This document shows, one piece after another, positions 1 to 64,000 of a DNA stretch of 64,000 bases. Each line of letters begins with the position of its first letter. Positions within the stretch are counted from its first letter, which is position 1. The notes under the pieces were generated by a model that was given only the letters and a program-made list of their open reading frames with translations, had not been told where the DNA came from and made no database searches. Origin of the DNA: Chrysomallon squamiferum (lineage: Eukaryota; Animalia; Mollusca). The DNA lies in contig CM022677.1 of NCBI GenBank assembly GCA_012295275.1, positions 23,374,001 through 23,438,000 of the forward strand, written 5' to 3'. The position numbers were made by a program, and so were the translations under genes.

Positions 1-1260
1 AGAACAACATTATTTTTGAATAATCGTGACGTAACTTTGGTACGTTTCGGAAAATAGACATAGTTTCGTTTCTACATTATCGTAGTTCCCCATTCCCACA
101 AAAAGGCTTAAAATTAGTCTCATCTGAAGGTGAACGATTTCCTTTCAAAACTATGTTTTTGTTTCTTAAAATTGAGCAAAATTACGGAACCTTAGAAAAC
201 AAGAATTTTTTTAACTGTAAATAATCTATGTTGTTTGCAAAAAAATCCCTAATCAAATATAATTTGTGAAAAGAGGAATTTCTGCGCTTTCTAATGAACA
301 CGGAAATTATTCTTATTGTATAACGGCGAAAACCCGACGCGCGTTAAAACACGGTCACTCGTTGTCCAGAAAAGAACTTCGACATCGATCTACGTTCAAG
401 ATAAGCAAATAGACTTTAATGGGTTGTGCAGGAAAATATGAGCGATGAACATGTATCTAGAGATTTACGTTTTTGGGGTAAAAATACGTACGGTTTGCAA
501 AGATTAGCCATAAAATCCCCATAATAGAGCTATTTCTGGGAGAACCAGTAATATCCATGAAATGTACGTTTGAACTTTCTTTTGTCAGAGGATACTCGGG
601 CTAGAGGAAAAGTCCAAAATGACTGGTGCCGACATTAGCAGGTAATCACGATATAAAAGTATGCACACTATGATTTGTCAGTTGTGTTTTGATCTTGTAC
701 TTTTCAGTAACTTTCCGACTCACAATCCGGACACATCTAGCTTTTGTTGCTATACGTAATAATATGTCCAAATATATTTCTTGACTTTCTTTTTATAACT
801 TGGATCGTTTGAATTAAAATCAAATTATATGTGTCCGTAACTAACACTGAAAGTGAAGCAAAAAGCAAGACTATAGGCTCAGTTTAATTACTGACCGAAG
901 CTAACTTCCTTGACCTACCTTGTGGCGAGTTCGTTGGAAATTCCCCAAGTTCAGAAGCTAACCTATACAAAAATATTTTAAAATTTAAAGGATATTTTTT
1001 TATTCCTAAACAAAATAAAACACAAGTATGTAAGACAGTCATTGTTTATATGACAATGATTTCATCAGCAAAAAGCGGATGAAACTTATGAAGTAAGGGT
1101 ATTGTTTTCGCTGTCATGTTTTTCAAATGCGAACGACAAATTCTCTGAATCACGATAAAACAAACAACACACAGTTTAAGAGCATATCTTCATTATTATT
1201 TCTATGCAGTTCAAAATGTTACAGGTTTCTTGTAAGCCGAGACAAAGAGGTTAAAAACAA
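1..1260 (+). repeat. Relatively CpG-rich intronic segment paralogous to 26580-27720 (unclassified, possibly a transposon relic)
   Basis: Direct match: agaacaacattattttt...gaataatcgtg at 1 and 26580. The copy at 26580 has an internal ~110-bp duplication and deletions. Confidence 0.7.
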
Positions 1261-1316
1261 CCTTTTTACATTTATTGGCTGAAACATAACTTAAATCATA
1301 GCTGCCTTCAGTCTCA

Positions 1317-1385
<69 letters not shown>

Positions 1386-1468
1386 AAATATAAAGTATAG
1401 AACATAATGTATTAACTAACTTAATACACAAAAACACCAACAAGAACACCACCACCACCAACAACAAT

Positions 1469-1500
<32 letters not shown>

Positions 1501-1513
1501 CTACAACAACAAC

Positions 1514-1576
<63 letters not shown>

Positions 1577-1641
1577 GTTAAATTGAAAGCAAAAAATGCC
1601 GTGTATAACAGAACATTAGACTTAGTAATTATCGTTTTAAG

Positions 1642-1830
1642 TCGATGGTGGATGGGCATCTTGGGAAACTGATCAAACGATGTGTGCGGTTTCGTGTGGA
1701 AATGGTAGTGAACACACGATTTATGAAAGGCAATGTACAAATCCAGAACCACAACACGGAGGAAACGATTTTGTAGGACAAGCATCGAAGACTAGTGTCT
1801 CTGGTAGCTGCTGGGAAAGATACTGTCCAG
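1642..1830 (+). pseudogene. TSR exon class F, copy 1, donor-defective
   Basis: ttaag|VDGGWASWETDQTMCAVSCGNG...NDFVGQ...RYCP. The donor reads GGAAAG where the paralogue at 28226 has GTAAAG, and the fourth Cys is changed to Phe (TGT>TTT). Confidence 0.8.
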
Positions 1831-3669
1831 GGAAAGAAATCGCGCTGTTTACCTTGTCATTAAAATCACTGTTAATTAATTAATTTTGAGAGACATTTAT
1901 CTGCGTAAGGGAAATATATTTCATATTTTAAAGAAATGTTTAAAGACATAAAGGAAAAAGCATTACATCGAAGGAAGTTCAGAGTACTGTGTAATTATAT
2001 TTTTCAGTTAACGGTGGATGGACATCTTGGGAAATATCTGGGTCTGAATGTAGCGTTACCTGTGGGCAGGGTAATCAGCAGACGGTTTATAGTAGGCAGT
2101 GCACGAATCCACAACCACAGCATGGTGGAGATGATTGTGCAGGGGAATCTACAAAGCAGGATGTTTCAGGTGACTGTCAGGAACAAGACTGTCCAGGTAT
2201 TCAACTTGTGATTAGATTCATTTCTTAATTATTTGAAAATACACATATGTTGGTGTTTTCCTGAAAGATATACATATATATATATATATATTTTTAATCC
2301 AGTGATATCATTAACATTTTGTTTCAGTTTATTAGGAAGGAAGTGATGAAATTTCATAAATTTCATTTTTGGTATGTTTATCTTATTTTTATATGCAGCT
2401 AAAATCTGCTAAAATAGTTTTCAGAAACGTTTTACTTTTAATTTATAATGAAAAGTAGAAATATGCATGCTCTGTGTCATGGTCCGTTATTAAGGTGCGG
2501 TAATTTGCATGTCTGAGTAATCCGGAGAGATTCAGGAGGAGCTACAGCTTTCTAGTAGGGATTCCCTGGTCAGGTAAGGCAACAGACTAATTAATGTATG
2601 GGACAAAGCTACTGGCAGTGGGGGAAGTAAAAATAAGGCAAAGGAAAATACATGAAAGCTACGAAGTGTAAAACAATGGAAGGTACCTCACAGAGAATGA
2701 TATCACACAGTTTCTCTAACACCAACCTGCTGGCCAAACGTTGCAGTAGCCAGTTATCAGTCATTGATTATGGACCAATTAAATTTAGAGTACATCTCAA
2801 CCACAGAGGGGATTACTGTAAAATGTTGCAAAGATGGAATTTAAAAAGGTAAACTGGGTTGGAATCAGATAATAAAAGAAAGAAAAAAGTCTTCAGGCTC
2901 AGGTGGAATCACTAATGAAAGGAGAAAATTACCTCTAGACGAAGAATCAATAGCCACAGGAATCATGTTGACCTCGAAAACACAGCTTAAGAAATCTCCC
3001 AGCAGGCTAGAACTACATATCCTAGTTATAAAGAAACACTCTGGAACATCCTGCCAACATTCAAATAAAACTCTACACAAGTCATGTTAGATTAACACCA
3101 GAATTTGGAAAGACATCCTGGCGAACATCAGCTAAAACGGACTTATGGACAGTAAGACCAAAAACATTCCAGTGCAATATACTGTTCCTGCTTGGAAGAG
3201 AAACACTTTTATCTTCTAGGAATTATCAAAACGGCTGCCATGTCAAAATTGGTAGGAAGCGCTCTTACGATATAGGAAAAACGCATCCCCTCAAAATCTG
3301 TGGATACAGGATTATACTGATGGATCAGTTGACAAAGGACACAAATAGAGGCGGATGAATTCAAATTTAACTCATTATATGTCAAAAAGATTCCGGTTTA
3401 ATTTTAACAGGTAAGCACTTCTCCAATTATAAGGCAGAAATGAATCCCTGAGCAAAAGCGTTTTTCAACAAAATACACAGTAAAGTAATAATCTTTTCTG
3501 ATGATCCTGCTGTTTTCGAGACTGAATTCCGACAAACAAAATAGTGTAATCTTTATATTTAATTATGGTAAAGTGAAACACGGCTATAATTGTTGACACA
3601 AGTTAAAACAGTTTTATATAATTATTTATTTTAATTAATTAATTAATTTATTGTTATTACAATTATTAC

Positions 3670-3748
<79 letters not shown>

Positions 3749-3824
3749 TTTTTTTTTTTTTTTTAGAAATCATTAGGTGCAAAAATCATGTTTATGGAAA
3801 TATGACCTGTTAAAAGAATAATAT

Positions 3825-3915
<91 letters not shown>

Positions 3916-4642
3916 TACTGTGTATGCAACGTAAGTTACTGTGTATGCAACGTGAGTTAAATCTCAGAATTACAATAGTTATTGTCTGTTTTTATTTTGT
4001 CATCCTCAAAAATAAAGACATTCGTTCACACACATACAAACATACATGATCATGATCATTTTATTTTCTAAACTTTTCTCTCAGTAGCAAACAGTAAAGT
4101 GATGTTCTAAAAATTACGTACGAAAATGGTTTCTATTATTGATATTAAATTGATTTAAGCGGTGGATGGGGGATGGAGTACGTGGATAATTACCTTTATC
4201 CCTTGTCCACAGACGTGTGGACCTCGAAAACGTGTCTACAGCACCACTGTCAAAGTACGACAGTGCACGAGACCACCACCGCAGTATGGAGGACGTTGTA
4301 GAGGTGTTAGTGCAGAAACACAAATGGAGGATTGTCGTATTCCTGAATGTCCTGGTAATTATACTATTATTACAGTTTATTTGTATTTATTTAATTATTT
4401 GTTAGAGCTTGTTTATATTTTCTGTTAGGTAACACATCACATAATTGTGACAATAGTTTTGAATGTTAAAGAGCCTCTCTCAAATGTTATGTGTATATAA
4501 AATAAGAGAAATTGGAAAGGATTTGTTTTTGTGCAGTTTATATCAGTGAAGAGTGGTGTCCTTGTACAGAATATTTGGTTAAAGCATTAATAATACTTAA
4601 TAGAAATATCCAACAATAAGACGAAGTCTTCGATAAGTAAGC

Positions 4643-4676
<34 letters not shown>

Positions 4677-7600
4677 TACTGTAAGCACACATTTGGTCAG
4701 CGGTAGAAATCTGTACGTTATGTTTAGTCTTGCCACATTATTCCTGTCTTGCCACATATCATTAGAAAGCTCATTTTATTAACTTGGCCACCACGTCTTG
4801 TTCTGGACACCACAGAAGTTGGGGTATTGTTTTCACTGTCACGTTTTTCAAATTTGAACGACAAATTCTCTGAATCAGTCACGATAAAATAAACAACACA
4901 CAATTTAAGAGGAAATATTCATTATTATTTCTATGCAGTTCAAAATATTAGAGGTTTCTTGTAAGCCGAGTCAAAGAGGTTAAAAACAACTGATTTTGCT
5001 CCTTTTTACAATGATTGATGAAACGTAGCTGCCTGCTGCTGCCTTCAGTCTCATACATTCACACACACAGACGCATACACACACAGACACACACAAACAC
5101 TAAAATATAAACTAAAATGAATTAACTACACAAGAACAACGACGACGACGACCACAACAACAACAACAACAACAATAATAATAAAGTTAAATTGAAAGCA
5201 GAAGTGCCGTGTATAACAGAACATTAAACTTAGTAATTATCGTTTTAAATCGATGGTGGATGGGCATCTTGGGAAACTGATCAAACGATGTGTGCGGTTT
5301 CGTGTGGAAATGGTAGTGAACACACGATTTATAAAAGGCAATGTACAAATCCAGAACCACAACACGGAGAAAACGATTGTGTAGGTCAAACAACGAAAAC
5401 TAGTGTCTCTGGTAGCTGCTGGGAAAGATATTGTCCAGGTATAAAAATCGCGATGTTTTCCTTGTCACTGTTAGTTAATTTTGAGAGACATTTATGTGCG
5501 CATACAGAAAGAAACAGTGTGGTGGTTACAGCTTGTTAAACGAGCGTAGAAAGAACAGCATTAGCATATAGTTTTTTTTTATGACATCTTATATTTAATC
5601 TAGTAACAATTCATGTGTTGATGATACATACTCATCTTTAGAAGACCCCCCCCAAAAAAAAAAGAAAGAATAGAAAATACAAAAAAAAAAAAAAAAAATA
5701 AAAAGTAAATAACGAAAATAAGAAAAACAAAATGACTCTTTTCAATTCTGTATATTCGTGAGGTTAAAAGATGCCATACGTGTGCAAAATGGCCAGTTAA
5801 GAGAGAACATAAAATATCACGTTTTAAAGAAATGTTTAATTGGTGCCTGTGGCTTTTTGTTTAAAACAGCAACTTTGCTGGAAAGGTGGAAAAGGTTGTG
5901 GCAAACAAATGATTGTCAAATAGTGTAACACGTCAAGTAAGATTATTATCTCCTGATAAAGATAGTTACGTAGCTATAAGATGTGATACAGATTAACTGT
6001 CGTAGAACACTTATAAAGGCTAGATTGTTCTTGTATCATATTGGATATGAATAAATGAGTTCAGAATGACTTAAATCCATAAGTAAATCATTCTTTTCAT
6101 AGACGCCTTCACCATCATCAAGGAACCAGTCTCTATTCAAAGTCTATACATCCATCCTTGTTGATTATTTAATTACAAGTACTTTGTGCACTTTGATCAT
6201 CTAGAAATTGAATAGCAATAGATTTGACTTCAAAATATCTTTTGATTAATTCACTTTTGTACAATTTAAACCAACTAATTGTAAGACATAAAGGAAAAAG
6301 CATTACATCGAAGGAAGTTCAGAGTACTGTGTAATTATATTTTTCAGTTAACGGTGGATGGACATCTTGGGAAATATCTGGGTCTGAATGTAGCGTTACC
6401 TGTGGGCAGGGTAATCAGCAGACGGTTTATAGTAGGCAGTGCACGAATCCACAACCACAGCATGGTGGAGATGATTGTGCAGGGGAATCTACAAAGCAGG
6501 ATGTTTCAGGTGACTGTCAGGAACAAGACTGTCCAGGTATTCAACTTGTGATTAGATTCATTTCTTAATTATTTGAAAATACACATATGTTGGTGTTTTC
6601 CTGAAAGATATACATATATATATATATTTTTAATCCATTAACATTTTGTTTCAGTTTATTAGGAAGGAAGTGATGAAATTTCATAAATTTCATTTTTGGT
6701 ATGTTTATCTTATTTTTATATGCAGCTAAAATCTGCTAAAATAGTTTTCAGAAACGTTTTACTTTTAATTTATAATGAAAAGTAGAAATATGCATGCTCT
6801 GTGTCATGGTCCGTTATTAAGGTGCGGTAATTTGCATGTCTGAGTAATCCGGAGAGATTCAGAAGGAGGAGCTACAGCTCTCTAGTAGGGATTCCCTGGT
6901 CAGGTAAGGCAACAGACTAATTAATGTATGGGACAAAGCTACTGGCAGTGGGGGAAGTAAAAATAAGGCAAAGGAAAATACATGAAAGCTACGAAGTCTA
7001 AAACAATGGAAAGTACCTCACAGAGAATGATATCACACAGTTTCTCTAACACCAGCCTGCTGGCCAAACGTTGCAGTAGTCAGTTATCAGTCATTGATTA
7101 TGAACGAATTAAACTGAGAGTACATCTCAACCACAGAGGGAGTTACTGTAAAATGTTGCAAAGATGGAATTTAAAAAGGTAAACTGGGTGGGAATCAGAT
7201 AATAAAAGAAAGAAAAAAGTCTTCAGGCTCAGGTGGAATCACTAATGAAAGGAGAAAATTACCTCTAGACGAAGAATCAATAGCCACAGGAATCATGTTG
7301 ACCTCGAATACACAGCTTAAGAAATCTCCCAGCAGGCTAGAACTACATATCCTAGTTATAAAGAAACTCTCTGGAACATCCTGCCAACATTCAAAGAAAA
7401 CTCTACACAAGTCATGTTAGATTAACACCAGAATTTGGAAAGACATCCTGGCGAACATCAGCTAAAACGGACTTATGGACAGTAAGACCAAAAACATCCC
7501 AGTGCAATATACTGTTCCTGCTTGGAACAGAAACACTTTTATCTTCTAGGAATTATCAAAACGGCTGCCATGTCAAAATTGGTAGGAAGCGCTCTTACGA

Positions 7601-7999
7601 TATAGGAAAAACGCATCCCCTCAAAATCTGTGGATACAGGATTATACTGATGGATCAGTTGACAAAGGACACAAATAGAGGCGGATGAATTCAAATTTAA
7701 CTCATTATATGGCAAAAAGATTCCGGTTTAATTTTAACAGGTAAGCACTTCTCCAGTTATAAGGCAGAAATGAATCCCTGAGCAAAAGCGTTTTTCAACA
7801 AAATACACAGTAAACAAATAATCTTTTCTGATGATCCTGCTGTTTTCGAGACTGAATTCCGACAAACAAAATAGTGTAATCTTTATATTTAATTATGGTA
7901 AAGTGAAACACGGCTATAATTGTTGACACAAGTTAAAACAATTTTATATAATTATTTATTTTAATTAATTAATTAATTTATTATTATTACAATTATTAC

Positions 8000-8057
<58 letters not shown>

Positions 8058-8136
8058 TTTTTTTTTTTTTTTTTTTAGAAATCATTAGGTGCAAAAATCA
8101 TGTTTATGGAAATATGACCTGTTAAAAGAATAGTAT

Positions 8137-8235
<99 letters not shown>

Positions 8236-9408
8236 TGTGTATGCAACGTAAGTTACTGTGTATGCAACGTGAGTTAAATCTCAGAATTACAATAGTTATT
8301 GTCTGTTTTTATTTTGTCATCCTCAAAAATAAAGACATTCGTCCACACACATACAAACATACATCATCATCATCATGATCATTTTACTTTCTAAACTTTT
8401 CTCTCAGTAACAAACAGTAAAGTGATGTTCCAAAAATTACGTACGAAAATGGTTTCTATTATTGATATTAAATTGATTTAAGCGGTGGATGGTGGATGGA
8501 CTTCGTGGATAATTACCTTTATCCCTTGTACACAGACGTGTGGACCTAAAAAACGCGTCTTCAGCACCACTGTCAAAGTACGACAGTGCACGAGACCACC
8601 ACCGCAGTATGGAGGACGTCGTTGTAGAGGGGTTAGTGCAGAAACAAGAATGGAGGATTGTCGTATTCCCGAGTGTCCTGGTAATTATGCTATTATTACA
8701 GTTTATTTGTATTTATTTAATTATTTGTTTATATTTTCTGTTAGGTAACACATCACATAATTGTGACAATAGTTTTGAATGTTAAAGAGCCTCTCTCAAA
8801 TGTTATGTGTATATAAAAATAAGAGAAATTGGAAAGGATTTGTTTTCGTGCAGTTTATATCAGTGAAGTGCGGTGTCCTTGTACAGAATATTTGTTTAAA
8901 GCATTAATAATAATTAATAGAAAAATCCAACAATAAGACGAAGCCTTCGGTAAGTAAGCAGGTAAAAAAAAAATAATAAGAAAAAATAAAATAAAATAAA
9001 ATAACAATAACAGTAAAAAATGTTAAAAAAAATTTAATAAAGAAAAATAAGGACGAAAGAAAATAAAAGAAATTGTATATATAAAAGTTTGAAATATTTT
9101 ACCATACAAACGATACAAACTTTTAAAACATAATCAGTGACTATGGTACCTAGAATGTACTAACGTCAGCAATAAATAAAAAAATAAATAAAAAAAATAA
9201 TAATTCAGCTGGATTCGAGTATAGACTATTTATATTATTTTTATTTTATTTGTATTTATTTAAAAAATACTGGAATCTGTTTGTAATATACAAAATAAAA
9301 TTGACATGTACAATGGATTTTTGGGGGGATGAATAATATACGAGTTTTAAAACATTTTATATTTCTGTAGTGGAATTAACCACGTTTTTTTTTTGGATTG
9401 TTTGCGAG

Positions 9409-9443
<35 letters not shown>

Positions 9444-9642
9444 TCTATGATTAATAAATATCTTACATTTAATAAATGATATTTCGAATATAGAAATAGT
9501 TTTAATGTTTTCTATTTATTTATTTTTTTGTATTTTTTACTTCAGAATCAGTAGTGATGAAAGGTATGTTATCTTTTTATTTCTTTTAAAATTTATAAAA
9601 TGGTCATAAATAAATTTGATAGTCTAATATCCACTGATATTA

Positions 9643-9729
<87 letters not shown>

Positions 9730-10598
9730 AATAATAATAATAATTTAAAAATAAATAAAGAAGAAATAGTCGTAATGAGTTAAATCTGAGATATGATAAT
9801 TTGATGAAATGGACTTTCCAGTTCAAGATGTTTAAAATATTCCAGACTTTGCTTCACGATCTGATCTCCATGTAACACATCGTGATGTAATAAATCTCTG
9901 TTACATGATATGCAGAACAGTCTGGTCTTTATTAACAATTTTCTGTAATTTATGTTCAGAATAAATAATCTTTTTTATTAGCTTGTTCTAAAATGTCATT
10001 TTGTGGTTAAGGTGTGTGAGATTAATGTTTGAATGCATTCAGTATTCACTCAGAGTTTAGCTCATACATATTTATTTGTATAAACAAAAATAATAATACT
10101 TTCAGGAGACAGGAGTGAAGACATTGCAGTACCAATAGTGATGGTTGTCTTGTTTGTTGCGCTCGGATTAGCTGTTTTTACTTACTACAGGTGAACACCA
10201 TTAACAGTAGCAAACGATATCTTGTTGTTGTTGTTGTTGTTGTTTTTTTGGTTTAATTATTAAAGAAAAAGATGTTTACATAGTAGTGAATTATTAGTGA
10301 AGTTATACGTAACACTTAGAGTGCATACACAGAATGTTGCAAACAAAACCAAGCACTAAATTTTATTGTTTCAGTTACTTTGAAGGATGAAGACGTTTTA
10401 AAATGCTTTAATTATAAAAACAATTGCTTTTACTTATTAGTTATTTATTTTGTGCTTGGAATGCAAACATAGAAGTATTATTATTATTATTATTATTTTT
10501 CTTTTTTAAGGACGATAGATAATCGGAACAGAGGCAGCGAAATACTTATCAAGGAAAGGCCTGAAATAGGTAGCCATGAAAATTATGCAATGACTTAA
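1642..10598 (+). CDS. Gene 1 (3' part): multi-TSP1-repeat single-pass type-I membrane protein; 5' end lies upstream of the window
   Basis: Phase-1 TSR exons at 2008, 4160, 6348 and 8483 (plus two splice-defective copies at 1642 and 5250) splice in frame to the microexon 9546-9563, TM exon 10106-10190 and tail exon 10511-10598 ending in TAA. Confidence 0.85.
2008..2196 (+). CDS. TSR exon class G (gene 1)
   Basis: ttttcag|VNGGWTSWEISGSECSVTCGQGNQQTVYSRQCTNPQPQHGGDDCAGESTKQDVSGDCQEQDCP|gtattc; 189 nt, six Cys, WxxW. Confidence 0.92.
2510..3535 (+). mobile_element. Decayed non-LTR retrotransposon (LINE with RT C-terminus and RNase H, I/Nimb/Ingi-like)
   Basis: Frameshifted remnants read WIQDYTDGSVDKG, SNYKAE and VIIFSD (RNase H motifs YTDGS, SNYxAE, IFSD) and KKHSGTS (post-RT region). 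Boundaries are approximate. Confidence 0.7.
4160..4354 (+). CDS. TSR exon class H (gene 1, copy 1)
   Basis: taag|AVDGGWSTWIITFIPCPQTCGPRKRVYSTTVKVRQCTRPPPQYGGRCRGVSAETQMEDCRIPECP|gtaatt; 195 nt. Confidence 0.88.
5250..5438 (+). pseudogene. TSR exon class F, copy 2, acceptor-defective
   Basis: The TSR frame is open, but the acceptor is TTTTAAA|TC where paralogues have TTTTAAG|TC. The donor GT at 5439 is intact. Confidence 0.8.
6348..6536 (+). CDS. TSR exon class G (gene 1, copy 2)
   Basis: Identical in sequence to 2008-2196, with intact AG/GT. Confidence 0.92.
6840..7865 (+). mobile_element. Second copy of the decayed LINE (RT/RNase H) fragment
   Basis: Near-identical to 2510-3535; copied with the intragenic tandem duplication. 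Confidence 0.7.
8483..8680 (+). CDS. TSR exon class H (gene 1, copy 2; membrane-proximal)
   Basis: taag|AVDGGWTSWIITFIPCTQTCGPKKRVFSTTVKVRQCTRPPPQYGGRRCRGVSAETRMEDCRIPECP|gtaatt; 198 nt. Confidence 0.88.
9546..9563 (+). CDS. 18-nt linker microexon (ESVVMK)
   Basis: Strong pyrimidine tract and ttcag|...aaag|gtatgt; phase 1-1; conserved at 31802-31819. Confidence 0.7.
10106..10190 (+). CDS. Transmembrane exon (gene 1)
   Basis: ttcag|GDRSEDIAVPIVMVVLFVALGLAVFTYYR|gtgaac; about 22 hydrophobic residues followed by Arg. Confidence 0.88.
10511..10598 (+). CDS. Cytoplasmic tail / terminal exon (gene 1)
   Basis: Phase-2 acceptor ttaag| continues the TM exon: TIDNRNRGSEILIKERPEIGSHENYAMT*. An AATAAA lies at 10714. 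Confidence 0.85.
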
Positions 10599-12951
10599 CT
10601 TTGAAGCAAAATATTATAATTATTCTTATAGATATATTTGTCAGAGAGAACATTTTGAGATCAAATGTTATATTTTACTTTTATGTGTATGTTATTTGCT
10701 CAGATCTTTTAATAATAAAAATAGCATAATACTATTTAAAGATATTAGAAAGGTGAAAATACTAAATAAACTACTTTTGTTTATTTCTGTTAGAATATCT
10801 GTTTTTTTCACCTATTTTTTGCTAATTAATTAGTTTTATCGAAATTGCTTTAAAATTTTATCAGATACATATATAAATATATATGTATATTTTGACATAT
10901 TAAATGTTATGTTCTTGATTTCAGGTGTTTTATCAAATTATTCTATATCTGTTTTTAAAATCTATGTGTTTACATATTTTGATAGTTAAATAATTTCTTC
11001 ATTCGTTACCTTTTTACAAATTTTAAATAATGTGTTGCAGTTATTACCGTGATTGTGTAAGCGGAAGTAAATCAGACTCAAAACTCAAACTAGCAACCGG
11101 CATGACGTAAAAGAGGATAGAAACTATATTCAATAATATTTGTATTAAGAGACACCTAACATTGTTTAAAATACTTCCTTACACTCCGCTAATTCAGATT
11201 ATATGTATGTATGCATGTATGTATGTATGTCCGTATAAACACCCCCCCCACACATATATATCGTTTTCATCTTCTTTTCTTGTTAACGTATGTTCTTGTT
11301 TTCATATTTTATATCATAAGTATCATAATGGAATTTTCCACAGGAGACCAGTGGCTTCATTTTCTCCTATATTTGCCCATTGCCATCAGTCCAGTCTCCT
11401 AAGCGAAGAGTCCATTTTCAATACGGAATTACGAGCTTAGGAGCTCGTTTCACTCCAGGTGAATGAGATTAGTTTTTTTTGTTACTTGTGTAATTAACAA
11501 AACTGATTCAATAAGGAGTTAGTAGAACTCAAAAAAAAAAAAAAAAATAAAATAAAATAAAAAAATAAAATCAGTAAATAAAAAAATAAAAAATAAATAA
11601 AAAAAACAACAAAGAAATAAAACAATAAATAAAAACGAAAAACTTAGAAAAGAAAACTTGTTATTTTGCTATCTGATGGCTAACACGTCTTTCAAATTTT
11701 AAATAGGATGAATTGTGATGATTGAAATAATAAACTTTATTTTTTAAAATGAATCATTATGATTATTAATTTGACTATTTTACCCCTAACCTATATAAAA
11801 AATGTTATTAAATGGCTTTGAAACATCAACAAGAAAAAGTATATATATATATATTTAGAGAGAGAGAGAGAGAGAGTATCAGGGATCAGAGTTTTGCGCA
11901 AATTTATTGATTTTATAGGGTTAGTTTTTCTTTGTTTAATGTTCTGTACTCATTTCTGCAATTCGTTTATTTCTGGTCGGGAGAGTATATTTTAGAATTA
12001 GGCTCGGCATAATACTTTGTTTACATCCGACTTTGTCTTACCAAGTCTTCATTTTATATGTGACCCAACAACAAAGCATATACTATAGTTGAATGCACAG
12101 GAAATAGTACAACAGCTGCTGACCAATCTGTGACGAAACGGTTCAAAAGAGTAGACGATGCTGAATCATTTCAAATAAATTAATTCACAGTGGGTCGAGA
12201 TTCAGAATGTTTGCTGGTACATTTTATTAGAATATCATCCAAGTAATAGCTCCAAAATGTGTTATCACTACATAGCTATAGCGATTTGAACGTAACTTGT
12301 GTCAAATAACACAATTTGTTTTTCATGCAAAGAAATAAGTAAGTTCATTTTTTCCATGATTGATAGTACTGATGTTTGCAAAAAAAATGAGTATCATGAA
12401 AGCCGATTTTCAGAATGACCTCCATAGGGATTCTATTAAGAGACTGTTCGTAGTAAATTAATTTATGGATCTCGTTTCAGATCTGGTTGTAGATTCTAAT
12501 AAAAACACTTCTGTACATGATTAACGTTTCTAAGTTGTATACATTTTTTACCGTTTTATTCAGCACCGTGTTCTATTTGCTGCGGTCATTGTTTTTCATT
12601 TGTTGCCTTTGACTGTACAATTTTATTATAATTTCTATATCAATAACAATAAAAACAGATAATGACCTTTTCCTTAATATAAAATATAAAATATATTCAA
12701 ATTTTACAAAGTGTAGCGAAGTATAAGAAAATGGGTTAGAGTTCTTCGCTAAGTTGAACCTTTGTGCAGTTAGCTACTATTAATTATAATAAATGACATA
12801 ATAAAACTGCAGAAGTAGCAGAAACGATAAAGTCAATGCTGCAGATATGCGAATGAGCACAGTAACCATCCCATCGCCATATAGAGAAATAAAATAATAA
12901 ATAATAATGAAAATTCAAAAAATAAAAATAAAAATAAAATCGTAAGTCAAT

Positions 12952-12954
<3 letters not shown>

Positions 12955-13046
<92 letters not shown>
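12955..13046. repeat. (GA)n microsatellite
   Basis: Pure AG dinucleotide run. Others occur at ~3848-3913, ~8146-8233 and ~25684-25758, with (CA)n at ~1319-1382. Confidence 0.95.
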
Positions 13047-13050
<4 letters not shown>

Positions 13051-13647
13051 AAAGTCCTTATTGTTAATCGTCTCATTTCTTATTTGTATTTTTTAACAAT
13101 TCACGAAAATACTTCTCATATACATAACTGACATTTGCGAAAATTCAACATGCTTGATGAGGTACTTTCTTTACGTTTTGCTTAAGGAATTAATTGCATA
13201 CGTTAATTTGTATATTGTAAATTTAATAATTTGTATGTGAAATTAACCATGGAAAAAACCTTTGTTTTTTATATCTATTTTTAATAACTTGAGGACCAAA
13301 ATGAATAAAAACACTATGAATGGAAAATTTACAAGCGAAAAAAATACGGTCACGTGACTTCGGTTTCTCCAGTGATGTTTTTATAAAATATTCTCATTTG
13401 CTGAGAGATTATAATTTTTGAAATAAAATATTTAAAATAAAATAAAATAAATAACGAAAATATCTTGAGGATAAATATTTTGGATTAATAATTGGATTTA
13501 CGAATAACAAATGATTATTTAATAACTACTCTGTCAACTCTTGTTTTGTTTTTGTTTTTTTAAATGCACTATAAATATAATATAAATGTATAAAAATTCC
13601 TAGTAAAATGAAATGAAAAATAAAGATTCGATGCTATTTTTAAAATT

Positions 13648-13686
13648 ATATCTATCAATCTATCTATCTATCTATCAGTCTATCAG

Positions 13687-13774
<88 letters not shown>

Positions 13775-13790
13775 CCTATCTATCTATCTG

Positions 13791-13858
<68 letters not shown>
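13648..13858. repeat. (TCTA)n tetranucleotide microsatellite
   Basis: Long ATCT run; shorter paralogue at ~35335-35463 and another at ~63567-63615. Confidence 0.95.
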
Positions 13859-13889
13859 CAGATATATATATAAAATTTTAAAATAACAA

Positions 13890-14376
13890 ACAGGTATTAA
13901 ATCTGCATTCATTTCTCGTTTTATAGTTAGTGAAATTTACGGCCTAAGGGAAATAACTCCATTTAAGCAGCTGCATTTTTGTGCTTTCTTAATAATAATA
14001 ATAAATTAGAAAAACAAATTATTAAAAAATAATAACAAAATTAAAACATTAATCTAATAAGTTTTTTATTTCAATGTTTTATTTTATTTATATATTTATT
14101 TTTGTTATTTTTGATTAAATAATTATTGTTTTCAGTTACCTAATAATTACCGAGCAGTTACTTCCCTGTCACTGAAAATTTTATTATTTAAATATCTCAT
14201 CGATACTCTAAACGGACCTAAAATATAATCTGCAAATTATATATTCTGCTAAAAAATAACAAACAAATAAAATGTCAAAGTATTAAATCTGCATTCATTT
14301 TATCGTTTTATAGTTAGTGAAATTTATGGTCTAAGGGAAATAACTATTTAAGCAGCTGCATTTCTGTGCTTTCTTA

Positions 14377-14435
<59 letters not shown>

Positions 14436-14813
14436 TAATTAATTAGAAAAACAAATTATAAAAAATAATAATAATAAAATTAAAATATAAATCTAATAAT
14501 TTTTTATTTCAACGTTTTATTTGATTTTAATATTTATTTTTGTTATTTTTGATTAAATACTTAATGTTTTGAGTTACTTAATAATTACCAAGCAGTTAAT
14601 TCCCTTTCACTGAACAATTTGTTATTTAAATATCTCATCGATAATCTAAATGGGTGTAAAATATAATCTGCAAATTATATATTCTGCTGCTACTAAAATA
14701 TAACAAACAAGGAAAATGTCAAAGTATTAAATCTGCATTCATTTATAGTTAGTGAAATTTATGGTCTAAGGGAAATAACTCTATTTAAGCAGCTGCATTT
14801 CTGTGCTTTCTTA

Positions 14814-14873
<60 letters not shown>

Positions 14874-15216
14874 TAGAAACACAAATTATTAAAAAATAAT
14901 AATAAAATTAAAATATAAATCTAATAATTTTTTCAACGTTTTATTTGATTTTAATATTTATTTTTGTTATTTTTGATTAAATAATTAATGTTTTCAGTTA
15001 CCTAATAATTACTTCCCTTTCACTGAAAATTTTATTATTTAAATTTTCAGTGAAAGGGGAAATTTAAATAAATAAATAATTAATTTATCGTTTTTGAAAA
15101 TTATAATATTGTATTATTATTATTATTGTATAATTAGTGAAATTTCTGGTCTAAGGGAAATAACTCTATTTAAGCAGCTGCATTTCTGTGTTTCTTAATA
15201 ATAATAATAATAATAA

Positions 15217-15247
<31 letters not shown>

Positions 15248-15800
15248 AAGAAAAAAGAAAAAAGAAGAAGAAAAAGAAAAAGAATAATTGAATAATTATT
15301 TATTATCATAATTATGATTATTATTGTTATTATTATTATTAAAAAAATACAGAAATCCAAATGCTTAAATAGAGTTATTTCCCTTAGACCACAAATTTCA
15401 CTAATTATATAATAATAATAATAATAAGAACAATACAATTATACAGTATTATAATTTTCTAAATCAGCTGACAGTGTGTGGATTAAATAATAATTTCTTA
15501 TCGTTCTTCTTTTAAATCAAAATAGTTATTCTCAAGATGCAATTGTTAAATAGACTTATTTCCCTTGGACCATAAAGATAACAGACGACCTATTCTTCGT
15601 TATTTATTTACTTATTTACTTAATTTATTATCATTAGTTGTTTTCACCTTAAATTGTATCAAAATCAGAACAATAAATCTTAGGATAGAAACAAAATAAA
15701 ATAATAATCTATTGTTATGCCGAAGAATTTAAATTACAGTAGATGATTGGAAACTACTTAAATAGAGTTATTTCCCTTAGTCCATAAATTTTATAATTTT
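13890..15800. repeat. Foldback-like composite repeat: ~400-bp tandem units followed by inverted copies of the core
   Basis: The core TAGTGAAATTT(A/C)TGGTCTAAGGGAAATAACTCTATTTAAGCAG occurs direct at ~13928, 14315, 14750 and 15135, and inverted at ~15362, 15546 and 15757. Confidence 0.75.
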
Positions 15801-15939
15801 ATAAAATAATAAACAAAATATATAAAAATCTTATTTTTGTCATATTTTCAAAGATACTTACAGTAATATGACGTGTAGGCATTTTACATATACTGTAAAA
15901 GACACAATAGAACAATAATATGGAATGAAATTCTTTCAT

Positions 15940-16345
15940 TTTTCGTGTGTTGGTTTGCTCCAAACCTTGTTGTTATCCCATTTCAAATAATTCTGAAGAT
16001 GAGTCGTTCCCGTTGATGGGTAATTCGAGGAGATAAATCGCTAGGAGATAATTCGAGGAGATAATTCGAGGAGATAAATCGAGGAGATAAATGGTCAAAA
16101 TAACCCTGCATGCAAATTGGTGGCAAAAGCAATCATGCTGTAATCGGCGGACATGACCATTGTTTGGTTATTAACTGTTCCATTTGCTGAAGTCCGGGAT
16201 ATGCATATCGAAAACGTTTGTGAGTACATCGAAGTGAAAAACATTCTAATGTTACTTCAAACACGAGGATTTCTTCGGCACATTTTTTAGTTGGGAAGCG
16301 AGTGAACGACAAGAAACATGTGGACTATATACCCACCCTGAACAC
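15940..16345 (-). pseudogene. Degenerate exon-like segment of a - strand gene (paralogue ~37495-37882)
   Basis: GC-richer block behind a - strand acceptor (ttatcctag|), downstream of the cbEGF exon. All frames contain stops and the product is uncertain. Confidence 0.4.
16022..16091. repeat. 13-14-bp minisatellite (ATTCGAGGAGATA)
   Basis: About 5 units here versus about 3 units in the paralogue at ~37584-37628. Confidence 0.8.
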
Positions 16346-17694
16346 CTAGGATAACAAAAAAAACAAAATGAAATTAACGACATGGTTAAGATAACTAGAG
16401 AGAACAATAGTTTAAATTATTTCCTTAATTATTCAGTCAACCGCATCTAATTGAGGTTTTTACTTGCTTGGAGTCACAAGTACTTAGTAGGGGCTGCAGA
16501 AGTATATAGGTGTTTGTCTGAATATATGAGTAAACGTTCAATCTTCAATAAAACAATTATATTTTTTAACGCAAAATAAATGGTTTATTTATAGAGTTTG
16601 TTTCAACATAAAGTATTTGTGCGTGTTTGTACTAATTACACCTAACAATATCTGTAATTAGAAAAGTTGCTGGTTTTAATCTATATGAAAATAAGCTGCT
16701 CACATTTCCTTCATAAACATGTTACTGTAGTTTTGTTTGTTGAACATAAACTTGCACTTTATTTTACTGACTGGTTTCATAAAACGATATGTTCATTGGT
16801 AGAAACCTTCCTTAAAGAGTACTAATTATGAAACACATTTCACTATAGCATGCACATTTGTTTCACATTTATAATTGTTTATAAAAAAATCTATTCGCAA
16901 TAAATTATATCAAAATTTTTCCCTCACTGAAAGCTTAAAATGTAACCAAATAAGTGATGATCATAGACAGAGGCACCAAATCTAGTAGTAATATGACGTA
17001 AATACTGGTAACTAAAATGTAATGTTACACAAATACAATTGATCTAATAATGGTAATCTTAAATAGTTTCCAATAGTAACAAAATGCATGATCTAAACTA
17101 GAAAATTAACAACAAATGATAGATGAACATAAAAATAAGAAATTACTCTGAAATGAAAAAGTACTCCTATTTCTATGACTTGTAACATTTAGAAAACAAC
17201 TTTTGAAACATAAATTAATGGATATCGTTTTTAAATTATAGTTATGCAGAAACAAGACAACCCAAATATATTAAAAATAATAATAATAAATTGTAAAACG
17301 TTTCTTCTTGCAAAAATATAATATTTTAATATTTTGTTTACGAGTTTTCAAAAAAGATAAGGAAGCTGATAAGACTAGAATCATTATGCATTTTTCAAAA
17401 CAAAATTTACAATTATAATGTATCTAAATATAAAATAACTAAATAACTGAAACGAAATGAAATAAAATATAAATAAAATAAAATAGAATAAAAAAAAAAA
17501 AAATAGAAAGTATTATATAACCACAAAACGACAACAACAATAATAGTAATATCACATTAAAAAAATACAAAAGTTCAGTGACAGTGCAAATTTGCTGTTA
17601 TACACACACGCACGCGTACAAAATATTACAAATATATATAACACAAAAATATAGTTTAACACAAAATTAATACAGTTACACTCTTTACATTTAC

Positions 17695-17796
17695 CACATT
17701 CTTCATCAGTATTACAACACAAGAAAGTTCCTTGTAGATTAAAATACTGCTGATCTTCTGGGCAGTTATGTGTTCCAACAAAACATTCATCAATGT
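17695..17796 (-). pseudogene. Calcium-binding EGF-like exon (decayed), copy A
   Basis: tttcag|DIDECFVGTHNCPEDQQYFNLQGTFLCCNTDEEC|gtaaat. It follows the cbEGF consensus D-I-D-E-C...C-x-N-x-x-G-x-F-x-C, with Cys3 changed to Tyr. Confidence 0.75.
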
Positions 17797-18267
17797 CTGA
17801 AAACATCAAATTAACTTTTAAAAATATTTGTTTAAAACAGTACCCACTAGAATTACCAGCAAGTAAATCAAGATTTTTACTTAAAGAGAAATAATTATCT
17901 TTCTAAGGCTAGATTTAGAAATAATTGGATAAATAAAAATGTGAGCATTCTACAATACAAGATTTACAAATATTTAGATAAGTAAGAAAGAAACTAGCCT
18001 TTTTCTACTACACTTTAATGTAGAAACTGAGATCTCTCTAAATGAAATTCAAACTTTATTAAAATGTAATAGGGTATTGTTATTATTATTATTATTATCA
18101 TTATTATTATTTTGTTTTAAATATTGTTTATATACTAATCTTTACTATTCAAAAACAAATCATAGAATAGATTTAAAAATATTTAATATTTTTCTCTATG
18201 TTATGTGAATATATAGGGATGTAAGAATAATATACTTTTCGTAATTTTTTTTTATGATATTTAAATA

Positions 18268-18298
<31 letters not shown>

Positions 18299-18639
18299 AT
18301 ACATGTGTGTGTGTGTGTGTGTGTGTGTTTATTAAGGTAACTTAAAATAGCATTGAACAATGAAAATAAGAAACTTATTGTTTGCATACATAACAGTATA
18401 TGTTTTAAAGAAAGAAAGAGAAAAATAAATGTTTAATAAAAAATTTTATACGGCGGGTTCACGGGCCTTTAATTATTTTTTTCAGTTTTCTGTCGTAAAT
18501 TATAATGAATGTGTCAAGTCAATGATTGAAATAACATGTGCCCTATTTGCTTTTTACATGTAAATACCATCTCTAATACACTGAAAATGGAAATAAATAT
18601 CTGAGAACTGTCCACATTATGGTACTTAATGAGAATAGT

Positions 18640-19089
18640 CATCTTCATATTCACGCGCGAATGTCTCTGAAAATTATTTATTTTATTTTATTTTATTCTT
18701 TTTTTTTTTAAAGTTTTTGGCTGGCGACGTCGTAATAATATCTGAAAAAACCCCAAAACAAATAAATGTAGTCCGAACGGGTACGAGATGGTATGACGTC
18801 AAAGTCATAAAAAAAAAAAAAAAAAAAAAAAATAAATAAAAAAAATAAAAGTTTCGACCTTTGGAGGAATTTCTGCTCAATGATAGATATCTATGTATAC
18901 GAGGCATTGTTTAAATGGCATATTTCCCCAAATTACTTTTAATAATACATGTAGTATTGCTTGGTTAATGAAGGAAGACTGTTTAAAAGTTTAAACGTTT
19001 ATAAACACTGATCGGCGTTCCTACGCTGCCATTTTGGATTTGGATTCCGCGAGCTATTTTCTGAACTTTTGTGATATACACTGATAAAG
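18640..19089 (+). promoter_or_regulatory. Putative promoter and non-coding first exon of gene 2
   Basis: Locally CpG-rich, with a full CRE palindrome TGACGTCA at 18794-18801, YY1-like GCCATTTTG at 19028 and a strong donor AAG|GTAAGG at 19090. All are conserved at 40260-40705. Confidence 0.5.
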
Positions 19090-20306
19090 GTAAGGATGGT
19101 TGTTCATATTTTTCATCTTAATCAAAAAACACGATGTCTAATAATAATAATAATAAAAAAAACAAATAAATAAATAAATCATTGATAGTTTCATACACTT
19201 TTAAAACTTTTATTTTTTTTTTTATCTTAAAATTTAATCAAATTTTGTTTTTACAATTCAAACTTAACTCATTAACTGGCTTACTAAAATGTTACAGAAA
19301 AACGAAAAATAATACAAAAAACAAATGAAAACAAAAAGTAAAACTAATTTTGTTTTTCTTATCTGTTAAAAATTAATCGGATTCAGGTAAATTTTAACTG
19401 TTTCAAATCCTTAAATAATAAATTTGTCATATATGATGCTTGATCAAAATACAAACACACACAAAACATAGCACCGCCCCCAAACGTCATTAATTTGTAA
19501 GTATCAGTCAACAGGAAATATTATTTAAATTTAACTCTTCCACTGATAAAATCAACAACAAAAAAAAAAGAAACAAAAGCATTAAGTACCTGCATCCAAA
19601 ACTCTCGATTAAACGTACTTCTAAACGTTGATATTTACGACCATTTTACGGCCATTACTTAAGTTCTATTTTAAATTTCAAATAAAAATAAGGATGCACA
19701 TTTCATAGTAACAGATCTGAATTCTTTCATTTGTCTTTTCACTTCTTTTAAAGAAAAAAAAGCACAAAACCCGCCCACAAAACATTACATCAAATACATT
19801 CAATTATCACATTCATTTTTTAAATTATATATATATGAATTTGATACATTTCATCTCTACTTTATATTTATTGACAGATATTTAAATATTAAGGATTATG
19901 CTGTAAATTCAGGATAGTACCGGTTTCGAAGGGATTGAGGTAAGATTATCACATATCTACTTTGTTGCAGGTGCTTTTGGTACCCTTAGTTTGAACAACG
20001 GAAATACGGGTGGCTTATCAAAAGCAGTATTACGTAGAAAGTGTATAAAAAAGATCACGTACTGGTAAAGATCGTGTATTTGTTAAATTTTAAAGCAGAT
20101 TAGTTTACCTAAACTAATAATACCACTAAGAATAACTATTTGTAAATATTTATTATTTACATTTATATTAATCATAATATTCACAGAAAAAGAAAAGAAA
20201 ACAATAACAACAACAACAAGAAATAAATAATTTAAAAAGAAAAGAAATAGAAATATTGTAATGTTGATATTTCATCATTCCATTATTTTGCAGACAAAGA
20301 AACCAT

Positions 20307-20361
20307 ATGAACTTTGTTACTATAATATGTTTTCTTATCTGTGGATTCCACATCTTTAAAG
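20307..20361 (+). CDS. Signal-peptide exon, gene 2
   Basis: Acceptor ttttgcag| (exon from 20294); ATG gives MNFVTIICFLICGFHIFK|gtaatt, which continues into VDCSW (signal peptide-like). Confidence 0.85.
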
Positions 20362-23300
20362 GTAATTTATGAACTGTTTTTACAGTTACTATTACATTTC
20401 ATAATCTAGTACAGAATGAAAATAGAAGCCGATGTCACAATCACTGAATTTAACATATTGTTTATGTTTTCATTTGTTATTTAAATCTCAAAGCAGCAAC
20501 AACAACAGGAAGAACTGGAACAATAAAAGTAATATTGTATTTTATGTTATATTAATACACTTTTAAGAGTAATAATAATTTTAAAATTAATTAAATAATA
20601 TTGACATCTAATCCTTAAGTGGACATAATATTGCTTCTAGGTTGGTTCTTTTGACTATGACAAACATTTATTATTTTAATTATACCACCACAAGTACTAG
20701 TAATTACTATCTTCTAATCGGTTAGAAATATTTTCTTTGGCTTTATACTTATTTGAATATAACAAGTGATTTTTTTATTAGTTGATTGCTCATGGACTGA
20801 GTGGGTGCTAGAATCAGAAACATGTAGTGTTACCTGTGGTAATGGCATTCAGAGAACTATCTACAGAAGAGGATGCTCCAGTCCTGGGTCAGAAGACTGT
20901 CAAGGAAATGAAACAAAAACAGTAACCTCTGCATGTGTTTACAGAAACTGTTCACGTAATTAAATTTGTTCTTATTTTGCTTCTTCCTCTTTAGTCTTGT
21001 TTTAGTTTTGCTTTTCAGTTAAGAGAGAGAGAGAAAGAAAGAAGAAAAACGAGTGTGTATATTTGCATACACACACACACACACACACAAAAAGTGTATA
21101 ACCATTTTGATATATGTGTGTTTTACTGACACATTATATGAATGAACGTTGCAGTTTCTGGACGATGGAGTGCGTGGTTTAACTTTAGAGAAGGCTTATG
21201 TGATTCAACTTGTGTCAGAGCAAGTATTTGTTACCTCCTCTGTGTGATTAGTTTCAGGTATAATTTCATTATTCTGTCTGTGATTATTGATACAGTTTAT
21301 GTCTATTAAAAATGACTAAACCCAACTTCAAACAGAGATTCACAAAATTTAAAACTGTAGGTAGTTGGAGAAGTAATTGGGTAATACATTTGTCTGGATA
21401 CATGATCATTACTCCAGTCTTGTAAACAGGGATATATTTGTTTATATGGAGGTGAAAACATTCATCCCTAAATCGATTTATCATTGATAATTCTATTATT
21501 CTCTATAGTACTGCTGTAGGCCTATGCATTCCCTCTCTTGTCTGAACCTAAAGTAAGTCCACTGATGTACACCAATGATTATGATGAGAAAGATTAACAA
21601 CTGAAGCACTCAAGCTTCTAATGCTGTTAAGTATTCTCACCTTCTCAAACAATAGGATAAACAATGCTTGATACAGTTATAAACAGTATGTTAAACTGGA
21701 AGAAACAAGATTAATCAGTACTCACAGTATTGTTTCATAATGTGCATATTTCCAAGCAAACTTGTGGTAATCTTCAGTTTCTTTGAAATTGTCCTATAAA
21801 TTTGATAGTTGTGATCATTACCTTGAGTACCAGTCTACTTGAAGTTCCAGATGGATAACAAAATATGCAAACTCTTTGGGCTTTCATCATGTTAAAAGTT
21901 TCTACTTCAGTAAGTTGGACATGATCCTTCAGAACCAAAAGGGAAGCAGTTCAGTGGTGTCCTATCATTAAGTTCTCAAAACACAACGATTTAGAGGAAA
22001 CGAGATCAAAGTACTTTTAAATTAGAAGGAAATGCTATATCTATTGCACGATCAGCATAAGTTACCTGATAGTCATAACTCCACGGTGTGGTAAAAAATA
22101 ATCTTGTTGTAAACTGGCATGGCGTCTTTATTCTAACAGCATCTGAAACCCAGTTTTCTGTGTAACTTTAAAGTTCTGGCATGCTTGTTATACGATCATG
22201 CAAGATTACCATTGATAAATATATAAAGTGGTGCCTTGACTTACGACTGCCCCAAATTACGAGTCTTTCGAGTTACGAGCAGTCGCCCGGTCTAATTTTT
22301 GCTTTGAGTAGCCAGACAAAATATGAGGTAAGAGGGAGCTTCAGATACGCAGCCGCTGGTTGTCGAAACGAACAACAAAACTTCCGGCCAGCATCCCGAA
22401 TCTCACTCGTTTACTTCATGTGGTCATCTCGCCGCGAAAGCGTCTCTGATGTTTGTGCTAGCGTGCAGTATTTTGCCAAATTTCTTTTTCTCTGGCCATG
22501 GATCCTAAGAAAGTGAATGCAAAGGAAAGTGCTGAGACCAAGAAGCGGATGACCTCCACTGAATTAAAGCTTGAATTCACAGAAAAACATGAGCGAGGTG
22601 TGCGTGTAGTCGACTTGGCTAGGCAGCACGAGCGCAGTACTTCTACGATATGTACCATACTGAAGCTGAAGGAGTCGATAAAGGCTGTAACTCCAGCCAA
22701 AAGCTTAAAATAATTGTTCTGATCTCCAAGATAAATACATTTTACAAAACCAATTTATTTCTTTACATTCTTTAGTACTTATAATTTAATTAAGATATTA
22801 TGATGTTGTTTGAAGATATCAGTAATAAAAATGATCATATGATTAACTACTGTGTTACTTTTAATCAATTAGATGGAGGTTGGAGTTCCTGGACCAGAGA
22901 TGAAAAAACATGTTCAGTGACATGTGGGCCTGGTACACGTATTGTTGTAAAAACAAGGCAGTGTAATAACACAGGAGGAAGAGACTGTGTAGGCAGTACA
23001 ACACAAAATATTACAGAGTCATGTGAGACAGTTGCATGTCCTAGTAAGAAAGTAACTTTAATAAATTTTAGTTATTTCTGCATTGAATCATTTTATTAAC
23101 AGTACTTATTGTTATGTTTTATTTCAGTAATTACACACACGCACTCTATTGACTGACACTAACTCTAGATCGCATATACATTTAAAAAAAGTAATTTTAT
23201 ATTACGAATGTCAGCATAGTGAAGTAAGGATTTCTTAGTATGAGAAAATGTATGGCTCTACTTAGATTACTGCAGAGATAATAAAAATGATTTTTTGATT

Positions 23301-24605
23301 AATTATTATCCAACATTAAATTAAGTTGATGGAGGTTGGAGCTCTTGGATACATAGTGAGAGTCAGTGTTCAGTGACTTGTGGTCTTGGCTATAAAAGAA
23401 TGGTAATGGTCAAGAAATGTAATAACCCACCACCACAAAATGGAGGAAAACGTTGTCCACCAACAGGAGGAGTCTATGCTGGATGGCATATCCAATGCAG
23501 GGAAGGGCCATGTCCTAGTAAGGAATAAATACATTTGTAAACATTTGTGATGTTGTTGTCTCTGCTTTGGTGATGAATATCTAAATTACTGTCTTAGATT
23601 GTCTATATCGATTAGCTGGACCTTCAAAACAAAGTATGTTTTATATATATATATAAAAGTAATTTAATTGTTACACAATATTTGACTTAAGTATAATAAC
23701 AAACATTGTTGGATAATACTGTATTAAACATAACACTCTTATGGAAAGAGATAATAAAAAGAAATATATAATGATAAAATAAACGAATGAAAAAAACACA
23801 CAATTATTATCTTGCATTTAATCAAGTTGATGGAGGTTGGAATTCCTGGACCAGAGATGAGGGACCATGTCCAGTGACATGTGGACGTGGTACACGTATT
23901 GTTGTAAAAACTAGGCAGTGTAATAACACAGAAGGAAGAAACTGTGAAGGCAGTACAACACAAAATACTACAGAGTCATGTCAGACTGTTCCATGTGCTA
24001 GTAAGAAAGTAAATTTAATAAATGTTAGTTGTGTCTGCATTTAATAATTTTATTAACAGTACTTAATGTTATGTTTTATTTCAGTAATTAGACACACGCA
24101 CACTACTCACTGACTCTAACTCTAGATCGTATATTCATTTAAAAAAAGTAATTTTATATTATGAAAGTCAGCATAGAGAAGTAAGGATTTCTTAGTATGA
24201 GAAAATGTATGGCTCTACTTAGATTACTGCAGAGATAACGAAAATGACTTTTTGATTAATTATTATCCAACATTAAATTAAGTTGATGGAGGATGGAGTG
24301 CTTGGAGAGCAACTACGAGTCAATGTTCAAGGACGTGTGGTCTTGGTATTGCAATCATGCACATCGTCAGGAACTGTAATAACCCACAACCACAAAATGG
24401 AGGAAGACCTTGTCGACCAACAGGAGGAGGGACCCTTGTTTCAGGTTATATCCGTTGCAGAGAACGGCCATGTCCTAGTAAGAAATAAATACATTTGTAA
24501 ACATTTGTGATGTTTTTGTCTCTGGTTTGGTGATGAATATAGTGCTGTATCTAAATTACTGTTTTAGATTGTCTATATTGATTAGTCGTACATTCAAAAC
24601 AAAGT

Positions 24606-24678
<73 letters not shown>

Positions 24679-25670
24679 AGTAATATAATTACACAATATT
24701 TGACTTAAGGATAGAAACAAATTTTTGGGATAATACTGTATTAAACATATCTTATGGAAAGAGATAATAAAAATAAATATATAATAGTAATGATTAAATA
24801 AACGAATGAAAACGACAAAAAAAAAAAAAAAAAAATTATTGTCTTGCATTTAATCAAGTTGATGGAGGCTGGAGTTCCTGGATCAGAGATGAGGGACCAT
24901 GTCCAGTGACATGTGGACGTGGTACACGTATTATTGTAAAAACTAGGCAGTGTAATAACACAGGAGGAAGAAAGTGTGAAGGCAGTACAACACAAAATAC
25001 TACAGAGTCATGTGAGACAGTTGCATGTCCTAGTAAGAAAGTAAATTTAATAAATGTTAGTTGTGTCTGCATTGAATAATTTTATTAACAGTACTTAATG
25101 TTATGTTTTATTTCAGTAATTACGCACACGCACTCTACTCACTGACTCTATCTCTAGATCGCATATTCACTTAAAAAAAGTAATTTTATATTATGATAGT
25201 CAGCATTTGTGAAGTAAGGATTTCTTAGTATGAGAAAATGTATGGCTCTACTTAGATTACTGCAGAGATAATGAAAATAATTTTTTGATTAATTATTATC
25301 CAACATTGAATTAAGTTGATGGAGGATGGAGTGCTTGGATACGAATTGACGGTCAGTGTTCAGTGACTTGTGGTGTTGGTAATAAAAGCGTGCAATTCGT
25401 GAAGAAATGTAACAACCCAGCGCCACAACATGGAGGAAAACCTTGTCCACCAAGAGCAGAGAGAAACCGTTCTTCATTGGATATCCCATGCAGAGAAGGT
25501 CCATGTCCTAGTAAGAAATAAATACATTTGTAAACATTTGTGATGTTGTTGTCTCTGCTTTGGTGATGAATATAGTGCTGTATCTAAATTACTGTTTTAG
25601 ATTGTCTATATTGATTGGTCGTACATTCAAAACAAAATATGAAATATATATATATATATATTTCATGTGG

Positions 25671-25761
<91 letters not shown>

Positions 25762-27884
25762 AAAAGTAATATAATTGTTACACTTAAGGATAGAAACAAA
25801 AATTGTTTGATAATTCTGTATTAATCATAACAGTCTTATGGGAAGAGATAATAAAAAAATATATATAATAGTAATGATTAAATAAACGAATGAAAAAACA
25901 AAACGATTACTGTCTTGCTTTTAATTAAGTTGATGGAGGTTGGAGTTCCTGGACCAGAAACGAGGGACCAAGTTCAGTGACATGTGGGCTTGGTATACGA
26001 CAGATAACATAACAATCAACCACCAGAAATAGGAGGAGAAGACTGTGTTGTCACTGACATTTAATAGCTTTTGACATTAAGATATCTCCAGGTGTTTGTA
26101 AACATTAATTTATACACTTACTAATAATTAAACTGATTTATGCAGTTAATGGAGGCTGGGGTACTTGGAAGATAACCTATACACCTTGTATGTTGACGTG
26201 TGGACGTCCAAGAAGTGTATACAGCATCAACGTCAGAGTACGACAGTGCACTAGACCACCACCGCAGTATGGAGGGGATGTGTGTGATGGTTATGCCTCT
26301 CGAACAAGAATGTATTTCTGTGATGTTCCTCTCTGCCCTGGTAATTATACTCTTTTTGTTATCAATTTATTTATTTACTGCATGTGTGCTAGTTTATAAT
26401 CTGAGAAGGAATGGTATCAAGACTGATAGTAATTCTGATTAATGATAGTATTTACTATTCTGCTAAATGTAGGAGTAAAAATATTTGCTAAGTTCTCATT
26501 TTATGTGGTCTTATTATCAGTTGAAAATTGCTATCTAAACACGTTTGTTCAAAGGAACATGCAATGTATACCATAATAAAGAACAACATTATTTTTGAAT
26601 AATCGTGCAATTTCACCCGCTCACACAGCTGTGGCGTAACTTCGGTACGTTTCGGAAAATAGACATAGATTCGTTTCTACATTATCGAAGTTCCCCATTC
26701 CAACAAAAAGGCTTAAAATTATTCTCATCTGAAGGTGCAGGATTTCCCTTCAAACCTATGTTTTTGTTTTTTAAAATTGAGCAAAATTACGGAACCTTAG
26801 AAAACAACTGTAAATAATCTTTGTTGTTTGCAAACAAATCCCTTAAAATTATTCTCATCTGAAAGTGCAGTATTTCCCTTGAAACCTATGTTTTTCTTTT
26901 TTAAAACTGAGCAAACTTACTGAATCTTAGAAAACAAGATTTTTCTCTAACTGAAAATAATCTGTGTTTTTTTGTCAAAAAATCCCTAACCAAATATAAT
27001 TTGAGAAAAGAGGAATTTCTGCGCTTTCTAATGAACACGGAATTTATTCTCATTGTTAAAACACGGTCACTCGTTGTCCAGAAAAGAACTTCGACATCGA
27101 TCTACGGGCTAGAGGACAAGTCTAAAATGACTTGTGCGGACATTAGCAGATAATCACGATATAAATTTTCAGTTGTGTTTTGATCTTGTACTATTCAGTT
27201 ACGTTTTGTTGCTATACGTCCAAATATATTTCTTGACTTTCTTTTTATAACTTGGATCGTTTGAATTAAAATAAAATTATATGTTTTCATAACTAACACT
27301 GAAAGTTAAGCAAAAAGCAAGACTATAGGCTCAGTTTAATTACTGACCGAAGCTAACTTCCTTGACCAACCTTGTGGCGAGTTCGGTGGAAATTCCACAA
27401 GTTCAGAAGCTAAACTATTCAAAAATATTTTAAAATTTAAAGGATATTTTTTTATTCCTAAACAAAATAAAACACAAGTGTGTAAGAGAGTCATTGTTTA
27501 TATGACAATGATTTCATCAGCAAAAAGCGGATGAAACTTATGAATTTGGGGTATTGTTTTCGCTGTCATGTTTTTCAAATGCGAACGACAAATTCTCTGA
27601 ATCAGTCACGAAAAAACAAACAACACACAATTTAAGAGCAAATCTTCATTATTATTTCTATGCAGTTCAAAATGTTACAGGTTTCTTGTAAGCCGAGACA
27701 AAGAGGTTAAAATAACCGATTTTTCACCTTTTTACAATTATTGGCTGAAACGTAGCTGAAATCAAAGCTGCTTTCAGTCTCAGACCACACACACAATAAA
27801 ATATAAAATATAAAACATAATATATTAACTAACTTAATACACAACAACACCAACAATACCACCACCACCACCACCACCACCACC

Positions 27885-27915
<31 letters not shown>

Positions 27916-27926
27916 CCAACAACAAC

Positions 27927-27971
<45 letters not shown>

Positions 27972-30900
27972 GTTAAATTGAAAGCAAAAGATGCCGTGTA
28001 TAACAGAACATTAGACTTAGTAATTATCGTTTTAAGTCGATGGTGGATGGGCATCTTGGGAAACTGTTCAAAGGACATGTACACTTTCGTGTGGAAATGG
28101 TAGAGAACACACTATTTATAAAAGGGAATGTACAAATCCAGAACCACAACACGGAGGAAACGATTGTGTAGGACAAGCATCGAAGACTAGTGTCTCTGGT
28201 ACCTGCAGGAAAAGATATTGTCCAGGTAAAGAAATCGCGCTGTTTACCTTGTCATTAAAATCACTGTTAATTAATTAATTTTGAGAGACATTTATGTACG
28301 GAAGGGAAATATATTTCATATTTTAAAGAAATGTTTAATTGGTGCCTGTGGCTTTTTGATTAAAACAGAAGTTTGTTGGACATGTGGAAAAGGTTGTGGC
28401 AAACAAATGATTGTCAAATAGTGTAACACGTCAAGTAAGATCATTATCTCATGATGAAGATAGTCACGTAGCTGTAAGATGTGATACAAATTAATTGTGG
28501 TAGAACACTTACAAAAGGCTAGATTGTTCTTGTATCATACTGGATATAAATAAATGAGTTCAGCATGACTTAATTCCATAAGGAAATAATTCTTTTCATT
28601 GACGACTTCACCATCATCATTGAACCAGCCTCTTCTCAAAGGGTACTGCATCCATCCTTGTTGATTATTTAATTGCAAGTACTTTGTGCACTTTCAAGAT
28701 CGGAAACTGAATAGTAATAGTTTTTTCTTCAAAATATCTTTTGATTAATTCACTTTTATACAATTTAAGCCAACTAATTGTAAGACATAAAGGAAAAAGC
28801 ATTACATCGAAGGAAGTTCAGAGTACTGTGTCATTACATTTTTCAGTTAACGGTGGATGGACATCTTGGGAAATATCTGGGTCTGAATGTAGCGTTACCT
28901 GTGGGCAGGGTAATCAGCAGACGGTTTATAGTAGGCAGTGCACGAATCCACAACCACAGCATGGTGGAGATGATTGTGCAGGGGAATCTACAAAGCAGGA
29001 TGTTTCAGGTGACTGTCGGAAACAACACTGTCCAGGTAATTAACTTGTGATTAGATTCATTTCTTAATTAAACATATGTTGATGTTTTTCTGATAGAATT
29101 TATATATATATATATTTTAATCCAGTGATACTATTAACATTTTGTTTCAGTTTATTAGGCAGGAAGTGATGAATTTTTATAAATTTCATTTTTAGTATGT
29201 TTATCTTAGTTTTTAGTCAGGTAAGACTAATTAATGTAAGGGAGAAAGCTACTGGCAGTGGGGGAAGGAAAAAAGGCAAAAGAAAATATATGAAAGCTAC
29301 GAAGAGTGAAACAGTGGAAAGTACCTCAAAGAGAATGATATCACACAATTTCTCTAAAACCAACCTGCTGGCCAAACGTTGCAGTAGCCAGTTATCAGTC
29401 ATTGATTATGGACCAATTAAATTTAGAGTCCATGTCAACTACAAATGTGATTACTGTAAAATGTTGCAAAGATGGAATATAAAAAGGTAAACTGGGTGGG
29501 AATCAGATAATAAAAGAAAGAAAAAAGTCTTCAGACTCAGGTGGCACCACTAATGAAATATTCCAGCATTTTGGAAACATTACTAAAAATATTTTTTGTA
29601 GGTCTTAAATGCAAGTTGGCCCAACAGCCCTCTACCAAAATCCAGGAGAGTAGCTATTATGATTATGTGACACAAGAAGGATGCAATCCAAAAAGAAAGG
29701 TACTAGAATTTATCTAGAATATAGTTTTACAAAGTCTTGAGGAGGAATTAAAGCTAAAAATGCACCAGCGTGGAATATAACGACATAAACAGCTACGGTA
29801 TTACAGTCTTCAGTCTGGCTAACAAAGAATAAAAGTCAGCATCCAAATGGAAGGAGAAAATTACAATCAGCATCCACAGGAATCATGGTAACCTCGAAAA
29901 CACAGCTTAAGAAATTTCCCATCAGGCCAGATCTACATATCCTAGTTATATAGAAACTCTTTGGAACATCCTGCCAACATTCAAAGTAAACTGTACACAA
30001 GTCATGTTAGATTAACACCCGAATTTGGAAAGACACCCTGGCGGACATCAGATAAAACAAACTGAAGCTAAAACAAGCTCATAACACAGTAACTGGAATC
30101 AAACCCACCGAAGACAGTCGACATATCAAAACTCTCATACAAATTTCCATGTTCAGAAGACTGGAAGAGCATCCAATACATTAAGCCCACAAACAACTGA
30201 CTCAAGTAGAGAAGTTTCGTATATCAAGAAGAAACAATTAAAACAAAGGAAAGAAATAAATATACACAAAGCAACAAACAAAGCCAGAAAAAATAAAATA
30301 AAAATAAAAACATAAAAAAATAAAAAATAGTAATAATAAAAGGAAATAATACGGAGCTTATGGACCGTAAGACCAAACACATCCCAGTGCAATATAATGT
30401 TCCTCCCTGGAAGAGAAACACTTTTATCTTCTAGGAATTATCAAAACGGCAGCCAAGTCAAAATTGGTAGGAATCCCTCTTACCATATAGGAAAAACGCA
30501 TCCCCTCAATATCTGTGGATACAGGATTATACAAAGGAACAAATAGAGACAAAGGACACAACTAGAGGCGGATGAATTCAAATTTAACTCACCATATGGC
30601 AAAAAGATTCAGATTAAATTTTAACAGGTAAGCACTTCTCCAACTATAAGGCAGAAATGAATTCCTGAGCAAAAGCGTTTTTCAACAAAATACACAGTAA
30701 AGTAATAATCCTTTCTGATGATCCTGCTGTTTTCGAGACTGAATTCCACACAAACAAAACAGTGTAATCTTTATATTTAAATTACGGTCAATTGAAACAG
30801 AGCCCTATTTTTGACCCAAAGCAAAGTGGTGTTGAAAATGGCTACTATTAACTTGATTTATGCAGTGGCTGGTGCATGGAGTACGTGGAAAATGAGAGTT

Positions 30901-31681
30901 AATCCTTGTCCACGGACGTGTGGACCTCCGAGACGTTTCCTCCGCAGCACTGTCAGGGTACGACGGTGCACGAGACCACCACCGCTGTGAGGAGGACGTT
31001 GTACAGGGATAGGTGCAGAAACTATAGTGGAGTATTGTGATATTCCTCGGTGTCATCGTAATTATACTGTTATTACAGTTTATTTTTATTTATTAAATAT
31101 TTGAAGTGTTGCGACCTTGTACAGAATATTTTGTTAAAGCATTAATAATAATTAATAGAAATATCCAACAATAAGACGAAGTGTTCGGTAAGCAAACAGG
31201 TAAAAAAAAGAAAGAAAAAAAAAAGAAGAAAAGATATATATAAATAAAAACAAAATAAAAAAAATAAAAAGAGAAAGAAATAACAATAACAATACAAAAT
31301 AAAAAATAAAATTAAAATGAAGAAGGAAAGAAAATGAACGAAATTGTATATATAAAGGTTTGAAATATTTTACTTCTTCTAAATCATAAAAGCTCTTAAA
31401 AAATTATTATCAGTGACTATGATACATAGTATGTACTAACGTCAGCACTAAATAATAATAATAAAAAACCAACAGCAACAATTCAGCTGGATTCGAGTAG
31501 AGACTGTTTATATTCTTTTTATTAATTTTAAAAATACTAGAGTCTATATGTAGTATACAAAATAAAATTGTCAGTACAACGAATAACATAATGGCAGTAC
31601 AAGTTTTTAATTCATTTTTATATTTATGTAGTGGTTACAGCTCTGGAATTCATCACGTTTCTGTTTAGGTTTGTGTGCACG

Positions 31682-31728
<47 letters not shown>

Positions 31729-31892
31729 TAATTAATAAATATTTTACATTTTAATAAATGATATTTCGAATATAGAAATATTTTTTATTTTTTTACTTCA
31801 GAATCAATAATGATGAAAGGTATGTTATCTTTTTTTTCTTTTTTTAAAATCTATAAAATGGTCATAAATAAATTTAATATTAAATGATATTA

Positions 31893-31958
<66 letters not shown>

Positions 31959-32747
31959 TTAAAAAATAAATAAAGAAGAAATATTGATAATGAGTTAAAT
32001 CTGAGATACGATTCGAGATGTTTAAAATATTCCAGCCATCGCTTCACGATCTGATCTGCATGTAACAAATCTCTCTTGCAGAACTGTCTGGTCTTTATTA
32101 ACAGAATAAATAATCTTTTTTATTAGTTTGTTCTAAAATGTCATTTTGTGGTTAAGGTGTGTAAGATTAATGTTTGAATGCATGCAGTATTCACTCAGAC
32201 TTTAGCTCATAAATGGGGTAACGTACATATTTATTTGTATAAACAAAAATAATAATACTTTCAGGAGAAACGAGTGAAGATATCGCAGTACCAGTAGTGG
32301 TGTTTGTCATGTTTGTTGCGTTCGGATTAGCTGTTTTTACTTACTACAGGTGAACACCATTAACAGTAGCAAAAGATATCTTCTTTTTGTTGTTGTTTTT
32401 CTTTGGTTTAATTATTAAGATGTCAACATATATTTATTAGTGAAGTTATACGTAACACCATTACTTAGAGTACATACACAGAATGCTGCAAACAAAACCA
32501 AGCACTAAATTATATTGTTTCAGTTAGTTTGAAGGATGATGACGTCTTAACATGCTTTAATTATAAAAACAGTTCTTTTTTTTTTTATTAGTTATTTATT
32601 TTGTGCTTGGAATGCAAACTTAGAAGTATTATTATTATTTTTTTTTTTTTATTTTTAAGGATGATGGATAAGCGGAACAGAGGGAGCGAAAAACTTATCA
32701 AGGAAAGGCCTGAAATAGGGAGCCATGAAAATTATGCAATGACTTAA
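20307..32747 (+). CDS. Gene 2: signal peptide + 10 intact TSRs (A,B,C,B,C,B,C,E,F,G) + stop-containing TSR H + microexon + TM + tail
   Basis: All listed exons have AG/GT and phase 1-1. A full-length membrane form requires skipping 21155, 25930 and 30866. Confidence 0.8.
20782..20955 (+). CDS. TSR exon class A, gene 2
   Basis: VDCSWTEWVLESETCSVTCGNGIQRTIYRRGCSSPGSEDCQGNETKTVTSACVYRNCS|gtaatt. Confidence 0.9.
21155..21257 (+). pseudogene. Internally deleted TSR pseudoexon (more decayed paralogue ~43490-43627)
   Basis: tgcag|VSGRWSAWFNFREGLCDSTC... then loses the TSR pattern; 103 nt, frameshifting. Confidence 0.6.
22226..22730 (+). mobile_element. 5' fragment of a Tigger/pogo DNA transposon (TIGD1-like CENP-B HTH)
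   Basis: TA followed by the TIR-like (A)AGTGGTGCCTTGACTTACG. ORF 22498-22713 MDPKKV...KKRMTSTELKLEFTEKHERGVRVVDLARQHERSTSTICTILK matches the CENP-B N-terminal HTH of Tigger transposases. Confidence 0.85.
22873..23043 (+). CDS. TSR exon class B, gene 2
   Basis: attag|xGGWSSWTRDEKTCSVTCGPGTRIVVKTRQCNNTGGRDCVGSTTQNITESCETVACP|gtaaga. Confidence 0.88.
23326..23517 (+). CDS. TSR exon class C (variable), gene 2
   Basis: ttaag|VDGGWSSWIHSESQCSVTCGLGYKRMVMVKKCNNPPPQNGGKRCPPTGGVYAGWHIQCREGPCP|gtaagg. Confidence 0.9.
23827..24000 (+). CDS. TSR exon class B, gene 2
   Basis: VDGGWNSWTRDEGPCPVTCGRGTRIVVKTRQCNNTEGRNCEGSTTQNTTESCQTVPCA|gtaaga. Confidence 0.9.
24283..24477 (+). CDS. TSR exon class C (variable), gene 2
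   Basis: VDGGWSAWRATTSQCSRTCGLGIAIMHIVRNCNNPQPQNGGRPCRPTGGGTLVSGYIRCRERPCP|gtaaga. Confidence 0.9.
24859..25032 (+). CDS. TSR exon class B, gene 2
   Basis: VDGGWSSWIRDEGPCPVTCGRGTRIIVKTRQCNNTGGRKCEGSTTQNTTESCETVACP|gtaaga. Confidence 0.9.
25316..25510 (+). CDS. TSR exon class C (variable), gene 2
   Basis: VDGGWSAWIRIDGQCSVTCGVGNKSVQFVKKCNNPAPQHGGKPCPPRAERNRSSLDIPCREGPCP|gtaaga. Confidence 0.9.
25930..26091 (+). pseudogene. TSR pseudoexon (decayed counterpart of the intact exon at 63864)
   Basis: AG and GT are retained, but Cys1 is Ser, there is an internal deletion and an in-frame TAA sits at 26010-26012. Confidence 0.8.
26146..26340 (+). CDS. TSR exon class E (H-related), gene 2
   Basis: tgcag|VNGGWGTWKITYTPCMLTCGRPRSVYSINVRVRQCTRPPPQYGGDVCDGYASRTRMYFCDVPLCP|gtaatt. 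Confidence 0.9.
28037..28225 (+). CDS. TSR exon class F (intact), gene 2
   Basis: ttaag|VDGGWASWETVQRTCTLSCGNGREHTIYKRECTNPEPQHGGNDCVGQASKTSVSGTCRKRYCP|gtaaag. Confidence 0.9.
28847..29035 (+). CDS. TSR exon class G, gene 2
   Basis: Differs from 2008-2196 at only 3 nt (..DCRKQHCP). Confidence 0.92.
29215..30755 (+). mobile_element. Longer copy of the decayed LINE (RT + RNase H)
   Basis: Same element as 2510-3535 plus extra RT-like sequence (~29560-29850) that is deleted in the gene 1 copies. Confidence 0.7.
30866..31057 (+). pseudogene. TSR exon class H, gene 2, with in-frame TGA
   Basis: tgcag|VAGAWSTWKMRVNPCPRTCGPPRRFLRSTVRVRRCTRPPPL*GGRCTGIGAETIVEYCDIPRCH|gtaatt; TGA at 30988-30990 replaces the Tyr of QYGG. 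Confidence 0.8.
31802..31819 (+). CDS. 18-nt linker microexon (xSIMMK), gene 2
   Basis: acttcag|aatcaataatgatgaaag|gtatgt. Confidence 0.7.
32265..32349 (+). CDS. Transmembrane exon, gene 2
   Basis: GETSEDIAVPVVVFVMFVAFGLAVFTYYR|gtgaac. Confidence 0.88.
32660..32747 (+). CDS. Cytoplasmic tail / terminal exon, gene 2
   Basis: MMDKRNRGSEKLIKERPEIGSHENYAMT*. Confidence 0.85.
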
Positions 32748-34021
32748 CTTTGAAGCAAAATATTATAATTATTCTTAGAGATATATTTGTCAGAGAGAAC
32801 AGTTTGAGATCAAATGTTATATTTTAATTTTAATGTTATTTGTTCAGATCTTTTAATAATAAAAATAACATAATACTATTTAAAGATATTAGAAAGGTGA
32901 AAATACTAAATAAACTACTTTTGTTGATTTTGTTAGAATATAATATCTGTTTTTTCAGCTATTTTTTCTAATTAATTTATTTGATCGAAATTGCTTTAAA
33001 ATTTTAAAATTTAATATTTTGACATATTAAATGTTATGTTCTTGATTTGAGGTGTTTTATCAAATTATTCTATATCTGTTTTTAAAATCTATGTTTTTAC
33101 ATATTTTGATAGTTAAATAATTTCTTCATTCGTTACCTTTTTACAAATTTTAAATAATGTGTTGCAATTATTACCGTGATTGTGTAAGCGGAAGTAAATC
33201 AGACTCAAAACTCAAACTAGCAACCGGCATGACGTAAAAGAGGATAGAAACTATATTCAATAATATTTGTATTAAGAGACACCTAACATTGTTTAAAATA
33301 CTTCCTTACACTCCGCTAATTCAGATTATATGTATGTATGTCCGTATAAACATCCACCCCCCCACACACATACACACACACACACATACACATATATCTC
33401 GTTTTCATCTTGTTTTCTTGTTAACGTATGTTCTTGTTTTCATATTTTATATCATAAGTATCATAATGGAATTTTCCACAGGAGACCAGTGGCTTCATTT
33501 TCTCCTATATTTGCCCATTGCCATCAGTCCAGTCTCCTAAGCGAAGAGTCCATTTTTATACGGAATTACGAGCTTAGGAGCTCGTTTCACTCCAGGTGAA
33601 TGAGATTAGTTTTTTTGTTACTTGTGTAATTAACAAAACTGATTCAATCAGGAGTTAGTAGACATCAAAAAAATAAATTAAAATCAATAAAATAAAATAA
33701 AAAAAATAAAATCAGTAAATAAAAAAATAAAAAAAAAAAAACCCCCCCCTCAAAAAAACAAAGAAATAAAACAATAAATAAAAACGAAAAACTTAAAAAC
33801 GAAAGCTTGTTATTTTGCTATCTGATGGCTGACATGTCCTTCAACTTTTAAATAGGATGAACTGTGATGATTGAAATAATAAACTTTATTTTTAAAATGA
33901 ATCATTATGATTATTAATTTGATATATTTTTAAATGGCTTTGAACCTATAAAAAAAGCATTTTATATAAATGGCTTTGAAACATCAACAAGAAAAGAGAT
34001 ATATATATATATATATATATT

Positions 34022-34065
<44 letters not shown>

Positions 34066-35425
34066 CAGGGATCAGAGTTTTCCGCAAATTTATTGATTTT
34101 ATAGGGTTAGTTTTTCTTTGTTTAATGTTCTGTACTCATTTCTGCAATTCGTTTATTTCTGGTCGGGAGAGTATATTTTAGAATTAGGCTCGGCTTAATA
34201 CTTTGTTTACATCCGACTTTGCCTTACCAAGTCTTCATTTTATATGTGACCCAACAACAAAGCATATACTATAGTTGAATGCACAGGAAATAGTACAACA
34301 GCTGCTGACCAATCTGTGACGAAACGGTTCAAAAGAGTAGACGATGCTGACTCATTTCAAATAAATTAATTCACAGTGGGTCGAGATTCAGAATGTTTGC
34401 TGGTACATTTTATTAGAATATCATCCAAATAATAGCTCCAAAATGTGGTATCACTACATAGCTATAGCAATTTGAACGTAACTTGTGTCAAATTTTTTTT
34501 CATGCTAAGAAATAAGTAAATTGTTTGCCATATTTACGTAAGGAATTAGTTCATTTTTCCATGATTGATAGTACTGATATTTGCAGAAAAATGAGCATCA
34601 TGAAATCCGATTTTCAGAATGACCTCCATGGGGATTCTATTGAGAGACTTTTGTAGTAAATTAATGTATGGATCTCGTTTCAGAGACTAATCATGATTTG
34701 GTGGTTGTAGATTCTAATAAAAACACTTCTGTACATGATTAACGTTTGTAATTTGTATACATTTTTTACCGTTTTATTCAGTACCGTGTTCTATTTGCTG
34801 CAGTCATTGATTTTCATTTGTTGCCTTTGACTGTACAATTTTGTTATAATTTCTATATCAATAACAATAAAAACAGATAATGACCTTTTTCTTAATATAA
34901 AATATAAAATATATTCAAATTTTACAAAGTGTAGCGAAGTATAAAAAAATGGGTTAGAATTCTTCGCTAAGTTGAACCTTTGTTCCGATCTGTATGCAGT
35001 TAGCTACTATTAATTACAATAAATGAAACAATAAAACTGCAGAAGTAGCAGAAACGATAAAGTCAATGCTGCAGATATGCGAATGGGCACTGTAACTATC
35101 CCATCGCTATATAGAGAAATAAAATAAATAATTGTATTTACGAATAACAAATGATTATTTAATAAGTACTCTGTCACCTCTGTTTTTTTGGGTTTTTTTT
35201 TAAAATGCACTATAAATATAATATAATATAATACAATATAATATAATATAATATAATGTATAAAAATTCCTAGTAAAATGAAATGAAAAATAAAGAAATA
35301 AGCACCGAGATTCGATGCTATTTTAAAAATTATATCTATCTATCTATCAATCTATCAATCTATCTGTCTAATTTGTCATTCTATCTATCTATCTATCTAT
35401 CTAACCATTGAAAAACCCCTTTTAT

Positions 35426-35464
<39 letters not shown>

Positions 35465-35529
35465 AGATCTATCTTTCTATAGATATATATATATATATAA
35501 AATTTGAAAATAGAAAAACACAAGAAAAT

Positions 35530-36044
35530 ATCAAAGTATTAAATCTGCATTCATTTCTCGTTTTATTTTTATAAAATTTATGGTTTGTCAGGGAAAATAA
35601 AATACAATATTTAAATAAAATAAAATTTGTGATTTCTAAATAATAATAATAAATTAGGAAAACAAATTATTAAAAATAATAATAAAATTAAAACATTAAT
35701 TAATAACTTTTTTATTTCAATGTTTTATTTTATTTATATATTTATTTTTGTTTATTTTTGATTAAATACTTAATGTGTTCAGTTACCTAATAATTAAATG
35801 AACTGAAAAATTAAGAAATAAGCACCACTGAAAATTTTTTATTTAAATATCTCATCGATATCTAAACGGACATAAAATATAATCTGCAAATTATATATTC
35901 TGCTAAAAATAACAAACAAATAAAATGTCAAAGTATTAAATCTGCATTCATTTTATCGTTTTATAGTTAGTGAAATTTATGGTCTAAGGGAAATAACTCT
36001 ATTTAAGCAGCTGCATTTCTGTGCTTTCGTAATAATAATAATAA

Positions 36045-36102
<58 letters not shown>

Positions 36103-36466
36103 TAATTAATCAGAAAAACAAATTATAAAAAATAATAATAATAAAATTAAAATATAAATCTAATAATTTTTATTTCAACGTTTTATTTGATTTTAATATT
36201 TATTTTTGTTATTTTTGATTAAATACTTAATGTTTTCAGTTACCTAATAATTACCAAGCAGTTACTTCCCTGTCACTGAAAATTTTAATATTTAAATATC
36301 TCATCGATAATCTAAATGGGTGTAAAATATAATCTGCAAATTATATATTTTGCTGCTGCTAATAACAAACAAGGAAAATGTCAAAGTATTAATCTGCATT
36401 CATTTATCGTTTTATGGTCTAAGGGAAATAACTCTATTTAACAAGCTGCATTTCTGTGCTTTCTTA

Positions 36467-36517
<51 letters not shown>

Positions 36518-37380
36518 TAGAAACACAAATTATTAAAAAATAATAATAAAATTAAAATATAAATCTAATAATTTTTTATTTCAACGTTTTATTTGAAAAA
36601 TATTTATTTTTAAAAATAATTAATTTTCAAATACCTAATAATTACTTCCCTTTCATTGAAAATTTAATTATTTAAATTTTCAGTGAAAGGGAAAATTTAA
36701 ATAATTAAATAATTAATTTATCGTTTTTGAAAATTATAATATTGTATAATTGTATTATTATTATTATTGTATAATTAGTGAAATTTCTGGTCTAAGGGAA
36801 ATAACTCTATTTAAGCAGCTGCATTTCTGTGTTTCTTAATAATAATAATAAGAGGAAGAAGAAGAAGAAGAAGAAGAAGAAAAAGAAGAAGAAAAAGAAG
36901 AAAAAGAATAATTGAATAATTATTTATTATCATAATTATGATTATTATTGTTATTATTAAGAAAATACAGAAATCCAAATGGTTAAATAGAGTTATTTCC
37001 CTTAGACCACAAATTTCACTAATTATATAATAATAATAATAACAATACAATTATACAATATTATAATTTTCTAAATCAGCTGAGAGTGTGTGGATTAAAT
37101 AATAATTTCTTATCGTTCTTCTTTTAAATCAAAATAGTTATCCTCAAGATGCAATTGTTAAATAGAGCTATTTCCCTTGGACCATAAAGATAACAGACGA
37201 CCTATTCTTCGTTATTTATTTACTTATTTACTTAATTTATTATCATTAGTTGTTTTAACCTTAATTTGTATCAAAAATCAGAACAATAAATCTTAGGATA
37301 GAAACAAAATAAAATAATAATCTATTGTTATGCCGAAGAATTTAAATTACAGTAGATGATTGGAAACTACTTAAATAGAT
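35530..37380. repeat. Paralogous foldback-like composite repeat
   Basis: Same core in direct and then inverted orientation; part of segmental duplication copy B. Confidence 0.7.
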
Positions 37381-39136
37381 ATAAATCTTATTTTTGTCAT
37401 ATTTTCAAAGATATTTACAGTAATATGACGGGTAGGCATTTTACATATACTGTAAAACACACAATAGAACAATAATATGGAATGAAATTTTTTCATTTTT
37501 CGTGTATTGGTTTGCTCCAAACCTTGTTGTTTTCTGTGTCCCATTTCAAATAATTCTGAAGATGAGTCGTTTCTGTTGCTGGGTAATTCGAGGAGATAAA
37601 TCGCAAGGAGATAATTGGAGGAGATAAATGGTCAAAATAACCCTGCATACAAATTGGTGGCAAAAGCAATCATGCTGTAATCGGCGGACATGACCATTGT
37701 TTGGTTATTAACTGTTCCATTCGCTGAAGTCCGGGATATGCATATCGAAAACGTTTGTGAGTACATCGAAGTGAAAAACATTCTAATGTTACTTCAAACA
37801 CGACGATTTCTTCGGCACATTTTTTAGTTGGGAAGCGAGTGAACGACAAGAAACATGTGGACTATATACCCACCCTGAACACCTAGGATAACGAAAAATA
37901 CAAATGAAATTAAGGACATGGTTAAGATAACTAGAGATAACAATAGTTTAAATTATATCCTTAATTATTCAGTCTACCGCATCTAATTGAGGTTTTTACT
38001 TGCTTGGAGTCACAAGTACTTAGTAGGGGCTGCAGAAGTATGTAGGTGTTTGTCTGAATATATGAGTAAACGTTCAATCTTCAATAAATCAATTATACTT
38101 TTTAACGCAAAATAAATGGTTTATTTATAGAGTTTGTTTCAACATAAAGTATTTGTGCGTGTTTGTACTAATTACACCTAACAGTATCTGTAATTAGACA
38201 AGTTACTGGTTTTAACCTATATGAAAATTAGCTGCTCACATTTCCTTCATAAACATATTACTGTATATTTTGTTCGTTGAACATAAAATTGTACTTTATT
38301 TTACTGACTGGTTTCATAAAAAGATATGTTCATTGGTAGAAACCTTCCTTAAAGAGTACTAATTATGAAACACTTTACAGTATAGCATGCACACTTGTTT
38401 CACATTTATAATTGTTTATAAAAAATCTATTCGCAAAAAACTATATCAAAATTTTTCCCTCACTGAAAGTTTAAAATGTAACCAAATAAGTGATGATCGT
38501 AGATAGAGGCACCAAATCTAGAAGTAATATGACGTAAATACTGGTAACTAAAATGTAATGTTACACAAATACAATTGATCTAATAATGGTAACCTTAAAT
38601 AGTTTCCAGTAGTAACAAAATGCATGATCTAAACTAGAAAATTAACAACAAATGATAGATGATCACAAAAATTAGAAATTACTCTGAAATGAAAAAGTAA
38701 TCACTTGTGATATCTAGAAAATAACTTTTGAAACATAAATTAATAGCTATCGTTTTTAAATTATAGTTATGCAGAAACAAGACAACCCAAATATATTAAA
38801 AATAATAATAATAAACTGTAAAACTTTTCTCCTTGCAAAAATAAAATATTTTAATATTTTGTTTACGAGCTTTCAAAAAGAAAAGTAAGCTGATAAGACT
38901 AGAATCATTATGCATTTTTCAAAACAAAATTTACAATTATAATGTATCTAAATATAAAATAACTAAATAACTGAAACGAAATGAATTAAAATATAAATAA
39001 AATAAAATAGAATAAAATAAATAAAATTAGAAAGTATTATATAACCACAAAACAACAACAACAATAATAATAGTAATATCAACATTAAAAAAATACAAAA
39101 GCTCAGTGACAGTGCAAATTTGCTGTTTTACACACA

Positions 39137-39175
<39 letters not shown>

Positions 39176-39262
39176 ACACACACAACCAAAATATTACAAA
39201 TGTATATAACACAAAAATATAGTTTGACACATAATTAATACAGTTACACTCTTTACATTTAC

Positions 39263-39364
39263 CACATTCTTCATCAACATTACAACACAAGAAAGCTCCT
39301 TGTAGATTAAAACATTGCTGATCTTCTGGTCAGTTATGTGTTCCAACAAAACATTCATCAATGT
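39263..39364 (-). pseudogene. Calcium-binding EGF-like exon (decayed), copy B
   Basis: DIDECFVGTHN*PEDQQCFNLQGAFLCCNVDEEC; Cys2 TGC>TGA at 39330-39332. Confidence 0.75.
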
Positions 39365-40259
39365 CTGAAAACATAAAATTAACTTTTACAAATATTTGTT
39401 AAAAACAGTACCCACTAGAATTACCAGCAAGTAAATCAAGATTTTTATTTAAAGAGAAACAGTTATCTTTCTAAATCTAGATTTACAAATAATTGGATAA
39501 ATAAAAATGTGAGCATTCTACAATACAAGATTTACAAATATTTAGATAAGTAAGAAAGAAACTACCCTTTTTCTACTACACTTTAATGCAGAAAGTGAGA
39601 TCTCTCTAAATGAAGATTCAAACTTTATTAAAATGTAATAGGGTATTGTTATTATTATTATTATTATTATCATCATTATTATTATTTTGTTTTAAATATT
39701 GTTTATATACTAATCTTTATTATTCAAAAACAAATCATAAAATAGATTTAAAAATATTTAATATTTTTCTCTATGTTATGTGAATATATAGGGATGTAAC
39801 AATAATATACTTTTCGTATAGCCTTTTAATTTTTATGATATTTAAATATAAATAAATAAATAAATAAATAAATATATATGTGTGTGTGTGTTTATTAAGG
39901 TAACTTAAAATAGCATGGAACAATGAAAATAAGAAACTATTGTTTGCATACATAACAGTGTATGTTTTAGAAGTTAAATGCTTTTGTTTTAAAGAAAGAA
40001 AGAGAAAAATTAATTTTTAATTAATTTTTTTATACGATGGGTTCACGGGCCTTTAATTCTTTTTTTCATTTTTCTGTCGTAAATTATAATGAATGTGTCA
40101 AGTCAATGATTGAAATAAAATGTGCTCTATTTGCTTTTTACATGTAAATAGCATCTCTAATACACTGAAAATGGAAATAAATATCTGAGAACTGTCCCCT
40201 GTGGAGTTTAGGATAGTAACGTGTCCACATTATGGTATTTAATGAGAATAGTCATCTTC

Positions 40260-40419
40260 ATATTCACGCGCGAATGTATCTGAAAATTGTTTATTTTATT
40301 TTATTTTATTCTTATTTTTTTTAAAGTTTTTGGCTGGCGACGTCGTAATATCTGAAAAAAAAAAAAAACCAAACAAACAAATATAGTACGAAACCGGTAC
40401 GAGATTGTGTGACGTCAAA

Positions 40420-40472
<53 letters not shown>

Positions 40473-40705
40473 GACCTTTGGAGGAATTTCCGCTGAGTGA
40501 TAGATATCTATGTTTACGAGGCATTGTTTAAGTGGCATATTTCCCCAAATTACTTTTGATAATGCATGTAGTATTGCTTGGATAATGAAGGAATACTGTT
40601 TAAAAGTTTAAACGTTTGTAAACACTGATCGGCGTTCGACGCTGCCATTTTGGATTTGGATTCCGCGAACTATTTTCTGAACTTCTGTGATATAAACTGA
40701 TAAAG
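40260..40705 (+). promoter_or_regulatory. Putative promoter and non-coding first exon of gene 3
   Basis: CRE TGACGTCA at 40410-40417, GCCATTTTG at 40644 and donor AAG|GTAAGT at 40706. Confidence 0.5.
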
Positions 40706-41032
40706 GTAAGTATGGTTGTTCATATTACCAAAACACGATGTCTACCGCGTTTATTTTTTTCATCTTAATCAAACTTTTCAAACTGGATTATTTTTGTTCA
40801 AATGCGTTCATAATGAACTAAAATTAATGTATTAAGTTTTCTAATGACAATATTCCCCATGTCAGAACCCAATATTAAATTCTGGAAGCTTTTTTCCTGG
40901 TGACATAATTTGTGCCGTTATGAGCTATCGTTCCTGTTCGTCATGCTACTTATAATAATGCAATTTTTTTTTCAAAATTATTAACATGGAGTTATCTGCG
41001 ATTTTACGTTATGATGTAAAATGCGAATAATG

Positions 41033-41081
<49 letters not shown>

Positions 41082-42321
41082 TAAACAAATAAATAAATAA
41101 AACATTGATAGTTAAAAAGAAATCATACACTTTTAAACCTTTTATTTATTATATTACTTTTTTAACTTTCAGAACGAATTGCAAAAAATTTAATCCGCAT
41201 TTTGTGCCTTACTATTCAACCAGTGACAGCAGACGAAACTGAACTCATTAACTGGCTTAATAAAATGTTACAGAAAAAACGAAAAAACAAATCAAATGAA
41301 AACATTAAAAAGTATTTTAAACTAATTTTGTTTTCTTATCTGTTAAAGATTAATCGGATTCAGGTAAATTTTAACTGTTTAAAATCCTTAAATAATAAAT
41401 TTGTCATATATGATGCTTGATCAAAATACAAACACACACCAAACATAGCAGCGCCCGTCAAACGTCATTAATTTGTAAGTATCAGTCAACAGGAAATATT
41501 ATTTAAATTGAACTCTTCCACTGATAAAATCAACAACAAAAAAACAAAGAAACAAAAGCATTAAGTATCTGCATCAAAACCTCTCGATTAAACGTACTTC
41601 TAAACGTTGATATTTACGACCATTTTACGGCCATTACTTAAGTTCTATTTTAAATTTCAAATAAAAATAAGGATGCACATTTCATAGTAACAGATCTGAA
41701 TTCTTTGATTTATCTTTTCACTTCTTTTAAAAAGATTACATATTAAAAAAAAAAAAAACACAAAAAACCCCACAGAACATTAAAACATACATTGATTACA
41801 TCAAATTATATATTTTTTAAATATATATATGAATTTGATACCTTTACAGAAAAATCATTATTTTAATTAATTATAGATATCTCTACTTTATATTTATTGA
41901 CAGATATTTAAATATTAAGGATTATGCTGTAAATTCAGGATAGTACCGGTTTCGAGGGGATTGAGGCCAGATTATCACATCTACTTTGTTGCAGGTGCTT
42001 TTGGTACCCTTAGTTTGAACAACGGAAATACGGGTGGCTTATCAAAAGCATTATTACATAGAAAGTGTATAAAAAAGATAACGTACTGGTAATCGTGTAT
42101 TTGTTAAATTTTAAAGCAGATTAGTTTACCTAAACTAATAATATCAGTAACCATAACTATTTGTAAATATTTATTATTTACATTTATATTGATCATAATA
42201 TTCACAGAAAAAGAAAAGAAAACAACAACAACAATAAATAAATAATTTAAAAAGAAAAGAAATAGAAATATTGTAATGTTGATATTTCATCATTCCATTA
42301 TTTTGCAGACAAAGAAAGCAG

Positions 42322-42376
42322 ATGAGCTTTGTTACTATAATATGTTTTCTTGTCTGTGGATTCCACATCTTTAAAG
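42322..42376 (+). CDS. Signal-peptide exon, gene 3
   Basis: MSFVTIICFLVCGFHIFK|gtaatt. Confidence 0.85.
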
Positions 42377-44330
42377 GTAATTTATTAACTCTTTTTACAG
42401 TTACTATTACATTTCATAATCTAGTAAATAAATATTTAAATTCTAAAAAATAAAATAATAATAAATAAATAAAGAAAAGATCTGATAATAATAATAATTT
42501 ATTGTTACCATAATTGATAATATCAAAAATTGCCTCTTTAAACCATAATGAACTTGCTTTTAAATATATATATATATATATAAAATAAAGAAAACAATTA
42601 TGTATCCAAAGTCTTTGGATTATTTGACAATATTATGGCATTAAAACACAGACTTCCCAGTTGAAGACACTGATGTCACAGTGACTGAATCAATAACACT
42701 GACTTGAGAATAGAAGCCGATGTCACAATCACTGAATTTAAAATATTGTTTAAGTTTTCATTAGTTATTTAAATCTCAAAGCAGCAGCAATAACAACAGG
42801 AAGAAATGGAACAATAAAAGTAAAAGTATTTTGTTACATTAATACACTTTTAAGAGTAATAATAATTTTAAAATTAATAATTAAATAATATTGACATTTA
42901 ATCTTTAAGTGGACATAATATTGCTTCTAGGTTGGTTCTTTTGATTACGATAATCATTTATTGTTTTAATTATACCACCACAAGTACTAGTAATTACTAT
43001 CTTCTAATCGATTAGAAATATTTTCTTTCGCTTTATACTTATTTGAATATAACAAGTGATTTTTTTATTAGTTGATTGCTCATGGACTGAATGGGTGCTA
43101 GAATCAGAAACATGTAGTGTTACCTGTGGTAATGGCATTCAGAGAACTATCTACAGAAGAGGATGCTCCAGTCCTGGGTCAGAAGACTGTCAAGGAAATG
43201 AAACAAAAACAGTAACCTCTGCATGTGTTTACAGAAACTGTTCAAGTAATTAAATTTGTTTCTAATGTTTGCTTCTTCCTCTTCAGTCATATTTTTTTTT
43301 TGTTCAGTCAAGAAAGAGAGAAAAGAAAGAGAGGAAGAAAATGAGAGAGAGAAAAAAAAAAACTATGTATCAATATATGTCTATTTGCACACACACACAC
43401 ACACACAAGTGTATATCCATTTGGATATTCTACAGTTGTATAATTTTATATGTGTTTTTTATTCATTCACATTATATGAAAGGCCGTTGTCGTTCCTGGA
43501 AGATGGAGGGTGTTCTTTGTTTGTATAAGTTTAGAGAAAACTTATGTGATTCAAACATTTATTTCAGAACAATAGTTTCATAAATTACCGTAAATTGTTT
43601 AGACCTATGCTGTGTTAATAGTTTCAGGTTAAACAAATTATTCTGTCTATGTATGCAGTATATGTATTCAGATATATGTCTATTAAAAAATGACTAAACC
43701 CCCGTCTGCAAACAGAGAAATTCATTTTTGTGATTGGTTGGTTTAATTTAAAACTGAAATTAATTTTTAGCATTTTGGGAATGACTGCAGACAACTTAAT
43801 TACCTGCCAGAGCATTCAACAAAAAAAATTTCAATTTCACATATGTTGGTATATTTGTACAAATGACTCTTCGAAGCATATTTTTAAATCTTACTTCAAA
43901 CGTTAATGATAAGCAACACGCTACCTTTCACTTAAAAGCTGAAATATGAATATTTGTTGTCTGTGTCACCAAAAACAGATTTTGGCCACTGAATTTATTT
44001 CAAAATGAACATTTAGTGGCCCGAATGTATTTTTGTGGACACTAAACCTTTCATATGATTTTCGAGCCCTGGCTAACTAAGACAGTTTCATATATTTGGG
44101 GGAACCAGTATTCGGGGGAACAAACATTTATTAACATGGGCTAAGGCAGGGCTTAGGGAATGCAGCGCATGTGTCCTGCGAGAAAAGTTTAGAAAGTAAA
44201 ATGATGATGATGATGTATTTTTGTATGTGCGTGTCTAATTTGTTTAGTTTTGAGGATGACCAAATAACTTTTGTAATTTTGACATTTACTTATTTCTTAT
44301 ATATATTAACATGTGCTGTTTAAATGGACT

Positions 44331-44370
<40 letters not shown>

Positions 44371-44371
44371 G

Positions 44372-44421
<50 letters not shown>

Positions 44422-47400
44422 ATATATGCACCAGTCCATTTATACAGCACCTATGTAATATTTCATATTTCAGTCTCTTTTCTATGATATATTGAGCCAA
44501 AAGTATAATAAATTGTGAAAAAGTAAGTGAAGCAGCTGTCACACCACACGACACAAAAAATTACGACAAAACCTTCTAGATAAATGAAATGCAGATACAT
44601 GGTCTGGTATATATGTAGATACCAAAATATGAATCAATGATTTTCTTCTAGATCCTTTTTCTTATTCAGTGATTCATCATTCTTTATATCTTTTAGTAGT
44701 TGCAGATACAGAAGTGATAGTACTTATAATTAAGATATAATGCTGTTTGAAGGTTATCAGTAATAAAAATGATAACATGATTAACTACTTTGTTACTTTT
44801 AATCAATTAGATGGAGGTTGGAGTTCCTGGACCAGAGATGAAAAAACATGTTCAGTGACATGTGGGCCTGGTACACGTATTGTTGTAAAAACTAGGCAGT
44901 GTAATAACACAGAAGGAAGAAACTGTGAAGGCGGTACAACACAAAATATTACAGAGTCATGTGAGACAGTTGCATGTCCTAGTAAGAAAGTAAATTTAAT
45001 AAAGTTTAGTTGTGTCTGCATTGAATACTTTTTTTAACAGTACTTATTGTTATGTCTTACGTCAGTAATTACACACATGCACTCTACTCACTGACTCTAT
45101 CTCTATCCCTAGATTGCATTTGCATTTAAAAAAAGTAATTTTATATTATGAAAGTCAGCATAGTGAAGTAAGGATTTCTTAGTATGAGAAAATGTATGGC
45201 TCTACTTAGATTACTGCAGAGATAATGAAAATGATTTTTTTGATTAATTATTACCCAACATTAAATTAAGTTGATGGAGGTTGGAGTTCTTGGATACAAA
45301 CTGAGGGTGAATGTTCAGTGACTTGTGGACTTGGTAATAAAAACATGGAAAGGGTCAAGAAATGTAATAACCCAGCACCACAAAATGGAGGAAAACCTTG
45401 TCCACCAACAAAAGGAGACTATGTTGGATGGAATATCCAATGCAGGGAAGGGCCGTGTCCAAGTAAGAAACAAATACATTTGTAAACATTTGTGACGTTG
45501 TTATGTCTGCTTTGGTGATGAATATAGTGCTGTTTCTAAATACTGTTTTAAATTATCTATAGTGATCAGACATAGATATAAAACAGAGTTTGATATATAT
45601 ATATATAAATGATTTATAAAAAGTCATAGGGTTAGTTTTTTCACTGTTTAAATTAACAATAGTAAATAAATAATTGTTGAAAAACGGTGCAAATTCACTA
45701 TATGTAGATTTATAAATACTAAAACAAAAGAGTTTAATTCCATTTTTAAGTTGATGGTGGATGGACATCTTGGGAAGTAGGTCACACTGTATGTAGTGTT
45801 ACCTGTGGAAAGGGTATTCAGCAAACTGTATATGAAAGACAATGTACAAATCCTGAACCACAACATGGAGGAAATGATTGTCCTGGAGAATCTATGAAGA
45901 CTACTAATGTATCTTCCAGCTGTTGGAAAGGACACTGTCCAGGTAATAAACAAATATTTCTTTAATAAAATCACGTAATATTTAATTGCAATTTATTTTC
46001 ATTAAACTTATCTTATTATTTTCTATGGATTATTTAATTAACGCGTGAACATTCCATCAAGAATTATGAAATATGAGTGAACAAAATAAATTGAAATGTA
46101 CAACTTTTATAACGTTTAGTATGCATTTAACTATTTGTGATTTTCCATAGAATCCAAAAATCTATGAGCGTTCGTGATTATTTGCATATGTTATTAGGAA
46201 ATAATTAAGAATTAAATAATTACAATTGTTTCTGCAGAACAGTTAAGGTCTCTAACATTAAGTAGAAAAAAGATTTGAAAGATATTTGACCATCTAATTA
46301 TAGTATATATAAAAATATATGTTAGTTACTTATAACAGCTAGAATGTGTGTATGTTATGGATCATCATTCTACTTAAACCGTCAGTCATATTTATATACA
46401 AAGAAAATCAGTGAAACATAGCTGATGTAATACTAAGTTATATTATAGATGAGTCTACTATTTACAGATACATTAAACTCTTAAATGTCACATACAAAAT
46501 ATACATAAAATAGAGGATTCCTTAACCAGATATGTTTACATGAAAAAAAAGAAAAAAGAAAAAAAAGAAAGAAATGAATGATGATTGTACTCTGTGGCCA
46601 GGCTAAACTTAGAATTTATGCAGTTGTGTGAGAATGTTACCAAAAATAACACAACCCAAAAGCCAGTAATAATAATAATAAAAATAATAATATTAATAAT
46701 AATAATAAGAAGAAGAACTAGACAAACATAAGAAAATAAAATTGAATAAAAGTTTAACAAGATTTGTTCATTTAAGCTGCTATGAAATAAAGTCATTACT
46801 TTTTAGGTTCTCACCACATATAAATATATCCTGATATACTTATTTAAGTAAACCATTTAAGGAACTCTTTTGCACCAATAGGAGCAGTGTTGAAAGGAAC
46901 ATCCCCTGCAGGGAAGGTCCATGTCCTAGTAAGAAATAAACACATTTGTAAACATTTGTGATGTTGTTGTCTCTGCTTTGGTGCTGTAAAGTAAGTGTAA
47001 AGAAGGACAAGTGACACAACTCTTACAGTATCATGCTGTCCATAAATTACTCATTGTGTCTCTGGTGCATGTCTGCTGCATGTTTCATTATTATTGTTAT
47101 TATTATTATTGTTGTTGTTGTTGTTGTTGTTATTATTATTACATTTTCAGTAATATGGACTTCATGGCAAACTGGATTCAATGGTGAATGTGTACATGCA
47201 TGTCAAAGGGATGTCTATGACATCAGGAACTGTAGTGGGGAAAACCAGTATTGCTATGGGTTTTTTGTTAAATCTCATGTGGGACAGTGCAAAGAAGATG
47301 CATGTGAAATGGGTAAGTTAAATAATAATAAATAAATAAGTAAATAAATAAGTAAATAAATAAATAAATAAATAAATAAAATATAATAAAGTAATAATTA

Positions 47401-50400
47401 AAAGAAAAAAGAAAAAAAAAATGCTAAACACAATGATGCACAGCAGATCAGATACTAAAAACTCATCTAGTTGAATGTAAGTAGCCATGGAGAATTCTGA
47501 GCAAACTTGAGCAATTTGTAGCTGCAGTTCTGAGAGTTAATGAATTTACATTACCAGTTATGTAAACAAGCAAGAAGTATTAATATTGTTATTTGGGTTA
47601 GTTAATTAATAACAGCCATTTTGAATACATTGTAAGTTGAAATAAAGGAAGACTAAAATATGTTGTTATTAGTGTTTATACATTTATTGGTATTAAAACA
47701 TAAGTTTGGATGCTTTTTTTGTGACTCTTCTTCTTGAATTGTAATTTTTTTAATTGCCACATTTACATTATATTAATTAATTTTGAAGTTCATGGTGGAT
47801 GGGGTTACTGGGAAATTATAAGTTCAGATCACTGTTCTGTCACTTGTGGATATGGATATAGATATGTTGATATTAGAAGACAATGCAATGATCCTGCACC
47901 TGTAGGACAAGGATTGAAATGTCAAGGAATAAAGACTCGAGGATATAGACGAGCTTGTTTCGTGAATGTTTCATGTGGTAATATTATTATTATTTATAAA
48001 ATTTCAGATTATTTTTATCTAGAATTTTTAAGAAACAGATGAAGAAGAAAGAAAAAAGAAAAAGAAAGAATAGGAAGTAAAAATAAGGTTCATTTTCTAT
48101 AGTAATATTTCATTATAATTGAAAACATATAATCTTCAGAAAAACAAAAACAAAAAGTAACAACTAAAGTATCATACACCTTGTGTAAGAAACACTTTCA
48201 TTTTAAACTGTAGGCAAAATCAAATATTTAAAAAAACCAATTGTTCTACAGAAATCTAGCTCTCCATGTATTGAAATTCATTTAGACCTGCTTTTCCTCT
48301 GATCACATTTGTGAAACAGCAGCTCTTTTCTTTAAACCTTGTATCTGTTTATATGAAAATGAAAAATCATTGTGTTAGTAATTTAAGTGGCATGAATTAT
48401 TACAAGTTGAAATAAAACAAGCTCTTGAAAATGTATAAAATATTTTTTTGGATATTAATACAGTTAAAGCTATGTATGAAGAAGAAAATAAATATGAACA
48501 TGAAAACTTTACCTTCAGAGCATGGCAATGGGTCACTGGACGGTTGGTGGTCTCCATGGAGACAAACTGACTTAATACCGTGTGGTGCAACTTGTGGAAC
48601 TGGAACTCATGCAGTTCCTTATGCAAGAACATGTACTAGACCTGCACCTATAAATGGTGGAAGGAATTGTCAAGGGATAAGTAACAAAACTGTCATGCAG
48701 AAATGCTTCCGAAGAGAGTGTATTGGTCAGTACTGCAATTTTTGTGTTGATGTTTGTCTGGTTTGACATTTTGAATGTTAATTTAGTAAATATTTTTGAT
48801 CCTATGTTGGTAGGTAAAAGTCTTAATGCTGATTTTAATGATCATATTTTATAAAGTATCTGATCAACAAATCAATTTACGTATGTATCTGTGTCTTGTG
48901 ATAAAACTGTTAATAAAACAGTAAGACAATAATATATTGCTAGCTCTCAATTTCACAAACACAGCCATTTTACCACGTCAGAGCAGCAACTGTAACAGCA
49001 TCATCTGGATTGTGAATTAATTTTCTATGTACCATCCTTGTATTCATCTGAATCACTGCCTTCACTTTCCTTTTTATAAATCTCTGGAAATGGTCATAGC
49101 AAACAATCCAGCTCATTTGAAATTTGAAATTTGTCCATTCAGTATGTGATAAAAATAAGGTTCATTTTCTATAGTAATATTTCATTATAATTGAAAACAT
49201 ATAATCTTCAGAAAAACAAAAACAAAAAGTAACAACTAAAGTATCATACACCTTGTGTAAGAAACACTTTCATTTTAAACTGTAGGCAAAATCAAATATT
49301 TAAAAAAAACAATTGTTCTACAGAAATCTAGCTCTCCATGTATTGAAATTCATTTAGACCTGCTTTTCCTCTTATCACATTTGTGAAACAGCAGCTCTTT
49401 TCTTTAAACCTTGTATCTGTTTATATGAAAATGAAAAATCATTGTGTTAGTAATTTAAGTGGCATGAATTATTACAAGTTGAAATAAAACAAGCTCTTGA
49501 AAATGTATAAAATATTTTTTTGGATATTAATACAGTTAAAGCTATGTATGAAGAAGAAAATAAATATGAACATGAAAACTTTACCTTCAGAGCATGGCAA
49601 TGGGTCACTGGACGGTTGGTGGTCTCCATGGAGACAAACTGACTTAATACCGTGTGGTGCAACTTGTGGAACTGGAACTCATGCAGTTCCTTATGCAAGA
49701 ACATGTACTAGACCTGCACCTATAAATGGTGGAAGGCATTGTCAAGGGATAAGTAACAAAACTGTCATGCAGAAATGCTTCCAAAGAGAGTGTATTGGTC
49801 AGTATGCAATTTTTGTGTATATGTTTGTCTGGTTTGACATTTTGAATGTTAATTTAGTAAATATTTTTGATCCTATGTTGGTAGGTAAAAGTCTTAATGC
49901 TGATTTTAATGATCATATTTTATAAAGTATCTGATCAACAAATCAATTTACGTATGTATCTGTGTCTTGTGATAAAACTGTTAATAAAACAGTAAGACAA
50001 TAATATATTGCTAGCTCTCAATTTCACAAACACAGCCATTTTACCACGTCAGAGCAGCAACTGTAACAGCATCATCTGGATTGTGAATTAATTTTCTATG
50101 TACCATCCTTGTATTCATCTGAATCACTGCCTTCACTTTCCTTTTTATAAATCTCTGGAAATGGTCATAGCAAACAATCCAGCTCATTTGAAATTTGAAA
50201 TTTGTCCATTCAGTATGTGGTGCCAACTGTTCAAATTTAGGATATAATGTCACAGTGGCAATGCCTAAATTGCTTTTTATCAGCATCTTAACTTATTTAG
50301 AAATGAGGAAAAATCAAGATAATTATATTAATATTCATTTTAATTTACATTAAATTACATTAAATAACTTAACTAAATTTTAATCTCAGATTACACTGCA

Positions 50401-53400
50401 TAACTATTATATCAAAACAAGTAGAAAAGTATGTCATCAAAAGCTGCTGCTAAACAATTATCACTGCAAGACCAAAGTTTCAGTGATTCTCTTCCATAAC
50501 CTCTAGGTAACAGAACAGGAATCTTGGGTTATGCAAGTATCTGCTTGTAGTATTTATGAAAACATGTTTATCTTTGGATCATTCTTCAAGCTTTCCTTTG
50601 TTTCCTAAATATAATTATCTTCCCATGAATGTCAGAGAAAACTGCACCATCAGAAAGCCAAGCCATCTTTGGCAGGTGACAATGTATAAATTTATGTTTC
50701 TATTTCATGTGAAATTTGCCCTAAATTTGGCTGCTAATTTAGTTATCTGAAATATTTGAAGACGATAATTAATTTTTTGTCATTGACTATTTTCCAGATT
50801 GTGTGTGGCTAAACTGAACTATAATTATTTGCTTATATAGGATTTAAAGGCAGATTATTTTCTTATTGTATATTTTTTAGCATTTGTGACTAGTTTATAT
50901 TTTCTCTATTTCATTAATTTAATATGATTATCTATATTTAATAAGTAGAAAAGGTATCCACTGGTAAAAAAAAAGAAGAAGAAACACCTTTTATTTATTT
51001 ATTTATATTTCAAGCTGTATTCATTTACATTCTATATATCTTCTTCTGCAATTTATTAATCATGAACCAGTCTCAGATGGAGCTGGATTATTTTGTTGTT
51101 TCATTTATTTTATTTCATTTTATTTCATTTTATTTATTTATTTATTTGAAGTTTGGCTGATCACAGCTATATACAAAAATAAAAATAATATAAATCAATC
51201 AATATTGCCCTTCAAATAGACAATTTTAATTTGCATATATTCATTTCAAATCAAAGAAATATTTCTCCAGTATTTATAATTTCAGAGATACATTTCTATA
51301 TCAGTGATTATGATAAAATGTCTAGAAATCTATTTTAGTGTGTTCGAGACCATTTAGTCAAATTAAGTTTTTAAAGATAATTTAGGAATTGCTGCTTAAT
51401 AGCAAAAACAGCAGTTCTAGACTAATAAATACGGGTTGAAAAAACAACAGCAGTTTTATACAAAATAAAAAGCAAGTCAAAATATATTTCTAAAGATTCT
51501 TGCTTTTTTTACAATCTAATAAAAACTGCATAGTTTCTTATTAGAAGTATTTTAGATAATATTTATCTGCAAAGTAATTTTATAGGTTCCTATTGACATT
51601 GTAATAAATTTTGTGTCTACACAGAAGATAAAAAGACTCAACAGTGCTGAGTAATGGTAACTTTTATTTCAGTTAATGGTGGATGGGATAGTTGGTTTGT
51701 TCACACTGTTACAAAATGTGACCTGAACTGTCAACAGAAAGTTTTTTACCAAAGAGTATGTACAAAACCTGCACCCAGTCCAAGTGGATCACCTTGTCAA
51801 GGTGACAGTCAGCGTGTTGGCTACAGAGACTGCTGTGAGAGAAGTGTGTAGAATTTCCTATATCATTCTTTTCCTTCTTCTTTTTCATTTTATTTTATTT
51901 ACAATCATTGTTTATCATTTTCGAAATTTCTTTAATACAATCTCAAAAAAAAGTCTTACTGAAATCCACAAACCAAAGAGGAAACATCACTCCATCCCAC
52001 AAAAAAGCAGCCTTATCTAATGAAAATAAACAACCGTTTTTTACATGCAATTATGATTATGATTATGATTATTATTATTATTATTTTTTTCTTAATCAAC
52101 TGTTAGTATTGACTAAATAATTATCGTTAACACGAAGTGGCACTTCCCCATTTTTTTCGAGAAAAAAATAACATGTCTTTGTTGCACATAACTTAAGAAA
52201 TAGCAGATATATGCATGTACCATTCATTATGATTTATTTTCTTTTCAATTCTCATTACTTCCTTTTCCTTCTGACAAATCCAAAATATTAAGAAGATGAA
52301 ACAATTTCTTCTATGATTAAAATATACAAATAATTCATATAACAGTTATTACTTTACATCATTATTGAAACAAATTTATTATGAAAAATGATGTTAAGAC
52401 AATAATTTTGTCTTTCTCTAGCTCACTCTGATCTACCTCTTGAACTGTATTATTTCAGACCCTTGTAACAGAGCACACTGGACAACATGGAGTGCAGATT
52501 TCAGTAGTGTATGTGTGCATGAATGTGAAAGGTATGTCTACAATTCTAGACAGTGTGTCGGGGACAAACGCTATTGTTATGGTGTTTTTATTAAGTCTCG
52601 TTATGAACGGTGCAAACAAGATTCATGTGAAATGGGTAAGTGGTTTGGTAAAAACAAGATTAATATGAAGAAAAACGAAACCCTGTTTTAGTAGGATTTT
52701 AGTGTATTAGTTATAATCTATCCTTCTTTTTACCTTTTTCACATTTTATTATTAATCCTTTTATCACAATCATATCTTCATTCCTTTTGAATTTGCAAAG
52801 ACTGACACAGTATGACCTAGGTAGTTCGCTGTAACTTCTATCTGTGATTCAGAAAATTACTAGCGCTTTCTGTACATATACATAATTGTTGCTGAGTCTA
52901 AGTAAATCAGTAAAGTATTAATTACTGTAAAATATTTTACTCTAGGTGTCTGTTATTAACAATCTATATATCTGTCTGTCTTTTTCTCTATCTGTCTATC
53001 TACGTCTGTGCCTCTCTCTCAATTGACTGTCTCTCTGTCTGTCTGTCTATGTCTATCTATGGCAATCACTGGTTACGAAGGTATCAGCTTTATACTGCAA
53101 AGGTTAGAAATTGCCCAAATCAGTGACGATTTACAAAGGACAGTAGGACATTCGACTTGGGTAGGATAAAGCTGATATAATAAGTAGTTATTTCTTTTTT
53201 CCTACAGTCCTAAATAATACAAGAACTAAATGATATTAACTTGTTTATTTCTCATCTGTTTTGAAAGTGGTAAATTAATTCATTTTTTCTTTAAAAAAGA
53301 AGAAAAATGGCCATATTTAAAAAAAAAAAAAAAATTAGTTATTTTTAAAATAATAACTGTTTTCAATGTTTAATGCGCATTTGTAAATAAAACTACTAAT

Positions 53401-54124
53401 AATAGTTTTAAAATTAGAATTGTTTTTAATTTTCATTAGATAAATTCAGTTATATATATTATACATATATGTACTAGTACTTATAATACAGAAATATTTA
53501 AAACTAGCTGGTGCTGTGTACATGGAACCTGTTTTAATTATTATTTTTGTTTAAGTTATTTTTAATATCTTTAAATTGATGCCTTAGTACTATATATATT
53601 ATTAAATCAACAAATAAATAAATAAATAAATAAATAAATGTTACTGAATTTTTGAAGTTTATGGAGGCTGGGGTAATGGGACATTATTAGACTAGGACAG
53701 TGTACTGTCATATGAGGATATGAAAACAGATGTCTGGATATTAGAAGGAATTACAATAATCCTCTATCTATAAAACAAGGATTCACATGTCAAGGAATAC
53801 AAATTTGCGCATATAAAAAAAACTTTACTCGATGTGGTATCTAGTAATATCGAGTATCCGCACGTTTCTATCCCTTGACATGTGAATCTTTGTCATTATT
53901 ATTATTTATGGTTTTACATTAATTTTGAAGTTCCTGGTGGTTGGAGTCGTTGGGAATATATAAGCCAAAGTCCGTGTAGTGTCACATGTGGATATGGTTA
54001 TAGAAATATTTATCTTCGAAGAGAATGCAATGATCCTGTACCTGCGGGACAAGGATTGACCTGTCAAGGAATTCCGGAACAACGATTTAAACGACGTTGT
54101 TTCAGCAATATTCACTGTGGTAAA

Positions 54125-54157
<33 letters not shown>

Positions 54158-54629
54158 TTTTTAATTTGACAGAATTAGAAAACAGCTTATATCAAACTGA
54201 TCAAATAAAAGAATCTAAAAATGTTTAGATTTTGTATTAAAGACACAAACAAATATATAAATATAAGCCTTTTTAAAATTATATTTGATTTTGACATAGA
54301 AATTCTAAAGCACAGAATAGAGGAAAAGAGGAAAAAGAAAATGCATTAATAATCTAATACGTTGCGACAATCGGAAACACACAAGAATTAAATATATATA
54401 TATATTTAAAAATGTGTGTTTTGCATAAAATAAAAAATAGAGTTAAGACTTTGATATGACATGACATTTTTCTTTTTAAAATACAAAAAATGAAAAAAAA
54501 AAGAGAAACAAATTAAAAAAAACAAAAACAAAAACAACGACAACAATAACAAAAAAAAAAAAAAAAAAAACAAAAAAAATGAAGTCAAAAAATTTTTTTT
54601 TTTTTTAAAGTAAGTGAGAATTTTTTTTA

Positions 54630-54665
<36 letters not shown>

Positions 54666-57038
54666 AAAACAAAATTATAAAAATAAAATTAAAATAACTG
54701 AAACATATTTAAGTAGCCAAAAAAAAATGTAGAAGAAACAAAAAAGAAACAAAACTAAACAATTTTTTAAAATGTGATAATGAAAGTAATAATTTATCGA
54801 GCTTATAGTTTAAGTGATTGAAATTAAAAATAGTTTTTTGAGATGTATAAAATGCTTTTTGGTAAAACCGTGTGTGAAGTAGAAAATAAACACAAATATA
54901 TAAACTTTACCTTCAGCAGATGAATATGGATCACTGGATGGTGAATGGTCTCCTTGGAGACAAACTGACTTAATACCTTGTAGTGTGACTTGTGGAATTG
55001 GAACTCATGCAATTCCATATGCAAGAAGATGTACTAATCCCCAGCCTACAGGTGGAGGAAGGAATTGTACAGGGCCGAGCAACAAAACTGTCATACAGAA
55101 GTGTTTTCGAACAGAATGCATTGGTATGATCAATATATTTATAATTTTTGTACATATGTGTATCTGCTTGGACATTCTCTATCTTAACCCAATAAATATG
55201 CATACAGCTATTCTTCATCCATTAATTACAATGCTTTTTTCATTATATAAATATATATAAACGAATATAAAAATGTTATGTTTTGTAATAATTTCAAAAT
55301 AATATTAAGAAATGATAATTTAATAATAAAAAAAGTAAATAAATATAAATAAAATAAAATAATATGTAACATGATATGTTCTTTTTGTATCACACTGGTA
55401 ACTTCTGAATCATTGCTCAGCTGGTGACAATCGTGTCATATTTGCTAGTTCTTGTTCAAATAGCACAGATCTTTGCATTTGAAAAAAGATGATGCTTTGT
55501 TGTTGAACTGACAGAGTAACCTAGTTTTGTCATGCAGCAGACTTTTATTCGAGCAACAAGTTTTTGATCAACTTAATATTGTTTTCAACTGATGTAAGTT
55601 TTAATATGAAAGCATCAAAAGATAAACTACCGTTCTGCAAATAAAACGCTCAAGTTTATATAGTACAGGCTTTTTAGGCGTGAGTGAATAAAATGTTTAT
55701 ACATCAGTCAGTTTTAGTGATACAGAATTGAGAATACTTTAAAATGTGACATGCTTTAACAAGTAAGAATCTGTGTCCACAGAGGGCTGTCAATTTATAG
55801 TGTTGGAAAACCAAAGCTGTTTTATGCCCTGTAGTGAATGGAATAAAATATATTTAATGATGTAAATATCAGTTTCTTCTCTAATCTGCAAAAAAGCGAT
55901 CAGATAAAACAATCCAAAATTTGTTCAGACCATCAAACTTATTTTTCAGTATTGCTGATTTTTAAAAAGGTTCACATAAAATATCTGTCAGTACAAGAGT
56001 GCAATCAAATTAGGTTAGTATGTGAACATGTCAGATAGAAGAACTGTATATTCAGCTCTCAAGAATAATTTATTCTTTAATCAGAATCATCTTTGCCAAT
56101 TATTTAGAAACATCTTTTAGAGGGTTTAGAACCAGAGTCTACTCAGATTTAGCATTTTCAGCATTTGGAAATTGTTAGCGATAACGAAACTCTAGATGCA
56201 GTAAACACATTATGAGAATACACTTTTATGAGAAGAAAAAAGTCTAAAATATATTTGGAAATATTTTTTGCCTACTATTAAAAGTAAATTATGATTTTTT
56301 TTTAGCTATCATTTCATTTTCAACATATTTTTTTAGAAATACAATTAAATGTATCAAATTTTGAAGCGGCTGAAACAAAGCTATTTTTGTTTTCATAGGA
56401 TTCGTTGAAATGATTATAAATTTATTCAAATATTACCACTTCTTGTTTGTTTTCAGCCAATGGTCAGTGGAATGAGTGGTTTGTTCACACTGTTAAAAAA
56501 TGTGATTTGAATAACTGTCAACAGGAAGTTATTCACCAAAGATTATGTACAAATCCTGCACCCAGTCCAAGTGGCTCACCTTGTGCTGGTGAAAGTCAGC
56601 GTGTCAATTATAAAGACTGCTGTGAGAGAAGTATGTTAAGTGTTGTGTTTTTGTAATGTCATTGAATTTTAATAAAATGTAGCATGTTTAGTATGATTTT
56701 ATGAAATTATTTTTTTCTTATTGTTAAAACATATTTATTGCTTTTGTTTTAAATAAGTTTATAAAATCTAAATGAAGTATTTTTCAAACTGAGAAGTAAA
56801 CAGAACAATTTACAGATTTATCTAACTAAAAAGTACAGTTATTGAACAAAACATGGGTCGTACATACAGTCAATTTTTAGACAAAGTTGGAAGAAGTAAT
56901 GTTATTGCAGTGCACATCTATTCTTTTTAAAGGAAATATATCCAGTTAAGAAATTTCAAATGTGTCCATATATTTCCTAATGATTCATTTTCTTATTAAT
57001 ACTCAGAAAAGACCCTGTATGCAACCATAGGATCTAAA

Positions 57039-57069
<31 letters not shown>

Positions 57070-57079
57070 TCACATACAT

Positions 57080-57110
<31 letters not shown>

Positions 57111-58363
57111 CACACACACACTTTTAGATCCTATGAATTCAGCACACTGGTCGTCGTGGAGTACACAATTCAGTGGTGAATGTGAACATGCTTGTGGAAG
57201 ATATGTTTATAATTCACGACAATGTAACGGGTCAAACAGCGTGTGTTATGGACATTTTGTCAAGTCTCGTTGGGAACCATGCAAAGAAGAATCTTGTGAG
57301 ATGGGTGAGCTGAGTTAGATCTCACACTCCCTGTCAAACTAATCTTAATCTGTCATGAATGTGGCCCTGTCTGTTAATCTGGTCTTGTGTTCTTGTTTGG
57401 TATTGTTATATTTCAGGGATTTGGGGATATGCAGTTATTAATACTCCTTACATTATAAGTTTTATCTTCTTTTTTAATTTGTTGTTTGTTGGTTAGTTTA
57501 TTTATCTATTACTCCTCTTTAAATAACTATTCTGAGTTGGAAAGAGGCGCCTAGTTGCAACTTGTAAACAAAAAAACATCTGATACAGAAAGTTTGTGGC
57601 ACTGCCTCATATTCCACCAATACTGTTTACGTTTTAAAAAACTAAACAGGTGTATGATAAATTAAACCATAGTTCGAACACATTTTATTTAGATTTGTTG
57701 ATTTGTTTTAGTGCTTGTTATTATGTAGTAATCTATTTTATATTCATAGCTTTATATCTATGATAAATTGTAAACTATTTTCTCACTTTAGAGACTGACA
57801 TATACAAGCCAAAAATAAATAATAATCTGTTACAAGGTTTCTTTAACTAATGATCTCTTTCACTCTGACTATTATTATTATTATTGTTATTGTTGTTTTT
57901 GTTGTTGTTGTTGTTGTTGTTGTTATTATTATTATTATTATTAATATATTTTCTAGTTAATGGTGCATGGAGTCGTTGGGAACTTAAAAGCCAAAGTCCA
58001 TGTACTGTCACTTGTGGATATGGATATAGAAATATTTATCTTCGAAGAGAATGCAATGATCCTGTACCTGTGGGACAAGGATTATCCTGTCAAGGAATGG
58101 ATGAACAAACATATAAAGAACTTTGTTTCAGGAACGTTCAATGTGGTAACATTTTTATTATTATTATTATTATTATTAAATTTATAATTATTATTATCAA
58201 ATTCTTCCTGTTTTCTTTACTTTTCATTATGCTATAGAATTTGGAAATTGATCTAACAGATGAAGTAAAGAAAGCCAAACATTAAAAGATCCATGATATA
58301 TAATAATAATAATAACAAAAAAATAAAGTCGAAAAAAGATTAAAGAAACAATTACTTGGCATC

Positions 58364-58444
<81 letters not shown>

Positions 58445-58572
58445 TACTGTTATTATTACTACCATCATCATGAAAAGTTATAACATATTTTGATTTCATT
58501 TTGATATAGTTTTCTTTTAATAAAACACAGAATATAGGAAATTGATCCAATAGAGGAAGAATACTACTGTGA

Positions 58573-58665
<93 letters not shown>

Positions 58666-58972
58666 TACTATTATTATTACTATCATCATCATCAAAAGTT
58701 ATAACATTTTGATTTCATTTTGATATGGTTTTCTTTTTATAAAACACAGAATATAGGAAAGTGATCCAGTAGAGGAAGAATAATATTGTGTGATAACAGG
58801 AAACATAAAATACTTTTAAAATGTTTACAAATCGACATTTTACATTAAAAAAAAATAAAAAAAATAACAAAGAGAAAAAAAAATATATATAATTAAATCA
58901 TTTTATGCATGTATTTTATGAAATTAAAGATACCTAATACCTGGTTTCTAAAATAATTTCATTTTAAGCTAG

Positions 58973-59006
<34 letters not shown>

Positions 59007-59233
59007 TATATATATATATATATATATAAAAAAAAAGAAAATACAGATAGTATTAATCGATAATTTTAATGATTATTCCTTGAGCGGATAACAGATGAAT
59101 TTTTCTTTTTAATTTTTCGTTTTTTGAAAAAGTGAGGTATTTTTATTAATAAATTAATTAATTAATTAAATTATTATTATTATTATGATTGTTATTGTTA
59201 TTGTTGCTGTTGTTGTTATTGTTATTATTATTA

Positions 59234-59281
<48 letters not shown>

Positions 59282-62200
59282 TTGCTGTTACAGTTACCAA
59301 TATAAAATGAAAGAAAACACTATTCGAAAATCAGTTTCTCCAGGAACTGAAACATATTTAGATCTGCCTTTCAATTAAAAGATTAAAAGTAGAAGAAAAT
59401 ATTATTTTTTTTTTTTGTGATAATGATGAAGTAATAATATAACTTGTTTTTTATGTGTATATTGTCATGTTTGTAGTTTAAATGGTTGAAATTAAAAACA
59501 TTTTTTGGAATGTTTGAAATGTTTTAAGGTAAAGCATTTAAAACTGTATATGAAGTAGAAAATAAACACAAATATGTAAACTTTATTTTTAGAATATGGA
59601 AATGGATCATTAGATGGTCAGTGGTCTCCATGGTATCAAACAGATTTAATAGTTTGTGATGCGACTTGTGGAACAGGAAATCATGTAATTCCTTATGGAA
59701 GAACATGTGATCGACCCCGACCTACCAATGGAGGAAGGAATTGCTCAGGGCCCAGCACCAAAACTGTCATACAGAAGTGTTATCGAAGAGAATGTACTGG
59801 TATGATTAGTACATGTTTATCTTAATCCGGTGTGTGTTTGTGTGTTTTTCCAACACCAAAATTCCTTAATGAAGAAATTGCCATAGACTCCTAACGTCTT
59901 GTCAAATTTCAAATATGAAGATGAGAAATGGCAATTCTGAATTTTACTCAGTTTTAGCCAGACAGAATTTATAATATATTTGAAATTTGACACAATTTTA
60001 GGAATCTCTAGCATTTTCTTCATGAATGGATTTGTAATTTGGAACTAAAAAAGTCAGTATGCGTAAAAATTAATCAATGAAAAATGAGTAGTTAATGATG
60101 TCAGTGTCAGTATCAACCACTCCTTCTCTGCATTATTAAACCAACCGAAGAAAACATTCCAAATTAACTCTTTATTCATTGATATTTACATTTGGTAGGA
60201 AAAAACAGTTTGAAATATGAAACTAAATTGATAACCCATCTTCCCTGGTATCACATTAACAATCTGTTTATATATGTTTAGTGGTGAAAGAACGTTATAG
60301 TCAAGTATCATAAATAGTTAAGAAATATATTTTAGTGGTTTAGTCAAATTTAACATTTTGTATTTTCAGGTTTTAAGATAATAAAGACACAGACACAAAT
60401 TAATTAATGCAGAAATTAATCAAGAAATATGTAATTAAAAATAATTAATTGTAGTAATGTATTCTAAACATTCTTCTTTCTTATAGAAAGTAATTACAGT
60501 ACTATATTAGAGAAAAAAATGATTAGGTAGCGGCAAATCCATTTGCCAATACACTCCATCATATGTATGCTTAAGATTTGGTTGAAATGATAATCAGTTT
60601 ATAATTTATTTTGAAGATATAAAGATTTTCACAGATTTCTATAATTAAAATAATGTAATATGCATTTCAGTGAATGGTGGCTGGAATGTATGGTTTATTG
60701 AGAGCGTTACACAATGTAATTCGACCTCATGTAAACAGGCAGTTACATACAAGAGATTGTGTACAAATCCTGCACCCAGTCCAAGTGGCTCACCTTGTCC
60801 TGGTGAAAGTCAGAGTGTTAATTACAGAGACTGCTGTGAGAAAAGTATGTTGAGAGTAATTTTGATTTTGTTGTGCATTTGAATTGTTGAATTTTTTACT
60901 ATTCTTGCAGTGAATGACTTCATGACTTTTTCTTTGTGTCAAATATTGAATATTCAGCGCTAATTTTTTTTTATTTGAAATACTCTTAAAGTTTTATCAT
61001 TTACGTTTGCAAAATATATTTTGGTAATAACGTAGTAGAAAACTAATGTAGTGTGTGTGTGTGTGTGTGTCATTCTAAATTTGTTTGCCATGATTATTTT
61101 TTACTTTTGTTGTCAGTCATTCTAAACTTGGCTGATAATTACATTCAGATTTATTGTCAGTATTTCTGATGATTCTTATCAATATTGTGTGTATATTCAC
61201 TTTTGGTTTCTTTTGATTTTTGTTCACAATACTTCAGAGGATAATGTTGATAAGGTTAATTTGTTTTGTAATTTTAAGTTTAAGGATTGTTTTTTTTTAA
61301 TTTGATCTAGATAACTGTGAATTTAATATCTTTGTAAATAATGTTTTAGCCTGAAAAAAATATGTTACAAGCAAGGATACATTAATGATTATTTCAATTT
61401 ATAATTCGTCTGCACTGTGTTAATGATCCAAAGAATACAACAAACATAAGGTGGTAATACCAGATCTCAACTGTCTATAATTCAGTCAGGATTTACATTT
61501 TCAATTAAAATTTTGAAAAAGTAAGGCATAGATGGTATATTTGCGAGAGACGAAGAATAGCTGAAATGAAAAAATGGAAGTGTGTCATTCATAAATATTT
61601 GAAAACATGTAAAGTGTCACTAGATTGGTACAAAAACAAGATTACTCTAAGGAAAATCGAAGTTCCGGAAAACTAAACCAGTATCTGTCTGTGAAGACTG
61701 AAATCAGTTAAGACTTGTAAGACTCCACCAGTGCAACTGAATTTAAGAATCAGTAGAAGACCAACAGACAACAGCCCCTTCATCTTAAGACTGAGAAATA
61801 ACTTGTTTATAGACCTCTTGTATGTCTCACTTGACTGATAGACACATCTGCTTCTTGGAGTCGGAGTCATTGGTCAGAGTTTAGGGTGTTTGGAGAGAAT
61901 AACAGTAAATTTACTCCTAAACAACGTGGTGTGAGATCACTAACAATATGGGGATGTGTTTCATATGGATTCAAACGGGATCTAGTGACTGTGCAAGGAA
62001 TGCTAAATGGGGACAAATGTCACATCTTTCATTATATGTCATAACATTTCCATAACCATTCCCTACGACACTGACATGAGAGAATGGAGGAAAAGGCTGA
62101 CCTCATAGCCAATGCCATGCTGAGATTGTTCACCAGGAAGCCATAGAGACTCTAGCATGGCAATTTTGCAGTCTGATCTCAACACCACTGAGTACCTCTT

Positions 62201-63565
62201 GGACTTAGGGCCAACAACAAATAAGGAGGAGTACAGTTCACACATTGACCAGTGGTCATGTGGTATACACGTTTCTGAGTTATTGATATCTGTGTATAAT
62301 AAGTATCTATATAAGTATCTATATCACTGGTCTACTTTTTATTCTACAATGTTTTGTACTGATGTCAAAATGTTCAGCCTTGTTTTCTCTGCACACAGAT
62401 AAGTTTTCAAAAACACACGTAACAGTCCTACATATTTTCTGTTGCTGACTCGTAATATTGGATAAACATTTTAGTTCAGTTATGCAGTTTCTATCTATGA
62501 AGCTTTCATGTCTTTCTAAATTTGAATAACTATGCAAAGATTGGTATTAGATTACCTTTTAATATATATATATATATTTTTATATATATATATATACCTG
62601 TCTGTATATCTATATATATTTCTGAAGTTGTGTTTGATAAATATCAAGTTATTCACTGTTATTTATGTTTAAGAAAATTACCAATAACACCTTTGTAAAG
62701 AACCTCAGAAACACTTACGCAGAAAACATCACAATTACTGAAAACAAATTGTAAAGTAATTAGGGAAAACAGATTGTTGGCAACAAACTGAACATTTCCG
62801 ACATCATATTCATAATTAAGATGCACCAATTATAATTTACTAATAATTATTAATTAGTACTGTTGATGATATTATTAATTGTTATAATAAAAATATAAAT
62901 ATATTAACCATGCTTCATGCTCGTAAAATCTGAAAATAAATCCTTAACCATTTGATTTGATTGTCAGATTATCAGATAGAAGATCATTATTTATTATCAT
63001 AAAGTGTCCATCACATACAAAAAAAAAGTCATGACTTGTCCAATTATATTGTTTTGTAGTTGATGGAGGTTGGAGTTCTTGGTTATATGAAGGGCGAGGA
63101 TCATGCAGTGCTACATGTGCTTCTAATAGTTTGGTTAAGGTTAAACAGATAAGGGAGTGTAATAAACCAGTACCACGATATGGAGGACATAATTGTACAG
63201 GCAACAGTACTAGATTTCTGATGGAGCCATGTCAAGTTCTTCAGCCTGCTGGTAACAGACTAACAAAAATATTTTATGTGACATCGTTCTATTTAAATGA
63301 GTTTTAGTATTAGTGCTTATTGATGCAGTGTTACTACAAAGGCACATACAATTGTCTGAATTCCTATGATTTTTTTTAACAAATAGAAGAAGCTAATAAC
63401 ATAGAGCAGATACAGTTAATTCATTCAGTTTCATTTTGAGAGAATATTATTCTGTAGTCTAATGAATACTGAGTAACATTTATTTCTATATATATTAAAA
63501 AGTAAAAGACAAAAATTATAATTATCATTAGAGAATTATTTTTATAGAAAGCAGTTTTTAAACTA

Positions 63566-63616
<51 letters not shown>

Positions 63617-64000
63617 ATATATATATATAAAAAAATGTAGAATTCTATGACAGCAGCAGCAAGTAACAGCTGATTTGACTGCAAAAAGTTGTTCAGTTGA
63701 AATAGAAAAATATCATGTTGCTGCAAACTGATCTCTGTCTCTCTCTCCCTCATACATACACACCACAGACACGTAGATAGACACACACGCACATAATATA
63801 GAAGAAAATATTTTAATTACAAAAATAAATTCTAAATAAATGTTTCTCTTACTTTTAATTAAGTTGATGGGGGTTGGAGTTCATGGACGAGAAGTGTGGG
63901 GTCATGTTCAGTGACTTGTGGGTCTGGTATACGAGAGATAACACAGACAAGGCAATGTAACAACCCAGCACCAGAAAATAGAGGAGAAGACTGTGAAGGT
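42322..64000 (+). CDS. Gene 3 (5' part): signal peptide + at least 19 TSR exons; continues beyond the window
   Basis: Exon order SP,A,B,C,G-like,J,K,L,L,M,J,K,L,M,J,K,L,M,N,O; all phase 1-1 with AG/GT. Confidence 0.82.
43072..43245 (+). CDS. TSR exon class A, gene 3
   Basis: Differs from 20782-20955 at 2 nt. Confidence 0.9.
44811..44981 (+). CDS. TSR exon class B, gene 3
   Basis: attag|xGGWSSWTRDEKTCSVTCGPGTRIVVKTRQCNNTEGRNCEGGTTQNITESCETVACP|gtaaga. Confidence 0.88.
45271..45462 (+). CDS. TSR exon class C (variable), gene 3
   Basis: VDGGWSSWIQTEGECSVTCGLGNKNMERVKKCNNPAPQNGGKPCPPTKGDYVGWNIQCREGPCP|gtaaga. Confidence 0.9.
45751..45942 (+). CDS. TSR exon, F/G-related, gene 3
   Basis: VDGGWTSWEVGHTVCSVTCGKGIQQTVYERQCTNPEPQHGGNDCPGESMKTTNVSSSCWKGHCP|gtaata. 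Confidence 0.9.
46872..46928 (+). pseudogene. 3' fragment of a class C TSR exon
   Basis: ...NRSSVERNIPCREGPCP|gtaagaaataaa followed by the class C downstream intron; the 5' part is missing. Confidence 0.7.
47151..47312 (+). CDS. Atypical short TSR exon class J (unit 1)
   Basis: ttttcag|VIWTSWQTGFNGECVHACQRDVYDIRNCSGENQYCYGFFVKSHVGQCKEDACEM|gtaagt. Confidence 0.88.
47789..47977 (+). CDS. TSR exon class K (unit 1)
   Basis: VHGGWGYWEIISSDHCSVTCGYGYRYVDIRRQCNDPAPVGQGLKCQGIKTRGYRRACFVNVSC|gtaata. Confidence 0.88.
48519..48725 (+). CDS. TSR exon class L (unit 1)
   Basis: EHGNGSLDGWWSPWRQTDLIPCGATCGTGTHAVPYARTCTRPAPINGGRNCQGISNKTVMQKCFRRECI|gtcagt. Confidence 0.88.
49591..49797 (+). CDS. TSR exon class L, recent duplicate
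   Basis: Same as 48519-48725 except N>H and R>Q. Confidence 0.85.
51673..51843 (+). CDS. Atypical TSR exon class M (unit 1)
   Basis: VNGGWDSWFVHTVTKCDLNCQQKVFYQRVCTKPAPSPSGSPCQGDSQRVGYRDCCER|gtgtgt. Confidence 0.85.
52459..52635 (+). CDS. TSR exon class J (unit 2)
   Basis: xPCNRAHWTTWSADFSSVCVHECERYVYNSRQCVGDKRYCYGVFIKSRYERCKQDSCEM|gtaagt. Confidence 0.88.
53658..53836 (+). pseudogene. Class K pseudoexon
   Basis: tttgaag|..YGGWG.. with a frameshift, TGA at Cys2 and lost cysteines; lies immediately upstream of the intact K at 53931. Confidence 0.75.
53931..54119 (+). CDS. TSR exon class K (unit 2)
   Basis: VPGGWSRWEYISQSPCSVTCGYGYRNIYLRRECNDPVPAGQGLTCQGIPEQRFKRRCFSNIHC|gtaaaa. Confidence 0.88.
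54917..55123 (+). CDS. TSR exon class L (unit 2)
   Basis: CAGCAG tandem acceptor; ADEYGSLDGEWSPWRQTDLIPCSVTCGIGTHAIPYARRCTNPQPTGGGRNCTGPSNKTVIQKCFRTECI|gtatga. Confidence 0.88.
56457..56630 (+). CDS. TSR exon class M (unit 2)
   Basis: ANGQWNEWFVHTVKKCDLNNCQQEVIHQRLCTNPAPSPSGSPCAGESQRVNYKDCCER|gtatgt. Confidence 0.88.
57128..57304 (+). CDS. TSR exon class J (unit 3)
   Basis: xPMNSAHWSSWSTQFSGECEHACGRYVYNSRQCNGSNSVCYGHFVKSRWEPCKEESCEM|gtgagc. Confidence 0.88.
57957..58145 (+). CDS. TSR exon class K (unit 3)
   Basis: VNGAWSRWELKSQSPCTVTCGYGYRNIYLRRECNDPVPVGQGLSCQGMDEQTYKELCFRNVQC|gtaaca. Confidence 0.88.
58363..58792. repeat. Tandem duplication of a (TAA)n + ~130-bp unit
   Basis: The unit taattact..aaagttataaca..aaaacacagaatataggaaa..tagaggaagaata occurs twice, each time preceded by a long TAA run. 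Confidence 0.8.
59593..59799 (+). CDS. TSR exon class L (unit 3)
   Basis: EYGNGSLDGQWSPWYQTDLIVCDATCGTGNHVIPYGRTCDRPRPTNGGRNCSGPSTKTVIQKCYRRECT|gtatga. Confidence 0.88.
60671..60844 (+). CDS. TSR exon class M (unit 3)
   Basis: VNGGWNVWFIESVTQCNSTSCKQAVTYKRLCTNPAPSPSGSPCPGESQSVNYRDCCEK|gtatgt. Confidence 0.88.
61540..62280 (+). mobile_element. Decayed Tc1-like transposase fragment
   Basis: Frameshifted remnants WGCVSYGFKRDLVTVQGMLNG, PCHAEIV and SDLNTTEYLLDLG correspond to Tc1 VWGC..G.LN, ARPH and SPDLNPIE..W motifs. Boundaries are approximate. Confidence 0.72.
63060..63251 (+). CDS. TSR exon class N (five Cys)
   Basis: ttgtag|VDGGWSSWLYEGRGSCSATCASNSLVKVKQIRECNKPVPRYGGHNCTGNSTRFLMEPCQVLQPA|gtaaca. 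Confidence 0.82.
63864..64000 (+). CDS. TSR exon class O (truncated by the window end)
   Basis: ttaag|VDGGWSSWTRSVGSCSVTCGSGIREITQTRQCNNPAPENRGEDCEG... Confidence 0.88.

Follow-up and report, generated by a model that had tools for sequence, protein, structure and literature searches.

Three genes built from TSR exons lie head-to-tail in tandem on the + strand of the window, the whole 64,000-nt stretch of DNA from which their exons were rebuilt. The cluster is best explained, with a probability of roughly one half, as encoding exon-shuffled cell-surface recognition receptors that would have evolved by birth and death and would likely be directed at microbes or parasites. The contrast between exons and introns, together with spliced RNA, strengthens the case for an expressed family with constant and diverged exon classes. 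A diversified recognition receptor family had been proposed in a preliminary description of this DNA; tandem arrangement, expression, birth and death and the two kinds of exon class speak for that proposal, while positive selection did not survive correction for multiple testing.

Gene structures in the cluster

All three genes follow one rule, a single TSR per exon with phase 1-1 boundaries, and AG/GT ends were present at 40 of 42 internal exons. Intact TSR exons number four in gene 1 (a count for its 3' part only, the 5' part falling outside the window), ten in gene 2 and 18 in gene 3, plus one cut at position 64000. The three head-to-tail paralogues of the preliminary description were thus recovered, as was its contrast of 10 intact TSRs with at least 19. 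Genes 1 and 2 both have an 18-nt linker exon, a transmembrane (TM) exon and a 29-aa tail with one tyrosine and without a YxxL/I/M/V motif; the TM of gene 3 would fall beyond the window, and membrane anchoring is seen in genes 1 and 2 only. Paralogous blocks differ by 4.5-8.3 % substitutions and many indels over kilobases, and exon sets differ between genes. All exons below are on the + strand.

Gene 1 retains intact TSR exons G1 (2008-2196), H1 (4160-4354), G2 (6348-6536, identical to G1) and H2 (8483-8680, whose sequence formed the loose end of an RNA contig). Exon F1 (1642-1830) has a GG rather than GT donor, has lost one Cys and is likely dead in the assembly; F2 (5250-5438) has the acceptor AA instead of AG. 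The G-H stretch is duplicated internally at 95 % (1943-4673 versus 6283-8991). The linker (9546-9563), TM (10106-10190) and stop-containing cytoplasmic-tail (10511-10598) exons are followed by AATAAA-type signals at 10714-10899. GC-rich candidate extra 3' exons at 11344-11458 and 33482-33595 carry a 1-nt indel relative to each other and were not accepted as coding.

Gene 2 begins with a signal-peptide exon containing the ATG (20294-20361) and TSR exon A (20782-20955), which has seven Cys and differs at two nt from exon A of gene 3. A 69-nt half-TSR mini-exon, D (21155-21223), with WxxW and two Cys, is joined to B1 in RNA; this exon was absent from the preliminary description. The (B-C)x3 array (22873-25510) comprises B1 (22873-23043), C1 (23326-23517), B2 (23827-24000), C2 (24283-24477), B3 (24859-25032) and C3 (25316-25510), and is followed by a broken B-type remnant (25930-26048), TSR exons E (26146-26340), F (28037-28225), G (28847-29035) and H (g2_H, 30866-31057), and the linker (31802-31819), TM (32265-32349) and tail (32660-32747) exons, the last two known from sequence only. 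Because g2_H carries an in-frame TGA (30988-30990), the full-length layout needs this exon to be skipped, which leaves an open frame of 720 aa from signal peptide to tail; its inclusion is predicted to yield a secreted 698-aa form. The view that gene 2 displays the whole layout therefore holds from signal peptide to tail, with the proviso that its last TSR exon be skipped.

In gene 3, the signal-peptide exon (42309-42376) and TSR exon A (43072-43245) precede a decayed D exon near 43523, B1 (44811-44981), C1 (45271-45462) and an F/G-type TSR exon (45751-45942). Divergent TSR exons form an array, (J-K-L-M)x3, over 47151-60844, with J exons starting at 47151, 52459 and 57128, K exons at 47789, 53931 and 57957, L exons at 48519, 49591, 54917 and 59593, and M exons at 51673, 56457 and 60671; the two copies of the L1a/L1b duplication agree at 99.3 % of 1071 nt. 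Exon remnants lie near 46873 and 53658. Exon N (63060-63251) has five Cys and exon O starts at 63864 and is cut at the window end.

Domain identity

Sequence and structure models place the window domains in the TSR (TSP1) superfamily, with WxxW, six Cys and a three-stranded fold. Pfam TSP_1 was detected at E≤1 in nine of 14 exons, with three above the curated cut-off, and a profile matched thrombospondin-1 (4e-20). Exon J2, negative in Pfam, was modelled with three strands; TSR-containing chains made up all ten of its best Foldseek matches, none of which reached E≤0.001. A long-strand TSR with two tryptophans characterised all 35 window TSRs, all 54 in eight Gigantopelta aegis proteins and 139 of 2862 other domains. 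The window TSRs align with the type-1 Cys order, in which the first Cys follows WxxW, and an extra N-terminal Cys occurs only in A and J2.

Pfam, run over 107 further reading frames on both strands of the window (at least 55 aa, GC above 30 %, complexity-filtered), gave no family at the curated cut-off and two hits below it, in keeping with the earlier statement that no Ig, CUB, GAIN, sema or protease exon is present. Partner domains accompany TSRs in hemicentin (Ig, G2F, EGF), SCO-spondin (VWD, LDLa), ADGRB (GAIN-7TM), SEMA5 (sema), UNC5 (ZU5, death) and coral coadhesin (VWA, F5-8). These proteins and EBR1 were rejected as identities because their partner domains are absent from the 107 frames; the same domains are also missing from gene 2 between signal peptide and tail. 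An architecture unlike the first five had already been claimed. The descriptive 'TSR + TM' class (PMC7663992), with only TSP1 domains and one TM, fits gene 2 and the 3' part of gene 1. Properdin, a secreted protein of six TSRs without a TM, was ruled out by the TM exons of genes 1 and 2.

Divergence of exon classes

Exon A differs at 2 of 174 nt between genes 2 and 3 and G exons at 0-3 of 189 nt between paralogues, reproducing the earlier counts, and A, B1 and G exons were less divergent than their own flanks (p about 1e-4 to 3e-3). The C exons of gene 2 differ pairwise at 44 of 192, 37 of 192 and 40 of 190 positions (19-23 %), compared with 5-8 % in their 150-nt flanks (Fisher p versus exons 5e-8 to 1e-4) and 5-8 % across the whole B-C introns. 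However, the positional pair g2_C1/g3_C1 differs at 11.5 %, which is not above its flanks (10.2 %). The strongest hypervariability thus lies between repeats within gene 2, and the proposed high divergence of C and H/E classes between paralogues stands for C repeats relative to introns inside gene 2 but not for this pair. H exons differ from g2_H at 22 % with alignable flanks at 9-12 % (p 1.5e-4 and 3e-6); there was no excess over 150-nt flanks, which are confounded by indels and were replaced by the longer alignable flanks in the comparison just given.

The C exons are invariant at 30 of 64 positions and retain all six Cys. Predicted strands (8-14, 19-28 and 51-60) hold 19 of the 34 variable and eight of the 30 invariant C positions (p 0.017). 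Synonymous sites of the C framework are 16-36 % divergent, so the C copies are old lineages with homogenised introns and not simply accelerated. Pairwise dN/dS was near 1 for the B and C classes and significantly above 1 in none of 40 comparisons. Comparison of M1a with M2a gave p values of 0.076 for C, 0.016 for K and 0.026 for M, with 0.24-1.0 for five other classes; nothing survived correction for eight tests, each on 3-4 sequences per class and with gene conversion as a confounder. Positive selection on codons is only suggestive.

RNA and DNA read evidence

Reads were examined for gene 2 only, from the promoter region to the linker exon, in two RNA runs of one study and two DNA-type runs from two studies; alleles and paralogues are indistinguishable in contigs from these four runs. 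C1-B2 of gene 2 was contiguous in RNA with no differences, the D-B1 joint was found in both RNA runs and in neither DNA-type run, and RNA contigs stopped at exon borders, with splicing that matched the predicted junctions. Spliced RNA was therefore found for gene 2, so the copies are not all silent, a point on which the preliminary description had made its proposal depend. Two extra C1-like RNA variants showed 19 and 24 differences from g2_C1 (g3_C1: 21), compared with one G contig among those listed for run X9, a hint only that C1-like variants outnumber G variants in RNA. No RNA contig among those listed covered g2_H, which carries no weight for exon skipping.

Contigs from the DNA runs over 30718-31162 carry three and two differences from the window sequence. 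Both DNA-type runs contain near-exact pieces of gene-2 introns; they also include a version, about 11 % diverged, of an intron segment absent from gene 3. No long read spanning the cluster region was found in the runs examined.

Interpretation

As recognition receptors, these proteins would bind changing foreign ligands through their variable repeats, whether microbial or parasite surfaces or proteins coating them. Unequal crossing-over could add, delete or swap whole TSRs without frameshift because all exons are phase 1-1, gene conversion may homogenise the scaffold repeats (A, B and G) along with introns, and selection may keep the C-type repeats, perhaps also H, K and M, distinct. The variable residues are predicted to form one binding face on three adjacent lengthened strands, where the usual tryptophan ladder would lack its third member, and this face would be borne on a rod of spacer repeats. 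Because the 29-aa tail lacks YxxL/I/M/V, the three window proteins would act as tethering or co-receptors and not signal alone.

TSR proteins of Aiptasia promote symbiont colonisation (PMC5446238). In G. aegis, five of 26 'coadhesin-like' genes appear on a symbiont-organ list, with log2FC of 6.3-9.9 (PMC7895826 supplements), an enrichment with p 0.06 from a list whose gene ids are unmatched to the eight RefSeq accessions given below. A bolder version of the receptor reading is speculative and improbable: in a gastropod receptor family the remodelled TSR, with its third Trp lost and three strands lengthened, would present an antibody-like variable face, constant spacers and variable binders would be assembled into arrays by shuffling and conversion, and short-tail forms would pair with Tyr-motif forms to signal, sorting symbionts from pathogens at a symbiont-housing epithelium. 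Such a system would stand, with the TSR as its module, beside the diversified immune receptors based on Ig, LRR or lectin domains.

Somewhat unlikely is a role in adhesion or in anchoring to mucus, shell, sclerite or basement membrane, with a constant host ligand and with repeat number tuning reach and not specificity. The short tail without signalling motifs fits this role, and some secreted proteins that end in chitin-binding or C-type lectin domains also contain the nearest gastropod TSRs. Coadhesin belongs to the coral skeleton, and the word occurs in at least two papers on coral skeletal proteomes. THSD7A, of like layout, works in adhesion and migration (10.1101/2023.05.03.539264). However, divergence of C exons at 3-4 times the intron level and the clustering of variable sites on predicted strands would be left unexplained. 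Recognition of self versus non-self or of gametes, by ectodomains that match in trans as in Alr or bind a ligand on sperm or egg as in EBR1, is quite unlikely. The tandem, exon-shuffled, single-pass layout resembles that of Alr, EBR1 consists of TSP1 repeats homogenised within species, and a mosaic of homogenised and divergent exons is compatible with such a function, but Ig, CUB and ADAMTS domains were not found, and it is in colonial animals that such allorecognition loci are known, whereas the host is likely a solitary mollusc.

Largely neutral turnover, in which redundant repeats under relaxed constraint are patchily homogenised by conversion while copies decay, is to be doubted to the same degree. 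Many exons are dead (F1, F2, g2_H and four remnants), dN/dS is near 1 in B and C, and positive selection fails correction; against this stand the 30 invariant C positions with all six Cys kept, the splicing of these genes in RNA, and sliding counts in which C exons were spared in three of three units, exactly where conversion would have no reason to spare them. It is very unlikely that the cluster is an assembly artefact of haplotypes or repeats placed in tandem. The near-identity of L1a and L1b and the lack of a spanning long read in the runs examined would suit an artefact, but the blocks differ by kilobase-scale divergence and indels, their exon sets are unlike, and DNA-type runs from two studies contain the gene-2 intron pieces and the divergent copy.

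Diversified recognition receptors of invertebrates use Ig, lectin, fibrinogen and LRR scaffolds. If TSR faces do diversify in a clustered family, this would be an additional receptor scaffold and would offer concrete candidates for the TSR proteins shown to gate symbiont entry in cnidarians (PMC5446238). Automatic labels such as 'coadhesin-like' or 'SCO-spondin-like' conceal such genes, and the map of constant and variable exons makes the recognition idea directly testable. If these are adhesion proteins only, the cluster is an ordinary lineage-specific repeat expansion.

Comparison with known systems

Eight G. aegis proteins, annotated 'coadhesin-like' or 'hemicentin-1-like' in RefSeq (XP_041355522.1, XP_041355826.1, XP_041356405.1, XP_041356418.1, XP_041356563.1, XP_041356387.1, XP_041356055.1 and XP_041355607.1), are encoded on one 40.8-Mb contig. 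They have 4-11 TSRs, and six have a TM, five of these with a TSR-only ectodomain, a layout like that of the window genes. One shares with the window a short IKERP stretch after the TM; in contrast to the short window tails, some have long tails with paired YxxL/I/M motifs, and one carries a VWA domain. Only three of 35 window TSRs, all class M, had their best match in this set, TM-tail similarity was weak (z 1.7 and 3.0, best of 12), and 63 of 102 forks were open in a quick tree of 105 rows without near-duplicates, g2_H and g1_F1. A shifted-frame test suggests, though weakly, that a TM is hidden in the C-terminus of XP_041356387.1, one of 100 shuffles scoring as high. A J profile run against 1.84 billion representatives gave nine matches (six G. 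aegis, one TSR array, two repetitive-looking noise), no close relative among them. Among 150 candidates, an H/E alignment search found only two TSR proteins, both generic; the tail exon had no BLASTP alignment in P0128; and 12 loci from a metagenome scan, at 40-50 % identity, included no close relative.

Conservation and low copy number mark the THSD7 genes. THSD7A has type I topology, with about 21 TSRs as its sole domains, a single TM and a tail of 26 aa (10.1101/2023.05.03.539264), and resembles genes 1 and 2, but THSD7A/B alternate type-1 with type-2 TSRs, the latter with an N-terminal C1-C4 bridge, whereas window TSRs all have type-1 order. No THSD7-specific Pfam family was found in 14 window exons, and no THSD7-named protein, judged by name, was among the 120 matches listed in either of two protein searches. 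An Atlas feature search with a G. aegis protein as query placed THSD7A clusters top at 0.79, under the 0.9 bar. Haliotis XP_046338820.2 (nine TSRs, TM, 39-aa tail) and Mytilus XP_063400323.1 (one TM) share the TSR-only layout, but their TSRs keep three or more Trp, versus two in the window, and in Haliotis the repeats are almost identical to one another. Sacoglossan slugs have a named 'TSR + TM' class (PMC7663992). With THSD7A, this class, Haliotis, Mytilus and G. aegis sharing the layout, the suggestion of an undescribed architecture is not supported. Such proteins have been proposed as pattern-recognition candidates in sacoglossans (PMC7663992) and Aiptasia (PMC5446238), and the available text of both sources does not describe clustering or diversification. 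Literature searches over open-access text listed no study of molluscan TSR-only TM proteins as a clustered, diversified family, and none on the eight G. aegis proteins.

Among systems of similar organisation, Biomphalaria glabrata PTC1 (GRC) and PTC2 are clusters of divergent single-pass genes with gain and loss that control parasite resistance (PMC7494358). PTC2 genes have no known domains, 'thrombospondin' occurs zero times in that paper, and polymorphism and its link with resistance are demonstrated in Biomphalaria whereas the window cluster is known from its sequence. The Hydractinia Alr family likewise comprises tandem exon-shuffled single-pass receptors, but with Ig and FnIII-like ectodomains and ITAM/ITIM tails, neither of which was found in the window. 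Sea-urchin EBR1, although it has ADAMTS and CUB domains that were not found here, carries arrays of TSP1 repeats homogenised within species, to which the window arrays can be likened.

Gene organization and exon inventory

The window is AT-rich (~29 % GC) with abundant microsatellites, and the + strand carries every thrombospondin repeat (TSR) motif. Exon reconstruction yielded three head-to-tail genes in which every TSR exon has phase 1-1, with AG/GT borders at 40 of 42 internal exons. Gene 1, present in its 3' part only, consists of TSR exons F1, G1, H1, F2, G2 and H2 followed by linker, transmembrane (TM) and tail exons (+ strand); the splice sites of F1 and F2 are dead. Gene 2 (+ strand) comprises a signal peptide, A, half-TSR mini-exon D, three B-C pairs, a broken B, E, F, G, H, linker, TM and tail. 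Its H exon contains a TGA at 30988, so that a membrane form of 720 aa requires skipping of H, and inclusion of H is predicted to give a secreted form of 698 aa. Gene 3 (+ strand) comprises a signal peptide, A, B1, C1, an F/G-type exon, three J-K-L-M units with one L doubled, N and O, and continues past the window; it encodes 18 intact TSRs and one cut at the window edge. Four decayed exon remnants were of types B, D, C and K. No Pfam match was obtained for J or M exons, and the predicted J2 structure (three strands, pLDDT 79) had TSR-containing chains as its best structural matches, with weak E-values throughout.

Seven Cys are encoded by A (20782–20955) and J2 (52459–52635), two by D (to 21223) and five by N (63060–63251); the unpaired residues could, speculatively, bridge neighbouring domains or chains. 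Positions 48078–49148 and 49150–50219 form a 1071-nt head-to-tail duplication of 99.3 % identity with one L exon per copy, 2 nt apart, representing either a very recent event or an assembly artefact. Downstream of the tail exons of genes 1 and 2 lie GC-rich stretches with AG/GT ends (11344–11458 and 33482–33595; 46–47 % vs 25 % GC), shifted in frame relative to each other by a 1-nt indel; they may represent a repeat or an alternative 3' exon. Both intergenic copies contain 2.4 copies of an AT-rich tandem unit of ~438 nt (13880–15300 and 35500–36920). In the D-B1 intron of gene 2, a very high-copy element (22170–22780), with summed contig depth hundreds-fold above its neighbours in DNA-type runs, is missing from the matching gene 3 intron, has no Pfam hit and is likely a transposon remnant.

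Paralogy and transcription

Substitutions amounted to 5.2 % (5.8 kb) and 6.6 % (4.2 kb) in the downstream blocks of genes 1 and 2 and to 4.5–8.3 % in the upstream blocks of genes 2 and 3, with many indels in both comparisons. Together with exon reconstruction, this block divergence (4.5–8.3 %) bears out the three tandem paralogues of the preliminary description.

Gene 2 was partly present in 9 of 11 listed sequencing runs. Four of these (two RNA runs from the same study and two DNA-type runs), available as contigs only, were compared over gene 2 as far as the linker. Transcription, which the preliminary description had proposed for checking, was seen as splicing at predicted sites: a single contig of RNA run X8 spanned the C1-B2 junction exactly with 0 differences, and the D-B1 joint was shared by the two RNA runs and absent from the two DNA-type runs. 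Each RNA run also had G contigs with three differences, equal in number to those between G of gene 1 and G of gene 2, and the loose end of a contig from RNA run X9 matched gene 1 H2 over the 20 bases compared. These observations indicate splicing of gene 2 and of gene-1-like copies; the TSR gene cluster is real and transcribed. Of two C1-like contigs in run X9, one had 19 and the other 24 differences, compared with 21 for gene 3 C1; additional C variants thus exist, as alleles or paralogues. Position 20955, the last base of gene 2 exon A, is C in the window and A in every DNA contig of both DNA-type runs, reflecting either a private allele or a base error.

Constant and variable exons

Divergence of exons was set against that of 150-nt flanks. 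Exons A (1.1 % vs 7.8 %), B1 (2.9 % vs 13.1 %) and G (1.6 % vs 7–10 %) were more conserved than their flanks. The three C exons of gene 2 diverged from each other by 19–23 % vs 5–8 % in flanks (P=5e-8 to 1e-4), with only 5–8 % across whole B-C introns. The contrast between constant and hypervariable exons proposed from the sequence therefore held for A and G and for C within gene 2, but not for the positional pair of first C exons in genes 2 and 3, which was not elevated (11.5 % vs 10.2 %). Exon H differed by 22 % between genes 1 and 2, the same as its nearest flanks and above longer alignable flanks (9–12 %). Because synonymous sites of the invariant C framework are also divergent (16–36 %, 3–7 of 19 sites), the C copies appear to be old lineages around which introns were homogenized, a pattern that would be the expected product of conversion opposed by selection.

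Evidence of selection from direct tests was weak. Pairwise dN/dS was significantly above 1 in none of 40 comparisons. M1a/M2a site tests gave P values of 0.076 (C), 0.016 (K), 0.026 (M) and 0.24–1.0 (B, E/H, J, L and F), and no class survived correction for eight tests. In a C3 model (pLDDT 84), predicted strands at 8–14, 19–28 and 51–60 would contain 19 of 34 variable vs 8 of 30 invariant C positions (P=0.017). Compared with thrombospondin-1, the TSR profile of the window is longer by approximately two residues in every strand region, and the third tryptophan is missing.

Relatives

The TSR-only TM architecture, initially thought possibly undescribed, is already known: a single TM directly follows the last TSR in 22 of 216 proteins, including TSR-only forms of Haliotis, Mytilus and Gigantopelta aegis, and the window genes belong to a descriptive TSR + TM class. 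The homology search proposed at the outset found no close homologue in protein collections (best identity 60 %, to the G exon) or metagenome contigs. The window genes were judged not to be members of hemicentin, SCO-spondin, EBR1 or Alr and probably not of THSD7; the mismatch with hemicentin and SCO-spondin had been anticipated, and a Pfam scan of 107 other reading frames (at least 55 aa) in the window detected no family reaching the cut-off.

Eight G. aegis proteins, with genes on a contig of 40,821,028 nt, carry the TSR subtype of the window (two Trp, then at least six residues ahead of the first Cys). This subtype accounted for 35 of 35 window domains, 139 of 2862 other domains (mostly from gastropods and from two ENA proteins) and 54 of 54 G. 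aegis domains, the last being partly a selection effect, since the eight proteins were retrieved with profiles of the window or their own members. Only three window exons, all M, had their best match in this set, the TM-tail match to G. aegis protein P0128 gave z values of 1.7 and 3.0, and a TSR tree of the window and relatives did not resolve the branching; these comparisons speak against close kinship. From the relatives as a whole, a molluscan and probably gastropod host is likely. YxxL/I/M motifs occur in several G. aegis tails (P0128 and P0155 have two apiece), whereas window tails have one Tyr without such a motif. In P0155 (XP_041355607.1), a VWA-TSR-TM protein, two YxxL/I motifs lie ten residues apart, resembling an ITAM. 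The RefSeq model of P0042 (XP_041356387.1) apparently has an out-of-frame C-terminus; a TM occupies the corresponding position in the paralogue P0128.

Interpretation and comparison with known systems

The most plausible mode of action is that of a recognition locus of the polymorphic-transmembrane-cluster kind, with a remodelled TSR as its scaffold (probability roughly 0.5). Symmetric exons would let the genes gain, lose and exchange domains, constant repeats would serve as spacers and variable strands may form the binding part. A role in adhesion or matrix anchoring is an unlikely but serious competitor. Self or gamete recognition is less probable again, on a par with neutral turnover, and misassembly is very improbable. 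For the recognition-locus reading, selection, polymorphism and function remain candidate properties; the cluster merits follow-up even though the TSR + TM architecture is known already.

The literature search detected no paper describing a molluscan TSR-only TM family that is both clustered and diversified. TSR terms are absent from the accessible part of a hotspot preprint on the same snails (10.1101/2024.05.23.594666), and the main text of the G. aegis hologenome paper mentions neither TSP, coadhesin nor spondin (PMC7895826). Its supplements annotate 26 genes as 'coadhesin-like', at least five of the 21 listed being on one contig; five of the 26 are among 1782 genes, out of 21,438, that are highly expressed in the symbiont-housing gland (enrichment P=0.06). 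This link to the gland is a lead, the supplement identifiers being unmatched to RefSeq proteins. In the accessible portions of other studies, a 'TSR + TM' class is defined for sacoglossans (PMC7663992), giant clams show expansion of TSR families (PMC11700175), and in Aiptasia blocking of TSRs reduced symbiont colonization, with a TM-bearing TSR-only protein proposed as a pattern-recognition receptor (PMC5446238). Judged by the available sections of their descriptions, PTC2 (PMC7494358), EBR1 (PMC13672419) and Alr (10.1101/2022.03.04.482883) are analogies to the window genes rather than relatives.
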